NCBI RefSeq assembly: GCF_036588685.1
Contig: NC_086382.1
Span: 44,144,001 to 44,208,000 of the forward strand
Direction of reading: 5' to 3'
DNA: 64,000 bases
Origin: Mytilus trossulus
Lineage: Eukaryota
Part shown: positions 1 through 64,000 of the stretch, in pieces
How the letters are laid out: the number at the start of each line of letters is the position of its first letter
Position numbering within the stretch: the first letter of the stretch is position 1
Made by a program: the position numbers and the translations under genes
The notes under the pieces: generated by a model
The model's input: only the letters and a program-made list of their open reading frames with translations
Told to the model about the DNA's origin: nothing
The model's database searches: none

Positions 1-589
1 GAATTTGTCATTTGTCCATTGATTTACGAGTTTTGAAGAGCGGTATACTGCTGTTGCCTTTATTTACTACATATAAAGCAATCACTGTTTTCAGTAACGT
101 TTTGATCTTTTAATATGTATAGATAAATAGATGTGATATGGGTTCCAATAAAACATCTCTATCCCAGTCATAATGTATTACAAATTAACAATTATAGGTC
201 AAAGTTCGACCTTAAACACAGATCCTTGAATAAACCCGAACAGCAAACTGTACGTTTTAGGCTCCCCCAATGATTTGTGAAAAAAAATTGAAACAAGAAA
301 ACAAACGGTCTGATATATACAAAATAGTTTTCAAAGGTACCAGGATTATAATTTAATACTCCAGACGCGCGTTTCGTCTACATAGGACTCATCAGTGACG
401 CTCATATCAAAATATTTATAAAACCAACAGGTACAAAGTTAAAGAGCATTAAGGATCCAAAATTCCAAAATGTTGTGCCAATTATGTCGAAGGTAATCTA
501 TACCTTGGATAAGAAAATCCTTAGTTTTCAAAAGTTTTGTAAACAGGAAATTTATTAAAATGATCACTTTGGTCTTAGATGCACGATTT

Positions 590-1131
590 TTTAATTAGTT
601 GTTAGTGGCTTTGAACTAGCTGTCAGATAACTGCGAGTACTCTCAGATCTGTTTATTGTGTCTTTTTGTGTCGGGATGTATAAGTACCCGACCACGTCCA
701 CTTGTATGCTTGTCCATCTGACGAGTTAAGCCTTTTTCAACTGATTTTTATAGTTCGTTCTTATGTTGAACTGTTATACCACTGTCCCAGGTTAGGGGAG
801 GGTTGGGATCCCGCTAAAATGTTTAAACCCGCCACATTATTCATGTATGTGTCTGTCCCAAATCAGGAGCCTGTAATTCAGTGGTTATCGTTTGTTTATG
901 TGTTATATTTTTTTTTTTTTTTCTTTTTTTTTTAAATAAATAAGGCCGTTAGTTTTCTCGTTTGAATTGTTTTACATTGTCTTATCAGGACCTTTTAAAG
1001 CTGACTATGCGGTATGGGTTTTGCTCATTGTTGAAGGCCGTATGGTTACCTATAGTTGTTAATGTTTGTGTCATGTTGGTCTTTTGTGGATAGTTGTCTC
1101 ATTGGCAATCATACAACATCTTCTTTTTTAT
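590..1131 (+). repeat. Abundant dispersed SINE-like repeat; other copies ~8720-8970, 17268-17550, 20245-20535(-), 34190-34415, 37190-37400(-), 54595-54730(-), 58740-58995, 61735-61910(-)
   Basis: Shared ..caggagcctgtaattcagtggttgtcg..gttgaaggccgtac..agttgtctcattggca.tcataccacatctt 3' end. Confidence 0.75.
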
Positions 1132-2816
1132 AAATTATTGTTATTCATGTCCACACCGAAGTTTTGACTACTGGGCTACCCTCGGGGACGAAACATCCAC
1201 CAGCAGTTGCATCGACCCAGGGGTGTAAAAAAATATTAAAGGTACCAGGATTATAATTAAGTACGCAAATCGCGCGTTTCGTCTACATAAGACTCATCAG
1301 TGACGCCCATATTAAAATATTTATAAACATACTTCAGTTCAACAAATGTCAAAAAAGTGACAAACGAGAGACACTTATAAACCAGACCAAGAAACGATAA
1401 CTGCTGATTAACCGCCTCCTGCATTGATTCAGCTATCAATATGTGCAAATAAAAACATAAGAATATGATTTACAACATAGTGTCAAGGAACTGTTCTCAA
1501 TGCGAAAATTGGTAGTTAATTTGCACGATTCATCCAGAAAATGTAATTATGAGAAATTACACTGCCGAACAACTGTACAACAAATGTAAACATGAAAAAA
1601 TATTTCACACAATAGACATTTGAATAACTGGATAATCATCGTCATCATTTCGAACCTATGTACATTTGTACACACTTGACTTCAGAATTGCTATTTTAGC
1701 TGATGAAATATCTTGGTAAACAGTTTAAAATTTACTGGTGATAACACTAGATATAAGTATGAAACATGTATCATGCTTTAAAAAAAAACGAAGACAACCT
1801 ACATCATTTTATCCGTATTTGCTTCTAATACTTTTTTCCAGTACCTTACAAAAAACTCAACTGATTTCTGAACTGCACTATCAAAATAGTTATTCTAATC
1901 CTTTTTTACATGTATCAACTCAGTTGCCTGTTTGTGAAATTCAGGCTTCCATAAACACCGATGTGTTGTCACAAGGTCAATAAGGTCAATGAAGAAGTAG
2001 TTAAGGAAGTAGTTCACACACTTACAATTACACAACCATCAAAACGAAAAATAGGTAAGTTACACATCGATTAGTAAACATGTAAGAAGCTACGTATCTG
2101 AAATACTTCCATTAAAAAATGTCAAGTTAATAGCCGATATATATTAGATTCTATTTTATCAGCTAACATAAAATGTATAACAAAGACAGTTTTTTAAAAA
2201 CATCGTTAACAATGAAAAATATTGTATATGAAATGTATTCATGAAACGTCATAAAGACCAATATTGTTTTTGAAATTGTTTTTCACTGATATAAACTGTA
2301 GTTTATCCTCACTCGTTAAAATCAAGAAGTTACTTGTATATTTATTAACAAAGATTTAATCAATATAAACTATTTCGAAACTAATGTTTAATATCCATCA
2401 ATGTTGCGTGACCTGAGATGAATTTGGCTATTCTTCTCAGGTCCCATTTTAGTTTACTGATTATACATATAATATAGGTTTGGACGCCCGATTTGAAGGT
2501 ACATTTTGAAAAATATTTCAGGAATAAGGGTCCTGTATGCTTTTCAGTTTCTTACTTTATTATGCTATGTAATTAGTTTTATTCGCGCGTCATTGCTTTG
2601 TCTTATGTGGCGACCCATCTGGTGTACATTCATGTTCGCCTCAATTTCATGGCTTATCTGCCAACGCCAAGTTCTAAGATTATATGTTTTTCTTGCTGTG
2701 TCAATACTTTCTTACATCTCAGTTATACTACCTAGTTATTCAAACTCCAAATAAAACTTCATGTTGTTAAATTTCTCTTTATGATAGAAATGAATTTGAA
2801 GAATTTTGGAGTAATC

Positions 2817-3250
2817 AGGTACCAGGATTATAATTTAATACGCCAGACGCGCGTTTCGTCTACATTAGACGCATCAGTCCCGCTCAAATCCAAATATTTA
2901 TAAAGCCAAACAATTATAACGTTGAAGAGTATGGAGGAACCAACATTCCAAAAATGGCTAATGTAATATATTCCTGAGATAAGAAATCCTAAGTTTTTTC
3001 GAATACTTCAATGTTTTGTAACAGGAAAATTATAAACATGACCATATAATTGATATTCATGTCAACATCAAAGTGTTGACTACTGGGCTGGTGGTACCCT
3101 CGGGTACAAAACGTCCACCAGCAGTGGCATATCCACCCAGTGGTGTAAATAGTTATCAAAGGTACCAGGATTATAATTTAATACCCAAGACGTGCGTTTC
3201 GCCTTCATAAGTCTCGTCAGTGACGCTCAGATCTAAATAGTTATAAGCCC
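2817..3250 (-). mobile_element. Degenerate family-1 retrozyme (>1 unit); further partial copies at ~324-570, 1140-1325, 5640-5885(+), 13715-13865(+), 24120-24415, 45750-45890, 53030-53155, 59680-60345(+)
   Basis: Same ggtaccaggattataatt..ccagacgcgcgtttcgtctac..gactcatcagtgacgctc unit with core mutations. Confidence 0.75.
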
Positions 3251-4825
3251 TATATCAACCATTAATATATATAGCTATCATAAGTTATTAAACTAAGCCT
3301 CACAGAAAGGAAACAGTCTTAGTTAAATTTTGGTCAGGGTACAAAAATGTCCAAATAGTTTGATTTTAAAAACAAAAAACAAACCATCGAAGTCTTGGTG
3401 TTTTTTTATTTGAAGCGAGTCAACTATTGTTCAAATTCCACATGACAATTTATTATTTTTTAAATAAGACGTAGATAGAAGGACGAAAAGTAAAACAAAG
3501 GTAGTTTTTTTTTAATTTGCCTTACATAAAAGATTTTCATGTGATGTCGTAAGTCGTTGATGTTTTGCTATTACAGTCATAATGGTTTATACTTTTGAAA
3601 GATTTTGCGTTTCGAGCCAAAGGTTTTAAAGAAACTGAAACTGTAGACTTTGAAATACTTTACATGAAAAATAATGTACATGATATATGTTTTTAAGTCT
3701 GATTATTACTAAGGTTCAAATGTAGAAAATTATGGATTAAACCTGGTTTTAAAGCGCTAACCCTCTCACTTTGATGACATTCTCGTCAAATTCTGTTATA
3801 TTTACAATGATGCGTTAACTAAACAGACACAATAAATAAAATAGTCAAAATATGGGAACAGCAGTTAAAACAACTCTTAAAGAAAATTTAAATTAACAAA
3901 TTAAAGCGAATGAAAAAATAACAATTTTAGTATACCGCTGTTCAGAAGTCATAAATCGATTTTGAAAAAATTAAAACCGGATAGCAAAATGAAACTGAGG
4001 GAAACACATCCACTATAAGAGAAAAACAAAGAAACAACATCATCACTGAAGTGATGCAAACAACATAAGACAATGCAATATACATAGAAATGAACTTTTA
4101 GAAAACAACCGCCATATTCTTGACTTGAAACAGATCATGTTTAGAAAAATGGAACTTGAACCTAGTATTGTGGCTGGCCAAACCTCGTATTTTTTGGCAA
4201 TGTTCAATATACCGCTAAAATAATAACATTACATGAAAGAAATACAGTACACATCAATGCAAAAACCCTCAGGACAGGGAAATGCATAAATTAATAATAT
4301 AATAGTACATTTCGACATGTTAACTACAAAATATAAACGCAAATATACATAGAGAATCATCAAAGCACTATAACCTATTTGATCAACGTGCTCTGTGATT
4401 ATTATATATCATTTCAACGAGCTAGTCAACATCGACAAAAAAACCGAACATTTTTTCCTCGCGATCAACAATCATTGGCGGAAATATCATTTATCAAAAA
4501 TACGTTACATCATCGTAATAAATATAATTATACGTGCACACAGGACTTCATTTAGTATCAATACATGCACTGGTTCAATGATTTTGATATGAAAGAGGCA
4601 AAAGATACAAAAGAGACATTTAATTTTATAGGTCGAAAATAAACTTGCAACGCCATGACACAAAAAGAAAAGGACCAGCAGACAAATAATAGTATAAAAA
4701 CACAACATACAAAACTAAAAAATGAGCAACAAGATCCCCTGCCAAAACAAACAAATCTAAATAACATGCAACTCATGTCATATAACTTTAACAATGTATT
4801 GCTGATATCATTGTGTTATTTAGAG

Positions 4826-7800
4826 ATGGCACAAGTGTTAGCAGAACCTGGTGACGTTAGACATGGGTTTTCTTATAATACTTCATTCAACCGTGACTTT
4901 AGACGCATTACTGGAATAGCAGCTACCAGAAACGGGAATATTCTGTTGTGTGACTATGATAATAAGAATCTTATTTTAGTTGATTCATCAGGACATTTGT
5001 TAAAGAATCTTTATGTAGACAGTGAGCCATATGATTTGACTATTACAAGTCAAAATATAGGATTCATCACTCTCCCCAATACCAGATCTCTTTTACAAAT
5101 AGATCCTGAAAGAATGGTGATACTCTTTAAGGCAACATGTGAGGATCTACACACTAATGCGTTGTGTGTATCAGCCATCTCTAATAGAGGAGAAGATGTA
5201 ATTTTAAATTTTGCATGTTTGCTTGGCATTAAAAGACATGGTTCATTTTACGCAATCCCCTTCTTTAAAGGATGTGACGAAGAAATGTAAGTATTTATTT
5301 ACAAAACGTATGGTATATGCAAACACTTGTTTAGAATGCTCCAAGTATACATTCACGAATCCTGTAGATGTACATGACATTCCCTAAACATTGATAAGCT
5401 CAGTATAAACTAGTATAAAAACGTGCCGTTTACGAAAGTCTGTACAGTGTGAACAAACACAAACCTAACAGTTTAAATGCGACAAAGAGACGTTACCTGC
5501 TTAAACAAAGAAGTCATCGTTAGAGTGTTTAAATTATCACATGCATGTGTCATAGCTTCTAGTTTGCAGTCGAAATAAAAATAGAACTATGAATCAGACC
5601 TACTAGTAGTCAGAACTTATTGAAAGGAATATCAATTATATGGTCATTTTAATAATTAACTACTTGCTAAATTATAGGTAGTAAAAATCTTAAGGATTTC
5701 CTTATCCTAGGATTAGATTACTTTAGCCGTATTTAGCACAAGTTATGGAAATAGGGTCCTCAATAATCTTCAACTATATAGTTTTTGGCTTTCTAACTAT
5801 TTTGATCCGCGCGTCATGTGTGCATCTTATAAAGATGAAACGCGCGTCTTGCGTATCAGATTATAAGCCGGATGCCATTGATAACTACTACTAAATCAAA
5901 AATTCATTAATATATAAAGAGATGTAAACACTCATTGAAATGTGGGTTTTTATCAATAAGTATGAAAGTGAAATGCAAGAATTTGTCAAGATGCTAAATG
6001 AGTCGATGTCATGATTATCTATAATTCTACTCCATTGTGTCACATTTTCGAATTTATCATCGGAAAATCAGTTTATCAATCATTATTCAAATTGAGGATT
6101 GCTACACCAGTTTTTAAGAATATAGTTCCGAAAATGATGTTTTACATTATAGACATGTTGCAATTTTCCATTAGTATCTTAAATCCCAGCTGACAGATAT
6201 GAGAAGACTATTTTGAGGATTTTTTTAAAATACGTTTAATATGTAGTAAGTCATGCAACCAGGCTCTGTTTAAAGCTTTTGGATATCACATTTTAAAATT
6301 ACAAAACAAAAGAGTTATGTTGTGTAGCCTTCGTGACATATGTTTACTCTATTTTTGCTTGATAGAAATTGGATGGAACTTATGTAAAAAAAAAAACGAA
6401 TGTAATAAAATTAAAACACGTGTTCCTAAATTAAAGTATCTGTGTTTGTGCTGTATTTTTGTTTCAATATTTCATTTTATTTGAATTGATATAATCTCAA
6501 TCATAAAATTGATATTTAACCTTTTTATTGAACTAGAGTTGTGATTGTAAAAACTTAATATTGTAACCACATATCTTTTATTGCTGTAATGGAAACAAAA
6601 TGTCAGAAAAGTTGTAAAGAGGACAATGTGCAAAGATTCAACGAACCGAAATATCAACCATTTGGAGTGAAACCATTTTTATATACTGTGGATTCATTTA
6701 TTTTCGTGGGTATCAATTTTCGTGGTTTGAGGAAAATTTACATATTCGTGGATATTTAATTTCGTGGTTTTGGCAAAGTCTACACTCATTCCTTTAGAAA
6801 ATTTGTTATTCGTTGAAAGTTTGAATTCGTGGTTCTCCTATACCCATGAAATCCACGAAAATTGGTATCCAACGAATATTAATGAATCCACAGTATCCAT
6901 TAAGGGGAATCATATCAATAAAATTGTCGATAAAAAGGTTTTTTGTTTTTGTTGACATAATTTTGTCTTTGTCTGTTCATGTAAATTATTTTATAGAAAT
7001 GTAGGTTCGCCTTCATCATTAATGAAGATAATCGAGACGAACAACATATAGTAAAATTGCAAAAGTAAAGGCCTGCTACAAATAATAATACCGAACACGA
7101 TCTATAAACATGATAAATGAACAAGGAATTTTTACCTGATTATGAGAATACCATACAGTTGTATATCACAATTTATTGTTAATTAATTATAAATCAAATC
7201 ATGAATTCCTGCCGAAACATGGATTCAATCCAAATGTGACTCCAATAAAAAAAAATCAAAGCACTGTAAGCGCTGTAGGCAGTTAACCAAAAACCAAGGC
7301 ATATTTATAAAAACTGTGGCAATGTTGCTTCAATTTTTTTTAAAGATTTTTTAAAAAGAACAAACATTAAACAGTCATATATTGTACATTTATGTTTATT
7401 TAATGAATTAATCATTGAGGCAAATCATACCCATAGCCAGGGGGTTCGGACAAACCCCCCTTAAAAACAAATAAGCACTATTAAAGTCAATGTTCTGTTG
7501 AATTGTGACTGTTAAAGTCGAGTTTTTGAGTCCCACATTCCCCCCTTGGAAATTCCTGGCTACGGGCCTGAAATAATTCATATTTTGTCAAAGATTTTAA
7601 AAACAACACATATATCAAGTATATTTTTTTCATGGTCATGAGTCTGCGGTGGTACAAGTTTGCAATGATTGCAGTTCTTCTAGTTGATAGTTAACGTTAG
7701 TATTGGTTGACTGTAAGTAGTTCAAATTGACTTTAGTACGAGCTTGAAAAAGTATGAATAGATTTGCTTCCCTGGAAAGAAATCTGAGTTTGTGCTCATC

Positions 7801-10800
7801 AGTACACTAAGTTATCAAACAGGAGTTGATAGGGTGACCCTAAGGACTCTCCCTATATTTCATTTGATCAGTTTTCATACATGAATATATATGGTTTAAT
7901 TTAAAGGTGGGGGTCTCGACTGTTTCCAATTTCTCAATCAGGAGGGGTGGGGTGACTGCAGGGCCTCCCCCCTATATTTCATTTTTTTAGAGGTGGGTAT
8001 CCCAACTGTTTCCAAGTTCTTAAACAGGAGGGGTATGATGACCACAGGGACTTCCCCTATATTTCATTTGATTTGTTATATAGTTCCATACATGAGTAAA
8101 TATATATGATTAAGGGGTGAGGATCTCGAATTTTTCCAAGTTCTCACACAGGAGGGTGTACAGTGACCATAGGGACCCCCTTATAATTTATTAGATTTGT
8201 AATATTATCCCATACATAAATATATATGGTTTAAGATTGTGGATCTCGACAATTATAAATTCTAGAACAGGAAGGGGTAGAGTGGCCCCACGGACTCCAT
8301 CTATATTTCATATGATTTGTTTTATGGTCCCATACATAAATATATATGGTTTAGGGGTGGGGATCTCGACCGTTTCCAAGTTCTCAAATAGGAGGGGTGG
8401 GGTGATCCCAGGGATTCCCCCTACATATTTCATTTGATTTGTTATATTGTCCCATACATGAATGAATATGGTTTAGGGTTAGGGATCTCGACTGTTTCCA
8501 AGTTATAAAACATGATGGGGTGGGCTGACCCTGGATACTTCCCCTATGTTTCATTTGATTAGTCATTTAGTCTCATACATGAATGTATATGGTCGAGGGG
8601 TGGGGATCTCATCCGTTTCAAAGTTATCAAACAGGAGGAGGTAGAGTGGCCCAATGGACTCCACCTATATATAATAAGATTTGCTTACATTCAGGTATCA
8701 TATATATAGTTGCACTATTTGTGCCTGTCCCAAGTCAGGAGCCTGTAATTCAGTGGTTGTCAGTGTTATATAAATAAGGCTATTAGTTTCTCGTTTGAAT
8801 TGTTTCACATTGTCTTATCGGGGCCTTTTGTAGCTGACTATGTGGTAATGGCATCGGCTTTGCTCATTGTTGAAGGCCCTACAATGACATATAGTTGTTA
8901 ATGTCTGTGTCATTTTGGTCTCTGGTGAACAGTTGTCTCATTGGTAATCATACCACATCTTTTTTTATATAAGAAATGTCCAGCTATTTTAACTGACCCA
9001 TCAAAATTGAAAAGAAGAAAAAAAACCTAGGAATTGCAGTTATATGTTTAACTTTAAAAGCATCTAACATGCATTCCCCACATTTATCACTGATAAAGAA
9101 AATTTATACTGCTACCAGGAACATATATATTGTTCCCAGCTGTCACATTGTATTGGATTTTGACATAAAAATTTGTGTACAAAATATTTTCCAGCTTTTT
9201 CTTTCTTTTAAATATATCTTTTGGTTTTCAATTCTAGTGTTTATATTTATTTACCATGCATAGATGTATTTTTTCACCTGTGAGTGTCTGGATTTTTTTT
9301 AACATGATAGCCAAACCCGGGACTACTATTATCATCTTCCGGAATCGGATCCGATATTGTTATGGTCTTCTCGCGGCAGCCATTTTATTTTCAATGTTGT
9401 TTTTGACAGATGGAGTGAGATACGATTTTACTCGAATTTACACATTATTTGTCAGCGATTTTCTGTATAAATCTAGCGGTTGACCAAATTGAACATCGCT
9501 GTCATGGATAGTAATGACGAGAATAAGTTTGAGATCGTTTATTAGAAAAGTTTGGTAAAAATGTTTGGAAAGTTATTTTTTATTTTCTTTCAAGGTCCGT
9601 CGGGCGTAGCTAGTAACCAAGTAGAAAGTCCGACTGCAAAAGTGTCGCAGACCTCGGACCACTGCTGATTTGAACCCCTGCGTCCAAATTGAAAAGATAC
9701 GAAATTTCGTCTTCTACTTCAAAATTGCCGCCAATAGCGTGATCAGTCGAACTTATCTTAATAGACTACTGACGTAGTTGACTACGTATTGATGACAATC
9801 AATATTCAATATTCCTACGACTTTAGAAAATTGGGAAATCTAAACTACTTGTCTTTAGAGATTTTCGGCGATTAAATATTTCATACATTTGTTCTTTGAC
9901 ATCTTAGCCAAAAGCTCAGGGGATAATAAAATACTTAAGGATTCCTAATGTGCTCTACTTCCTATGTGCAACTACAAAACTTTTGGGAAAATCGACAATC
10001 ATATAAGGTTTTTTTCGTCATATTTTTTGTAATCCAGAATAAAAGGATGAAAAAAATGTCAAATAAGTTATAAATAACATAATATCCAGCTAGATAATAA
10101 CAATGGCACGTATTTCAGCATTTATTAGGTAGAACACAAATCCAGGGTGCTCGCATAAGGCAGCTTAACTGCCTAAAATCATACAGTACACGACTTCCAC
10201 ATGTTCAAGCCTCAAGTATGAACATATGTTGCTCAACCTCTTCTAGTAATGGCTGACAAACCTTTTAAAGATGGTAAATTGTCATTGTCAAGGAGATAAC
10301 CTAAGCACAGTAAACTTTGAAATCGAATTGGTGACTTGTGTTTCATGGCGAGTCAGTTGTGTTGCAATTGAATAAGGTTGTGGTTTTCGAAAAACTCATT
10401 ACAACATCCAAAAATTATAAATTCGCCATTTTTTTTTTAAACATGAAAAAGCAAACTTATAAATCAAAAATGTTACAATCTTAAGAATTAAACAAAACAA
10501 TAGATATGGCTGTATTTTATGATAGGTAAAAACTAAAATAAATGTACCTTAATACGGCATGTATTTCTCATGTAACGTATACATATTACCAGCTATATCT
10601 ATTAAAAGATTTACATCACCACTTACTAATTCCACTTCCGGATTTTATTGGAGTTCGTGTTGCTCCTTATTTATTAATAATAACTGTTGATGTACAAATG
10701 ACACAACATGAAAAAACTCACGAATAAGCAACACGAACCCCACCAAAAACTAGGGGAGATCTCAGGTTCTCCGGAAGACTGAGCAGATCCTGCTCCACAT

Positions 10801-12034
10801 GAGGCACCCGTCGTGTTGTTCATGTTATAACAAATCCGGTAAATAGTACAATTTGGTAGGTCACATTTATGAAAGGGAAGGGATTTGTAGTTAAACATAA
10901 GGAACATATCCAATATCATCTGTAAAACGGTTATATATTCCATAACGGTCAACCAACTCGTGATGGCGTTTGTAAAATTTAAGAACGGGTGATTTCAACT
11001 TCACCATGATGTAGATCTTTTGGTGTAATAGCTACCTAGTTTACCTTGTCTTCTTATTTTAAACACATTAACTTACCCTGGAAAGTCAATTGTGGTCAAA
11101 ACTGGTCATTTTGTATTTTATATGCAGCACTGAAACAGTAATTTGTATCGTATAGTCAGCTTTTTAGATATAGCCACTGGAGTAAGTACAGAACTGTTCA
11201 TAAAATACGCATGCAGTCTATTATAATCTATTCTGTATATGTTCATGACGTTTAGACTGTTCAGTTATTTATAAATACACCTGGAAATCATACTGCATTA
11301 ATAAAAAAAACTACTGCATATTTCTGCATTGACTGCAAATGGATGATTTGAACAGAACTGAATTGTCTCATGTGCGATTCAAGTTGGTTAACTAACTAGT
11401 CTAGTATGAACTCACTCAAACAAATGGGGGAAAATCTTTACCGCAGTTTAAGTAAGAAATATCAAAGGGGTTTCTTTTCTCTCTGTCAACGTTCAAATTA
11501 TCTTTATAACCGACATTCAGATCTCATATATATATATTTATAATATATCTTTTTTAAAGTAATTTCAGAAAACTCACAGACGTCATAGGCGAGCCAGGTC
11601 CGCTAGCTTACCTGAAATACCCTTTTCCTGTTCAATCCCGTGTTGTTAAATTCCATGCACTTGATGAAAAATCATTCTTCACATGCAAAGGCGGTCAAAA
11701 CTATATAACGTACAGTCAACAGAACATATATCATGGAAATATTATTATTGACACCATGGAAACACCTTCTGACATATGTAATGACGATTATCAACACATT
11801 TACATCAGTGCACAAGGATCGAATAACATACACAGATTGAAAAAGGAAGGGAAAGAAGTATATGACACGAGAGCCCATATATTTAAGGGAAAAGATTGGA
11901 AAGTATTAGACATGCCATTGGACTCCAAACACGGTATCAAAGAACCAGTTGCCATGTGCTTCAACCAAAACTATAGTAAATTTTACGTTGTCAATGAATG
12001 GGGGAAATCAGTATTAGTCTTTGATGTTATTTGA
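4826..12034 (+). CDS. Two-coding-exon gene (4826-5286, 11569-12034; 308 aa) encoding a stand-alone NHL-like beta-propeller resembling the C-terminal domain of bivalve TRIM-like proteins
   Basis: Acceptor ttatttag|agATG at 4823/4824; donor AT|gtaagt at 5286/5287 (phase 2); acceptor aatttcag|A at 11568/11569 restores the frame into ORF 11756-12034. Total 927 nt, no internal stop. Blade-like motifs: ITGIAATRNGNILLCDYDNKNLILVD, PYDLTIT, PSDICNDDYQHIYISAQGSNNIHRL, PVAMCFNQNYSKFYVVN. Confidence 0.8.
6686..6893. mobile_element. ~208-bp MITE (TA TSD); degenerate second copy ~18795-19003
   Basis: ta|CTGTGGATTCATT...AATGAATCCACAG|ta with internal ttcgtgg repeats. Confidence 0.8.
7805..8685. repeat. 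~120-bp minisatellite, about 7-8 diverged copies, in the intron of the propeller gene
   Basis: Recurring acaggaggggt.gggtgacc...ccctatatttcatttgatt...ccatacatgaatatatatggttt.gggtgggatctcgactgtttccaagtt at ~120-bp spacing. Confidence 0.8.
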
Positions 12035-13119
12035 TGATTGAAAGCATACTCTACCACTTCTCAATATTTTAATAGACATTCTGATTTGTTTTATTCAATT
12101 GTTTTCTAAAAAAAGATATTTTATACAGATATTACTCCTAACACATTAATGACCAAAAATAATGAATAGTTGGGAATCGTTAAATTCGATTTAAATCGGT
12201 TACTATTAATTGTGTTATATGTCGACAGACAATGTATAGAACAGACCAACTATAATTTGGAATGCTAGATATGTATAATGTTTTATTCTTTAATTTCGTT
12301 AAAATCATGAAATGTATATATATTCTGTTTCATAAAATATTTAGTGTTCACAATTATAGGTTAAATATCAAATTATTGCTTTGTCGTCAATAATCTGTAA
12401 AATAGGGTTAATACATGGCATTGATTTAGTAATGTAGATATTTTAATTTCAAACATAGAAAACAAAACCCAGTTAATTTAGGCGACAGTGCGTTATCTAT
12501 GTTTCAATCACGTAAATCGACTTATCAAAACAAACAATGCCATACACAAAAACTGACGAAATCACATAAATTCAAGAAAAGTATAGTCATGTCCGTCAAT
12601 AGGGTAAACGTCTTCTTGCGTCCATCTTCTATGATTTCAACTCGAATATTGCATATAGATTTTGAAATATACACATGATTTAAACCAATTGTTTAAAATT
12701 ATAATCCATAACCCACATTTAAATAATGACATGAAATATCATACACAAATTGAAAAATGACTGTCTATCTGTATGGATGTTCAAATTCATGAGTAGAAAT
12801 CTGCCGTGGTAAAACCCAAAACTACAGAAGGCAAACTGAACATAAAAAACTTAAGACTTAGCATCACAAACTCAACATAAAAACCGGGGATGATACAAGG
12901 TACTCTGCAAGGGTATGCATATCCTGTTATATGCCTTATCTTTTAAATTGCTTTCTAAATCTGCATCGTCCGTAGATCCACCAGCACATTGATGAATATA
13001 CATCAGCACATTGCAAACAGACATTTATTAGAATATGACAATTTAAGAGTGCAATAATTCAAATGTTATTTTGTTCAAAAACAAAAATAAAACTTTTACA
13101 CATTTACAAACAGGTTAGA

Positions 13120-13690
13120 TATCTAAATATCCCGACTTTGGATCAGTATTTTAATACAAGGAGTTAACAAACGTAACACTGATGACTTTTTATGGAAGTG
13201 AATACAATTGTCAATTATAAAAAAGCAGTACTTGAAGTAAACTGTTCTAGAGGTGTATGTTTGGTTTTGAGGTGAATTGGTAAATCTGGTGTTTTTGACT
13301 TGCCGTAGTAAAAGCTTACCGTTTGGATTTACTGCAATGCGTTTGAGTGAGATTTTGTACATCGTTATAACTCGATTGAAGTTTCTACGAGTTTCGAGTA
13401 ACTTCCATTTAATGGTAGTCAATCATGGAGGTGTCATAACTAGTGTTATGGTACCTGTTGGTGACGATGCGTGCTGCCTTTCTTTGTACTTTTCAATGTT
13501 AGTGGGTTTTTTGGTGGTTGGAGGGAGGGGGGGTTATGGGGCGATAAAATTGAAGAGCAGTATTCTAAATTTGATCGTACCATGGCTGTGTAAGCAAAAC
13601 GTTTTGTTACTTTCTTGATTTTTTTTAAAGTATCTTTTAGGAAAATCAAATATCTAATTTCCTTTTGCAGTAATATTGTTTATATTGGTA
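13120..13690 (-). mobile_element. Decayed non-LTR retrotransposon (CR1/L2-like) RT 3' end
   Basis: AYTAMVRSNLEYCSSI..P, then W..LETRR...R...MYKI and SRT.YFKY.FF in broken frames. Confidence 0.7.
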
Positions 13691-14273
13691 ACACATGTTG
13701 TAAGATAAGGTTTAACTTTTTGGAATTTTGAATCATCAATGCTCTTCAACTTTGTACTTGTTTTGCTTCATAAATATTTTGATATGAGCGTCACTGGTGA
13801 GTCTTATGTAGACGAAACGCGCGTCTGACGTACTTAATTATAATCCTGGTACCTTTGAAAGCTATAAACCAATATATTTTGTAATGTTGACGGATGCAAA
13901 GATATGGTCTTTGTATACAAAGTTATGTTTGAATGGAAGCTGTGATCTTGTTACAGTGAGAGATTTGCATTTTTTCTTTGTGGAATTGCATACCTGCATA
14001 CCCCAAGTTTGTTTTCATTATGTGATAGTCAGTTACTATTTTGTTAAAGAAATTTATCCATAAAATAAACCAAAACATTATTAATAAATATTAATGTATA
14101 TGATATTCTTATAAATATTCACATGTAATAACCCTTTCATTGTGGAATACATGGTACTTGTCAGAGAAACGTTCAGAAAAAGCAACTGATGCAGGCGATA
14201 CTACAAGCATTAACAAAACCAATCAATATACCATGATATATCATTTTACGTTAATTAACCCTATATATTTAAA

Positions 14274-14312
<39 letters not shown>

Positions 14313-16225
14313 CGCACAGATATCTTCTTCTTTTATTATAAGACTTCCTTGCGGCCTTTATATTTCTGTACAAAAAATATAGTTTTTATTACAAAAATAA
14401 TAAAATTGAATTATCATTAACCCACAAAAAAATATATTTAAAGTATATTGTTAAAATATTTTTTTTTTTTTAAATCAACTAAATTATGATTACAAAACAC
14501 ATCGACGATTGGAATATGAATTTGTGTTCTCTTCGCAAAAATATTTTTATAGAATTTGTATTTTTTTAATATGTGACGACAGATTATACCCAGCTTAAAT
14601 TTTGATGGAAAACACCTTATGTGTTTAATGTTGGTGGGCCTTGAATAATTATACTGAACGGTTAATCTATTTGAAGATTAGAAGCACTTATCTGTTCACA
14701 TAATTGTATAGGCAACATCAGTATACCATTGTTTAAAAGTTTTAAATCGAGGGAAATCAAATTCTTGTTACAAAGTAAAACATCGGAAACACATCAATTG
14801 TACGACGGAAATAACAAACACAAACAACATTGCGATATACATAGAAACAAACTTTTAGATAAAAGCTGCCATATTCCTGACTTGGTATAGTTCATTTAAA
14901 AAAAGAGAGTTGAAACAAGTTTTTACGGCTAGCCAAACTTTCAAGCTTAATGACAATTTTAAATATACTGATAAATTGACAATATCACTTGACGGGAATA
15001 CAGAAAAAAAAAAAAACGAACACCAAAAACAGAAAAATGTAATCTGAAAAAGTGCAAAAAGGATACATATATAATTCATTATTCGGAGTTTAGTAAATAA
15101 ACAATGTCATATCAGCATAAACACTTGTGGCGTCACATAACAGATCTTCTTTTCAAATGCTTTATTCTAAGTAATTGTACAGTCTGACTGTAATCAAATG
15201 TGTTTACTCTTTTAATATTAATCAAATAAAATTTGTTTGTATTTTATGATATTAAAATAAATGGTGGAAACACGCTATATTGCTAGCGTTTTAGAGAGGT
15301 TTGGTTTTCTCAGGCGTAATTGTCTTAATCTTGTTTGTCTTGTATTAAGTGTTCTGTTGTTTTGTTGTGTTGTTTTTAGTCGGTTTTGTTAAGCCTTTTT
15401 TTTTGCCAAATCATTTGTATTAACTGACCAAAATGAACTGCCGTCTTCTTCTTTATCATAACAATCAGAAAACAAGGTCAAAATTTAAAGACAATAGTCT
15501 ATGCTTCGACAAAAAAAAATCGACATATGTTCAATATTTCTTAGTGTCGTGCGAGTATAAATTGGATTTCCGAATGAATTGTCAGTACCTTAATATCGTT
15601 AAAAGCATTATATAGGATTTACAAATCAAGTACATAAAAACAATGAATAATACTTTAGATCGTAAATGGCATTGAAAATATGCAATATACAATTGTATCA
15701 ACAATAATATATCTACTAAATGTATCTAGCATTTAGCATTATAAAACAAGCAGTTCTACGTTTTAATTTTGAACAAACTTTTCACAAATAAAATGTTTTG
15801 TTTTGAAAGATTCTTTATTTTTGTTTTTATTTTTCATTCCTTTTCTTGTTAAAACATCCGACTTTTGCAAAAACCATCAACAACAGTTTTAGACACTTTT
15901 GGGCATGTTTTGGGATATATAACAAATGCTTCTGAACCTTAATGATATCAAATGGTTAATTGATACTATGAATTGGTATTTATGATAAAATATATTGCAA
16001 ACATAATCGTGCTTGAGATACAATCCAATAAAAAATGGATCAAAAATCAATGTCATCTTTTTCCTTCTCTTAAAAAAAAATGAAGATACTATCGCTAAAT
16101 ATTAAGAGTAAAAACTAAAAAATATGAGAGTTTTATCTTGTGTTGACATGGCAAATGATATGTTTAAGATTGTCTAGTCTAAACTTTGTCAAACTGTATT
16201 TATAAAGTATGTAAAAATGTTTCCT

Positions 16226-16674
16226 CTATGCTATTTTTTCCCTCCACATTAAAAATAGTCGTTCCATTTTGTTCTTAAAACTGGGAAAGTTAACACTTCT
16301 GGTGTCCTCGATGTAATTTACCGACTGAATGGTGCACATATCAACTGACATTTCCTCACCGTCAATAATAAAGGGAATTATTCGGTCCCTTTTCTTTGGG
16401 TCATCTAAAGATTGTATTATATTAGCCTGTTTTCCAAACAGCATCAAATTATCCATAGACATATGTCGAGAATGATAGACAATAACAAGTCTACAATTTA
16501 AGAGGAGACTTGCTAATCCATCGAGGACGGGTGTGCCTGGTGTAATTATATCATCCGGTAAACCAATTGCAAGGTTTGGTACATTGACTTGTTCCAGCAA
16601 ATTTTTGTGGCAAAGTCTTGCAGCCATTTCATCTTCTGAAGCATGTAGGAGTACTGCATCAAACCACTGTTCTC
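16226..16674 (-). CDS. Gene A terminal exon: TIR domain (TICAM/TRIF-TRAM-like)
   Basis: Box1-like FDAVLLHASEDE, BB-loop ITPG, betaC CRLVIVYHS, betaD RIIPF, terminal F..KM.RL; acceptor tgtcttttaaag|GA. Confidence 0.88.
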
Positions 16675-19600
16675 CTTTAAAAGACAAATAATCAACTTAA
16701 CTTTCAATTGAACAAATGCATCTGCGTACAAGCTTTGATACACTCAACATGTGATTCTACATGCATTGTCTTCACTTTGCTCTGTTGTGTTGCATTTTTT
16801 TTGTGTACAATATTATTCTGTTGATCTTTTTTTTAATAGATATAAGAAGATGTGGTGTGAGTGCACATCAAAGTCACAATGTGTACTATAAAATATCAAC
16901 TGAAATTACTTAACACAATTAATTAGTTTCTAGTATCCCTCATGTCTCTAACAGTTTCGCCTATATATCAAGTTCACTGTACTTACTTTGATACAATTGT
17001 GTTGCATTGTGTATCTGTATATAATATAGACATCATATTAAAACAGAAAATTAATAAACACAAGGAAAGCTAGTACGAACCTTTGGTATTATTTTTTTAA
17101 GTAAACTACTGCTTGGGTTTTCAAAGCTTTAAATATCATTTTTACAAAATATTGTTATTTTGATAAGTTTTGTATTTGTTTTTTTTCAAATCTCATTTCA
17201 CAAAAATAAATTACCTCGGCGGCATAACGTGTTAACAGTAATGGTCAAGGAAAGAGAACTTTAATACTTGTCCTAAGTCAGGAATCTGATGTACAGTAGT
17301 TGTCGTTTGTTTATGTAATATATACGTGTTTCTCGTTTCTCGTTTTGTTTATATAGATTAGACCGTTAGTTTTCCCGTTTGAATGGTTTTACAATAGTAA
17401 TTTTGGGGCCCTTTATAGCTTGTTGTTCGGTGTGAGCCAAGGCTCCGTATTGAAGGCCGTACTTTAACCTATAATAGTTTACTTTTTAAATTGTTATTTG
17501 GATGGAGAGTTGTCTCAGTGGCACTCACACCACATCTTCCTATATCTATTTAATAACATTAATCACTTTGTGTACATACCGACAGAACCCCGGTCTTCTT
17601 CCAAATCATTACCGTCTGAAAACAGTGCGAACATCTTTTAAACAAGAATGTTTTGTTTGGTGCTAAGTTTGTTTACATGTGTAATAAAATCTAAATAACA
17701 TACATTTTAGTACTGACATTGGGTTGTCACCATTGTACAAAAGCTTTGCATCCGTATGGTATTATTTTTAATGAGTTTCATTATTGCAAAAATCGAATCA
17801 TCATATAAATATTAATCCAAAAAGCAACAGCTTTTAAAAGCATATTCCTACATTTGATTATGAAACTTTTGAAATGTTTAAGATGATATCTTTTTTTATA
17901 TATTTTCTATTAATAATAAGAGTCTGGAAGTGGAACCTTTTTTGCTATATTCTATACATTTGTTTGTATGACTCTTTCTTTATCCACATTAAAAAATAAT
18001 GCTTATTCTCTTAAATGTTCATGAAAATTATTTTACCACTAGATTCATTTGTTATTACATGATTTCGTCTTTTGGAACATGGTGCCTTACTGTGATTCAT
18101 ATTTTAATGTCTAATTCTTTAGATTATCATAGCTATTTTATTCCTTTCCACTATTCTATATTCTATTCTTTTTACTCACTTTTCATTTCTTTCATTCTTT
18201 TTTTATCAATCATTCCAAATTTTGTAAATCCCGGGATGTCGGTTTATTTTTATTAAACGGGGATATATTTTCCAGACTTAAAATATTTTGTTTTACTTTT
18301 CACTCATATTTCTACATATATCTTTAAACTGGGGTCAAAATGCCGTATAAATAAAACAATCGTAACTTACTCAAACGTGCGTCTTCTACTGAATTATCTT
18401 GCATCAGTTGAGTACTGGTACGACTAGGTAAGTCTGATTGTGACAATGAAGCAGAGGTAGTTGTCAAGCCTAAATAAAATATGTTTTACTTGAAAACAAA
18501 TCTAATATTTACTACAGAACAATAACGTAAATGTACATTTATGACGTATAAACGCATGACATGATAGTCTTCAAATCGAATTAAATTTTTCGTTTCTATA
18601 GAAAATAATCTCTTTATCTTAATGAATTACTTAAGGGTATAATACTTTGCCGATATAATAAGAGAATAAGTTACAAAGGCCTTTGTGCAGTTGGGTTTTA
18701 TTTGTTCCATGTTACCAAAACAATACGTTGCCGATCTAATTAGATAATCAGTCACATATTACAAACGCCTTTCTTCGATTGGTTTGATTAGTTCAGTGTG
18801 GAGTCATTTATTTTCTTGGGTACCAATTTTCGTGAATAAAGGAAAACTTAATTGTTCGTGGATATTTAATTTCGTGGTTTTGCTGATGTCTGCATACAAG
18901 CGCATAGAGAATTTATTATTCGTTGAACATTTAATTTCGTGGTTCATCTGCAGCCACGAAATCCACGAAAATTGGTATCCAACGAATAATAATGAATTCG
19001 TAGTAAATATCTCTGTACCGAAGATTTCGCTAAAATAGGGTATCGGCGAGAAGATAAATTTGGCGCATAAATGTTCATTAGTTCTTCCTATTGTTCGCAG
19101 AAATGTCCTGTGAACCCTTATCACTATCGTTTAAATGTTACACAATCCTTTACATGTACACTTACAAGAGTCTGGAGGTGGAACCTTTATTTCTGTATCC
19201 TCTTCCTTTTTGTGTATGATTCTTTCTTTATCTATAAAAATAATGATTATTCTCTTAAATTATCATAAAAACATTTTTACCATTAGATTCATTTGTTATT
19301 ACATGATTTCTTCTTTCTGAACATGGTGCCTTTCTGTGAGTACTTTATTGTCTTGATTTAGTTTTTCTTAGCTATTAATAGACCACTTTCGAGTTCATCC
19401 GTCACCGGAAAAAACTCGTCAATTATACGCGCCTTTATCATCGTCATTTGTGCGTTTAGGGGCGTCGTCACTTCCTTCCAATGTTGAGCGAGTGGTTGGA
19501 AAACTATAATTCTATATTGTACGAATTATTCGGCAAATTGAATTCTCAAAATTGACAATCAACACTGCTGTCATTAGGGAAATGTCAGTAAGTACCTACA

Positions 19601-21232
19601 GAGCAACCATTATTTCTAGTTTATCCTGCACAAAGACGATCACTAAGACGCTTGATGAACGTAAATAGTGCAGGGATACAGGCGAGCCCCTCTATCTGGT
19701 AAATGACCTCATAAAGGCGTGTATAATTGACGAGTTTTTGCCGGTGACGGATGAACTCGAAAGGGGTCTATTCCTTTGCAACTCCGGAGTATCGTTTTTT
19801 TGTTTTTTTTTCATTTTACTGGAATATATTTTCCGGACGTGATATTTTTATTTTCTTTTCACTCATATTTCTACATATATCTTTAAATTGTGGTTAAAAT
19901 GCCGTATAGATATCGTAGCTTTCTCAAACGTGTTTATTCTTCTGAATTCCCGGGTATGAGTATGAGTTGAACACTGGTACGATTTGGTGAGTCGGATTGT
20001 AACAATGAAGCAGGGGTAGTTGTCAAGCCTAAATAAAATATGCTTTACTTGAAAAAATACTTTACATACTACAGTACAATTAGTTTCATGTCCATGCAGT
20101 ACGTATACACGCATGTCATGGTAGTCTTCAAATTGAATGAAATTTTACGTTTCTATAAAAAAAAAATATTACAAAATTGCGAATGTTCATGTGTTCAAAT
20201 CAACAGTATTAATGGGTCAAACTGGGTTGGATTGTTTTATATAAAAAAATATGTGGTATATTTGCCAATGAGACAACTGTAAACTAGAGACCATTAACAA
20301 CTATAGGTCACCGTACGGCCTTCAACAATGAGCAAAGCCCATATCACATAGTCAGCTATTAAAGGATCCAATAAGACAATGTAAAACAATTCAAACGAGA
20401 AAACTAACGGCCTTATTTATATAAAATGAAAAGAAAGAAAAACAAATATGTAACACATAAACAAACGACAACCTCTGAATTACAAGCTCCTGACTTGGGA
20501 TAGGCACATACATAAATATTGTGGCGGAGTTAAACATTGTATTGATATGTTAAAGTTTAACACGACTTTCGACATTATTGTGCAGTATCGTGGCTGTCTT
20601 TTTTCTATTGGTAGATAATTGGCATAATTGCTCGGAGAGACCAAAAGTTACTGATTTTTGGTAGGAAACCTGACAAGCATAGTCCTTAATTTAAGATTGG
20701 AGTTAAGCGCACCTGCCATGTACGTGCATGATTCGAACACACAACTACTGTGTTGACAGGCTAGTGAAACGGCAGATTGTTACTTGGACCACTTCTAAAC
20801 CGAGTCCACTAAACCAGGAAGGAGGTACTATTCAAACCAATCACTCATTAACGGTACCAATGTGTCTTCAACAGATCTGTATTTAGACAATATCTTTTCA
20901 GAGATGCTAAAATCCGAAATATTCAAAGAACTTTGATGAATAGAAAAGTAGAGCCAAAGGCAAAATGGATATTTCAGTATTGTTTAGATGTGCAAAAGAG
21001 TCCCGATCTCCCTCCTTCAACCTCACCGCCCCCCCCCCCCCCCCCCCCCAAACTCCCAACCCATTCTTCCTCACCCTAAAAAAAAGGAAATATATCGAAG
21101 GCATTCCTTATATATGTACAGCTTGTAATTATATATAAAAAAAATACCTGTTTGTCGTTTAGTCCAGTAATACCCAAACATCCAACAAACTGCAGCTGTT
21201 CCGAAAACAAGGCATACATCTTTTCCACTCAT
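16226..21232 (-). CDS. Gene A: signal-anchor + S/T-rich linker + TICAM-like TIR protein, 222 aa; exons 21232-21148, 18469-18371, 17615-17580, 16674-16226
   Basis: All introns GT-AG and phase 1; 85+99+36+449=669 nt open. Protein begins MSGKDVCLVFGTAAVCWMFGYYWTKRQT-GLTTTSASLSQSDLPSRTSTQLMQDNSVEDARL-NGNDLEEDRGSV-GEQWFDAVLLHASEDEMAA... Architecture mirrors gene B. Confidence 0.8.
17580..17615 (-). CDS. Gene A 36-nt microexon (NGNDLEEDRGSV)
   Basis: ttttcag|...|gtatgt, phase 1-1; peptide motif matches the two gene B microexons. Confidence 0.75.
18371..18469 (-). CDS. Gene A 99-nt Ser/Thr-rich linker exon
   Basis: ttttatttag|...|gtaagt, phase 1-1, open frame; a dead paralogous copy lies at 19924-20028. 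Confidence 0.75.
19381..19768. mobile_element. MITE with ~70-bp TIRs, probable TA TSD
   Basis: GACCACTTTCGAGTTCATCCGTCACCGG... / ...CCGGTGACGGATGAACTCGAAAGGGGTC; absent from the paralogous empty site at ~18131-18150. Confidence 0.82.
19924..20028 (-). pseudogene. Pseudo-exon: duplicate of the gene A 99-nt exon
   Basis: Clearly similar to 18371-18469 including flanks, but has an in-frame TAA (..NSEE*), a 6-nt duplication and a donor changed from GTAAGT to GAAAGC. Confidence 0.75.
21148..21232 (-). CDS. Gene A first coding exon: short hydrophobic signal-anchor followed by basic residues
   Basis: gtttgcag|gctgaacATG...ACAG|gtattt; 85 coding nt, MSGKDVCLVFGTAAVCWMFGYYWTKRQT; same length and phase as the gene B first coding exon. 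Confidence 0.75.
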
Positions 21233-24200
21233 GTTCAGCCTGCAAACTGTCAAAAAAATCGTGTTATATTAAAACAAATAATACAGGTTTTTTTAAACGA
21301 TAAGCAGATGTTTTATTTTTACAAATGCATAAGACAACTACCAAAAAAAAACCAACAGACAAACATGTGAACATCTATAAGGTCTTCAACAATAGAAAAA
21401 TAGACCATACAGTATAGATCTTTAAGGTATAAGGATCCGGAATATCAAATGAAAGCATAAGCAGCATGACATCAAACAAACAAAACGAAAAATCAATAGA
21501 TATGTACAGGAACCAACGGCATTTATCAAACTATAAGTTTTTGGTATTGGTCATGCATATAACAAATGGCGACGTTAAAAAAAACATAGGAATATTTGGC
21601 ATCATTGCCACTAAGACAACTTACTTTTAAAGTTGAAATGAAGTGGTTTAATATAATCATACATATAGGTAATTGCACTTCCTTCAACGATACAAAACTA
21701 GTGCGGATTCTGAACTTTTTTGGAAGGAGAAGGAGGGCGATTAACGACCTAAGGGGGGACCGCTCCTATCATATTTCAGTGATTCCCCAAATAATCAATC
21801 ATTTTTTTTCAAACAAAAGGGGTCCCAGGTCCCCCTGGATCAGCATATGAAAAAATCCATACTGAATATTAGTCGGTGGTATTACAGCAAAATAATAGAA
21901 AGAACTGTATAAATCAGTTTGCCAATAAAACAATAAAACGATGTGAAGCAAAAAAATGAGCAAACATTCAACAGACACAAATCACTTATGTAAGAGTTCT
22001 CCCAGTTACTGAAAGCTTAGTTCAAAACCAATTGTTGTCTATCAGATCGTTTTTATACATTTTTACAGATTATTTTTTAAAGAACTTTTACTGAATTGAA
22101 TAAAATTTGAGTTGAATTTTAAAACTAAATCATATCGACAAGTAGATCTATATTTAAATGTTTATAAATAACTTGATCTTTTATCATTTTATAAATAAAT
22201 ATCAAAATTCTATATTTATTTTTAGAATGAAACTTAAAGTTATCTCATTTTTGTTTTTATCAGCTTATTTGATATCAAATATGAATCAAAAGAACTCAAA
22301 AGAAAGTTTATTTTTTAAGAAATTAAACACTAAAAGTTTCAACTGTAGGGAAGCGGAAAATACTGTTTCGATTTCAAAATGTTTGTTTGGAAACATCATA
22401 TATATATATATATATTCAAAAAGCATGTAAAAAAGCACTCCACAAAAATATTCTGTTCTATCAAAGGGTATATAATCCATAAATTAAACACAATAGAAGT
22501 CAACAAATTACAAATATAGGTAAACATACATAATCAAGTATAATAACAACACATACCTCTAATATTTCATTCTGAATAGTCCAAACTGTATCCATTGAAT
22601 TACGTCAGATATAGTTAGTCATAACTTAAAGATATATCTATTAACCACAAAATACTACTATACAGCTATCATAAATTATGTACATGCCGGGTAGATAATA
22701 ATTTTATAATCAAGATTTTATCCAACACGACATTGTCAAATATAGTTTATCATGTTTATTTAACATTGATCTAGACTACAAACAAACTTGGAGGCAAAAG
22801 AGTTGAAGAAGAAATATTTTCTATTTTTTTATCTTCTCTTTCTCTTTATAAGTACGTGTACAGGGTTTAAAATGAGACACCACGTATTCTTTATATTAAG
22901 TTAAATGTTCTAAGATGACTTGTAAAAGACAGGTGAAAAATATGAAAAGACACTTAGACTCTTATTTAAAAAGAACTATACCATGGAAAAAAAGAAAGTT
23001 AATCAAAAAGACAAACAACGGTAAATTAAACACAACAAAAAGCTGAAGACTGTATGTCTACAACACGGATCCCAAGCAAAATAAGGTGATGTCAGGTGTT
23101 CTGTAAGGGTGAAGTATACATTAACAAAGTTAACAATTTTCAAAAACAATTTGCAATGTTTTTTTAACTAAAAAGATAACTTTGATGTACACTACAGTCC
23201 AGCGTGCTAAATGCATCTATGCTACTACAATAACCAGGTCCAATGTGTTAGCCGGCATTCTGTTGTAAAAACGACATATCAAAGAATTCATAATTTTGTA
23301 TAATTAATATAGGACAATGTTTTTGATTCCAAATTACACCATTCCAGACCCTTTTGTTTACACACAATTATTATGACCAATAATAAACAAGTTCCAGGTA
23401 GAATCCAATACAGATACCAATACTGATCGATACCTGTTAACTATATGTACTAGATGTCAGGCGCATCAACAAACAGGGTTTTTAATTTTTAGTCGGGGGG
23501 GGGGGGGGGGGGGAGGGGGGATACTATTACCAGGGTCATAATCAAATTATCGCTTTGTCATTTCATACAGATTGACACTACTAAATTCAACCATTGTCCA
23601 AACTATCTACAAGTAGTTTCTATTTAGGGTAAGAAAGCAAGGATGAATTCAAGCAGAAAGATTTTGAAAGCAGAGAAAAACTGTGCACCTAAATATCAGC
23701 ATGATTTTATAAAATGAAAATACGAATACTAAAAATTCGGACCGAAATACGTTGCATGTACTTTAATTCATCCAGGAATCTGTGATGTCAGTTGTATGTT
23801 ATAGTATATTTAAAGGAGTTCCAAGACTAAAATCAGTTAAGTATAATTTCTTACTTTTCAGCTAAAACTGTATGAATAAGATTCATCCTTTGATTCCTCC
23901 ATGTCATTTTATGTACTAACGGTCAACTGGTTACTATGCGACTTTATGTGCATACTACCACCATCAGCGCCGATGTAAAATACTAATTACTGAGCGCACA
24001 GCGTATGTTTTTAAAATTTAGAAAATTTAGTAATCTTGAATCAGCAGTATGTTGTTTTTCAGTAGATAGCAAAGTCTACATAGTTCTGGGTACTCAAAAC
24101 AATAAGTCAATTTATAGATATCAATGGTACCAGGATGTTAATTTAATACACCAGACGCGCGTTTCGTCTACATAAGACTCATCCCTCACGCTCGTAATTA

Positions 24201-27200
24201 AAACGTTTTAAAGCCAGACAAGTACAAAGTTGAAGAGCATTGAGGACCAAAAATTCCAAAAAGTTGTGCCAAATACGGCTGAGATACATCTATTCATGTA
24301 ATAAGAACATCCTTAGTTTTTCGAAAAGTTAATGTTTTGTCAACAGAAAATTTATTAAAAGATGACCATATAACAGATTTTCATGTCCACACCAAATTTC
24401 TGACTGCTGGACTGGCATATATTTTAATGATGATAATTATAAAAAAAAAACTAGAGTCAAAAGATACCAAAAGAGATCAAACTTAAAAGTTTTGTCATTG
24501 GCACTCATACCACTTCTTCTTTATGATAAGTCGAAAACAAACTCACAATGCAATGGCAAATCATAAAACAACAGTGTATAAAAATACATCAAGAAAAATA
24601 AAGACTAAGGAACACGAGACCCGCCAACCATCGGGTTGGTCTAAGGGGCTCCAGAGGGGTAGGTATATTCTGCTCTACACATGGTACCTTTCTTGTTCAT
24701 TAATTACAAACTCGTTGATACGTCTAAATATCCCTTCGATGAAACGAAAACCAGACTGTGCTTACGACAATTGCAACCTATCCGTTGTAATCTGTGTGAG
24801 GTATATTATAAAAGTTTTGTTAATAAAAATGCCCTGTTCAATAGTAACACGTTTCTCACATTTTAGAGTGTAAGATTTCGTAGGAAAAAATCTATAAGAC
24901 ATCCTGACGGAATAGAAAACGCAAAAGACGAAAGTGTGAAATGTCCAATACTTCAAGGTAAAAATCATTAAAAAACCTCAAGACAAAAGAGATGCGGGTA
25001 AATAGAAAGGATGAAATCGAAAGGTTTGAAGCTCATAAGACATTATCAATACATAAAAAGTATAGTTACCAAAGGACTTCAAGTCTTTTCTTCTGTTAAC
25101 TTATGAAAGAGCATTACTAAGAAGATGTTATTTTAAATCAGTTATCGGTAGTGCTCATACCACTGTCCGTCGTTATACTACTTCGTCAAGTAATAGTATT
25201 TGGTTTCTAGTTGGATTATCGATCTTTGCAAGTGATTGATTTACCCATAATCCTCCTTTTGACGTCGACATTTAGGAAAAGCAGACGCATTTTTATCCAT
25301 AGAATTATCTTCTAAAAAATCGACACCAATCTGACACATAAGTTGTTAAAAACCTTATTTTTTTTAAAACTGTTTCAAATGATATTTATCAAGGATTTAA
25401 TTGTCGATTATTTTGACTCGATGGATACAATTGTCGAAGGGTCATGGCAAAATTATGATTCTTAGCAGACGGCATGGTCAGGTTTTGTCGTCATTCCGAG
25501 AAGAAAATAGTTACTTCTACATCGAATTATTTCTAAATTTTATTTCCGATATGCAATTTTGACAATTTTAATTTAGTTTAAATTTACAGCAAACTTTATT
25601 TTTGTTGATTAGAGACGCACGTTAAAATGTTAAGATGACTGGATTATTGAATACAAAATTTAAAAAAAATGTTTGTTTTACGATGGATGGGCCATTGGCA
25701 AATCTTGTATTCATTTTTTTTTTCTCGTGCGTTGAGACACGATCGGCCACAGCAGAATCAGCAGATGTGTTGGTTTATTTATTTATTTATTTATTTTTGT
25801 TGTTTTTGTTTGTTTTGCATTGTTTTTAATTCTTATATGTTCATATACATATTTACACAATTTATCATAGCATGTCTTTTTCAGTTTAAAATGCTTAGGG
25901 TATCTGGTAGGAAGGGCGACAATGTGGTCTACATCGGCTAAGAAATTTTTTTTGCGTTCAAACATTGATGGAGATTCGGGTGTTAACAGATCTATAGAGG
26001 GTCCAGTAGTAACAACTTTACACAGTTCAAAGGTTATGTCTATGACTATGGCTCCGGTATTCACGACCGCTACTTCTAGTGCTGCTGATGATTATCAGGT
26101 AATTTTCCAGTTTTTCCAAACCCATCTCCGTGTAGTAAGGACAATGACGAGCTTGCAAGAAATGTCGATAATTTAAAACATTTCAGGAGAATATGTTGAT
26201 CTGGCCTTACTATTAGTTTATTCACAGGCCTCTTCTGGGCATAATTAGAAAGTCGTTGTTTCACAGGATCTTTTGATACCCCGGAAAGGGGGCGGGGGTG
26301 TTCTTCCTATATTTTTATATATACGAATGTGACGCAAAAACATGGTCCCTTATTTTCATGTCTTGCTGATTAGAACAGGGTTGCTTTTTTATGCCCTGCT
26401 GTCGGGAACAGGTTGATTTTTAAACAATCGATTTAAAAAGGACAGATTGGATACTGGATATTATCACAAGTATGTTTTTGCTTACATTAATAAACTGTTT
26501 TGTGACAGGTTTTATATTTCTGAACTAGTCTAGAAAATATAGGTCTCTGTCCAGAACAAGGTATACATTTTCCGAGCGTGTCTAGAACAGGGTATACATT
26601 TTCGAATTCTAAGCATTTCTAGAACAGGTATTTTTTTCAATATTTCTGTTTAGAACAGGGTATGTTTTGCAATGTTTTCTGGTTAGAACAGGGTATGATT
26701 TGCAAAGTGCTGTCGGCAAAGAAATTTACACAATAGGTACATTGTGTAACTGGACAGATGCGTTTTTTAGTCTATATTAGTATATTTTGTACTACTGCTC
26801 ACTCGACTGTTTTTCAAGATCGACTCAAGTACATGCATAGTATACGGCTAGGCGCACTAGTCGTACGATAAACAATTTCGTCTCAGAATGTCGCAGGATC
26901 CAGCTGGTTCTTGGGCTGTCATTGACCCTGACTTATGGCTGCTCAATATGTATCCTACGTCTAGTATTGGTAAATGCAATAAGCATGGGGCGCTTAAAAT
27001 GTTACGCATTCAATTACCAAGGTTCATGCGTGAATCAATCATGTGCATATACTCATTCTTGTTTAAGATGCTTTGATCAGCACCCACTTATGATTCAGTG
27101 CCCCAGACAAGACTGTTTTCCTCAAGGCAGGCAAAATGTAAGATTTGAGCAAACAAGCCTCAGTTTAGACTGAGATTTAAGGCACATGTGAGCAACTCGT

Positions 27201-27918
27201 TGCAGTATCCCATCAATACGAACTCGTATACTGGGCAAAATATGAAGTGAATTTTTAGGAAATGCAATTACAATTGATCTTAAAGAGATATCAAATTGAG
27301 AATTTTTTGTGATATTTATCTTATGTTTAATTTTGTATAAAATTTGGATTGTATTGATTTCGAATCCAAACTGATGTATCATCTATTGGATAAAGGGTGG
27401 ACTCCATTTAACACAACTGAATTAAAAGAATTAAAAGAATGTAACTTGGGGGTTATACAAAAGTGTAGATTCCTAGCTCCGGCTGAGGGGTTTACTTTTG
27501 GCTTAAGGTTATCATATGAAGGTTAAAAAAAAAAAGATTAAATTAAACTACCGCAAATAAATTTAATGTCTTAAGCACGAAAATTCGTATTATCATGTTA
27601 AAATCAATCAAGAGCTGTGATCGGATACTTTTAATCTTATTAAATTTTTTTTAAATGTTAATTTGAACCTCTCAATTTAGCAACATTTTATTTTATTTAT
27701 TAAGAATATATTAAAACCAAGCACTATATTTGATAATTAACAAGCAAATATCAAAATCAAAGTTAATATTGATGTTGATTCGTCCTCTAGTATTGTTATT
27801 AATGAGTAAATATTTTCAGATTCGAGCGTTGTATATTCCAGGCTCAAGTAATGCAGGTGCAGATTCTCTGTCTCTTTTACGGGTGATCCGTTCCCGTATA
27901 TTTGGACCGGAAGCATTA

Positions 27919-30900
27919 TAGGCGAGTGATATGAGAGCCAAATTTACATTTTTAATGCACCTATCTAACACACGGCTAAATTATATATCATTGGAAAGCT
28001 AAGAATGTGTACTTTCTAAATATCCCGTTCGTCAAAAGAAATTATGGTGCATTTTTTTTAAATCGAGGTCAAAGGTCATGGGTGCAATTTCAATTCTCGG
28101 ATACTTCCAGTGGAAAAATCGAGTCAAAACAAATGCAAAAACAAAACAATTTTATGGAAATGCTGTATTACTGTTGGGAAAATATATTTCTATCATAATA
28201 TTAATTAATTTTGGTTGATTTTAACGGTAACGCATTTTACGTAACGTTTTCTCTCGGAGTCTTTGAAAATCAATCATTAAGTACCACGAATGTATCTATA
28301 GTCACCCTTGCATCATCTAAATCTTATAATTCCTCCATATCATTTGATTACACGTATTTACAAACATATATCTTTAAATTTGATATAAATATTCCGAAAT
28401 AAAATATTTGAAGCAAGGGGAAAATATAACATATGACGTATTTTTAATTGGTTAGAAAAGTCCCATGATGAGCTGTACAATAAAATTGAGGAAGCGAATG
28501 GTCTCCTGTTAGTTTGAAAGACTGCCAACTGCTTCAAGATGAGACAACAATAGGGCAGATTTCTTTTTATTATTGTAGTGCAATATGTTGAGTCTGGATC
28601 ATACCGCAATTCCATTTACATCACTAACTCAAATATGATAAGAGTACTAACTAACATTACTAAAATGAGTAAAGTGCTACTAGTATATTTATATCAACAA
28701 ATTGACAATTTTAACATAAAACATCACAAGGAAAATATGATTAATCATTGTACGTCAAACTGTGTTTGATTTTACTTTAGTCGGCCGCCGTGTATCTTGA
28801 GATATCTAGTTAATCAAACAACACTTGACAAAAGTAGTTTGTACTTTTTTAAAATTACGCTAGTGATGACGTTCGGCTACTTTGGCACTAAGTATTACTT
28901 TTTTGTATCTTGTTTCACCGCTTCAAAAGGGAGAACAAGGTTATCCTAATACTGAACCTTTTATTTGGCTTTCTTGTGTTAAAATTCCGTTAGCGTGTAA
29001 CCTAAATGATCGAAACGTCGGACCAATGAGATGTTCGACCATTTAGGTGTATGGAATATTGCGATATCGGAATATTATAGCTTTATTTTATCTTGTAATC
29101 TGATCATTCTTATCGGTCAACATGTCCATACAAAGACAACTTCCTTGGCATGGCAATGATATTGTTTGCCTTTATTAGTGGAGAATAAAGGCTTTTCCCC
29201 CTGAATAAGAAACCCAATTTGGAAAAAAAAAGGCTTAAAATTATTCCCAAAAAGACAACTTTTTTCCAAAACAGAGCAGTCTCAGTAGTTATTGTGCATG
29301 AATTCAAACTAAAAAACACTCACTTATACATTTTTCATGCCTAAAATGACTGTATGTGCAGATATGAGGATCTAGCTATGTATCATTACTGACAAAAAGG
29401 AGTTTCATTCCAAAGTAGGACGTGACTCTTGAAAGGGGGTCTGTAAATCGAAGTTTCAGTCAAATTCATGGTTTATTTGATGAAAATTGCGCATATTTTT
29501 CCTAAAAAAAGGGTAGAGGTAGTTTTGAAAAAAGTCAACAATATCACTGTATGGGTATATATCAGTACAGCAGAGGGTTTGCTTAAAGCGGACATAAGAT
29601 CTACTATATACAGATTGAAATAAAAATTGGGAAATGAACATGAAGGATTTGTCAAAGAGACACCAACCCGTTCAAAAAGCAGGCAACGACCGAAGACCAC
29701 CAAATGGGTCATCAATGCAGCAAGAAACTTCAAAACCTGGAGGAGTTCTTCAGCTGGCCCCTAAACAAAAATGTACTAGTTTGAAATGATAATGAACGTC
29801 ATACTAAGCTTCGAAATATACTCAAGAAGTTAAAATAAAAAATCTTCCAAAACTAAGAAAGGCCAGAGGCTTCTGACTTGGGACAGGCGCAAAATTGTGT
29901 CGGGGTTAAACATGTTTTGGGAAATCTCAAACCTCCCCCTATACCTATACCAATGCGTGAACAGATCAAATCTTGCAGAAAATTGGATGACATCATACCG
30001 GACCGATGTTGCCTTTTAGCCAACCAAAGTCATACGGAGAACTTATTGTTTCTGTTGTTAGGTCGACATTGTCTTGGATAAAACTTGTACCCCAGAAGAA
30101 AAACAATGCCATGTAGAATGTATGCCCCATTTTCAATTTTTCTAATCTCCTGATCAGTCAAACTTGTTTAATAATTATCAAAGGTGTGTCCATAAATACG
30201 GTGCATTTGTAATGATAAACATAAATGAACTAGAGTAAAAAAAAATTAAAGATTATATACATTCTACTAAAGCCATACATCTAAGAACTTTGTCAATAGG
30301 AATAATGTACGCTTTATTGACTGCCGCAGATGTGCCATCATCCAAAGACAATACAGAAATATTTTTAAAGCAGGTGTCATAATTTCAATTGAATAATCCA
30401 GTGAAATGTTTTTAGATAATGGATATTCATCTGATTGATTACAACTTTACCCTCTATCTGCTTCTGTAAAATACTAGTAGCTGCATAAAGTGCTTACAAC
30501 AAGTTTCGCAGTCATTGCTCAGATCTTTAAAATTGACAGAATATATATCACAGTCATTTTAAACGGGTAGTTTTCCGTCATTACGGCATAAGACAACATT
30601 ATAGAGATACTGTATACAATACTGGATTTACCTTGGTCTTGTTGAGGCTGTTTACATATAACTATAAATTAACATTTTATAGGTTTTGTTGAAGCTGATA
30701 ATATGTTGTGTAGTTTTCTCGGCGGCGATCCTCGAGCAGAAATTAAGCCCGGTTAACTGATCAAGTAATCAGTAAAGTTGTAAACCAGAATACTTCCTTG
30801 TATACATGCACGTCGTCTTTAATCGTCGAAATGTAAGTAAAAGCTGTTTTATGCTCAGAATTAAATAGCTCTTTACTTTCTGATTTCAAATTGTGTAGCA

Positions 30901-32277
30901 AATATTTAGCGATGCAAGCTCGATGGTATAAAGATTTAATCTTAAAATTATCATGAGTTATTTTGTAAGTCAGATCATTGTAGGAGATATATGTAGTAAC
31001 ACTCAATACTAGTTTGCTCCTCAGAGGATACCTTATGAAGTTGTGTAACTTGCTTATAGTCTTTATACAATTGCAAAATATACAAACAGAAAAATCAGAA
31101 TAAGTTGTAGATCTACTGCCCTCGTTGGTATATGAGAAGAGACTGGTCGTTAGAATTGGTACATGTAGTACAAAGTCTTTGTACAGACAAAACTTACTTT
31201 TGAAATATTTATAGCAACTCTTATGATATTTTGAATTTTCAAATGGGATGTTTTCATTTTTTTTAAATTCATCGACCAGTCTTCTGTAAATTTCATCTTT
31301 TCGTTTTCCCACTGCGGCAATACAACTGTATCTTCGTTTAAGTGTTTAACTGCATATTTTCTCTGTAGTAAATATATGACAGACTATGTATCTGTGTCAA
31401 TTAATGGATCGTTTTTGCTTTTTAGCATAGGAAGGGTTTGATTGTGAACTGGACAGTGAAAATTTGACACGACTCGGAAGATTTTCGACAATTTTCCGAT
31501 ACGATTCCTTATTTAGAAAGGGGTGAATTCTACAGAACTCAAAAACTATGTTTTACTTTGATTTGATCTTAATTTCGGACGATTTTATATCTATTTAAGC
31601 TACAATGAAGTTAAAGATAAAAATATAACCGTTTAAATATGATTTATCGTACTCTAATAGCACTATTAGGACACGGAAATCGACTAATATATTCAGTAAA
31701 AAACCGACAACGAAATAGATAAGGGATTCCGGAAACGATGGTGATTTTACCCAACATCATAAAATTACAGAAATTCGTGATTTTAAGAAATGTTGAGATA
31801 AAGTCTTAATCTTGAATGAAAAAACGATAACTGATGAGTAATTTGGTGTGTTCTAAAACGGATAGAGTGCAAAAGCATTTAATAAAAAAATAATTGTAGA
31901 TCCGAAAAGATCAGGATTATGAAAATTTTTGTACAAAATGTCAAATATTTAGAAGGAATGCAAAAGCATGCGGACTTACAGTTGTAAATATTGTTTTACA
32001 TTATTTTAAGAATCTAATTTACTTAATTATTCTGTCTAAAAGAAGAGATACTACTAATTTCTTTTGCTTGAAAAATATGTCGTTATGTCAAAATTTTCAA
32101 CTAATTTCTGAAATAAACATCAATTTTACAAAAACTGCACCGTACGATTTTGTGACGACCGGGCAAAAATCAAAGTTAAATCATTATTCTTTTATTTAAA
32201 GCAGAAATTAGCCGTGTGTTAGGTGGGTGCATTAAAGTCCTTAACTAGACGTCTTTTTCAAATATTACACTCGACTA
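27919..32277 (-). mobile_element. Academ-like DNA transposon (degenerate) nested in the Ngaro element
   Basis: Termini TAGGCGAGTG.../...CACTCGACTA, subterminal inverted match (ttaatgcacc.a.ctaacacacggctaa), 3-bp TSD TTA; ORF remnant 30761-31312 with YHKSCY, CIFC and YHRAC motifs. Confidence 0.72.
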
Positions 32278-33997
32278 TTAATTATACCAGACATTCCTAA
32301 TATGAACTTTCATATGATCATTTCGAAACTGGAATAGACTTTCAAATAAACAATTCGGTAGTTGATAGTACAGAAAAGTTTACCCGGGCTTTAAATTGTT
32401 AAACAGTTTCAGGAAAGATTTAGGTCTTGCCAAAGTATGGCTTTCGTCCTTGCTGGACTTGTTGCTCTTACTGCATATATGTTAAATTAGTACACATCGA
32501 TCAGGCTTGATTAGGCTTAAGCATTTACAATAAGCTAATTGATTATGAAGACTTTACTTAAAATTAAAAGTAAGCGATGGTTTTGAGCGTTCAAGGTTGC
32601 TTCAGATGGACACTAGGCTGACTTTTTAAGAGGGATATTGCATCGTGTTTTGTCAATATTATCCGGTATATGAAGTTCTGCATACAAAGCTAGGCTATTA
32701 CAGGCTGTTTTGTCCTTGGCTTGACGTGGTCTTTTTATGCACGGTTGGGGAGTTGAAATGTTCAAAATATGAGCAATGCATGTTCTAAAAATCATGCTTT
32801 AAACAAGAATGATGTCAAAATTTACAAGAAATATGTAGAAATTCAATTGGTTTCATCTAAGACCGATCAGTTTGGTAGAGGGTTAACTATACACATTCCT
32901 GCGCAATTAGACAAAGGTATTTGTCCAGTGGCTTTTATTGCATTGCTATTTGCCAGATAGACTTGTAGTAGGTGGCCCGCTATTTTGTCTTTTGATGGTT
33001 AGCTAGTTTGACTAAATACCAATGTTCTACAATACTCAAAATATCTATACATGCTTTAGGTATAAATATTCTCGTTGTTCGTCGAACTCATTCACCATAG
33101 GTATGGACCTATAATGGTTTAATTTTATAAATTGTGACTTGGTGGAGATTTGTCTCAATGGCACTCATACCACATCTTCCTATATCTATATGTGGATATA
33201 GCTTGTATCTTTACATATACGAATTCCCATTTAATTGCGCGTGTGTTGCTGATTCTCCTATAAGGGTTTGGATTGTTAGGTCGTCAATTATTAAGAATGT
33301 GATTTTGGAACGAGCTAATTTGGCTTTGAAAAGGTCGGGAGTGAAAATTTGATGTTAGGTTTGTTTTTACCGATGGTTAACTATCTCTAACTATCTCTAA
33401 GGTGAAAAATCGCATTAAAATAATGCGAAGATTTGAAGATCCTCCCAGCTTTATTATAGTGCACATTGGGAATTGATATAGATTTAAAAATATCAAACTA
33501 GGTTACTTTCATCATTTGCTTGTTCATTTATGTCAAGGTTATATATTGATTTGCCTGATACAACTTTGATTTGGTCTCAAGTTTTATTGCCAAGACTGCA
33601 ATGACGGTCTTCAAACAATGGGAATTGTAATGTATGGACAAGTGCAGGCGTAGGTTAAACAGTTCCATTGTTGTCAACATGACAAAGCATGGATGTTACA
33701 TTTGATATCCTTACATAAAAACTTAACACGAGGCTCTAGCAGAAGATGGGGTGTATTTAACAAAGAGAAGAACATTTTTTTCTGAACTTAATACAGGGAG
33801 CCCTATAAACAACAATTTCTAGTAAGACGGGTAGCATTACTTTTTCAGACGACTATTCCATGCTTTGAATTTTTATAGTTGACTCGTTGTCAGTAACAAA
33901 TGCCTATATATGATCTTAGTGAACAATTAAACGAAACAACGGCGTTATTGGGCTGTTTTATAAATAATACAAATAGTTGCTTGTTAATTTATAATTT

Positions 33998-35623
33998 ACT
34001 AGAACACACCCGCGAAATCGCGGGCATCCAGAGCGTATTTGAAAGGATGTAAAGTGTTGTAGGAAGAATTTTGTAAAAGATTTAATGACTTTTTTAACCC
34101 TCCTCCTTTATTTCCAAAATTCCCATTTTTTGTTTACTATTAATTTCATCATGAACATACATTTAGTGTACATGTATTATGAACATTCCAGTCAGGAGCC
34201 TGTATTTCAGTGGTTCAGTGATATTTGTTTTTCGTTCATTTTTTGTACATTAATAAGGCTGTTAGTTTTCTCATTTTAATTGTTTAACATTGTCATTTCG
34301 GGGCTTTTGCTTATTGCTGAAGGCCGCAAGGTGACCTTTAAATGTTCATTTCGGTGTCATTTTGGTCTCTTGTGGAGAGCTGTCTCATTGGCATTCATAC
34401 CACCTCTTCTTTTTTTTTGTAAAACATTTAGTGACTTGAGAATTTCAGAAAAGATATCAAAAGTCATAGGTAACTTTGGACAGGATAATTGTTTTTCTAG
34501 CCCGGTTCGTCCTTTTTCCACAAAAAAAACCTTTTTTTTTGTTTGTTCTCTATTAATTTTAATGACACATGAATAATGTTAGCGATTATCTGTATATTAT
34601 GAACATTCATTACAGGGAGGGGGTCGGTGCAGAGGCGGATTATTAGGGCTGCCCCCCTTTTCTGGAAAAGAATTGGTTGCTTATATAGGGAATCACTGAA
34701 GCATGACCGGAGCGGGCCCCTCTTAGGCAGTCATCGGGCCCCTGCGTATGAAAATTTCTGGATCAGCCACTGCGGAGGGGCCCTGATCCCAATATCCTGG
34801 GCTTAAAAACATGAAAGCCCGAGGTTCTGAATTTATTATACAAATTAAATATCTCAACATCCCGAAATTCGAAAAATGAAATCCCGGATCCCGAAATGGT
34901 CAATCCTGAAATTTCGATCTTAAAAACACCCGTTCCAGACGTCCCGAAAGTGTATTTTCTTTTTACAGTCAATTCTCAGTTTAATAATTGATCCACAGCA
35001 GTGATTGGTATATTATTCAGACCGAAATTCGAAAAAAGAAATCCTGGATCCCGAAATGGTCAATCTTGAAATTTCGATCTTAAAAACACCCGTTTCAGAC
35101 GTCCCGAAAGTGTATTTTCTTTTAACAGTCAATTTTCAGTTTAATAATTGATCCACAGCGGTCATTGGTATATTATTCAGACCCTCTCTATTAAATAAAC
35201 CCTGTGACTGCCGTGGATAGTTAACTTGAAAATGATATCAGACAGAAAATACACTTTATTCGTAGTATATATATTTGTTTCAAAGTAAAAAGAAAAACGC
35301 AAACCGGAGGTCTAATCTGACTTAAATTTCGTCCAATGACGGATATAAGACAGAAAATACACTGTATTCGTAGTATTAATGTATGTCCAAACGCAAACCG
35401 GAAGTCTAATCTGACTTAAAATTTCACCCAATGACGGAAACATATCCGGACGTCTTTTTTCTCGTTTTTCACCCAAAATAACTCAATCTGAATAATCATA
35501 TGAATGGATGACAAATGCGATTATGCACTGTACCCATAGGACACAGAGGCATGATGATTAATTTATTGTGGAAAGAAGAGAAGCGACTCCAAAAATGAGG
35601 TCTTCTCGTTTAATAGTATAGAT
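33998..35623 (+). mobile_element. Helentron/Helitron-like non-autonomous element with nested repeats, including a ~161-bp tandem duplication (34862-35183)
   Basis: 5' actagaacacacccgcgaaatcgcggg hairpin; 3' gagaagcgac..gtcttctc hairpin followed by gtttaatagtatagat. Confidence 0.5.
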
Positions 35624-37508
35624 ACCATATAATGGCATATTCATTTATCAGAAAATTATTTTAATCAAATTTTGCTTGAAATGGCACAGCTATGCGCAGC
35701 TCCCCCCAATTTTATTGGCGGTTGACGGTTCTGTGAAAATTTTAACTGTAGGCTAAAATTGTCGCAGCACCGCCAATTTGGCAGATTTTGCTGCGCTTAG
35801 ATAACATATTTGCAGTTTACAAACTTATTGTAATCGTATGATAGCATTAGCCTCTGATTTCCAGGGTTAATAGCTTATCTTAAACTTCCCCTTTTCATAT
35901 ATTGTCTGCCACCTCAAACATATTCGGCGATCATCATTTAACATTTTCAAAGACACATATGCATTTTTATCAGTTAATTTTAGTTCATAGATCTACATGT
36001 ATCACACATTACATTTTATATAATAGTTCTTATATCATATCACAAAGTGCATTTCATATAATAGTACATATATCATATCTGTTAATAAATGCTGTGGCCA
36101 TTTCCTGCCAATAAAAATCTTGTTATTTTTTTATGAGCATCTAAGATAATAGGATTTTAAATCTAAATTTTAAATCAGTTATCGGTAGTGCTCATACACC
36201 TGTCCGTCGTTATACTACTTCGTCAAGTAATAGTATTTGGTTTCTAGTTGGATTATCGATCTTTGCAAGTGATTGATTTACCCATAATCCTCCTTTTGAC
36301 GTCGACATTTAGGAAAAGCAGACTCATTTTTATCCATAGAATTATCTTCTAAAACCCGCCCACCCTCCCTTAAATTAGTAGAATGCAATTCATACGGAAG
36401 ATATTGTGTTTGGTTTTGTTTGTTTATTTCAGAATTGTATTGTCTACATCGATTAACCATCACTCAATGTGGAAAGATGTACAAAAGTTTTAATGACGAG
36501 ACGGTCATTCCAGAAAATGGACGAATCCTGGACGAGGATTGGACTTACATGCATATAGAAATTGAATGAATAACCTGGAAAGAAATTTAATTTATTACAT
36601 TCAAACATGTAAACTTTGCGTTGGTAGCGATAATTTCTGATATCCAGGGTTAGTCGCTTGATTTATGGCAGATTTCGCTGCGCTTAGATAACATATTTGC
36701 AGTTTACAGACTTATTGTAATCGTATGATAGCATTAGCCTCTGATTTCCAGGGTTAATAGCTTATCTTAAACTTCCCATTTCATATATGGTCTGCCACCT
36801 CAAACATATTCGGCGATCATCATTTAACATTTTCAAAGACACATATGCATTTTTATCAGTTAATTTTAGTTCATAGATCTACATGTATCACACATTGCAT
36901 TTTATATAATAGTTCTTATATCATATCACAAAGTGCATTTCATATAATAGTACATATATCATATCTGTTAATAAATGCTGTGGCCATTTCCTGCCAATAA
37001 AAATCTTGTTATTTTTTTATGAGCATCTAAGATAATAAGTTATAAATTTCATGGGAAGGAAATGATGTTCACCAAAACCAAACTATTTGACCAAAAGGTA
37101 ACGACCTCGGAAGTTGTCTATTGTATCCATGGTTTTGTTTTAGCGATTCCATACTAACTATCAATCTGAGAACAAATTATGAAGATCGATGTTAGCAACT
37201 GCAGGTCAACGTACGTCTTTTAACAAAGAGAAACAGCCTTACCGCATAGCAAGCTATGAGAAGTCCTGACATGATAAAAATGAAATACAAACGGAAACGA
37301 GCAAGGACTGTTTCAGCATGTAATTGTAAAAAGAATAAAAAAAAAACAAATATGATATACAGCAACAAAAATCAACCACTGAGTTACAGGCTCCTGTCTA
37401 ATGACAGACACATACCGGGTTTATATATGTGTGCCGATGCACTTTTTCCTGTGACATTAGTTGTTTCATTTATTCTTTTTATTTATACATGTTCCTACTC
37501 TTCAAAAA

Positions 37509-37960
37509 TTATCGCAATGTCTTTCTCCAAGAGTCTACTAATTTTTCAAACTTCTCTTTGAAAGTTGGAAACTGACGATGATTTGTGTCATTAACATATT
37601 TTAAATGTATAATTGGGGATAATTCCACTGATATTTTTTCTTCATTCACTTGCAATGGGATTATTCTTTTTGCTTTCTGAGGATCTTCCAGTGACTGAAT
37701 GACATTTATATCTTTCCCATAACCTGCAACTGTATCTGAATCAAGGCTTTTAGTTTGATAGATAAAAACTAGTCTGCATGAGTCTAAGATAGAACTTAGT
37801 CCAGGCAGGAGTTGACTTCCAGGTTCAAACAAATCTTCCGGTAGTGCAACTTGTAGATTTGATATATTTGTAAAATTATTCATTAAGAATGTTTTACACT
37901 TAGTTGCTTCATTCTGGTCTTTTTTCCCGTGTAATAATAAAATGTCATAGCGAAAGATAT
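37509..37960 (-). CDS. Gene B terminal exon: TIR domain (TICAM-like)
   Basis: Acceptor tttatcgttgcag|AT; YDILLLHGKKDQNEA, BB-loop LFEPG, SCRLVFIYQT, KRIIPL. Confidence 0.88.
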
Positions 37961-40900
37961 CTGCAACGATAAAATAAACTTGTTCTATCATAAATAGATA
38001 ACTAGTCCGACAAGTCATAAAAAATCTCAGTAGTATTCTAAAATCGGTCATCAGATCGTAAGCATCTCTAATTCAATTTAAGTCGAAAGCATACGATCTT
38101 GAGATATAGTTTTTAAATATACAGTAAAACCTGTGTAAACCGGCTGGCTACGGGTATATGAAAAAGCAGATGGTTTGGACAGTGGGCTGGTTTATTCAGG
38201 GTTTCTTGTTGACCGGAAGTTAATGACACGCGACGTCCAATATACTGCATGTGAAAGTTTTGTCTGATCATTAATTATAAACTGATAAATATTTCGTATG
38301 ATTGTTGTTTTAAATCGGCTTATTCCATTGGCTATAGAAATTGCTTCTCGAATTCATGAAATAATAGTTTAGCCGTTTGTTACACATCCTCATCTGCCAA
38401 ATAGACCTTGGTAGCATCAGTACTCCACTAGTCAGTTACAACGTATTTACACTTTTGTTATTGAGCTATATATTGCCTCAAAATAACCTTAGATTTACTC
38501 TGAATCATCTTTTGACGTCAGGCAACTATCACTTTTTATTTGTGTCGTCAAATGTTTTTTTTTTTAATTATGATGTAAAAGTTTACGGGATTCTGTGTAA
38601 TTTTACGTCATTACGTATATACGTCTTCGATTGTTCGTCATTAAGTGGGTCACTGGTTTAGGGATTCAAAACAGGGAACCCAGGATTTCGAAAACACGGC
38701 ATCAATTTCTTACTTCGCGATTTGGAAAAAAAATATCCAAGTTACAACGCAAAATCTTTCCGAGATATTTTCGGCGTGTCTGTAACTTTGATTTACACTT
38801 GTAAAGAGTTTTAACAAAACAGCTAACCACTGTACCCTTGTCAGTTCACGGTTTAAGACCTGGTATATAGATTTTCCTTAAAACCCATCTTGTATAAACC
38901 AATATGTTTTGTTGCATATCTATCAATACTGTTATCATTTTTTAAATTAATTAGACAAACCTATTTTGACCGGCAATAATTGATGCTATAAAGAGTATAA
39001 TGACCACACAGTTAGACCACATACCCAGGGGCCGGTTTACAAAGGGTATTCTAACATAGACTATCTAGGGAAAAACAAGGGATCTTAGTTTTCGACTGGA
39101 ATGGACAGATAACCGGTTTATTTAGGGTCCGGTTTACTCAGATTTGACTGTACATAACTTTTCTTGATAGAGGGTTGTTGCTCACTAAGAAGCTTTTTTG
39201 AAAAGTGAGTGTTCCAAATGGTGAAGTTGAAATCATCTCTTCGTAAATTTTACGGACGCCATAACGAGTTGGTTAACCGTAATGGAATAACAGTTTCCCA
39301 AATGATATCGGATATGTTCCTAACGTCATGACTACAATCCCCTTCCCTTTCATAAATGTGACCTACCGAATTAGACTATTTGCCGGATTTGTTATCTCAT
39401 GAACAACACGAAGGATGCCACGTGAGGAGCAGGATCTGCTTACCCTTCCGGAGCACCTGCGATCACCCCTAGTTTTTGGTGGGGTTCGTGTTGTTTATTC
39501 TTAGTTTTCTATGCTGTGTCATGTGTACTATTGTTTGACTGTTTGTCCTTTTCAATTTTAGCGTTGTCATTTTATTTTCGATTTATGAGTTTGACTGTCC
39601 CTCTGGTATCTTTCGTACCTCTTTAATAAATATAAAACGAATGAAAATAAATCAAACACAAAAAAATTGTAAAAAAATAAATATATATCGGAGTGTAAGT
39701 TCAAATAATAAAGGGGATATCATTTTAGAAATTATCTTAACTGTGCCCTGGTTCAAAGATTGAAATTAGGAGGTGGATTAAAAGGACATATAATAAAATA
39801 TTTGTTGATCTTTGGTATATTTTGATTCATTGATTCATCAAGCCAAGATATATGACAATCAAGGTCGTTCCCTAGTGAATATCATATGTATGGGGTTGGT
39901 TACAAACTCATCAAAAGTCAAAATTGAGAAATTAACGTGGTTATTTTACTCCATTGACGTCATACAATAAGCAGTAAAATCACCTGGATACTTTGTAGAA
40001 AATGTAAAAACAATTTTAAAATTATTAACAAAGGTACCAGGATTATAATTTAGTCCGCCAGACGAGCGTTTCGTCTACATAAGCGTTTCGTCTACATAAT
40101 AAGATTAACGGTACCAGTTTTCTTGCAACAGATGCGCATTTCGACAATACATGTCTCTTCAGTGATGCTCGTTGCCAAAATATTTGAAATCCAAAGCTTA
40201 TATAAAAGATAAAGAGCTATAATCCAAAAGGTTCAAAAAGTATAGCCAAATCCGTGAAAGGAATCAGAGCTTTGCAAGAGGGAGATACATTCCTTAATTT
40301 ATAATAATTTCTATCATTTGGTAACAGCAAATTTTAATAACACAAAAAAATCCGTATTTTCATGCCAGTACCGAAGTACTGGCTACTGGGCTGGTGATAC
40401 CCTCGGGGACTAATAGTCCACCAGCAGAGGCATCGACCCAGTGGTAGTAATAAGATTAACGGTACCAATTTTCTTGCAACAGATGCGCATTTCGACAATA
40501 CATGTCTCTTCAGTGATGCTCGTTGCCAAAATATTTGAAATCCAAAGCTTATATAAAAGATAAAGAGCTATAATCCAAAAGGTCCAAAAAGTATAGCCAA
40601 ATCCGTGAAAGGAATCAGAGCTTTGCAAGAGGGAGATACATTCCTTAATTCATAATAATTTCTATCATTTGGTAACAGCAAATTTTAATAACACAAAAAA
40701 ATCCGTATTTTCATGCCAGTACCGAAGTACTGGCTACTGGGCTGGTGATACCCTCGGGGACTAATAGTCCACCAGCAGAGGCATCGACCCAGTGGTAGTA
40801 ATAAGATTAACGGTACCAATTTTCTAATGCATAAGACGCATCAGTGACGCTTATATCAAAATATTTATAAAGCCAAACAAGTACGAAGTTGAAGAGCAAT

Positions 40901-43900
40901 GAGTATCAAAAATTCCAAAAAAGTTGTGCCAAATCATATGAAAATCAAAATACCATTCTGAAAAGTAGTATACTTAGTCTTACAAAAAGCTACCAGAAGT
41001 TGAAAACGCTATTCTAACTAATAGACCATCCTTTATATATCTCTGACTACAATATAAATCAGTACACTTCTAAACAATTTAGGGTGCAGAGGTCATAGGT
41101 AGAACTTGACCTTGTGTACTGAAACATATAAAACTACCAAACAAGAAAACCCCAGACTAAATATGCGACTCGTTATCTTTGCATTGTTGTCGTCATGAAA
41201 ATCGTGATTGAAACTACAGACATGGGTAAAGGGAGCGAGGTGTAACATAATCAATTGAGTATAATTGAATGAGCCACTTTTATACCTAGCGCTCTGTCTT
41301 CCTCCACATCAAGTGGACCTGTTTAATAGAAAAAACACATATTGTGATTATTAATAAAATTGAGAATGGAAATGGGGAATGTGTCAAAGAGACAACAACC
41401 CGACCAAAATAAAAAAACACAACAGCAGAAGGTCACCAACAGGTCTTCAATGTAGCGAGAAATTCCCGCACCCGGAGGCGTCCTTCAGCTGGCCCCTAAA
41501 CAAATATATACTAGTTCAGTGATAATGAACGCCATACTAATTTCCAAATTGTACACAAGAAACTAAAATTTAAATATCACTTGTTTAAATGATAATTATG
41601 TCGAACTAATGTTTTAGGATGTTATTCAAAAGCAAAGATAAAGTTTTTTGTCCTAGTCAGACATGACAAAACATGCATGACAGAAGATATTTATTTAGTC
41701 AGCTCTGAATTTGACCTAGTTCTATTCAGACTGTGTTCCCTTAATTATCGTCTGTTTGTACATGCTTTATGATGAACTATTCAAAATACTAGTAGCATTG
41801 ATTATACAAAAATGAACAATAATATATCGATAAGGTCGAACAGAAGTTGTTTAGTATCAAAATATCAATAAAGGAAAATCTCTTTGATCAATCTGCACGG
41901 TCATATGCATGTATGGTAATACATTCGATGCCATTAAAACTTAAAAACTAGATATGACATGTCACTGATAACAAAGTAAATTCGGTTAAGAGAAGATCAT
42001 CAGCTGAATTGATGTAAAACATAAAACACACATAAAACAGTTAACAGAATGAACTTACATGAAGTCAATTAAAATATTTCCCGCCCAAATCCATTAGAAA
42101 ATGGAGATGCAAGATACCAAAAGGATGTTGAAACTATTATACGTTTCAGACAAACGGACATCGATAAGGGAGATAAAAACTAAAAATTACGAAAGTCTAC
42201 AAAAACACAACACAGACAAGCGTTAAATACATGTTCGTTAGTTGATTTGTACAACACCGCTTTGATTTGATCAATGTGGACCATTTGCTTTCATTAACCG
42301 TTGAATGTTCCTGATTATCTATGATCATTTTCATTATGATTAGTATTATAAGCAAGAATATATCGCTTCAAATAAAAAAAAAATGAAATGTCCTTGGAAT
42401 TACATTACGAAAGTAGAAAATTTAATGTGACCCATTTATACCTATAGGTCTGTCTTCTTCTATATCATCTTGACCTGTACAACAGAAAAAACAATAAATG
42501 TTACGTTTTCAAATAATTTAAGATTGGGTTAACAGTTTTGGGTCATTATTCCAAAACTATGTTCCAAATAAGGTATTGTATTGTCAGTCGATTTTTCAAT
42601 AGTTATTTTTGTAGCTATTTGGTGTGATCTAAGGCTCCGTGTTGAAGACCGTACTTTTTCCTATATTGGTTTACTTTTACAATTTAAGAGCTGGATGGAG
42701 ATGTATCTTATTGACACCCATTCTACGTCTTTATATTTCTATTTGCAAAATACGTAATAAATGCAAATTCGATACAATTAAACTGAATATGCAGTCTATA
42801 TACACTTTGTAGAAATTGCACATGAAATACGAATTGAAATCACTCTTGATACGAATATAAAGCATATACGCAGATAAAAAAGATGAACCTTTTATCGAAA
42901 AAATATAGAAAGATATACTTACTGCTTTGAGCTAAAGGTGTGTTCGATTCCACAGAAAAAATATTTGCATCGATATTTTAATATATATGTCTGTACATAT
43001 CATGTATATTAGTAAATTAACACATATATCAAGCTTCGTCATGTGCATTAGTACTCCCCACATGTGCTTTATCCTGTTATAATCCATAGTATTACAGAAT
43101 AATTTCACGTTTTGTTCAATCAATAATTTGCAATTCAAATTATAACTATCATTTTTCTCAAACAAATATCTAGTTTTGAAGTTCAAATCATCACTTTTTG
43201 GTCAGTGACAGTATATGCCATAGTAATTGTGTATTATTCAGTGATTGAAACAAAATTTTACTTAGACTATACTAAAAGATATTGACAGAACAATTGTGAA
43301 AAATTATCAACAAAAACAAAAAGAAACAGATGAACTTGTACCTACTCGATGATATACTACATTAGGTACTTTTTTGATAGTTGTCTCGTAGACCTTTTAG
43401 TCGGTTCTTCTAATAATGTAAATAAATTAAATGGGATTTCATTTTCACTTTCAATTAATGTACACACTTTGTTGCGGTATTTTTCTACGTTGATTGGATA
43501 TACTTAATATTAAATGTCTTCCTTTAAATGCCACTTTATATGACAGAAATATTATGAAATATTATAATTTTTCAAAAAAGGAACATAACAGTATTTGTTC
43601 CTTATAGCATAAAGGGTTTCGAAAATTTGTTCAATTAGAAACAGGTAGTATAGTTTTGTTTATTCAAGAGGAACTTCAGTTAGAGGGATCAATTAAACAC
43701 TGCATCTGTCTAAACCGTAGTAAATCAAATATAAAATCAAACCTCCTTAAATTTTAAGAATTATATCTCATATAATGTTAGCAAGGCTCTTTTAATTCTG
43801 TTTTTTAAATTTGTATTCTCTCAATTTTTGTGTTCAATAATTTAAAGATACATGATAATAAATGTTGTTTTTTTTCACGGTATCTTATTCGAACGGTGCT

Positions 43901-46900
43901 CTAATAAGATACCGTGAAATTTTCATCGGTCAGCGCCTACCGACAATATTCAAAGTTATGCGGCTTAATAGTACGAACCTCCTTATACAATAAGCTTCAA
44001 TGACTAAAGTGTGTTCTCGGCAATATTGATACATATGTAGAGACGAGAAAACAAACAAATTGTATTACAACAGTGACGATCTATAATTTATAGATGTATG
44101 TCTGTTTTTGAAATAATTATCTTCATTAAAGACAAATGTTATTGTTATTATACATGCTACATCACTAATTTATACATTGATGCAATTCGTGTTTACTGTA
44201 GGCATGTCAATCTAATATATTTAACTGTTTAACTGATGCGTTATTACGCTAAGAAGAATAGGTTTTACCTTCAACTGGAATTTCTTCATGAGTACTTGAT
44301 TCTATCTTTCTGCCTATCCGTGGAGTTTCTTCTGTAAGACTGTCAATCTAAAACAAATTAAAAACAATTACAGGAAAATACAATACGAAATTAATCTGTC
44401 TTACGTTATCACAAACATTGAAAACAGCATGTATAAATGAAATGCGCTCGAAGGGCTTTTCTGGATGTATTTTCATTCGGAACGCTCCCAGCCGTATATT
44501 TGAACGCCAAGGATGTATAAAACAGAAACTGTTGAAGAGCTTTACAATGAAAAAATGACATAAGATAATAGCCAACTCATTCTAAAGATAATTTTGTCCG
44601 GGGAAGTACAAACCTTTATTTAAAAGATTCATTCATATCAAAAAGGGGTTCTTTTTTTCAATGTCTAGTTAATTATAAACACAGTCTTTTTTTCAAAGTG
44701 CTTTAATCTTTCATATAATTTTCAAAATGTAGATTCAACTCGTATGTAAACACGGACAATAAAGGGTCTGATATGCATTCAGTAAAAAACATATCTATTG
44801 TCTGAGACTGTATGTTCCATTCAGATATCTTTTGGGTTTTTTTTTGTTTTGTTTTGTTTAATTTATACATTGGCGGCACTCTTTAATCGTATCTACTTCA
44901 TCATTATAATTACATCCATTTATTTTTTTGCGTAGAGACCATTCTATACACGTACGACATATGGTATTTCGTTTCGTCAGATATATGTTCCTGTTTATTG
45001 GAACAGTCGATTCAAACTAGCAAATATCAATCATGTGCCATTTAAATGTTGTTTTTCATGAAATTTCAAGGTGATAAGATCTAAATCCTTTTTATTTTTT
45101 TTTGTTGTTCAGACTTTTTCTTAAAGTACGATATTATACGTTCAAAAATGTTACTGGGAAAACTCAATAATAAAACAATGTTTATCAGTCCTTTAAACTA
45201 TGTGCTGTACCTTCAATGATATTTTATAAACTTCGTCTTTCATAAATTGTTCTAAGCTGTCGCATTTCTCTTTTAGTAATTTTAGCTGGGATTCAAGACT
45301 GGCGTTGTAGTGGATGTTCAATTTTCTTGATCTTTCATGTATATTTGCACCTTCTTTCTTCAAGGATGTCATGATTTCTTCGAATTTTCTTTCTAACGCT
45401 TTTTTGTCATCTGTCTCAGCTTTGCCTAGTTCATTTTGATGTGTTTGTATTACTTCTAATTTATCTGTAACGGTCTTCTCGTATTTGGTATGTTCTTCTA
45501 GTTTATCCGCTATGAGGCTAGTTTGTTTTGCGTCTTGATATTGCTTTTCTTCCATTCGTTTTATATGCGCATCCAGTGCTTGTAATTGTTTCAATTGGGC
45601 TATGATATAAAACAAGAAAAGATCATACCTACGCTAACGTCAAAAGGTAAGCTAGCTATAACACAAGGTTTAATTAACCATTTTCTGCATATAAAAACGC
45701 CTGAACCAAGTCAGAAAAATGACATTTATTGTCCCTTCGTTTGATATAAATAAACTCATCATAGGTTCCAAAGACTCAATTTTATATATACACCAGAAGC
45801 TCGCTTCGTCTACAAAAGACTCATCAGTGACGCTCGAATCCAAAAATGATTAAAATACAAACCCAATTTAAGTACGAAGTTGAAGAGCATTTAGATGTGT
45901 TTGAGCGTTTGATTTATATTAGGGTCTTACCGTTTTCCTCCGAGTTCAGTTTTTTGTGATTTTACTTTTGTCTTAAAAGAGAACTATTTCGATGTACTAA
46001 GTACTTATTTTTTTTAAATAAATTTATTTTGTTTAATTGGTTGATTTATCTTGTCCTTCATTCATATAAAAAAAATTAAGGTGATTTGGTAAGATTATTA
46101 ATAAGATAACTATAAAAAAAATCTGATATAAATCATAAGATCCTGTGACGGCTCTTGAATTTTACGATTTAGGATTCTAACAAAACCCTTATCTTTTTTT
46201 CTGTTCTGTCAACACCAACTAATAATCTTCCAACTTCTATATTTGGAAAGTTATGTACTGCTAAGACAATACCAAAGGATCCTGAGAGGTCTTTATAACA
46301 AGGAAAGTACGGAGCGTTGTAAGATCTATACTAGTAATACGTGGACATATGATCTGTATTTCAATCAGATGAGTCAGTCGATATGGAGCATTATTGATCA
46401 ATCAACCGAAACTATTCAACAATGCAATAAACGTATTACTATGGAACACCACAGCTGTCTTATGTGGAACTCTGATATTACTTTATGTTGTTTTATTATT
46501 ACTTAATGATATTTGTCTTTCCTTAATATGGTTTTGACATTACGTAATGGTGTTTAAATATAACTCAATATATAATAGCCATTGTTTGATGCTATTTCGA
46601 TATTACACGATCATATTGTTTTGTATTGACTTCATATAGTTTTGTCATTACTCGTTGTGGTTTCACCATTATTTAAAATGGTTGTGTCATTAGTCAATGT
46701 GGTTTCAACATTACTTGATGTGTATGTGACTTAACGTAATGTAGTTGTTTCATTACATGATTTTTTCCGAATTGGTCACGTTGTTTTACCTCATCAAGTA
46801 ATGGGATAACCACATCAAAGAATGACAGGACCACATCTAAGAATGACAAGACCACATCAAATAATGACACAAACATATCAAGAAGTGTAAAAGCGTCAAA

Positions 46901-49900
46901 TTTTGAAACATCATTACGTAATGTTAAAACCATATAAAGAATAGACAAATCATCATAACGAAATAAAAAAAAAAATCAGGTAATGAAACAACTACATTGC
47001 GTTCAGTCACATACACATCAAGTAATGTTGAAACCACATTGACTAATGACACAACCATATCAAATAGTGGTGAAACCACATCGAGTAATGACAAAACTAT
47101 ATTAAGTCAATACGAAACCATGTCGTGTAATATCGAAATAGCATTAAGTAATTTTTATTCCATATTGAGTTATATAAAAACATCATTACGTAATGTCAAA
47201 ACCATATTAAGTAAAGACAAAATATCATTAAGTAATAATAAAACAGCATAAAGCAATATCCGAGTTCCACATAAGACAGCTGTGGCGTTCCATATATTCC
47301 ATACAATTAAAAGTGGATAATTATACAAGATGTCTTACACACTGCTTACATTCAGTGTAGCATAAGTTATCCTCGTGCTAATTTTTAAGAAATATGCCAA
47401 ATTGTATCATAAACTATAAATAAGTAGCGTTGTGTACCCTTTTACATGCATTTAGCAAGTATAAAGAGAAATGCATTGTTGTTTTTTTTTCTCTAAGACG
47501 AGATTTCGACATTTTCATGTGATATTGTTGCGTAAAAAGTAAAATCACAAAAATAATGAACTCAGAGGAAAATCAAATCGGAAAGTCCCTAGTCACATGG
47601 CAAAATCAAATGAAAAAACGCATCAAACACGAATGGACAACTTCATATTCCTGACTTGGTACAGGCATTTTCAAATGTAAAACGTGGTGGACACCTAATT
47701 AAAAACACTTTTATTGCTTTGCGTCTCTGACGTCAGAAAATCTATACGTCACATAGGAATAAATTTTGTCGTTCGATATTTACAAAACAATTTTTAAATT
47801 TTACATGGTCAATATCAATGTTGGCATACAGGGTTTATAAATCTAAATGTGATAGAATAAATTTCAGAAATAGACCGAGATTTAAAATAGTCTAAAAGTT
47901 CTATAGAATAAATAAGAATCCACAAATTGTTAATTACACTACGCGATTAATTAGTTTTGACGTTTTTTGTTCAACGTATTTTCTAATATATAATAGAAGT
48001 ATTATAACATTATGACTTACTATACAACAATAACACACTGGCGAGATAGTGTAGATAAATCAATGGTCTTTATATAATCTATGAGAACAACCAAGATTGC
48101 AATACTTTTTCGAATATTTAGACATCCACATATGTTTTATTCTACTTAGTGGGAGATATTATGGACATAATTGTGCAAATCGTGATACAAGCATGAAATT
48201 TGGTATAAAGGTTAACTAAATGATACTTATACAAAATCCGCTGCTGGCCAGAAAAAAAACCCAAATTTTTCAAAATGGCCACCACACATTTTTGAAATGG
48301 CGTCATTTCAAATTGGCAATACTTCGTTAATACTTTGAAAGGTGTGATATATGTAAAATTCAAAGTTAGATTCGATAAAAAGTAAATGACAGTTCCTTAA
48401 TTACGACAAGACAATACATTACTGAAACTAAAGGTGACTTCCGGTTTCAAAATGCTGTCAAAATGGTCAAAAATTTCAATTTTTGTACTTTCAAGCAACT
48501 TCACATGGGATATAAACATGATAAATCATTAAAAAATTGTTTTAGGTATAATCCAATGTAAGTTATGATAAAACATTGAAAACAATTTCTAAGTACGACA
48601 AACAACAAATAAATGAAGAAAATAGTGATTTCCGGTTCCAAAATGGAGGCAGATACGGAAAAAATATTTTTATAATTTCCATCAACTTAACAAGAGATAA
48701 CACTCTTTTGTTAAGTTTAAATGCCTAGTTTTGTTAGAAAGACAGGTTGCTTATCTTATAATTATCTGACAGCAGTCAATAAAAAAACCCGTACAAGGAA
48801 GAAAAGACAGGTAGCATGTACAGTTACCAACAGTTACACAGCTGGATTTTTTCGCCTCCGCATTTCAAAAGTTCCCAACAGGAGGATGCAACTTAAACGG
48901 CAGCCGAAGAAGTAATTTTAGGGTTTTCAACTGTCATCGATATTTTTTTCTTTCATACAAACCCAGTGTTCACGAGTCAGTACATGTACCTGTCAAATAC
49001 ATAAATCAGGCTGAGCCCAAACTTGTCCTCCTTGATATGCTTCTTTATGGATGTGCTCCGAAAAAAAAACTCTTGAAGGCGGAACTATATCTCGATTCCA
49101 CTGATTCCTGGGTAACAATTAATATCGTGCCTCGTTGACAGCAAATGTTGACGTTGTTCTGTCATACTTTACTCATACATGATGCAAACAAATGATTCTA
49201 TGATGTCCATGTATGTGTCGTCTTTATACTTCAGCAAAAAAACGCCCCATACATCTTGAAATACTTCACATGTCATCCAAACTGACCTATTCCCTTTCCC
49301 ACGAAAATCCGACAAAGTTTCACATCTACTGAATAAATGAACGAAAGAAAGAGTAGCTACACGAGGACCAAACGCATTTGATATGTCATGTACATGAAAC
49401 CATCAAAAGTCTTCATTCCTGCCAAAACCAATCCACAGTTTGTTCCACCGTATTTTTGTAGTGCTGCTATTCTGAATTCTTCTACATCTGTGTCGGTGAT
49501 ACCTCAAATTACCGTCTTACAACAATTTTCATAATCATACCGAACATGGACAAACATTCTTATATCTGCTTCTCCATGCTTAAAAGGGATAGCGGGAAAG
49601 TATCATTATTAGTCTCTAAAGAAGCAATTATGTCGGCAAGAAACTTGAAAAATTTAGAAAACATATAACACAATGTGTACTCTTGAATACTTATCAATGC
49701 AAGATTTTATGTAAGGCAGTTTGCCACATTTGCAAAATCATCAAATATTGTTGCCTAACAAGGTGGCCTGGAATTAACCATTGCTGCCCTTCAACGATAA
49801 ATGCGTCAGAATTTGGATATGCAAATTGCAAAATGTTTTAAGTTTATCCATTTGCACCGATTTTATATCACTGTTTAAAATGACATCTTTAGACAAACGA

Positions 49901-52200
49901 GGAGCACTTTGTCTTTATGGATTAAAAGATATTCCAAGTCAATATGTCCACTGCGACAAAAAATACAAGTCTAGAAAATACATCGCAATCACTCTTAAGG
50001 TTCTCTAGCTTTGTTTTTTGACAAAATTTTACAATTTTGTTTTACAGACATAATAGAAATTTGTTCTTTTTTATCTGGTTATAAGAAACAGGTTCTCTTT
50101 TGTTTTTCATTTGCTTCTAACGATCTTCGTATTGTTTGCCTTTGATCTTTTGAAAGAAATCCTTTTGTGTTTATTAAGTCGTTCATCTGTTATAGAATGC
50201 CTCAAACCACTAGATCTTGCAAGTTCATCTGATAGTCTACTGACTTCTTGTCCAGCTACCATCAATACGTCTAAATGGGGTTTTCTTTTAAACATATGAC
50301 AACAACATCGCCCTTCACAATTGCATTATTCTGGGATTTATTTTTGCTTTATATGGACTGCATGTGCAAAATCTGACTCATAAAATGAGCATACTACCAC
50401 ATTTCCAAGAAGTTCTTATTCTATAATTGAACGCCAGGAATTAAACTGTGGTCGAGATGACTATATTTTCTTACACCAGTCTACCAAATCATTGAACGTC
50501 ACAGAGTCCTGGCGTGATCATAATTTCTGTATTTAGCTTTCTTTAGCCAATATTTATCATTCAATCTAACACACAGAGTTATCTGATGCGCGTGTCTAGT
50601 CCTAGATACATTTGAACATATACATACAAAGAATATGCCGTTCTCGGTGTTGCAATATGGGTTTTTGTGAGAATATATGTCCATCTATTATCACGTAATA
50701 AATCACCCAGAATTTTATAACAAGTCATTTCAATGTGCAATCCACCTCACATGACGATTAACTTATCTTCTCTGGACAAATCAGGCCATTCCCACTGAAT
50801 AACCATGATTACTAAAAGTGGCTGATCTGCCGTTACTATTGATGTTTCTCTCGTATAAACCACATTTTCCGCCTTATCCATCGAATACTTGATCTTTGCA
50901 ACTGAATAGGCTTGTTGCTAAAAAGTGGCATCATAGATTTTACACTTACTTGAACAGCTCTACAAGAGCCTTCGTTTGAGTAATGATATGAACTGCGATT
51001 TATACCAGTTTGCCCTGGTAGTACATACAAATCGCTCATTATGTCTATAAATAGGTTGCACATGCGCAAAATTGTCAAATCATATTTATCATAACCTTGG
51101 AAAATGTTATCAAACCAAATCATGATATAATTGAAAAGCCCAAAACATTTATTTTATAGTAAATAGTTACAATGTTTTTTAATGAATTTTGTTACATTTC
51201 GCGCATGAGCAAACCCTTCAGATGTCAAACATTCATGTCTCGTGAATTCTTACATGTAAGGAAGGCAGCTACCAAACCTGATAGCTGTTTTTCACTTAAA
51301 GAAGGTAAACGAAAAATTTCAAGAAAAAAATCAGTATTTTCTAGCTGAAAAAAACTACCATTTTAGAAAAAGGCCGTGGCCATCTTGAAAAAAATAATTT
51401 TTTTAATGACCAGCAGTTGTTCCTTAAAAAGTATATAATAATGATGCTTTGTGGAAATATCTATGATTGTATCATCATTTGCACAATTCCCTTGATTTTG
51501 CCTGCTAATATCTTCCACTAACTTTGCAACTAATGATTTCAATGAATACCTGTTATACAAACAATCTAACTCCTCGTATGTGTTGCTCAATGAAATATCC
51601 AATAAGATTTGCCGAAATCCCTATCTTACCAAGATACATCGGCTAACATGAACGAGAATTTATTACAAATACAGATATCCATACCTCTTTGCTGTAGTGC
51701 CTGGACAAACAGCTTCATATGGGGGTCTCATTGGAGGGTTCTGATCCCGGATCCCGCTTACTGTTTTGTCAGATTCCCGTATCCTGCTTACACTATGTAA
51801 GTAAGCAATTATCTTTTTTTTTGTAATTTCCTGGGTCCCGCCAGACTTCATTTCCCGTTTTCAAGCACAATAATTTGTATTTCACGTGTCCCGCTTACAA
51901 AAAATCGGCAATCCCGCGTGACGCTAAGACCCCAATGAGACCCACTCATATTTGAGGTTTTGAAATAAGTAAGAGATGAATGCAGTGTGCATACCACAAA
52001 CGTCTCATTGGCTGATGGATACTTCAGAAAAAATCAGTAAGGGTTACTTACGATAATAATGCAACGGCTTTGGTGATATGCTTAATTCTTGGAACAAATG
52101 TTATAATATCCTTACCCGACTGTACTCTGAACAGTTTATACGAAATTCCACATCCAAGTAATACGCCGCCTAACACACAAACAGAATCCCTTATATTCAT
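37509..52200 (-). CDS. Gene B: signal-anchor + coiled coil + acidic linker + TICAM-like TIR protein, 356 aa; exons 52200-52116, 45599-45211, 44347-44269, 42474-42442, 41318-41286, 37960-37509
   Basis: All GT-AG; intron phases 1,0,1,1,1 are consistent; 85+389+79+33+33+452=1071 nt open. TIR exon is an obvious paralogue of gene A (LLLHGKKDQ, FEPG, CRLVFIY, IQSLEDP.K..RIIP, FPTFKEK). Confidence 0.78.
38122..39150. mobile_element. Tc1/pogo-like non-autonomous element
   Basis: ta|CAGTAAAACCTGTGTAAACCGG ... CCGGTTTACTCAGATTTGACTG|ta. Confidence 0.7.
40097..40825 (-). mobile_element. Tandem hammerhead retrozyme, family 2 (351-nt unit, 2 copies), inserted in a family-1 copy (~40030-40935)
   Basis: aagattaacggtacc recurs at 40101, 40452 and 40803; minus-strand gcatca-CTGAAGA-gac..gtc-GAAA-tgcgca-TC at ~40125-40170 and ~40476-40521. 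Confidence 0.82.
41286..41318 (-). CDS. Gene B 33-nt microexon (GPLDVEEDRAL)
   Basis: attaaacag|...|gtataa, phase 1-1; homologous with flanks to 42442-42474. Confidence 0.72.
   Translation of the reverse strand, partial: VHLMWRKTER
42442..42474 (-). CDS. Gene B 33-nt microexon (GQDDIEEDRPI)
   Basis: ttgtacag|...|gtataa, phase 1-1. Confidence 0.72.
44269..44347 (-). CDS. Gene B 79-nt linker exon (IDSLTEETPRIGRKIESSTHEEIPVE)
   Basis: ttgttttag|...GAAG|gtaaaa; phase 0 to 1, exactly bridging the coiled-coil exon and the microexons. Confidence 0.75.
45211..45599 (-). CDS. Gene B coiled-coil exon (~130 aa)
   Basis: Inside ORF 45193-45615; E/K/Q/L-rich, no Pro, heptad-like; acceptor ttttatatcatag|CC, donor AAG|gtacag. 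Confidence 0.8.
46440..47294. mobile_element. Foldback element: ~310-bp inverted arms built from ~21-bp subrepeats
   Basis: tatggaacaccacagctgtcttatgtggaactc... / ...gagttccacataagacagctgtggcgttccata; internal accacatc.a.gaatgaca repeats. Confidence 0.8.
48147..51520 (-). mobile_element. Academ (XPG-type) DNA transposon remnant in an intron of gene B
   Basis: TIRs TAGTGGGAGATATT.../...AATATCTTCCACTA with long degenerate extension, 3-bp TSD ACT. Minus-strand remnants: HGEADIRMFVH (~49545-49580), TDTDV, FVHLFSRCET...FRGK (XPG/PIN-like), and a Cys-rich C-terminus (LLKCG...CVTVGNCTC...LPCT, ~48790-48870). Confidence 0.8.
51721..51947. mobile_element. Short MITE
   Basis: TIR gggtctcattgg / ccaatgagaccc. 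Confidence 0.6.
52116..52200 (-). CDS. Gene B first coding exon: signal-anchor-like segment
   Basis: tttttgcaacag|tgcccaaccATG...TCGG|gtaagg; MNIRDSVCVLGGVLLGCGISYKLFRVQS; 85 coding nt, phase 1, same as gene A. Confidence 0.7.
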
Positions 52201-53654
52201 GGTTGGGCACTGTTGCAAAAATTACGGCTACTGATGAATATATCCACCATTCATTTAAACATTTTCATTTCACATCTTCATGATAAGAACACTCTTTTTC
52301 TGCAAAATAAAATAATTAATGTATTAAATTAAGATATTGATTTAAATCAGATCAAAATTTAAAGTATTTTTTTTTTTAATATTTTCGTAACATAAACAAT
52401 ATCGTATGGCTTTTTCAGTATCACATAGCGTATAAACACGTGACACCAGTATAATCCCAAGATCTCTGCTGTGATTTTGAAAAAGTCATGTCACATACAT
52501 TTGTTATACAAATATACTTCACGTGGATTTGTTTATCCGACGTGACGTCATACAGATGAATGAAATGATTTCATACAGATAATAGGTGTGCCATGACGTC
52601 ATACAAATAAGGGGTTCGATAACGCCGTTTGCAAAAGTGACTACAATTAATGACGTGACTTCATACATATTAAAGGTATGCTAAAGCCTTGGCTACCGTG
52701 CTGATATCGATATCATAACAGATGGCTGATACAGCTTGCTTGCCAGTTTTTGTATTACACATACAATCGATCTGGTTTTATTACTAAGTACATGTTTGTA
52801 TATGCATGTTTTTCGAGATTAAAAATGTATAGGGTTTAGAGCAGCGTGGAAATAAAACTATTGCCTTGCGATAACCTGTTTCATTCATTGAAATTGATAG
52901 AATAGAAATTCGAAACATGTGAAAGAGATAAAAACCCATCCAAAGAGCATATAATAGCCGTAGGCAACCAATGGGTCTTCAATTGTATAAATTAATTTGG
53001 TGTCGACATCTGACATCAAAGGTTATCAAATAGTCATCAAAGGTTTCAGGATTATAATTTAGTACTCCAGACGCGTGTTTCGTCTACATGAGACTCACCA
53101 GTGACGCTGATATCAAAATATTTATAAAGCCAAACAAGTACAAAGTTGAAGAGCAAAATGTCATGATCTTGTTTATTTATATATAATATCTATATGTAAA
53201 AAATATCATAAAAGATTCTTTGGTTTTCTATGTTGTGTCATGTGTACTTGTTTGTCTGTTTGTCTTTTTCATTTTTAGCCTTGGCGTTGTCAGTTTGTTT
53301 AAGATTTATGAGTTTGACTGTCCTTTTGGTATCTTTCGTACCTCTTTTACAAATGCGGGAACTGTTCTACATATATTCCTCATCGGTCAACCGTTGGATT
53401 TATCCTTCGGTTTCTCCCATACAAGAGTAGCAACTCTAAGTATATAGTTTTCGTTTAAAAAGGTAGCCCCTCAATGTAAGATCAATGTCAGATGTTGTGT
53501 CTCCCACAGATTTAAACAGTACTCACACTATTCACTATTTGTTTTGTAATAAAATCATTTTCATTAGATGATTAATTTCTTTTTTTGTCGTCTTTATCCA
53601 AGATTAACACAGTACATGATGTGTTTGTGCATGACTTGCAGATCAGTTGTTATC

Positions 53655-54330
53655 TTTCGACAGATATATCGTTTAACTCTACTTTCCGCTATATAGATGA
53701 TGTTCTTTCACTAAAACTAGAGGGTCGGTTGAAAACAAAACTTTACGACAAAAGAGATGATTTCAGCTTTTCAATTGCGAACTTTCCATTTCTAAGTAGC
53801 AACATTCCAGCAGCACCTGCATACGGGGTATATATCTCCCAATTGATACAATAATCCCGTGCTTGCATTTCCTATCATGATTTTCTTGATAGAGGGTTAC
53901 TGCTCACAAGGAAGCTATTAAATCAAGAGTTCCAAATGGTGAAGTTGAAATCATCCCTCCGTACATTTTACGGACGCCATCACGAGTTGGTTGACCGTTA
54001 TGGAATGACCGTTTCACAAATGATATCGGATATGTTCCTTACGTCGTAACTACAATACCCTTCCCTTTCATGAATGTGACCTACCGAATTAGACTATTTA
54101 CCGGATTTTTAATCACATAAGCAACACGACGGGTGCCACATGTGGAGCAGGATCTGCTTACCCTTCCGGAGCACCTGAGATCACCCCTAGTTTTTGGTGG
54201 GGTTCGTGTTGTTTATTCTTTAGTTTTCTATGTTGTGTCATGTGTATTTTTTATTTTAGCCACGGCGTTGTCAGTTTGTTTTAGATTTATGAGTTTGACT
54301 GTCCCTTTGGTATCTTTCGTCCCTCTTTTA
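53655..54330 (+). mobile_element. Penelope-like element 3' fragment (RT C-terminal part); related copies ~39153-39625 (+), ~10690-11010 (-), ~24520-24800 (-)
   Basis: FNSTFRYIDDVLSL...TKLYDKRDDFSF.I.NFPFLSSNIPAAPAYGVYISQLI in ORF 53585-53854; the downstream nucleotide sequence is shared among copies. Confidence 0.78.
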
Positions 54331-56076
54331 CATATTGATACATAAGTCTAAATATATGATTTCTTTATGACGGATGCCTCCTTTTTAATAACCACGGGTA
54401 ACGTATGACTAAGATTACAATGTATATATACTTCGTCTGAATCTTAACTGAAAAAGGATGAATCGACAATGTTTAGTTACATTGTACTAAGGTATCTAGG
54501 AATCATTAGAAATTCTATGTAAATAAAATATTCACAATTACTCGTGCCACGTTTTTATACATCAATAAAGGACTATTTACGGAATATGAATATATAAAGG
54601 AAGATGTTGTCTGAGTGCCAATGAGACAACTCTCCGTCCTATTGACAATTTATAAAAGTAAATCATTATAGATTAAGGTATGGCTTTCAAACCGTAGCCT
54701 TTGCTCACACCGAACAACAAGTTATAAAGGGACATAGTGCCTAGAACTGTAAGTTGATTGGGGTAATTCACTTAAACTCTGAATGAAAATTAATGCAACG
54801 TTTTGACCATTTACAAGTAAACTTTCTATTTATTCTATGTGTATAATAGTTTCTTATTGTGTGGATAGGAAAACCCGTACGTTGTTGCAGGAAAAAAAAT
54901 AAGGAAAGCAACGTTAAAAATTCATTTAAAAAAACGGAGTGATGAGTGGTCGTCATGGTCGAACTTTTACAAAATGTTACTGTTCTTGGCTAGTTAATTG
55001 ATGAACTTTGCGCGCATATAAATGAATTTGTCCACAAGGTTATGACAAAAAGATACACATATTCAATTTCAACACGAAACCATACAAACCTAAAAGTCTA
55101 TCGTTGGTATAAGATTGAGCGTGCTCGTTTTTCTGTTAATGCTAATATTTAGGTTTAAAATGTACGTGTTTATGACCGTAGGTAGACGTCGGAGGTCCTA
55201 ACAATGAGTAATTTGTTAGCGTCTAGACAAATTAACATTTGAAATATAGATAGCAACAATTTAGAAAAAAAAATTTTCAGTGTCTTCTAAAACTTATCAG
55301 GTTTAAGTCTCTGTTTCACAAATGGGCTCAGATTTTGTACAATGTAGTACTTGGTGCAATATTGGTTTACTGCAACATTTCAATTGAGTCACAAATGGTA
55401 GTTTTAAAAAAAATCAAATTTTGTAAACAGTTTATTTATCACTGTGACCATATAGGTGATAATTCGTTAGAATACAGAAATTGTAATTTCTAAGTTACAA
55501 AGAACTAACTAAAATATAGTTTTAGATCTAATTTAACATTTTTAGTGACAAAAATAAAGTTTTGATAATTACAAAGATAAAAACTAAATGCAGAGTATTT
55601 TGAAAAAATGTGGTAGGGGAACATCCGATATGACCAAGTTATTTGCTAGAAATTTGGATTCTATACCGGACCAATAGTCGACGCTTACCTGATGTTTGTT
55701 TAAAACCTCTATATTAAAATGATAACATATAAATAATCAAATGCCTACCTAAAAAACATATAAAGAATAATATGTGTTTAATTTCCTAAAGTAGACAATA
55801 CGTTTCCTTTATTCAAATGTGTTTACCTGTACATCTTCTTAATTTCGTCGCTAAAGTTTCACAAAAATAATTGTGTTTATATTGTTGGTGGACATATTAC
55901 AATGTATCTGGACTGTTTAAAACAGGTGGAAAATAATCAATTTACAAATGAATATCTCAAGTGATACAAACAATCGCCTATTATATTACATAGAAATAGA
56001 CTCAACGAAACTTTAAACTGTTTTCCAGTCATACTTGAACAAGCTTTTTAAATTAGCACAGGTGATAAACTGTATT

Positions 56077-58087
56077 CACGGCCGACACTCGGCTAACCGA
56101 GAGATTGTTCGGTTAATCTATATTGAGTATGCGGCTATATCGGCAGTGGGTCTGTTAATCGGGTTGGCTATACGTCTGTTAAGAATAAAACGCACTCTTT
56201 AATGTTGAACTCTTAGACTATCAAATATACAGATTTTTGACACATTATGAGAATCAAATCAGAAAAAGAAAAGTGTCTGACAAAATGATATCTATCATAA
56301 AATATTTTCCACCTTTAAAAACATTTAATAGTCTGCGCAGTTTTCAGTAAAAGTAAATGGCCTCGCGCAAGTATGTAGTATTTATTATTACACGCATAGG
56401 AATTTTTTTAATAAGAGGCGAAACAAACAATTTTAGATATAATTTAAAAGACACAAAATACTACTTTGGTTCTTAAATACAAATTGACAATAGTAAATAT
56501 TTCATAATTGTAATATAACGTGAGTAATACCACGTTTTAGTGAAAATTATTGGAATAAAGTCTGTTAATGGGTTGGACAATTGAAATTGTGTCAGTTAAG
56601 AGTTATTTAGCCACTATCCTTCCAGTAAAAGCATTTTTATTTTGACTTTCTTTGCATTTTATTGAAGAGTGTGTCATTTCAATATAGCGTGATCTGGGTT
56701 GGACGCTGGAATATGCATGAATTTATTATTAACGATTTCAATCAGCCTTAATTTTTGTGCCTGCTCAAAGTAGCATGTTCTCGAATCCGACTGAACGTGT
56801 CTTTCTAATACAACACAGGGTACATATAACGTGTTGTCATTCTCATATGCACATGATATTTGTCACTGGACGTTAAACCCTAATTCGTCATCATCATCCT
56901 ATTAGTTCTTTTCTTCTGGTTGTTTACAAATCAGTCTATATAAAGAAGTAAATGGAAAGAAGCGCATGCAGCTACATTTGGTTGTATTAAGTTTTAATTC
57001 ATTTTATTCCGTTTAGTTCCTGCAGTTTTCCATATGTTCACTTCAAGCATTTGTCACCAATATGAGTACATCGCAATCCGTCACTGTTTCAACACCCAGG
57101 GGGTTTCATGTCTTTATTCTTAAACAATTATTGGGGTTTATTTTCTCTCTTTTTTAGCAATGCATCACTCTTTATTGTCCTTATCCTTTATTTATATTCT
57201 GTATCTCCATCAAGATTCTCGTGTATACCATGAGGGTCTGGATTGGGGGGGGGGGGTTATTTCTGTATTCTTTAAATTGTTATGTTACTTTTCTCTACAT
57301 TTTATTTATCTTACTCATTATTCTTTCTCTATTCTTTATATTTAGGCATCCTAATATATTTTACTTACTGATGTTTAGTTACATAATACGACGTTAATCT
57401 CTGATTTATATACTGGTTACCAATGTAGATGACAAATTTGTGTCATTCATGACAATTAAACAGAATCCACATGATCTATGCGACCATTTCGGATAAAATC
57501 AATTTTACTTTAATTCAACACATTTTGAAACCATTTTTATCAATTTTCAATATCCATTGCCTACATTGTTAATAGTTCATGTGTTTTGTTTCCGTATATT
57601 TCATATTCCATGATTGCTCATGTTTTGTTTCCGTATATTCCGTATGTCACCAAAATACAGATTTTCGTGTAGATTTTTCACACAATGATATCAATTTGGT
57701 TAACACTCATAATACCTGTCTTTTTACGATGTTCAAAATATTGCATGCAAGAAAATTCAACCCAAGTGTTATTTTGTGTGTATTTTGTGTGTGTAAAATG
57801 TGTATAAATTTATTGATGAGTAACTTGCCTTTTCATTTTATAGATCGTACATAGAAGCTAGAAAAATAATAATTACACCACTGGATTCAGTACATTGGAT
57901 AGTTTTGTTAGACATAAATATTTTTTATGATAAACATATATTTAAAAGGTTATACAATGAAACATGCTGAGTTTTTAATGATTTTCTCGATAACACCTGA
58001 TTAACAGACTTTAGCCATCCCGATTATAGGTGCATACTCTATATAGATTAACCGACCAATCTCTCGGTTAGCCGAGTGTCGGCCGTG
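56077..58087. mobile_element. Non-autonomous TIR element with CAC..GTG ends (CMC group: Transib/Chapaev-like)
   Basis: TIR CACGGCCGACACTCGGCTAACCGAGAGATTG is perfect over 31 bp and continues imperfectly to ~85 bp; flanks gtatt / gtact (imperfect 5-bp TSD); no long ORF. Confidence 0.78.
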
Positions 58088-61000
58088 GTACTGGTTATTC
58101 CAATTTTAAAACACCACTTCTACTTTATTTTCATCGTAAAAATAAAAGGTTGTGTAGCATATTTGCAACATGTATGACTCTAAATTTTTACAGTGTTAAC
58201 TTATACTAAATATGTACTTTGTCTTCCTTTACTGAGGGTCTTCCTAAAAATTGAATTGACATCTGTCTACATTTATTCATACTTTCCCTTATGGCTCAAT
58301 GAGATGACACATAGAGATCATATATGGGAACCAGTACCTACACCAAACAATATATCTATGAATATCATCATGATCACGTACCGACCCAAAAGAAGAATGG
58401 TTTATGGAACAGTTGTATTTACAAACAACTCCACCCTAGATAGGTGACTTCACAGTATGAAAATGAATTATTAATAAAAAATAACAGAATGTATTCCTAA
58501 ATCAACAAAATAATGTAGTAATGATTGATTTCTCTTTGTTTTTTGTTTTGATAATTATATATTATATATAAAATCTATTTGCCAACTAGAGCTCTTGGAA
58601 TTGACGTCTCAGGTCGATATGGATGTGATTTTGAAACGATTTTATAATTTTCGCAACACACTGTATATAGCATTGCTTATTCTGCAATCATTTTATTTTT
58701 ATAGACGGGATCATGGAAACTATATGCCTCCAAAATATGTTCTGTAATTCAGTGGTTGTCGTTTGTTTATGTGTAACATATTTGTTTTTCGTTCATTTTT
58801 TATAAATAAGGCCGTTAGTTTTCTCGTTTTAATTGTTTTACATTGTCTTATCGGGCCTTTTATAGTTGACTATGCGGTATGGGCTTTGCTAATTGTTGGA
58901 GAACGTACGGTGACCTATAGTTGTTAATGTTTGTGTCATTTTGGTCTTTTGTTGATAGTTGTCTCATTGGCAATCATACCACATCTTTTTATATGAGCTT
59001 TTATTACCAGTTTATATTTGCATAAACGTGTTTCTTATTTTTGGGCAAACTGTTTTCTAGAAATACCATTCTTTAAAAAAAAAAACATAAAATGTATTGC
59101 AGTTACTTATTTGTAGTAAAATTGTGTTACGGTGCCGTAATTTCCTGTTACAAACAAGTATCGACTGGGTGTTTTAACGTGTTATAACGCCATGTTGTGT
59201 TTATTTGACCTACATTCATTTGGAATTGAATTGCATGGGTTTTTTTTTTTGTTAAAAAGTAAAGTACACACTTTCTTAATATGATCGTTCTATGATAACT
59301 TACCTTTTATTTGTTATATTTAAATCTAAAATAAATATAAACAAGCCAACGTGTCCCTAAAATCAAGTTGGCACTACTCCATATATACTCGTTGTACAGT
59401 ATAACACATCCTTATTGTCCTCGTTCTATTTATAAAATCGTGTATCTGACTGTGATATCTATGTGTTTCTTTTTCAGACAAGAAAGCATGTATTAGAAAT
59501 TTTACTTACTGTAAACGTATTTTATCAAAACTAAATAGATTGGCATTCTTAAACGTGTCACTATCAATGAAATATGATCACAGATCCCATATTGGCCTTC
59601 GATTGTAAAATTAGAACACGGATAAACTAAAGAACTAAATAGATTTGAAGGACAGGTTATTTTTTAGAATTTTTTTACATACCTCAGGCATAGATTACCT
59701 TAGCTGTATTTGGCAAAACTTTTAGGAATTTTGGTTCTTAATGCTCTTCAACTTCGTTCTTTTTTTTTTATGAATGAACTACTGTAACACATCCCTTTAA
59801 CAAATCGCACGTGGTAAATGATTACATGACCAGAGTTTAAATGTAATTGAAATTAACATAACAAAAGACTTGATGTACGGTAACTTTGAAACTGCTTAAT
59901 AAATACAGGTAGCTTTTGTGAGAAATAAATAAAGATACAAAACAAATTTTATTTTTAAAAAAATATATATGGTTAGAGGTAAAGATATAAAGATCGATAA
60001 TGATTGCAGGTACATGTACATTTGTACAAGGACAGATAATATTTCTACTGAAGGTTGATGTTAATAATTTATAGTGGGAGTTTTTTTTCTCATTTGATTT
60101 TCCCCCGACAAATGAGACTGTAATAATTGGGGCCCCCTTAGTTGCTCCCCTGGGCAACTGAGGGTTGATGTAACAGGCGATTGTTAATAAAATATGTTTT
60201 ATATTTAAAAAAAAAAAAAAAAAAAAAAAAATATTTGGCCTTTATATTTTTTTTGGATTCGAGCGTCACTGATGAGTCTTTTGTAGACGAAATGCGCATC
60301 TGGTGTATATACTTAATTTAGTCCTGGTATCTATGATGAGTTTATTTACATGTGTCATCTTTATTTTGTCCTTACGCTGTTATTTTTTAAGTCAAAAATA
60401 ATATATAATAAAAATGTATTTAATATAAAGTCTAATCTATTTGAATCCGTTTATTTTATAATATAAGGGCTCAAAAGGCATATCATATACAAACAAGAGA
60501 AAACGAAAAACGTGAACATGAAAGATATTCGTTATAGACATTTGGGTCCTTCAAGTTTTTTCATATTATTATCCTACAATGCGTATCATATATTTTGGGA
60601 TACGTCCTTGGTTAACACTTATTGCGCCACAACACTATGTGTTAGATGAACAATTTTGAGTAAAGTGTGTCGAAGACAAACATTTTTTTAATCTAAAGAT
60701 GTCATAGTGACCACAAACAATGCATTTCTGTACTGAATGGATTAGCCGAAATTAGTTATTTGTAAAATAAGTTTTTGTCTGTATAATATTAAAAGAAATG
60801 AAAGAAACGTAATTGTGATTATCCATATTGAGTGTGTTTTTTGTTCGTTTTTTTCGAGGATTTTTTTTCTTTTTTATGGTAGAGCGTATTATATTTTTTT
60901 TTTTTTTGTAATATAGTTATAGGATCATCATTAAAAGAAGATGAGCGAGATATGATAATGAGATTGCAACACATCGACACAAATTACAAAAAAAAGTAAT

Positions 61001-61439
61001 ACAGAAACAATTATAATTCCTCCATTTACACAAAATTCTTCTAAAACGAAACAAAGAGAATATGACATATAATATCTTAGGTGATGTCGGGTTAACCTCA
61101 ATGAGACACCACAACAACGACACCATAACCAAATGTCATATAAAGGATAATAAACAGTATTCAACAACATATAATGTCTTTACTATATAGAAATCTCTCA
61201 AAAGGGGTAAAAAGTAAAATCACACAAATACTGAACTTAAAGGTAAATCAATTTGGAACCATAATGCATTCCAAAAAATATCAAAGATATTTCATAATCA
61301 GCCAATTCTATAAATCGTTACAAACATCACGATACAACATTATATGTTTAATGACGAGGATAAGGACATGTCGAATATTAGACAAAAGCATTCAAATCTG
61401 GCAGCATTATTTTTTGTTAAAGAAAACACCTTGATAAGA

Positions 61440-61640
61440 AAAAATATGTCACCAACCGGAAGTACTTTGTGGTGTAATCTTCCTGCTGTCCAAGATTCAG
61501 GAACAATACCTCATCCAATACCACAATATATAGCTTATTGTAAATACATATCAAAATGATTGAGAGTTTTTCAAAAACAATTGCTTTAGTATTATGTCTG
61601 TATCAGGAGATTTATCATGCTTCAAGTATCCATACCTTCT
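61440..61640 (-). mobile_element. Highly decayed LINE RT N-terminal fragment
   Basis: Minus strand gives LKHDKSPDTDII and, after frameshifts, GIVPESWTAG, resembling the K.PG.D.I ... G..P..W..G pre-RT motif. Confidence 0.4.
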
Positions 61641-63300
61641 TGTTCTATAATGACTCCATTTTCAATTGGTTCACTACACAGCGCATTTATATCAATTTTA
61701 TTAAAATCGTATCTTACAATTTATTAACTAGATATATGAAGATGTGGTGTGAGTGCCAATGAGACAACTTTCGATCCAAATAACAATCTATAAAAGAAAA
61801 CCATTATAGGTCAATGTACGGCCTTCAACACGGAGCCTTGGCTTACATCGAACAACAAGCTATAAAGGGCCCCAAAATTACTAGTGTAAAACTACTGTAC
61901 ATCAGATTCTTTACCAGACCGTTTCAAAAGGATCATTATGCATGTCAATATTACTTAAAACGTCATCAATATCTTGCAAAGCTTCAGCAAGGTAGTTTTT
62001 GATAAAGTTGAAGTCCAATTTACTTTAAACTTAGCACAAGTATTCCCTCTGATTTGATCTTTCTAATTGTAATGCTTAATTATAGTTTTACCTCAATTTC
62101 ACGGTCCATAAATTATCTGTGACAAACTGCGTTGGGCTTATAAGGGTATTACACTGCACTGGTATTGTATTTAAATCATAGGTTTTACTGACCGTGCCTC
62201 TTAAGTGATGAATGATTGAAAGGGGTTCTGAAAGTGGCCCTGCTTTTTAATGAATACATCGAGAAAGTTTCGTGTAGAGACGGTAAAATATCTGCTATTT
62301 TTCTTTTGTCCAAGGTCTACAAACCATCACAAATTAACTTAACTAAATGATTGTTGATTGTTTTTGTTTATTGTTTGTGCTCGTATGCACTCGGGACTAT
62401 TAAAAGCCTGATATATTGCATAGATGGTGTCGGTCTATTGGTGAAGACAATTTGTTGCCTTCTAGATTAAACCACAGAACATCTCCTTTTGTTGTTATTC
62501 AGAAAATCTATGGGATTCTTGAAATTGTAATTTTGTGGGGAATGTAATCGTATTTTTTATAATCACATTCTGGTTTGAAATTAAAACATGTGTATATTTT
62601 TTTTTTAAAAGACAAGAAAGTAAAATGATTTAAAATTAACAATGACGCCAAACTTTAAGAAATGTATCAGTTATATCTGTGTGCATGTTTTTCCTTGAAA
62701 AGCTTGCTTGATTTAAGGATTTATTTTTTCGATTAATACCTTCTCTCCTCTGTAACGAAAAAAACAACAAAACAATTAACACAATAAAAACAAATAAAAA
62801 GCACTTTAATTTAACCAGCTGAAAATATGCCTTTGATGATGGATGTTAACGGCTAATCAAGACATTTATTAAAACAAGTTCGTCTAGTCGCACATGCATT
62901 GATTTGGTACACGAAATTTTCATATCAAATATGACAAAGCCTTACAAAGCTTTTATATGAATAAAGCTTGGTGGTTTGAAAATTAACTTGTTAATTTGCA
63001 ATTCCGTTGTTTGATAGAGATATTTTCTCGTGGAATTTGAGGATTATAGAACCCAAAAATGTCCTGTGTGTATCATTCGATTCTTAATTTCGTTGATTAA
63101 TCTATTCATTACTGTCATAATTCGTAACCATCATTTGACAATAGTTTTTGGAATGATAGGACAATTGATCTACGAGGCCTATACAAGTGCTATTCTTATA
63201 GCTATAATGTCTTTTGATATCAAATATAAGCAAGATTTTTCATTTACAGTCCATCGCTTACACCCATTTGATTAGTTAAAAATGCTGCTTTTCTTTTTAA

Positions 63301-64000
63301 TAGTTATCAAAGGTACCAGGATTATAATTTAATACGCCAGACGCGCGTTTCGTCTACAAACGACTCATCAGTGACGCTCAGACCAAAACAGTTAAAAACC
63401 CAAACAAATACAAAGTTGAAGAGCATTGAGGACCCAAAATTCCAAAAAGTTGTGCCAAATACGGCTAAGGTAAGCTACTCCTGGGCGTAGGAAAATCCTT
63501 AGTTTTTCGAAATATTCAAAGGTTTGTAAACAGAAAATTTATAAAAATGACCATATAATTGATATTCATGTCAACACCGAAGTGCTGACTACTGGGCTGG
63601 TGATACCCTCGGGGACGAAACGTCCACCAGCAGTGGCATCGACCCAGTGGTGTTAATAGTTATCAAAGGTACCAGGATTATAATTTAATACACCAGACGC
63701 GCGTTTCGTCTACATACGACTCATCAGGGACGCTCAGACCAAAACAGTTAAAAACCCAAACAAATACAAAGTTGAAGAGCATAGAGGACCCAAAATTCCA
63801 AAAAGTTGTGCCAAATACGGCTAAGGTAATCTACTCCTGGGCGTAGGAAAATCCTTAGTTTTTCGAAATATTCAAAGGTTTGTAAACAGAAAATTTATAA
63901 AAATGACCATATAATTGATATTCATGTCAACACCGAAGTGCTGACTACTGGGCTGGTGATACCCTCGGGGACGAAACGTCCACCAGCAGTGGCATCGACC
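63301..64000 (-). mobile_element. Tandem hammerhead retrozyme, family 1 (356-nt unit), runs off the window end
   Basis: Direct repeat starting at 63301 and 63657; each unit has the minus-strand motif gcgtca-CTGATGA-gtc..gac-GAAA-cgcgcg-TC-tggcgt (stem I slightly altered in the second copy). Confidence 0.85.
63334..63379 (-). ncRNA. Type I hammerhead ribozyme; other core-intact copies at ~361-403 (-), ~63690-63735 (-) and ~60261-60306 (+)
   Basis: Conserved core CUGAUGA/GAAA/UC, 3-bp stem II, palindromic stem III (CGCGCG, or UGCGCA at ~60292), 6-bp stem I; predicted cleavage between 63340 and 63339. Confidence 0.85.

Follow-up and report, generated by a model that had tools for sequence, protein, structure and literature searches.

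The origin of the TICAM adaptors has been placed in chordates by reviews and by papers on mollusc immunomes (PMC6043800, PMC9334734, PMC9440496, PMC7075850), with TICAMs rooted in lancelets (PMC9440496), and TRIF and TRAM have been reported absent in bivalves or molluscs (PMC4892480, PMC9334734). Bivalves were found to possess TBK1, TRAF, IRF and RIP1 but neither TRIF nor TRAM, and the existence of an adaptor still to be identified has been suggested (PMC4892480). In addition, a 2012 study of M. edulis listed a single weak match to TRAM (HE609076) and cited TRIF/TRAM-like genes in cnidarians (PMC3308963), and a scallop pathway figure legend lists TRAM and TICAM2 (PMC12521104). A 64,000-nt stretch of the 1.3-Gb Mytilus trossulus genome (NC_086382.1, contig C10 in the numbering used below, positions 44,144,001–44,208,000; hereafter the window, in whose coordinates positions are given) carries two tandem TIR genes, A and B, and raises the question of whether the TICAM lineage extends to molluscs.

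The reading preferred here, with a probability of roughly 0.6, is that A and B encode TRAM-like, membrane-tethered scaffolds of the TICAM lineage, whose TIRs are devoid of the NADase glutamate. An earlier note on this DNA described the TIR features of both genes correctly; the N-terminal anchor and the spread of the family through the genome escaped it, as did a second subfamily of which one member on its own directly matches TICAM2.

Organisation of the two genes

The interval singled out in the earlier note, 16226–16674, is exactly the last coding exon of gene A, with an AG acceptor before 16674 and a stop codon ending at 16226, and lies in a minus-strand open reading frame of 16226–16696; the TIR of gene B is held by a frame at 37509–38072 on the same strand (Table 1). 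Upstream exons were mapped by tblastn using M. galloprovincialis P0001 for gene A, and M. californianus P0010 and P0027 for gene B. Joined at GT-AG sites, the model of A (16226–21232) is open and encodes 244 aa, and that of B (37509–52200) encodes 346 or 357 aa; both models bypass exon copies that carry stops, and transcript support covers the last join of A only. This support comes from contigs of four out of four sequencing runs, one recorded as RNA and three guessed to be, which span the A TIR exon, end at its acceptor and splice to the upstream 36-nt exon, with the exon joint of A-type contigs falling near 16675/17582 in each run. Divergence of these contigs from the window is ~3–11%, and they therefore derive from congeners or paralogues.

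Table 1. Exons and exon copies of genes A and B in the window
Feature	Position	Strand	Basis or remark
Gene A terminal exon	16226..16674	-	Complete TIR domain and stop; TIR fold in AF2 model
Gene A 36-nt exon, acidic pre-TIR motif DLEEDR	17580..17615	-	tblastn; splice joint in 4/4 runs
Second duplicated A linker-exon copy, probably a pseudo-exon	17916..17987	-	tblastn; in-frame stop
Gene A linker exon, Ser/Thr-rich	18371..18469	-	tblastn with P0001; AG/GT ends
Gene A linker exon	19166..19231	-	tblastn with P0001; gene model
Duplicated A linker-exon copy, probably a pseudo-exon	19924..20028	-	tblastn; in-frame stop, no GT donor
Gene A exon 1, predicted N-terminal signal-anchor, then KR	21148..21232	-	29/30 residues identical to P0001; hydrophobicity
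Gene B terminal exon	37509..37960	-	Complete TIR and stop; 57/146 aligned residues identical to A
Gene B optional 33-nt acidic exon, VEEDR	41286..41318	-	Gene model
Gene B 33-nt acidic exon, IEEDR	42442..42474	-	tblastn; gene model
Gene B exon homologue, skipped in the intact model	43296..43397 (approximate tblastn span)	-	Out of frame, with stop
Gene B linker exon	44269..44347	-	tblastn; gene model
Gene B exon, coiled-coil-like stretch of ~130 aa	45211..45599	-	64% identical to P0010
Gene B exon 1, predicted N-terminal signal-anchor	52116..52200	-	75% identical to P0010

The close protein matches of this tandem pair are from Mytilus. A is laid out as an N-terminal hydrophobic anchor, a linker and a C-terminal TIR, and B as an anchor, a coiled coil and a C-terminal TIR, with weak Pfam matches of coiled-coil type in the B orthologue P0010. 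In both genes, tiny symmetric exons (the 36-nt exon of A and the two 33-nt exons of B) encode a conserved acidic [LIV]EEDR immediately before the TIR. Internal duplications of ~80% identity at 17918–20165 have copied two gene A linker exons, with one copy of each carrying a stop, and the last intron of A contains a high-copy repeat (~17270–17550) at which contig depth is very high in each of the four runs.

Elsewhere in the window, exons resembling NHL/beta-propeller domains lie on the plus strand at 4643–5290, with a weak Pfam NHL match, and at 11558–12034; we take these to belong, probably, to a neighbouring TRIM-like gene. Open reading frames with Cys/His patterns at 26841–27173 (plus) and 30761–31345 (minus), matching no Pfam family at cutoff, are possibly fragments of mobile elements.

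Motifs of the TIR domain

Pfam TIR_2 matches A and B at 22.8 and 19.5 bits, below its cutoff of 28, and AF2 models A with a TIR fold (pLDDT 82.6). LH in box 1, PG in the BB loop and a segment IIQSL[DE]DP..K..RIIP, all noted previously, were confirmed in both minus-strand reading frames, and the human motifs cited alongside them agree with PDB alignment rows. The box-1 LH is present in TICAM1 and 15 of 23 family TIRs, as against none of 32 canonical TIRs and none of six SEFIRs. Similarly, a BB loop of the form acid-acid-x3-[PA]G is found in A, B and TICAM1, and in 8/23 family rows versus 0/38 non-family mussel rows; the TRIF-group BB motif, which replaces RDxxPG, has been given as EDFxxPG (PMC7075850). 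At the position of the TRAM AEDD site (PMC11788365), after betaA, A reads ASEDE and B GKKDQ, with the exact LHAEDD occurring in three of the 23 family rows (paralogues L008, L143 and L145). Neither A nor B has a Pfam SEFIR match, and a mussel SEFIR HMM scores both at ≤0 bits.

The principal rival is that these genes belong to a fast-evolving invertebrate TIR family, perhaps one of the ecTIR-DC families, that has no more than general TIR homology in common with TICAM and whose TICAM likeness reflects drift from the consensus, long-branch attraction and convergent motifs. That the family and TICAM have several separate derived motifs in common argues against this explanation, which is judged possible, if somewhat doubtful.

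Profile and reciprocal searches

Against the PDB, profile A1 (18 rows, A included) scored TICAM2 at 43.8 bits, followed by MyD88 (27.8), TICAM1 (26.9) and MAL (11.8), and profile A2 (13 other family rows) scored TICAM2 at 46.3 and MyD88 at 32.7; for profile A4, built from 11 A/B-subclade rows excluding A and its orthologues, TICAM2 was the only TIR matched (35 bits). Two of these three profiles share no sequence, and all three rank TICAM2 top. A control profile of nine other mussel TIRs placed TLR1 first (93.6), with MyD88 at 64 and TICAM2 at 37, ranked 38th; as this control scores TICAM2 about as high as A4 does, the TICAM signal resides in rank and not in absolute score. Among single sequences, L013, L008 and P0025 also rank TICAM2 top, the last only at E=0.3, and searches of the PDB with A or B singly found no TIR. 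The agreement of three profiles and three single members on TICAM2 counts against an unrelated family.

A search of 1.84 billion proteins with A returned 18 matches, two of which (P0017 and P0022) were repeat artefacts and were dropped; among ten that were looked up, hummingbird TICAM1 (P0023) was the only named non-mollusc TIR. An HMM of the family built without A and P0004 scored this TICAM1 at 48.8 bits, whereas TICAM1 scored 28.2 on the TLR HMM, 18.1 on that of other TIRs, 2.7 on that of SEFIR and 1.7 on that of MyD88; the family HMM also ranked it over all mussel MyD88, TLR, other TIR and SEFIR sequences. The SEFIR value bears on long-branch attraction, as SEFIRs are long-branched too, yet score near zero with TICAM1. 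Searching the genome with TICAM1 returned A, with B at only 17 bits, a reciprocal match to A that is partly circular because TICAM1 was found through A. Identity to TICAM1 amounts to 41/138 residues for A and 33/139 for B, against 23–31 matches to MyD88 and TLR rows; such low identity would also be expected of an unrelated family. In the ESM Atlas unnamed clusters came first, with TICAM2 scoring 0.87 against A and 0.89 against L013, values that serve as leads only. Together, the profile, reciprocal and motif tests support the TICAM-likeness of the TIRs claimed in the earlier note.

Phylogeny and structure

A 63-row tree without SEFIRs united the family, the second subfamily and TICAM1 in a clade with support of 99/98. 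When six SEFIRs were included and 21 rows dropped (redundant rows, the long row L005, and A and P0004, removed on account of chance identity with P0023), the TICAM clade was not recovered, and the SEFIRs nested among long rows. A tree with SEFIRs in which A was restored and three long rows were dropped, a choice made after the non-recovery had been seen, gave the clade at 90/77, with TICAM1 sister to all mussel members. Loss of the clade in one of three trees is a point for the unrelated-family explanation. All of the trees had a single TICAM (hummingbird, found via A), and were built without amphioxus TICAM, MAL, SARM, IL-1R or BCAP rows; BCAP and SARM were left out because own-genome searches for TIR_3/BCAP and a SARM motif found nothing, which is not proof of absence.

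AU tests rejected the grouping of the family with MyD88 (p=0.0017), which the earlier note had named as a result that would overturn its proposal, and that of TICAM1 with MyD88 (p=0.0009). Family plus TICAM1 was not rejected (p=0.32–0.33), and neither were the rival placements, a point in favour of an unrelated family: family plus SEFIR (0.18), family plus canonical TIRs without TICAM1 (0.30), and TICAM1 plus canonical TIRs (0.24). In likelihood mapping, 1083 of 1500 quartets (72%) were unresolved, and 272 of the 345 resolved quartets paired TICAM1 with the family. A pre-chordate origin of TICAM, as proposed previously, is likely but unproven, given the rivals that survive at p 0.18–0.30 with SEFIRs present. 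Orthology to TICAM is not provable from this material, because it holds one TICAM, itself found through A.

The fold of A does not discriminate further. Foldseek with the AF2 model placed MyD88 first and TRAM second, and in VIA the Z-scores were 15.0 for TRIF (rmsd 2.6, 133 aligned), 15.0 for TRAM (2.6, 133) and 14.6 for MyD88 (2.8, 135), such that the modelled structure leaves the three tied; this failure to separate TICAM from MyD88 would again sit comfortably with an unrelated family. A homodimer prediction for A scored 0.00 and speaks neither for nor against self-association.

A family across the genome, and a second subfamily

At least 17 related TIR exons of the A/B family (one with a stop) and a second subfamily of seven were found in the M. 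trossulus genome, at least 24 in total, and named relatives include the oyster Saccostrea. All 17 of the family proteins or exons that were scanned score under the 28-bit cutoff of TIR_2, as does bird TICAM1 (22.4); the family is therefore probably missed by cutoff-based surveys. These TICAM-like exons would be named, testable candidates for the missing bivalve adaptor.

In the second subfamily, L013 (C4:95.756 Mb), searched as a single sequence, has TICAM2 as its sole animal TIR match in the PDB (E=5e-8, along its length). The gene to which it belongs (L013/L101, C4:95.756–95.762 Mb) comprises a TIR exon, a helical extension, an in-frame RHIM-like exon and a long Ser/Pro-rich exon. The RHIM-like stretch (L101, about 3696–3750) was recognised by eye in an in-frame exon 1.5 kb downstream of the TIR, and Pfam RHIM does not match it. 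An ad hoc RHIM-like pattern gave one match, this motif, in 1.54 million six-frame residues, a result that constitutes no test because the pattern was written after the motif was seen; the pattern has no match within the 64-kb window. As a TRIF-like candidate, the C4 gene may surpass both A and B. It has paralogues at C2:68.08 and C4:95.709 Mb, and the AF2 model of the subfamily (pLDDT 51) was too poor for a structure search. No further TICAM1 or second-subfamily locus turned up in metagenome scans.

The second subfamily also has relatives among TIR-like exons of very divergent sequence (L092, L093, L094 and L097; C13:34.5 and C2:72.3 Mb), with an Ig-like exon near L093 on the same strand. Within the A/B family, L008 (C15:1.7365 Mb) and P0030–P0034 are long members (700–830 aa) in which an extended disordered linker connects an N-terminal anchor to the TIR; the VILHAEDD of TRAM recurs exactly in L008, whose TIR exon is identical in translation to an M. 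trossulus protein, and one of these long members is annotated "mucin-12-like".

Predicted membrane anchor and putative mechanism

The N-terminus of A, like that of B, is a moderately hydrophobic stretch with K/R behind it. Of 19 full-length family proteins that were scored, 18 start with a hydrophobic segment; this set includes many isoforms and orthologues and leaves out short TIR-only predictions. A rule for mitochondrial anchors combines a WW value <0.4 with at least three basic residues behind the anchor (PMC4010795). The first part holds for 11 of 12 family anchors, A itself lying just above it at 0.43, and the charge part for four of the 12. The mitochondrial outer membrane is a plausible location, with the ER or endosome as alternatives. 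An MG start, the myristoylation motif, occurs in two of the 19 proteins; A starts with MS and B with MN.

Neither pLxIS nor TRAF6 motifs emerged from a scan of the A model and the B orthologues P0010 and P0027, and a regex match in P0001-3 was discounted, as it sits within strand betaB. Pfam, which detects both TRIF-NTD and RHIM in TICAM1 (P0023), finds neither in P0001 or P0010, nor a Death domain in either. The lack of TRIF-NTD and RHIM in A, B and orthologues is what an unrelated family would show. If A and B are nevertheless TICAM-lineage scaffolds, their output would need a partner, because they have no effector motif. In such a scheme the predicted anchor would keep the TIR at the surface of an organelle, exposed to the cytosol, where the BB loop and acidic AA loop would allow it to seed or join two-stranded TIR filaments, as described for the TRIF and TRAM TIRs, whose signalling form is a parallel two-stranded filament held by BB-loop contacts (PMC11745336). 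A and B would then probably pass a receptor signal to another, effector-bearing TIR adaptor, for which the C4:95.756 Mb protein with its RHIM-like motif is a candidate.

It is tentatively suggested, as a broader and rather speculative picture, that the TICAM lineage predates the protostome-deuterostome split, and that bivalves expanded it in two tiers mirroring TRAM and TRIF, with numerous organelle-anchored TIR-only sorting adaptors, A and B among them, recruiting a TIR plus RHIM-like signalling adaptor. If so, molluscs would gain a MyD88-independent link to TRAF3/TBK1/IRF or RIP machinery, possibly on mitochondria. If the resemblance is instead convergence, there remains an unstudied family of membrane-anchored TIR scaffolds.

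The same ancestry could also have produced the opposite output, with A and B as TIR-only tethered decoys that weaken signalling by capping or sequestering the filaments of TLR, MyD88 or TICAM-like proteins. Such a role has precedent in amphioxus TIRA and TIRC, which inhibit MyD88 and TICAM signalling (PMC6043800), and would fit an A model without effector motif, as well as the loss of the BB-loop Pro in several paralogues and the variability of interface positions. However, A and B retain the BB-loop PG, and TRAM, likewise composed of an anchor and a TIR, does signal; a decoy function is accordingly considered rather unlikely.

Scaffold or enzyme

The Gly that the earlier note had placed by eye at the catalytic-Glu position of A and B was confirmed in the 63-row alignment, and HMMER pairs the Gly of A with Gln of human TRAM; this placement is by sequence alignment and not by residue-level structural superposition. 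In the same column Glu occupies 20 of 20 mussel TLRs and nine of ten other mussel TIRs, and Gln both mussel MyD88s and bird TICAM1. The idea that A and B have enzymatic TIRs, performing NADase or other nucleotide chemistry with a different catalytic residue, is highly improbable: a few paralogues do carry Glu at this column (1/23 and 1/7 rows, with P0015 and P0019), but A and B have Gly and are without an alphaC motif of the Trp/Cys type, conservation at the column is lacking in the family (nine different residues among 23 rows), and no NADase TIR is among the PDB matches of the three family profiles.

The preferred description of A and B as scaffold TIRs is therefore well supported, in agreement with the earlier note. 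The use of the missing Glu as a marker of TICAM, which that note had also implied, was rejected, because MyD88 and TRAM are without Glu too: mussel MyD88s carry Gln, and none of TRIF, TRAM, MAL and MyD88 has the catalytic Glu, SARM1 being the sole human TLR adaptor with it (PMC11745336). An absent Glu thus favours a scaffold, and does not favour TICAM identity.

Comparison with known systems

MyD88 resembles A and B in being an adaptor-type TIR without catalytic Glu, structurally as close as TICAM, and differs in that A and B lack a death domain and encode the TIR in one exon, as opposed to three in mussel MyD88. In each of two tandem mussel MyD88 genes (L132 and L133, C2:96.13–96.16 Mb) the TIR is divided among three exons, and the protein ends in a long Ser-rich tail.

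Among invertebrate proteins, the ecTIR-DC families (Gerdol et al. 2017, PMID 28109746) are uncharacterised TIR proteins proposed as adaptors (PMC6321704), and may already include the mussel A/B family; HE609076 from M. edulis may likewise be a member. In a literature search over partial texts, with Gerdol 2017 and Yang 2011 outside its scope, no TICAM-lineage family was found described for bivalves. Amphioxus bbtTICAM provides an invertebrate TICAM-type TIR, likened here by its published description. It has been described with a RHIM (PMC6043800), and RHIM has been reported as not conserved in lancelets (PMC9440496); the TIR plus RHIM-like exon of the mussel C4 gene recalls this arrangement, whereas A and B have no RHIM.

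TICAM1/TRIF (hummingbird P0023; human PDB 9DK8 and 2M1X) shares with A and B the BB-loop acid-acid-x3-PG spacing, and is the top VIA row for A, in the tie with TRAM and MyD88. It differs in that the A model and B orthologues are without TRIF-NTD, RHIM, pLxIS and TRAF6 motifs.

The closest parallel is with human TICAM2/TRAM (PDB 2M1W, 9DKI and 9DLG), which has been described as a membrane-tethered bridge (PMC11788365). TRAM is the top PDB match of the three family profiles, and shares the box-1 VILH, the acidic AA loop, the absence of a catalytic Glu, and the combination of a membrane tether and C-terminal TIR with no death domain. It differs in that its tether is N-myristoylation, whereas that of A and B is a predicted transmembrane signal-anchor; in the ~16–20% identity of structural alignments; in being a single gene, compared with at least 17 genomic copies of the mussel family; and in the coiled coil that B adds. 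Lacking TRIF-NTD, RHIM and myristoylation motifs, A and B are neither TRIF nor TRAM proper, and probably represent members of a wider TICAM lineage.

What the first reader, a model, noticed from the sequence alone, without database searches (positions are those of the whole stretch)
16226..52200. Tandem pair of membrane-anchored TICAM-like TIR genes: a candidate organelle-anchored innate-immune adaptor system
Seen: two paralogous spliced genes, not visible as wholes in the ORF track, share an 85-nt phase-1 first coding exon encoding a short hydrophobic segment, acidic DxEEDR microexon(s), and a single-exon C-terminal TIR; gene B adds a ~130-aa coiled coil. Established: TLR and IL-1R receptors have ectodomains, MyD88 has a death domain, TRAM is myristoylated, SARM1 is ARM-SAM-TIR and MAVS is C-terminally anchored. 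An N-anchor-(coiled coil)-TIR layout with no ectodomain matches none of these. Inference: a short/long adaptor pair (functionally reminiscent of TRAM/TRIF or a sorting + signalling pair) assembling on an intracellular membrane. Bivalves have many poorly characterised cytosolic TIR families, so it may belong to an already catalogued but unstudied one.
Basis: partly seen in the sequence, partly recalled or inferred. Interest (0 to 1): 0.9.

Follow-up and report, generated by a model that had tools for sequence, protein, structure and literature searches.

The report
Tandem membrane-anchored TRAM/TRIF-like TIR genes
Two neighbouring mussel genes each encode a short N-terminal hydrophobic anchor, an acidic linker and a C-terminal TIR domain whose closest known relatives are the vertebrate adaptors TRAM and TRIF; the genes are real and belong to an uncharacterised family found across bivalves, but their function, location in the cell and true kinship to TRAM/TRIF remain inferred.

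Summary
Two minus-strand spliced genes lie in tandem. Each has an 85-nt first coding exon that ends in phase 1 and encodes a 16-19-residue uncharged segment. Each also has 33-36-nt microexons encoding D-[LIV]-E-E-D-R and a single C-terminal TIR exon. The two TIR exons are 39% identical. Gene B adds about 155 helical residues.

Gene models from four Mytilus species, and 1-2 kb contigs carrying whole reading frames, show the same layout starting at the same Met.

The TIR is TICAM-like. A Mytilus-only profile hit only TRAM and TRIF in the PDB. It found 88 proteins among 1.84 billion; every named one that I looked up was a mollusc protein or vertebrate TICAM1, except one unnamed fish protein that scores as TRIF. 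A broader bivalve profile scores TRAM 54.7 bits, TRIF 40.9 and MyD88 39.9. A vertebrate TRIF profile prefers these TIRs to the mussel's own TLR TIRs.

The anchor-linker-TIR layout recurs across Bivalvia, including the protobranch Solemya.

Not shown: TICAM orthology (no TRIF-NTD, RHIM or myristoylation site), membrane insertion, organelle, or an A/B partnership. In this assembly one gene B exon carries an in-frame stop, and two duplicated gene A exons are decayed. No RNA reads could be obtained.

Verdict: a new variant of a known kind, of moderate interest.

The parts
21148..21232 (-). Gene A first coding exon, 85 nt, phase 0 to 1. Met, then a 19-residue uncharged Gly/aromatic-rich segment, then T-K-R.
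   Evidence: orthologues P0003/P0004 map here at 93-97% identity
19924..20028 (-). Gene A cassette exon copy a (S/T/P-rich), decayed: in-frame TAA and donor GT changed to GA.
19166..19231 (-). Gene A cassette exon (KER...EEDTEIKVPPPDS), 66 nt, phase 1-1, AG/GT intact.
18371..18469 (-). Gene A cassette exon copy b (S/T/P-rich), 99 nt, phase 1-1, AG/GT intact.
17918..17983 (-). Gene A second copy of the 66-nt cassette exon, decayed: no AG, no GT, in-frame stop.
17580..17615 (-). Gene A acidic microexon, 36 nt, phase 1-1, encodes G-N-D-L-E-E-D-R-G-S-V.
16226..16674 (-). Gene A TIR exon (148 codons plus TAG), entered in phase 1 after the acceptor ttttaaag.
52116..52200 (-). Gene B first coding exon, 85 nt, phase 0 to 1. 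Met, then a 16-residue uncharged Gly-rich segment, then K-L-F-R.
45211..45599 (-). Gene B helical (coiled-coil-like) exon, 389 nt, phase 1 to 0, 129 full codons.
44269..44347 (-). Gene B exon continuing the second long helix, 79 nt, phase 0 to 1.
43346..43409 (-). Gene B Ser-rich linker exon. It has an in-frame stop with either usable acceptor (43409 or 43393) in this assembly; the orthologues read Gln there.
42442..42474 (-). Gene B acidic microexon 1, 33 nt, phase 1-1 (Q-D-D-I-E-E-D-R-P-I).
41286..41318 (-). Gene B acidic microexon 2, 33 nt, phase 1-1 (P-L-D-V-E-E-D-R-A-L).
37509..37960 (-). Gene B TIR exon (149 codons plus TAA), entered in phase 1 after the acceptor tcgttgcag.

Best explanation
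The region holds a conserved tandem pair of paralogous genes from a bivalve-wide family of TIR-domain proteins. In that family the TIR is the C-terminal domain. It is preceded by a disordered acidic linker and, at the extreme N-terminus, by a single moderately hydrophobic helix. Most likely mechanism (inferred): the N-terminal helix acts as an uncleaved signal anchor. It has a 5-residue stub outside and basic residues on its C-terminal side, so the rest of the protein faces the cytosol and the TIR is tethered to a membrane surface. There the TIR acts as a scaffold or adaptor through TIR-TIR contacts with TLRs or other TIR proteins, in the way the myristoylated adaptor TRAM does in vertebrates. 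It is probably not an NAD-cleaving enzyme. Gene B inserts two helices of about 90 residues each between anchor and linker; these would act as a spacer or an oligomerising stalk. The acidic [LIV]-E-x-D motif sits on phase 1-1 cassette microexons, so its copy number can be changed by splicing without breaking the frame. It is probably a short linear docking or processing motif. Shown: the gene structures, the paralogy, the TIR fold, the preferential similarity to TICAM TIRs, and the recurrence of the layout across bivalves. Inferred: membrane insertion and topology, adaptor function, and the role of the motif.
For: Exon anatomy and splice phases. Models from other Mytilus species start at the same Met and carry anchor, linker and TIR: M. 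galloprovincialis P0003; M. edulis P0004 (RefSeq-style 'isoform X2'); M. coruscus P0006, P0011 and P0012; and the RefSeq XP_ models M. californianus P0007, P0015 and P0101. P0005 is a complete 205-aa reading frame on a 2,073-nt contig, whereas gene A spans 5 kb here, which argues for a spliced transcript. M. californianus isoforms X1 and X2 differ by exactly one DLEEDR microexon. The tandem order looks conserved: the A-type and B-type proteins share a contig size in three species, and the LOC numbers are 127724252 and 127724240. TIR fold: AF2 pLDDT 86.5; the top Foldseek hit is the human TRAM TIR. TICAM-likeness. The BB-loop P-G is invariant or nearly invariant. The N-terminal uncharged runs are 16-20 residues with a net-positive C-flank in A, B and distant members from oyster, ark clam, soft-shell clam and Solemya. 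The AF2 model of orthologue P0015 has helix 3-92, helix 95-185, a disordered stretch 187-224 that holds the motif, and TIR 229-372. The motif is present in 9 of 44 cluster representatives against 1.0 expected from shuffles.
Against: Hydrophobicity is marginal for a transmembrane helix: the summed biological-scale free energy is +1.4 to +2.2 kcal/mol for A and +3.2 to +3.7 for B (scale values from memory, no position weighting). TRIF and MyD88 score alike against the broad profile (40.9 and 39.9 bits), and Foldseek ranks MyD88, TLR1 and MAL just behind TRAM. The TICAM signal therefore rests mainly on TRAM and on what the large-library search did and did not find. The sequences in the tree were chosen by the profile itself, and the tree leaves TRIF in a polytomy. 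Gene B's Ser-rich exon, present in all orthologous long models, has a stop here. The coiled-coil dimer job gave no verdict.
Confidence: 0.6

Rival explanations
1. Gene B, and possibly the whole pair in this haplotype, is decaying. The Ser-rich exon 43393-43346 is constitutive, so its TAA truncates the protein before the TIR or triggers nonsense-mediated decay. Only gene A would then be functional here.
For: There is an in-frame stop with both usable acceptors. The equivalent exon is present in every long orthologous model: P0014, P0015 and P0101. Gene A also carries two decayed duplicate exons. The helical exon has 4-aa and 3-aa deletions and a 1-aa insertion relative to the orthologues.
Against: The B TIR exon, both microexons, E1, E2 and E3 are all open with intact AG/GT. 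The flanking exons are phase-compatible, so skipping this exon keeps the frame. M. coruscus models P0011 and P0012 join the anchor to the TIR with only a short linker. The B TIR is 89% identical to M. galloprovincialis P0009.
Confidence: 0.3
2. The TICAM-likeness is convergent or reflects a shared ancestral state. On this view the family is one more lineage-specific bivalve TIR-DC family with no special relation to TRAM/TRIF, and its partners and outputs are unrelated to TICAM signalling.
For: Identity to TRAM is only about 20%. MyD88 scores as well as TRIF. There is no TRIF-NTD, RHIM or myristoylation signal. The tree is unresolved at the base. The literature places the origin of TICAM in chordates (PMC9440496, PMC9334734).
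Against: The Mytilus-only profile hits only TICAM2 and TICAM1 in the whole PDB at E up to 10. Among 88 hits in 1.84 billion proteins, 8 carry TRIF-NTD and only 1 carries a death domain. Human TRAM (54.7 bits) outscores every one of the mussel's own TLR TIRs tested (at most 38.8 bits). The reciprocal TRIF profile scores A at 47.0 and B at 36.2 bits, against at most 29.4 for those TLR TIRs.
Confidence: 0.4
3. The proteins are membrane-tethered TIR enzymes (NAD+ hydrolases or cyclases, as in SARM1 or TIR-STING) rather than scaffolds.
For: Many distant family members carry Glu in a ...Y-Q-x-E-[IM]-A-L... helix that resembles the catalytic-Glu context of SARM1 and plant TIRs (the resemblance is from memory). 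A bivalve STING-TIR protein is among the weak hits.
Against: In that alignment column gene A has Gln and gene B has Asp. The best PDB relatives are non-enzymatic adaptors.
Confidence: 0.1
4. The N-terminal hydrophobic exon is a cleaved signal peptide, or is not a membrane segment at all (for example an amphipathic or lipid-droplet hairpin), so the TIR is not displayed on a cytosolic membrane face by a transmembrane anchor.
For: Hydrophobicity is marginal and the segment is Gly-rich. AF2 confidence for residues 1-20 of P0015 is 50-62.
Against: The uncharged run is 16-20 residues with no small-x-small cleavage context, and basic residues follow it. A lumenal or secreted TIR would have no known partner. 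The property is conserved while the sequence is not, across distant bivalves.
Confidence: 0.1

Closest known systems
TICAM2 / TRAM (vertebrates)
   Same: It is the best PDB match by profile (E 7.9e-14, 54.7 bits; the top hit, with only TRIF behind it, for the Mytilus-only profile) and the top Foldseek hit. Like gene A, it is a short protein with a C-terminal TIR held at a membrane by its N-terminus (established knowledge).
   Different: TRAM is tethered by N-myristoylation plus a polybasic patch. Here there is no Met-Gly start (MSGK and MNIR) but a hydrophobic helix. Identity is about 20%. There are no data on TLR4-like partners. Orthology is not shown.
TICAM1 / TRIF (vertebrates)
   Same: TRIF TIRs are among the 88 library hits. 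A TRIF TIR profile scores these TIRs above the mussel's TLR TIRs.
   Different: There is no TRIF-NTD and no RHIM. The TIR is C-terminal, not central. The PDB score of TRIF equals that of MyD88.
Amphioxus bbtTICAM (Yang et al. 2011, cited in PMC9440496)
   Same: It is regarded as the earliest TICAM-like adaptor, and an invertebrate TICAM relative is the concept at stake here.
   Different: It was not compared here, because no sequence was available through the tools.
Bivalve cytosolic TIR-DC families (Gerdol et al. 2017, cited in PMC10279657 and PMC6321704)
   Same: That work catalogued a large, mostly uncharacterised repertoire of bivalve TIR proteins, and this family very probably lies within it. 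Philipp et al. 2012 (PMC3308963) noted 'one weak hit for TRAM' in M. edulis.
   Different: The 2017 paper is not held in the library. I could not check whether an anchor-linker-TIR, TICAM-like family is named there.
Hydra HyTRR-1/2 (TM-TIR proteins without LRRs; PDB 4w8g/4w8h)
   Same: They are membrane proteins with a TIR and no recognisable sensing ectodomain. They appear among the fold hits.
   Different: HyTRRs are receptor-type (type I, TLR-like TIR) proteins. Here the anchor is at the extreme N-terminus with a 5-residue stub, and the TIR is adaptor-like.
Tom20-type signal anchors and MAVS (organelle-anchored platforms)
   Same: The segments share the rule published for mitochondrial outer-membrane signal anchors: a short N-terminal stub, moderate hydrophobicity and basic residues within about 5 residues after the segment (the rule is from memory: Kanaji et al. 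2000).
   Different: The same features fit ER or plasma-membrane type III anchors. MAVS is tail-anchored and CARD-based. No localisation data exist.

Membership tests
TIR domain superfamily | Flavodoxin-like beta-alpha TIR fold | tested here: met
   AF2 pLDDT 86.5, pTM 0.82. There are 36 Foldseek PDB hits at E <= 1e-3, nearly all of them TIR domains.
TIR domain superfamily | Pfam TIR/TIR_2 score above the gathering cut-off | tested here: not met
   TIR_2 scores 22.8 bits (A) and 19.7 bits (B) against a cut-off of 28. PF01582 does not match. These are divergent TIRs that standard models recognise only weakly.
TIR domain superfamily | Conserved BB-loop Pro-Gly | tested here: met
   P46 is nearly invariant and G47 invariant in the Mytilus alignment. 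They align to the P-[HC]-G of TRAM.
TICAM (TRIF/TRAM) family | TIR closer to TICAM TIRs than to other TIR families | tested here: met
   The margin is clear for TRAM (+15 bits over MyD88) but nil for TRIF against MyD88.
TICAM (TRIF/TRAM) family | Monophyly with TICAM1/2 in a TIR phylogeny | tested here: inconclusive
   In the quick IQ-TREE of 122 TIRs, TRIF falls with the mollusc families opposite the mussel TLR TIRs (SH-aLRT 98) but in a polytomy. The ingroup was chosen by the profile, and no MyD88, TIRAP, SARM1 or amphioxus TICAM sequences were included.
TICAM (TRIF/TRAM) family | TRIF N-terminal domain and RHIM (TRIF) | tested here: not met
   No Pfam hit in the window exons I scanned (the two TIR exons and the long helical exon) or in the family members scanned. 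TRIF-NTD is found only in the 8 vertebrate hits.
TICAM (TRIF/TRAM) family | N-myristoylation signal Met-Gly-x-x-x-Ser/Thr (TRAM) | tested here: not met
   The N-termini read MSGKD... and MNIRD....
TICAM (TRIF/TRAM) family | Couples TLRs to TRAF3/TBK1/IRF or NF-kB | not testable with these tools
   Needs co-IP and reporter assays.
N-terminal signal-anchored membrane proteins | Uncharged hydrophobic run of TM length at the N-terminus, more positive on the C-terminal side | tested here: met
   A: 19 residues, flanks +1/+2. B: 16 residues, flanks +1/+2. The same pattern is seen in 14 further family members.
N-terminal signal-anchored membrane proteins | Hydrophobicity sufficient for membrane integration | tested here: inconclusive
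   KD 17-residue mean is 1.6. The summed biological-scale free energy is +1.4 to +3.7 kcal/mol. No dedicated TM predictor was available.
TIR NADases (SARM1-like) | Catalytic Glu in the alpha-C helix | tested here: not met
   The alignment column has Gln (A) and Asp (B), while distant relatives have Glu. That this column equals SARM1 E642 is inferred by pattern and not by superposition.
Bivalve TIR-DC catalogue (Gerdol 2017) | Listed as a named family with this architecture | not tested
   The paper is not held.

The most novel reading that the evidence does not exclude
Molluscs possess genuine TICAM homologues. These would form a superfamily comprising an N-terminally membrane-anchored, C-terminal-TIR branch (this pair and its relatives across Bivalvia, including Protobranchia) and a second branch with an N-terminal TIR and a long tail (Mercenaria, Mytilus, Dreissena, Haliotis). 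That would place the origin of the TRAM/TRIF lineage before the protostome-deuterostome split. The bivalve anchored forms would be the functional counterpart of TRAM, tethered by a helix instead of a lipid and tuned by alternatively spliced [LIV]-E-x-D microexons. Those microexons could be initiator-caspase-type cleavage sites that release the TIR, or di-acidic D-x-E export or docking signals.
Probability: 0.3. Interest if true: 0.75.

Novelty: new variant of a known kind. Interest (0 to 1): 0.5.

Why it matters
Reviews and surveys state that TRIF and TRAM arose in chordates, and that molluscs lack a MyD88-independent adaptor or use unknown TIR proteins instead (PMC9334734, PMC9440496, PMC3308963). 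A bivalve-wide TIR family whose nearest relatives are TRAM and TRIF gives concrete candidates for that missing role. The layout of anchor, spliceable acidic motif and TIR suggests direct experiments on localisation, TLR binding, NF-kB/IRF reporters and cleavage. It also shows that standard Pfam TIR models under-detect this family, so it is easily missed in immune-gene censuses.

Tried and rejected
- Coiled-coil self-association of the gene B helical exon (2 copies): score 0.01, no verdict. This is evidence neither for nor against binding.
- A weak TIR-like tblastn hit at 14703-14587 was not confirmed by the family HMM over all window reading frames. Only the two TIR exons score.
- ESM Atlas look-ups gave only generic TIR hits and a TICAM2 cluster below 0.9, which are leads only.
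- The Gerdol 2017 catalogue could not be read. Searches for 'TRIF-like' or 'TICAM-like' in bivalves found nothing relevant.
- Spliced full-length window proteins were not assembled or searched. Full-length architecture was read from database orthologues (P0003-P0007, P0014, P0015, P0101).
- A pLxIS-type IRF3-docking motif in gene B's Ser-rich exon was considered and rejected. That exon and its orthologues read S-I-S-S without the required Leu.
Full report
**What is in the sequence**

On the minus strand there are two open TIR-type exons, 16226-16687 and 37509-38051. They are 39% identical over 145 residues, E 1e-41. Pfam sees them only below threshold: TIR_2 scores 22.8 and 19.7 bits against a cut-off of 28. 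A family HMM run over every reading frame of the window finds only these two TIR exons.

**Gene A (16226-21232)**

- The first coding exon is 21232-21148. It is 85 nt, its ATG lies 7 nt after a polypyrimidine-AG, and its donor is gtattt. It encodes Met-Ser-Gly-Lys-Asp, a 19-residue uncharged run, then Thr-Lys-Arg.
- Orthologous proteins map onto further phase 1-1 exons:
  - an S/T/P-rich exon present twice: 20028-19924, decayed (in-frame TAA, donor GA), and 18469-18371, intact;
  - a 66-nt exon present twice: 19231-19166, intact, and 17983-17918, decayed;
  - the acidic microexon 17615-17580, which encodes NDLEEDR.
- The TIR exon starts at 16674.
- Every internal exon is phase 1-1, so any subset splices in frame.

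**Gene B (37509-52200)**

- E1 is 52200-52116. It is 85 nt and encodes Met-Asn-Ile-Arg-Asp, a 16-residue Gly-rich uncharged run, then Lys-Leu-Phe-Arg.
- The helical exon is 45599-45211 (389 nt, phase 1 to 0), followed by 44347-44269 (79 nt, phase 0 to 1).
- The Ser-rich exon ends at 43346. It reads through a TAA with either usable acceptor in this assembly; the orthologues have Gln at that codon.
- There are two 33-nt microexons, 42474-42442 and 41318-41286, encoding DDIEEDR and LDVEEDR.
- The TIR exon starts at 37960.

**Are the models real?**

The evidence is comparative.

- Independent annotations start at the same Met and join the anchor exon to the TIR: M. galloprovincialis P0003; M. edulis P0004; M. 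coruscus P0006, P0011 and P0012; and the M. californianus RefSeq models P0007, P0015 and P0101. P0014 (M. edulis) has anchor, coiled coil and microexons but breaks off inside the TIR.
- P0005 is a complete 205-aa anchor-linker-TIR reading frame on a 2,073-nt Logan contig. Gene A spans 5 kb here, so that contig must lack the introns.
- Similar complete frames sit on 1-2.7 kb contigs for distant members: P0019, P0027, P0029, P0033 and P0061.
- None of these extends upstream into an ectodomain.
- M. californianus isoforms X1 (385 aa) and X2 (374 aa) differ by exactly one DLEEDR microexon.
- The A-type and B-type proteins share a contig size in three species, and have LOC numbers twelve apart in M. 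californianus. This is consistent with a conserved tandem pair.

**What kind of TIR is it?**

- An AF2 model of the A exon is confident (pLDDT 86.5) and is a TIR fold. The top Foldseek PDB hit is the human TRAM TIR, followed closely by MyD88, TLR1/5 and MAL.
- A profile made only of Mytilus sequences hits TICAM2 (E 9e-5) and TICAM1 (E 0.02) and no other TIR at E up to 10 in the PDB; the only further match, at E 0.83, is a non-TIR chain.
- The same profile, run against 1.84 billion representative proteins, finds only 88 at E <= 1e-3.
  - Eight of these carry the TRIF N-terminal domain. One carries a death domain.
  - I looked up 30 clusters. The named ones are bivalves from across the class (Mytilus, Saccostrea, Tegillarca, Potamilus, Sinanodonta, Mercenaria, Mactra, Mya, Ruditapes, Dreissena, Solemya), vertebrate TICAM1, and one unnamed fish protein (Lucifuga, P0059) that scores as TRIF.
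- A broader 44-sequence bivalve profile gives TRAM 54.7 bits (E 7.9e-14), TRIF 40.9, MyD88 39.9 and TLR3 28.
- An HMM I built from the same alignment scores the mussel's own TLR TIRs at no more than 38.8 bits, and the eight family exons in this genome at 75-188 bits.
- Reciprocally, an HMM of vertebrate TRIF TIRs scores A at 47.0 and B at 36.2 bits, against at most 29.4 for those TLR TIRs.
- A quick tree puts TRIF with the mollusc families, opposite the TLR TIRs, but in a polytomy. Its ingroup was selected by the profile, so it is not a test of orthology.
- Another clade in that polytomy has an N-terminal TIR and a long tail. It is also molluscan and includes a gastropod.
- My reading is that 'TICAM-like' is justified as a statement of similarity, clearly for TRAM. 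Membership of the TICAM family is not shown: TRIF-NTD, RHIM and a myristoylation signal are absent.

**The anchor**

- Both E1 exons encode a 5-residue stub, an uncharged Gly/aromatic-rich run of 16-19 residues, and basic residues within 1-4 positions after it.
- The same property, without sequence conservation, is found at the N-terminus of many distant members from oyster, ark clam, soft-shell clam, Solemya and unnamed transcripts.
- The charge balance predicts a cytosolic C-terminus, which a TIR domain requires.
- Hydrophobicity is only moderate (KD mean about 1.6; summed free energy +1.4 to +3.7 kcal/mol). Together with the basic flank, this fits the published rule for Tom20-type mitochondrial outer-membrane signal anchors (from memory). 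It fits a weak ER or plasma-membrane type III anchor just as well. The organelle is therefore open.

**The linker and the helices**

- The AF2 model of the M. californianus B orthologue has one helix from residue 3 to 92 (the anchor runs straight into it) and a second helix from 95 to 185. A disordered stretch, 187-224, holds the acidic motif. The TIR is 229-372.
- The motif [DN]-[LIVCM]-[ED]-x-D occurs within 60 residues upstream of the TIR in 9 of 44 cluster representatives, against 1.0 expected from shuffled linkers. Examples are DIETD, DVETD, DVEPD, DCEED and DIEED in non-Mytilus members.
- The motif resembles both an initiator-caspase site ([LIV]-E-x-D) and a di-acidic D-x-E export signal. 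Both readings are speculation from memory.

**Enzyme or scaffold?**

In the alignment column where many distant members have Glu, within a ...Y-Q-x-E-[IM]-A-L... helix, gene A has Gln and gene B has Asp. This favours a scaffold role for this pair. That the column corresponds to the SARM1 catalytic Glu is inferred, not tested.

**State of the locus in this assembly**

Gene A has a complete set of intact exons. Gene B needs its Ser-rich exon to be skipped in order to reach its TIR. Every long orthologous model includes that exon, so a disabled B allele is a real possibility (about 0.3). All other B exons are intact.

**Comparison and novelty**

The accessible literature says that bivalves have many uncharacterised cytosolic TIR-DC proteins (PMC10279657) and that TRIF/TRAM orthologues are absent from molluscs (PMC9334734, PMC3308963). 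The second of these papers noted one weak TRAM hit in M. edulis. I found no description of an anchored, TICAM-like family, but the key catalogue (Gerdol 2017) could not be read. I rate this a new variant of a known kind (a TIR adaptor), of moderate interest. The genes and the family are solid. The mechanism, the A/B partnership and the organelle are unproven.

Noticed in passing
window 19924-20028 and 17918-17983 (minus strand): An internal tandem duplication of two cassette exons in gene A. In each pair one copy is intact and the other decayed (stop plus lost splice sites), in alternating order along the gene.
   Followed up: partly
window 43346-43409 (minus strand): Gene B's Ser-rich exon has an in-frame TAA where orthologues read Gln. 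It also has a 2-nt length difference near its 5' end relative to M. edulis P0014. This could be an allele-specific knockout or an obligatorily skipped exon.
   Followed up: partly
G000 C11:14601698-14602141, C11:14869645-14870076, C3:87550207-87550653, C6:4013477-4013836, C6:11853817-11854239, C6:15253933-15254367 (L003-L008): Six further TIR exons of the same family lie elsewhere in this genome. L006 has an internal TAA. L007 is near-identical to a 711-aa M. trossulus RefSeq protein, misnamed 'hybrid signal transduction histidine kinase M-like', that also starts with a hydrophobic anchor.
   Followed up: partly
proteins P0023, P0025, P0026, P0028, P0029, P0033, P0034 (alignment A3): Distant bivalve members of the family keep a Glu in a Y-Q-x-E-[IM]-A-L helix that resembles the catalytic-Glu context of TIR NADases. 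The Mytilus A and B types have lost it.
   Followed up: no
proteins P0070-P0097 clade; P0095 and relatives P0121-P0137: A second molluscan TICAM-like TIR family has the TIR near the N-terminus and a long tail of 400-900 aa (Mercenaria, Mytilus, Dreissena, Haliotis). Its nearest Atlas cluster is vertebrate TICAM2 (0.89).
   Followed up: partly
window 30761-31312 (minus) and 4655-5290 (plus): Two long ORFs of 183 and 211 aa have no Pfam match. The first lies between the two TIR genes and is Cys/Lys-rich. Their nature is unknown.
   Followed up: partly
G000 genome-wide: At least 150 PF01582 TIR matches, mostly in 700-900-aa open frames (intronless TLR genes), many in tandem clusters, for example C9:65.1-65.3 Mb and C4:23.9-24.0 Mb.
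   Followed up: no

What the first reader, a model, noticed from the sequence alone, without database searches (positions are those of the whole stretch)
21148..21232. N-terminal segments resemble mitochondrial outer-membrane signal anchors
Seen: A = MSGKD-VCLVFGTAAVCWMFGYYW-TKR; B (52116-52200) = MNIRDS-VCVLGGVLLGCGISY-KLFR. Both are ~16-18 residues, moderately hydrophobic, Gly/Ala/Cys-rich, and end in aromatic then basic residues. Length and exon phase are conserved although the sequences have diverged. Established: Tom20/Tom70-type signal anchors have this short moderate TM plus C-flanking positive charge. Inference: the TIR is displayed in the cytosol on mitochondria, giving a MAVS-like location with a TIR output. 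The Cys residues could alternatively be palmitoylated.
Basis: inference. Interest (0 to 1): 0.72.

Follow-up and report, generated by a model that had tools for sequence, protein, structure and literature searches.

The report
Membrane-anchored TRIF/TRAM-type mussel immune adaptors
Two neighbouring mussel genes encode immune-signalling TIR proteins whose closest known relatives are TRIF and TRAM, a type that reviews describe as chordate-only, and each begins with a short hydrophobic segment, conserved across bivalves, that likely anchors it in a membrane (most likely, but untested, the mitochondrial surface), where it would act as a docking platform for other TIR proteins.

Summary
Both 85-nt, phase-1 first coding exons (minus strand) are real. 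Gene B spliced here equals RefSeq M. trossulus XP_063404461 exactly, and gene A's N-terminus recurs in other Mytilus proteins. The finding does not describe the linkers; B has a 130-aa predicted coiled coil. The anchor is no Mytilus quirk: 17 independent clusters carry it before a related TIR, with named members from Solemya to Mya. 15 of 17 meet the Tom20 rule (moderate hydrophobicity, basic flank), and they are as weakly hydrophobic as this genome's Tom20. But 2 of 5 ER P450 anchors also pass and no known outer-membrane anchor matched by sequence, so mitochondria is about 55%. The cysteines are mostly Mytilus-specific. The TIR is TRIF/TRAM-type, with no catalytic glutamate, CARD, pLxIS or RHIM, so it works like a TRAM-type sorting adaptor, not like MAVS. 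Its sister clade is a molluscan TIR-RHIM (TRIF-like) family, also present in this genome. Molluscs may thus have split a TICAM ancestor into anchor and effector independently of vertebrates. The linkers are enriched in caspase-8-type LExD sites.

The parts
21148..21232 (-). Gene A first coding exon: N-terminal signal-anchor-like segment (85 nt, phase-1 donor); its 5' acceptor is at 21246
19927..20028 (-). Gene A linker module copy, disabled in this assembly (6-nt insertion, in-frame TAA, donor GA); contigs of 3 of 4 runs lack the 6 nt
19166..19231 (-). Gene A linker exon (66 nt)
18371..18469 (-). Gene A Ser/Thr-rich linker exon (99 nt)
17580..17615 (-). Gene A microexon (36 nt) encoding the acidic DLEED motif
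16226..16674 (-). Gene A last exon: TRIF/TRAM-type TIR domain
52116..52200 (-). Gene B first coding exon: N-terminal signal-anchor-like segment (85 nt, phase-1 donor); in-frame stops lie just upstream of the ATG
45211..45599 (-). Gene B exon encoding a 130-aa predicted coiled coil
44269..44347 (-). Gene B linker exon (79 nt)
43343..43408 (-). Gene B optional linker exon with an in-frame TAA here; skipped in P0014, used in other Mytilus homologues
42442..42474 (-). Gene B microexon 1 (33 nt), DIEED motif
41286..41318 (-). Gene B microexon 2 (33 nt), DVEED motif
37509..37960 (-). Gene B last exon: TRIF/TRAM-type TIR domain, 39% identical to that of A

Best explanation
Genes A and B are tandem paralogues of a bivalve-wide family of TRIF/TRAM-type TIR proteins whose conserved N-terminal segment is likely an uncleaved signal anchor that would hold a predicted non-enzymatic TIR in the cytosol, most likely on the mitochondrial outer membrane, where it likely serves as a TRAM-like sorting adaptor. 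Shown: gene structure, conservation of the segment, the TIR clade, absence of effector motifs. Inferred: membrane insertion with the N-terminus away from the cytosol, from the C-flank positive charge; mitochondrial sorting, from the Tom20 rule; nucleation of TIR assemblies that recruit an effector, the best candidate being the sister TIR-RHIM (TRIF-like) protein; caspase cleavage at linker LExD sites releasing the TIR as an off-switch, as reported for vertebrate TRIF. B's coiled coil would pre-oligomerise the TIR or hold it away from the membrane.
For: The B model equals RefSeq P0014. The segment occurs in 17 independent clusters, with named members from Solemya, Tegillarca, Mytilus, Pecten, Saccostrea and Mya. 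These form one TIR clade, 95/89, under the mixture model. Best 18-residue KD: A 1.48, B 1.81, family median 1.81 (n=22), own Tom20 1.78, own ER P450s 2.15-3.04 (n=5). 15 of 17 are under the 2.21 ER limit of PMC2192658 and have a net positive 5-residue flank; 15 of 17 end in an aromatic residue. The anchor profile scores own Tom20 (5.1 bits) above all 5 P450s (3.3 to -1.3), weakly. The TIR profile hits TRAM at E 3e-9, TRIF at 1e-3 and MyD88 at 0.02; the Atlas top hit is TICAM2 (0.88, a lead only). The BB loop reads DDIITPG (A) and EDLFEPG (B), like the TRIF-group motif EDFxxPG. [LIV]ExD occurs in 9 of 17 linkers against 2.4 in shuffles (0 of 2000 reach 9). A sister TIR-RHIM clade exists: RHIM core in 13 of 30 against 2.5 shuffled, with a member in this genome.
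Against: No localisation predictor or experiment was available. The Tom20 rule passes 2 of 5 ER P450s, and the basic flank passes 5 of 5. A and B lie below the 1.97-2.16 range that PMC2192658 tested as mitochondrial, so the rule is extrapolated; B's uncharged run is only 16 aa. The anchor profile found no Tom20/Tom70 in PDB or Pfam and the Atlas gave no usable feature hit. The control is small, two of the five P450s are close paralogues, and family members were picked by eye from a hydrophobicity listing. The simpler tree model splits the anchored group (monophyly not rejected, p-AU 0.41). Fold search does not separate TRAM, TRIF, MyD88 and MAL. The LExD pattern was defined after seeing the sequences, and in A and B the residue after Asp is Arg, which caspases disfavour (recalled). 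B has lost the acidic AEDD-type site (HGKKDQ).
Confidence: 0.5

Rival explanations
1. The segment is a type III (N-out) signal anchor inserted at the ER, and the adaptor works on ER, Golgi, endosome or plasma membrane next to Toll-like receptors, replacing TRAM's myristoyl group.
For: TRAM, the closest solved relative, works at the plasma membrane through myristoylation. This genome has at least 150 scored matches to the canonical TIR model, many in long TLR-sized frames. PMC2192658 notes that many ER anchors also have basic flanks and that the Tom20 anchor is ER-competent by itself. 2 of 5 P450s pass the rule, and 2 of 17 family members exceed 2.21.
Against: Family anchors are consistently less hydrophobic and poorer in Leu/Ile/Phe than the ER controls (medians 1.81 vs 2.33, and 0.33 vs 0.50), and this has held since the Solemya split.
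Confidence: 0.25
2. Same anchor, opposite job: a membrane-tethered TIR decoy that sequesters the TIR-RHIM adaptor, MyD88 or TLR tails and dampens signalling (compatible with any location).
For: A and B have no output motif: no RHIM, pLxIS 0 of 17, TRAF6-type motif 1 of 17 vs 1.6 expected. Amphioxus TIR proteins bbtTIRA and bbtTIRC inhibit bbtTICAM and MyD88 (PMC6043800). B lacks the acidic site.
Against: TRAM also lacks RHIM and still activates. The BB-loop Pro-Gly is kept in both. One member has a weak death-effector-domain match (P0064, E 0.004, below cut-off), which would suit an active platform.
Confidence: 0.25
3. The weakly hydrophobic segment targets peroxisomes or lipid droplets, or both these and mitochondria.
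For: Short Gly-rich hydrophobic N-termini also serve these organelles (recalled). The summed insertion energy is unfavourable (A +2.2, B +3.7 on a recalled scale), which allows a non-spanning hairpin.
Against: There is no basic cluster before the segment (net N-side charge 0 in A and B). The Pex3 control could not be retrieved, so this is untested.
Confidence: 0.12
4. Not a membrane span: a cleavable signal peptide, or a palmitoylated peripheral tether using the two Cys.
For: Two Cys in both A and B; short core in B.
Against: Cys is present in only 3 of 15 other clusters and also in Tom20. The core ends in aromatic then basic residues in 15 of 17. A secreted TIR has no known use (own knowledge). 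The hydrophobic moment is low (A 0.14, B 0.42), so it is not an amphipathic presequence.
Confidence: 0.07

Closest known systems
TRAM/TICAM2 (vertebrate sorting adaptor)
   Same: Best PDB match of the TIR profile (E 3e-9). N-terminal membrane tether, short acidic linker, C-terminal TIR, no RHIM. A keeps an acidic site after strand A (HASEDE vs AEDD).
   Different: Hydrophobic anchor instead of Gly2 myristoylation (no Gly2 in A or B). A/B as sister of TRAM alone is rejected (p-AU 0.017, simple model). B has a coiled coil and lacks the acidic site.
TRIF/TICAM1 and amphioxus bbtTICAM
   Same: Same TIR clade; TRIF-like BB-loop motif; TRIF is caspase-cleaved N-terminal to its TIR (D281/D289, PMC3169542).
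   Different: A and B end at the TIR: no RHIM and no pLxIS. The TRIF-like architecture belongs to the molluscan sister clade.
Tom20-type mitochondrial signal anchors
   Same: Position, length, moderate hydrophobicity, small residues, aromatic end and basic flank match this genome's own Tom20.
   Different: No significant sequence match; hydrophobicity of A is lower than any construct range in PMC2192658; targeting untested.
MAVS
   Same: Would share an outer-membrane, cytosol-facing scaffold role if the targeting holds.
   Different: MAVS uses a CARD (passage), a C-terminal anchor (recalled) and pLxIS; none is present here.
SARM1
   Same: A TIR protein with an N-terminal 27-residue mitochondrial targeting sequence (PMC12165793), so a mitochondrial TIR is not without precedent.
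   Different: SARM1 is an ARM-SAM-TIR NADase. A and B lack those domains and the catalytic Glu.
Bivalve ecTIR-DC families (Gerdol et al. 2017)
   Same: Cytosolic invertebrate TIR families catalogued in bivalves; this family may be one of them.
   Different: The paper is not held and was seen only as cited by others; those passages name no anchored or TICAM-type family.

Membership tests
Tom20-type outer-membrane signal anchor | Single hydrophobic segment of about 18-20 aa at the N-terminus | tested here: met
   Core starts at residue 6-7; uncharged run 19 aa (A) and 16 aa (B, short)
Tom20-type outer-membrane signal anchor | Mean hydropathy under the 2.21 ER limit | tested here: met
   A 1.48, B 1.81, own Tom20 1.78; 15 of 17 clusters under the limit; both A and B are below the tested range 1.97-2.16
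Tom20-type outer-membrane signal anchor | Net positive charge in the five residues after the segment | tested here: met
   +2 in A and B, 16 of 17 clusters; not discriminating, since 5 of 5 ER P450s have it
Tom20-type outer-membrane signal anchor | Sequence likeness to known outer-membrane anchors | tested here: inconclusive
   Own Tom20 ranks first of 6 but at 5.1 bits; no such hit in PDB, Pfam or Atlas
Tom20-type outer-membrane signal anchor | Uncleaved, and targets to mitochondria in cells | not testable with these tools
   No SignalP/DeepLoc or experiment available
TICAM-type TIR clade (TRIF/TRAM/bbtTICAM) | TIR groups with TICAM1/2 apart from canonical TIRs | tested here: met
   100/99 against 16 canonical mussel TIRs, 98/95; the outgroup had no identified MyD88, TIRAP, SARM or amphioxus sequence
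TRAM (TICAM2) proper | Gly2 N-myristoylation motif | tested here: not met
   No Gly2 in A or B
TRAM (TICAM2) proper | Orthology to TRAM to the exclusion of TRIF | tested here: not met
   p-AU 0.017; vertebrate TICAM1+2 form one clade, 99/96
TRIF (TICAM1) proper | C-terminal RHIM and pLxIS motif | tested here: not met
   The TIR is C-terminal in A and B; pLxIS 0 of 17 vs 4 of 11 vertebrate TICAMs
MAVS | N-terminal CARD with C-terminal tail anchor | tested here: not met
   Anchor is N-terminal; no CARD in Pfam scan or models
Enzymatic TIR (SARM1-type NADase) | Catalytic Glu in helix C | tested here: not met
   A and B have Gly at the aligned position and Gln/Asp two residues on; activity itself not tested

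The most novel reading that the evidence does not exclude
A TICAM-type adaptor predates the protostome-deuterostome split, and molluscs duplicated it independently of vertebrates into a mitochondrially anchored sorting adaptor (this family) and an IBM-TIR-RHIM effector. Together they would form a caspase-regulated, MyD88-independent TIR-RHIM signalling platform on the mitochondrial surface.
Probability: 0.25. Interest if true: 0.85.

Novelty: new variant of a known kind. Interest (0 to 1): 0.62.

Why it matters
Reviews state that no TRIF homologue exists outside chordates (PMC6043800) and that molluscs lack TICAMs (PMC9334734). These genes and their TIR-RHIM sister clade argue for an older TICAM lineage with a parallel anchor/effector split. 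If the anchor is mitochondrial, it links Toll-type TIR assembly to the organelle used for antiviral and cell-death signalling, in animals with very large TLR repertoires. A 30-residue GFP fusion and a co-immunoprecipitation test this directly. If the anchor is ER or endosomal, the evolutionary point stands and the mitochondrial one falls.

Tried and rejected
Structure-complex job, A TIR with the own-genome TIR-RHIM TIR: no verdict (0.26, mark 0.34). Anchor profile against PDB and Pfam, and Atlas on residues 1-45: no informative hit. Single-sequence PDB search with the A TIR: nothing. The run search listed no holder on record as RNA; four guessed-RNA runs were used. Pex3 control not found; the MitoNEET_N search returned only an exon without a hydrophobic segment, unusable as a control. 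No anchor exon found in 20 kb upstream of two C11 paralogues (absence not shown). TRAF6, TRAF2/3 and pLxIS motifs are not enriched. An exact VQIG codon pattern was absent near the own TIR-RHIM gene; a variant VIIG was found by translation. The death-effector-domain question rests on one weak Pfam match and stays open. Left out of the anchor set: P0044 (internal, more hydrophobic segments), P0053 (signal-peptide-like), P0070 and P0106 (other clade); duplicate P450 loci L014 and L016 were dropped. Three look-ups of earlier findings returned nothing. Literature searches found no description of an anchored or TICAM-type molluscan TIR family; subscription papers, including Gerdol 2017 and its supplements, were not visible.

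Full report
Source and observation. The window is mussel DNA: gene B's TIR is 100% identical to RefSeq Mytilus trossulus LOC134687931. In this AT-rich DNA hydrophobic pseudo-exons are common: 17 of 71 comparable open stretches reach the same hydropathy, so homology had to decide. It does. Six window exons give P0014 (XP_063404461, 356 aa) letter for letter. The A segment begins 5 of the 8 homologues found. Four guessed-RNA runs cover the A exon and not the intron bin below it.

Anatomy. A (244-aa model) is anchor, a disordered linker from three small exons, then TIR; AlphaFold on the close homologue P0002 gives helix 4-28, disorder to about residue 95 and a confident TIR. B is anchor, a 130-aa exon inside two long helices with coiled-coil-like heptads, an acidic linker, then TIR. 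Both genes share a 33-36-nt microexon encoding D-[LIV]-E-E-D just before the TIR, duplicated in B. Other linker modules are duplicated, disabled or variable between individuals.

The family. A TIR-only profile found 234 clusters at E up to 0.001, of which the best 150 were listed. Among 50 listed clusters with a C-terminal TIR and at least 35 residues before it, 20 have a hydrophobic segment in the first 70 residues. I kept 17 independent ones (A, B and 15 others), picked by eye from the listing. Named members come from Solemya, Tegillarca, Mytilus, Pecten, Saccostrea and Mya. The anchor sequences vary freely while their character stays, which is what a targeting signal does (inference).

Which membrane. 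PMC2192658 (abstract, sections 14, 18 and 21 read) defines the Tom20 signal as an 18-20-residue segment of mean hydropathy 1.97-2.16 plus a net positive five-residue flank; 2.21 and above goes to the ER. Best 18-residue means are A 1.48, B 1.81, family median 1.81 (22 rows, 7 of them A/B orthologues), this genome's Tom20 1.78, and five ER P450 anchors 2.15-3.04 (scales recalled). 15 of 17 clusters pass both criteria. Against this: 2 of 5 P450s also pass, all 5 have the basic flank, A and B lie below the tested range, and the anchor profile finds no outer-membrane anchor in PDB or Pfam. It ranks own Tom20 first of six only weakly. I put a real anchor with cytosolic TIR at about 0.9 and mitochondria given an anchor at about 0.55-0.6. 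Cys residues occur in only 3 of 15 non-A/B clusters and also in Tom20, so palmitoylation is at most a Mytilus addition.

What the TIR is. The profile's PDB matches rank TRAM (E 3e-9), TRIF (1e-3), MyD88 (0.02). Fold comparison ties TRAM, TRIF and MyD88 within 1 Z for the A model and puts MAL first for the B model. In a 49-sequence tree rooted on 16 canonical mussel TIRs (LG+C20) the anchored family is one clade (95/89). It is sister (98/94) to a second molluscan clade (100/98). Both group with vertebrate TICAM1/2 (99/96) against the outgroup (100/99). A simpler model keeps the three together (98/95) but splits the anchored group; monophyly is not rejected, and A/B as sister of TRAM alone is rejected. 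Caveats: the ingroup was collected with a profile of these proteins, and the outgroup lacks identified MyD88, TIRAP, SARM and amphioxus sequences. A and B keep the BB-loop Pro-Gly and have no catalytic Glu.

The sister clade. Its named members are from gastropods and bivalves. They have TIR followed by a long tail with a RHIM core in 13 of 30 (2.5 expected; vertebrate TRIF 8 of 9). Before the TIR, Asp followed by A-x-P, like a caspase-exposed IAP-binding motif (recalled), occurs in 14 of 32 long-tailed hits (1.1 expected). This genome has such a gene, with a RHIM-like exon about 2 kb downstream of its TIR. That is the TRIF/bbtTICAM layout. Passages of PMC6043800, PMC9334734, PMC9440496 and PMC7075850 describe TICAMs as chordate or vertebrate.

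Mechanism. A and B carry a tether and a TIR but no output motif (pLxIS 0 of 17, against 4 of 11 vertebrate TICAMs; TRAF motifs at chance). The best reading is a sorting adaptor that would nucleate TIR assemblies on an organelle surface and pass the signal to a RHIM-bearing partner; the pairing is inferred from kinship and architecture only. [LIV]ExD sites are enriched between anchor and TIR (9 of 17, 2.4 expected; pattern chosen after inspection). TRIF is cut by caspases N-terminal to its TIR (PMC3169542 passage), so cleavage could detach the TIR, but Arg after the Asp in A and B argues against efficient cutting. A tethered decoy, as amphioxus bbtTIRA is for bbtTICAM, remains a serious rival.

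Novelty and verdict. A mitochondrial TIR has precedent in SARM1 (PMC12165793 passages), and membrane-tethered sorting adaptors in TRAM. A signal-anchored TICAM-type adaptor in a protostome, with a TRIF-like sister, was not found in seven searches. Gerdol et al. 2017, the most likely prior description, could not be read. Verdict: observation confirmed; mitochondrial targeting plausible but unproven; MAVS analogy replaced by a TRAM-like one; new variant of a known kind; interest 0.62.

Noticed in passing
L042:1324-2358 (+) and L048:2292-2825 (+) (G000:C4, 95.756-95.759 Mb); P0098, P0165, P0081, P0133, P0119, P0066: Molluscan TIR-RHIM proteins with a TRIF/bbtTICAM-like layout; RHIM core in 13 of 30, N-terminal Asp|A-x-P motif in 14 of 32 long-tailed hits; two further related TIRs in this genome (L043, L044). 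Worth a study of its own.
   Followed up: partly
P0064 (Mya arenaria) residues 75-133; also P0062, P0067, P0113, P0045: Weak death-effector-domain match (E 0.004, below cut-off) between anchor and TIR in P0064; the others have a linker insert that looks similar by eye. Would give an anchor-DED-TIR protein able to engage caspase-8.
   Followed up: partly
P0028 (M. trossulus XP_063439487), linker: An anchored member with IETD followed by AAPL, i.e. a caspase-8-type site exposing an IAP-binding-like motif; RefSeq names it 'hybrid signal transduction histidine kinase M-like', probably a mislabel.
   Followed up: no
window 19927-20028 and 17915-17982 (-): Gene A's two-exon linker module is tandemly duplicated, with one copy of each exon disabled here; contigs of 3 of 4 runs lack the 6-nt insertion of the first, so linker length probably varies between individuals.
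   Followed up: partly
P0002/P0009, P0006/P0012/P0016, P0008/P0017: A-type and B-type homologues share the same longest-contig length within three other Mytilus assemblies, suggesting the tandem pair is conserved; M. coruscus has B-type forms with a Pro-rich linker instead of the coiled coil.
   Followed up: no
L003, L004 (G000:C11): Two close TIR paralogues elsewhere in the genome; no anchor exon found within 20 kb upstream.
   Followed up: partly
window 4643-5290 (+) and 11558-12034 (+): Two ORFs that look like beta-propeller exons; the first has a sub-threshold NHL match (E 0.008), the second no informative match.
   Followed up: partly
window 30761-31345 (-), 26841-27173 (+), 53576-53854 (+): ORFs that look like transposable-element remnants by eye (recalled resemblance); the first has no informative Pfam match, the others were not tested.
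   Followed up: no

Follow-up and report, generated by a model that had tools for sequence, protein, structure and literature searches.

The window analysed here, a 64,000-nucleotide stretch of Mytilus trossulus DNA (GCF_036588685.1 NC_086382.1:44144001-44208000), contains two minus-strand genes, A and B, whose protein products end in a TIR domain, and it raises the question of whether a short acidic unit, D-[LIV]-E-E-D-R, encoded by very small exons just before that domain, has been kept by selection and what it might do in the protein. We have addressed this question by examining the exons and their transcripts, the conservation of the unit within Mytilus and in distant homologues, and the readings that could account for it.

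Two TIR genes and their short linker exons

Gene B, modelled with six exons, yields a translation that does not differ at any residue from RefSeq XP_063404461.1 (P0001), an uncharacterised M. trossulus protein of 356 aa, and the five-exon model of gene A is an open 244-aa protein which matches M. galloprovincialis and M. edulis records. An earlier note on this DNA had described phase-1 exons of 33, 33 and 36 nt in these genes. All three are present at the positions it gave, each bounded by an AG acceptor and a GT donor and in phase 1-1 (Table 1), and the motif units are located, as it had also claimed, directly upstream of the TIR exon in both genes. We take exons of 33-36 nt to be microexons only by the wider (51 nt) definition of that term. 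Six-frame translation of the window detects EEDR at three sites, all corresponding to these exons, while a search of the genome with a combined acceptor and motif pattern gave ten matches, compared with five for the reversed control, three of the ten being these exons. The other seven are at control level, with a donor at the matching distance in 0/7. DKEEDG at 15457 was considered as a further exon and ruled out, as it has no AG acceptor and is situated downstream of gene A.

Table 1. Exons and broken exon copies of genes A and B, with positions counted from the first nucleotide of the window
Feature	Position	Strand	Length and phase	Description
Gene B coding exon 1	52116..52200	-	85 nt	short hydrophobic segment then basic residues, predicted signal-anchor
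Gene B exon 2	45211..45599	-		charged helical stalk, coiled-coil-like
Gene B exon 3	44269..44347	-		acidic linker
Gene B dead linker exon	43347..43424 (approximate)	-		no AG acceptor, frameshift, TAA
Gene B microexon B1	42442..42474	-	33 nt, phase 1-1	QDDIEEDRPI; predicted P1 = Asp residue 192
Gene B microexon B2	41286..41318	-	33 nt, phase 1-1	PLDVEEDRAL; predicted P1 = Asp residue 203; within RefSeq model P0001
Gene B TIR exon	37509..37960	-		TRAM/TRIF-like TIR, includes stop
Gene A coding exon 1	21148..21232	-	85 nt	predicted signal-anchor
Gene A type alpha linker exon, broken copy	19924..20028 (approximate)	-		TAA, no GT donor
Gene A linker exon type beta	19166..19231	-	66 nt, phase 1-1	
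Gene A linker exon type alpha	18371..18469	-	99 nt, phase 1-1	
Gene A type beta linker exon, broken copy	17918..17983	-		no AG acceptor, TAG
Gene A microexon	17580..17615	-	36 nt, phase 1-1	GNDLEEDRGSV; predicted P1 = Asp residue 91 of the gene A model
Gene A TIR exon	16226..16674	-		TRAM/TRIF-like TIR, includes stop

B1 and B2 are identical at 15/18 nt in the core and 9/15 nt outside it and have similar flanks; as judged from these sequences, they are a recent duplicate. Their likeness is therefore not an independent sign of selection, which has to be sought in the comparison of A with B and in distant homologues. GAAGAC is present unchanged in all three microexons.

The linker of both genes consists of exons that are freely gained and lost. 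Every linker exon after exon 3 in gene B and after exon 1 in gene A is in phase 1-1. In gene A, the alpha and beta exon types were duplicated as a pair (17918-20028) and one copy of each is broken, and the genome can therefore make only the 244-aa form or a shorter one. The linker exon that is dead in gene B is live in other Mytilus orthologues; it is skipped in contigs of sequencing runs X1 and X3, and the orthologous exon is used in contigs of X4 and X5. Among A-type records, each of the other linker exons is absent somewhere, the minimum being anchor, microexon and TIR (P0112, P0113), and the microexon is kept in 12/12 TIR-bearing records (8 in the A cluster plus P0027 and P0111-P0113), which come from few species and are not independent.

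Transcript support was examined in runs X1, X3, X4 and X5, which are RNA only by our guess, as assembled contigs, not reads, over a readable stretch (41580-44780) that covers exon 3 and B1. In contigs of X1 and X3, which derive from one sample, position 44269 is joined to 42474 across a GT..AG intron, connecting exon 3 to B1. An X4 contig (depth ~4) carries a second unit, with the core EVEEDS, directly after a B1-type unit, and no contig skipping a microexon was seen in the four runs over this stretch. Among transcript-sized Logan records, P0006 and P0007 contain the two B units, and P0112 and P0113 the one unit of the A type. The presence of the units in transcripts, whose absence the earlier note would have taken as a refutation, is borne out by the splicing of B1 in the X1/X3 contigs and by the transcript-sized records of relatives.

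Other features of the window were also recorded. In gene B, the join of exon 3 to B1 (44269-44290 and 42466-42474, minus strand) encodes PVEGQD, which fits the TRAF6 consensus; PVEVKE or PVEVLE is present there in some B-type orthologues, and none of these occurs in A-type genes. Intron 1 of gene B contains an inverted repeat of ~330 nt (46440-47294), with arms 90% identical, around a short-period repetitive open frame. On the plus strand, two long exons at 4643-5290 and 11558-12034 belong to a gene of NHL-repeat (beta-propeller) type, with a weak NHL match on the first.

In both proteins an N-terminal hydrophobic segment (mean hydropathy of 1.6-1.8 over 17 residues) is followed by basic residues, from which we infer a predicted membrane anchor that would hold the TIR at the membrane. 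The segment is short and of moderate hydrophobicity, and its C-terminal flank is basic; in this it resembles a mitochondrial outer-membrane signal-anchor, which is our guess as to its type. Pfam matches to the TIR are weak (TIR_2) and below the cut-off, and in a profile search of solved structures the sole TIR matches are human TRAM chains (E 0.004). An AlphaFold2 model built from a 64-row alignment gives a pLDDT of ~97 for the TIR and ~59 for the motif region, which has no secondary structure in the model and is thus predicted to be exposed and unstructured; this model replaced one from an 11-row alignment whose mean pLDDT was 53 and whose fold matches were thioredoxin-like noise. TRAM (9dlg, E 1.4e-6) heads the Foldseek ranking, MyD88 and MAL following at a small distance, and the first Atlas match is TICAM2 at 0.85-0.86, a value at lead level only. 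The BB-loop Pro-Gly is present, as EPG in B and TPG in A, in the same column as PG in the TICAM-like rows.

TRAM is N-myristoylated at Gly2, a feature not found here, since gene B starts with MNI and gene A with MSG, the hydrophobic segment following in each. The N-terminal helical domain and C-terminal RHIM of TRIF are likewise absent, the proteins of 244 and 356 aa ending with the TIR and no such Pfam match being obtained with the two large B exons or the A TIR exon. In a quick tree (88 rows, 156 columns), the Mytilus clade and a TICAM-like clade are placed in one open fork (SH-aLRT 91, long branches). We describe the domain as TRAM-like and take the proteins to act in the manner of TRAM, but do not class them as TICAMs, because Gly2, the TRIF N-terminal domain and RHIM are absent and the quick tree places the two clades in an open fork. 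At the alignment column in helix C which we take to be the NADase catalytic site, the Glu of SARM1-type TIR NADases is replaced by Gly in A and B and by Gln in several homologues, suggesting a scaffold role for the TIR.

At least 13 further TRAM-like TIR exons are present in the genome, at L019-L029 (C3, C4, C6, C13, C14 and C15) and at L001 and L004 (C11), with several clustered on C6. P0052 is identical to the L019 locus and has a weak N-terminal hydrophobic segment, with IETDA 289 residues before the TIR. A repeat with a period of ~1.6 kb, detected as recurring weak matches, extends from L001 7400-10000 to L002 1-5400, upstream of the first C11 paralogue.

Conservation of the motif within Mytilus and in distant homologues

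Comparison of the two genes separates the core from its surroundings. The TIR domains of A and B are identical at 59/146 residues, while alignment of the remaining linker is at shuffle level (score 31 vs a mean of 30). Within the core, 5/6 residues are identical and the sixth is conservative, with synonymously changed codons; where codons differ, the residue or its class is kept (ATA/GTG/TTG, GAA/GAG, AGA/CGG). Taken alone, the A/B core match is no more than suggestive, its probability by chance being 0.01-0.2 depending on the background chosen.

Across 12 Mytilus records 19 units were listed, of which 15 are exact D[LIV]EEDR, with the listing pattern itself having required ED. The four deviant units are all in two-copy genes, each of which retains at least one [DE][ILV]ExD. 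P3 Glu is lost in 2/19 units, both proximal copies (DVKEDR and DVAEDR), and P1 Asp is present in every aligned unit. Copy number is one in A-type genes and two in most B-type genes, and no unit is found in three M. coruscus models (P0003, P0013 and P0026). In M. californianus, isoform X2 is without the distal unit of isoform X1, the only annotated isoform pair differing by one unit. Copy number does vary between one and two, but the proposal that motif dosage is tuned by splicing is weak, given one isoform pair and no skipping contig. The decayed second copies look like redundancy rather than tuned dosage. A further isoform of the M. californianus gene (LOC127724240 isoform X3, P0005) has the TIR common to X1 and X2, differs in anchor and stalk and carries two other DLEEDR units; it represents either a merged annotation or a TIR exon to which two tandem front halves are spliced.

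When 1.84 billion representatives were searched with a profile, 87 matches were obtained, 54 with a locatable TIR start and at least 35 residues before it. Three of these, belonging to the A/B subfamily, were set aside, and the others were divided into 14 with an N-terminal hydrophobic segment (anchored) and 37 without. D-[ILV]-E-x-D occurs at eight sites in 5/14 anchored homologues, against 0.12-0.13 expected, a level reached in 0/500 and 0/5000 shuffles, compared with 1/37 among unanchored homologues (0.51 expected). The eight sites are DIETDS, DVETDE, DLEADQ, DLEEDE, DVEPDC, DVEPDS, DLEVDT and DIEEDS, so that the fourth position can be T, P, V or A in homologues of 20-39% identity and P1' also varies. 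The pattern was fixed after sight of P0036, P0038 and P0049; with these removed, three sites remain in 2/11 (p 0.003). D[ILV]ExD tops all 4-of-5 gapped patterns, an equal top count being obtained in 10/500 shuffles, and TRAF-type, DxxD and reversed patterns show no enrichment in the homologue linkers. Within anchored linkers, D[ILV]E is followed by xD in 8/9 cases and by xE in none.

Further resemblances to the Mytilus arrangement were detected, the motif being doubled also in P0036, P0038 (from Tegillarca granosa) and P0040 and lying 11-14 residues before the TIR in P0038, P0040 and Mytilus. The carriers are spread over four separate groups of the quick tree, and the motif is therefore either old and often lost or arose repeatedly; 9/14 anchored homologues are without it. 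In this genome, sense-strand D[ILV]ExD is absent from the upstream sequence of 13 TIR paralogues, 11 of them more distant (10 kb each) and two of them close paralogues on C11 (~23-26 kb), searches which junction-spanning or farther sites would escape, and P0036, P0040 and P0044 have no close match (best 35-39%).

Combined, these comparisons support the claim that the motif is under selection as a short linear element of which only the core is retained: the core is kept between A and B while the rest of the linker is at shuffle level, and it recurs in distant homologues. DxEEDR, as the core was originally described, is the version seen in Mytilus of a broader motif, D-[ILV]-E-x-D, the fourth and sixth residues varying elsewhere.

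A candidate caspase site and its alternatives

The proposal of a caspase-type site gains from the residues that are kept, P1 Asp, P3 Glu, a hydrophobic P4 and an acidic P5, and from the variation at P2 and P1', and is weakened by Arg at P1', which is uncommon, by the lack of the motif in 9/14 anchored homologues, upstream of the 13 other TIR loci and in the three M. coruscus models, and by the two units without P3 Glu. With moderate confidence, we consider that the motif is likely a caspase site in a predicted disordered linker between the predicted anchor and the TRAM-like TIR, and that a cut would release the TIR and probably end signalling. A caspase is favoured over an acidic patch because an Asp-only P1 is needed by the former and not by the latter. 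P1' is Arg in 18/19 Mytilus units and S or T in 4/8 distant sites, so that a small P1' residue is not the general feature here, whereas G, S, T or A is reported at P1' in >80% of mapped caspase sites (PMC7356051). Human caspase-6 is described as preferring an acidic P5 with V/I at P4 and tolerating Lys at P1' (PMC9977399). Mytilus caspase-8A is reported to activate human caspase-3, and the same account gives bivalves caspase-8 groups and lineage-specific effector caspases, with no direct caspase-6 orthologue (PMC7836458); a reconstructed ancestral effector caspase is reported to accept Asp, Val or Leu at P4 (bioRxiv 10.1101/749143). A specificity profile for any bivalve caspase was not found in the literature.

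In the proposed mechanism, a caspase with a preference for [ILV]ExD and an acidic P5 pocket, such as a caspase-8-like or caspase-6-like bivalve effector, would cut after the second Asp. The site is placed 13-14 residues before the TIR, and a cut in this predicted disordered stretch would free the whole TIR from its membrane anchor. In Mytilus, Arg, a primary, type-1 N-degron residue, would become the first residue of the fragment, which would thereby be destroyed. A duplicated unit would provide a spare cut site, and such duplicates arise easily because all linker exons are in phase 1-1. Judged from the sequences, the N-degron step does not generalise, as Ser or Thr would become N-terminal after a cut at four of the distant sites. 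Caspase fragments whose P1' residue is destabilising and conserved have been documented (PMC6274719, PMC7356051). We infer that the direction would be off rather than on, and the membrane as the site, and by analogy an off-switch is favoured because TRIF and MAVS (Cardif) are reported to be inactivated by caspase cleavage (Rebsamen 2008 as cited in PMC3169542, PMC3466175) and in view of the Arg that a cut would expose in Mytilus. An extended form of this mechanism seems to us unlikely to hold as a whole, namely that, beyond the chordates to which TICAM signalling is commonly restricted, a bivalve family of mitochondrion-anchored TRAM-like TIR adaptors carries a caspase-8-type site as a plug-in microexon, that the Arg N-degron in Mytilus would combine switch and timer in one exon, and that duplication or skipping would set the ease of cutting.

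Alternatively, the motif could act by binding rather than proteolysis, as an acidic peptide that docks either on the surface of the TIR or on a partner protein, or as a COPII di-acidic export signal, an alternative we rate as improbable. DxE is the COPII di-acidic export motif and D-[ILV]-E fits it; an excess of D[ILV]E is confined to the anchored members (9 found, 1.6 expected), the distance to the TIR is fixed in several members, and binding explains Arg at the sixth place more easily than cutting does. However, the whole D[ILV]E excess is contained within D[ILV]ExD (8 vs 0.12); the single D[ILV]E not followed by xD compares with 1.4 expected by chance, D[ILV]ExE is absent, and in the predicted model the motif is not packed against the TIR. 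The TRAF consensus sequences are PxExx[aromatic/acidic] and [PSAT]x[QE]E; the core matches neither, and they occur in 0/14 and 3/14 anchored homologues against 1.1 and 3.5 expected, and the earlier suggestion of TRAF docking is not supported. Kinase docking, suggested with it, does not fit a unit with no conserved Ser/Thr.

It is also conceivable, though distinctly unlikely, that the same caspase site has the opposite effect, the anchor silencing the TIR, the cut freeing it for cytosolic filaments and the N-terminal Arg limiting the life of the signal. By structure, the proteins are matched best by adaptor TIRs that form filaments (TRAM, MyD88 and MAL), and with the TIR as the sole signalling domain the freed piece would be the whole TIR; however, TRAM signalling requires membrane attachment. 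Active caspase fragments carrying N-degrons are known (PMC7356051), whereas the closest precedent, cleavage of TRIF and MAVS by caspases, inactivates, according to a title cited in PMC3169542.

We consider it very unlikely that the units have no protein-level role and simply descend from a single ancestral exon, their likeness being due to recent duplication and to a purine-rich splicing enhancer (GAAGAC) required for definition of the short exon: the shared GAAGAC, the recent B1/B2 duplication, the free death of other linker exons in this genome, the many family members without a unit and a chance of ~0.04-0.2 for a 5/6 match in a short exon at a background identity of 0.39 would be consistent with it, but the changes between codons leave the residue or its class intact, the purine run is interrupted in the homologues of 20-39% identity by T, P, V or A at the fourth position, and the microexon, alone among linker exons, is never skipped in A-type records.

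Relation to known adaptors and caspase substrates

A search of the literature found no publication on this TIR family or motif, and the ecTIR-DC classification or paper supplements may already list the family, though not the motif. Invertebrate orphan TIR and ecTIR-DC proteins are described as TIR-only, with function unknown and an adaptor role hypothesised, and the accounts given in these sources name no anchor-motif-TIR type (PMC6321704, PMC9334734). TICAM signalling is placed in chordates (PMC9334734, PMC9440496). If the caspase reading is true, molluscs, and not chordates alone, shut off a TRAM/TRIF-like adaptor by means of caspases, and mussel TIR signalling is tied to expanded caspases, with natural substrates available for defining caspase specificity. 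An unstudied invertebrate TIR group would also gain a precise handle, one Asp and one fragment.

Among known systems, TRAM/TICAM2 and TRIF/TICAM1 have the closest TIR by profile and fold, with an xILLH-type first strand and the BB-loop Pro-Gly in common. The mussel proteins differ in having a predicted transmembrane anchor in place of a myristoylated Gly2, in having no room for the TRIF N-terminal domain or RHIM, and in an identity of ~18-22%. The membrane-tethered, TIR-only layout is that of TRAM, and the position of the putative cut is that of TRIF, which is reported to be cut by caspases upstream of its TIR, at D281/D289 (PMC3169542, PMC3466175). The likeness of the two TRIF sites to the mussel motif is one of position. 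MAVS consists of a CARD and a C-terminal anchor, unlike the mussel proteins with their TIR and N-terminal anchor. The likeness to MAVS (Cardif) is that of a membrane-anchored innate adaptor which is reported to be inactivated by caspase cleavage (PMC3169542).

With respect to the site itself, Arg at P1' in Mytilus is the feature unlike caspase-6/-8 class sites. P0036 carries IETD, the caspase-8 recognition word, and VETD outright. The acidic P5, V/I/L at P4, P3 Glu and P1 Asp are as described for the caspase-6/-8 class (PMC9977399). Caspase fragments with Arg or other N-degrons are similar in their conserved destabilising P1' (PMC6274719, PMC7356051), with the difference that here this would apply only to some of the distant sites (E, Q, C) and to the A/B group of Mytilus. 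Caspase-cut adaptors, P1' N-degrons and motif-bearing short exons are each known separately, and what is new is their combination and the family in which it occurs.
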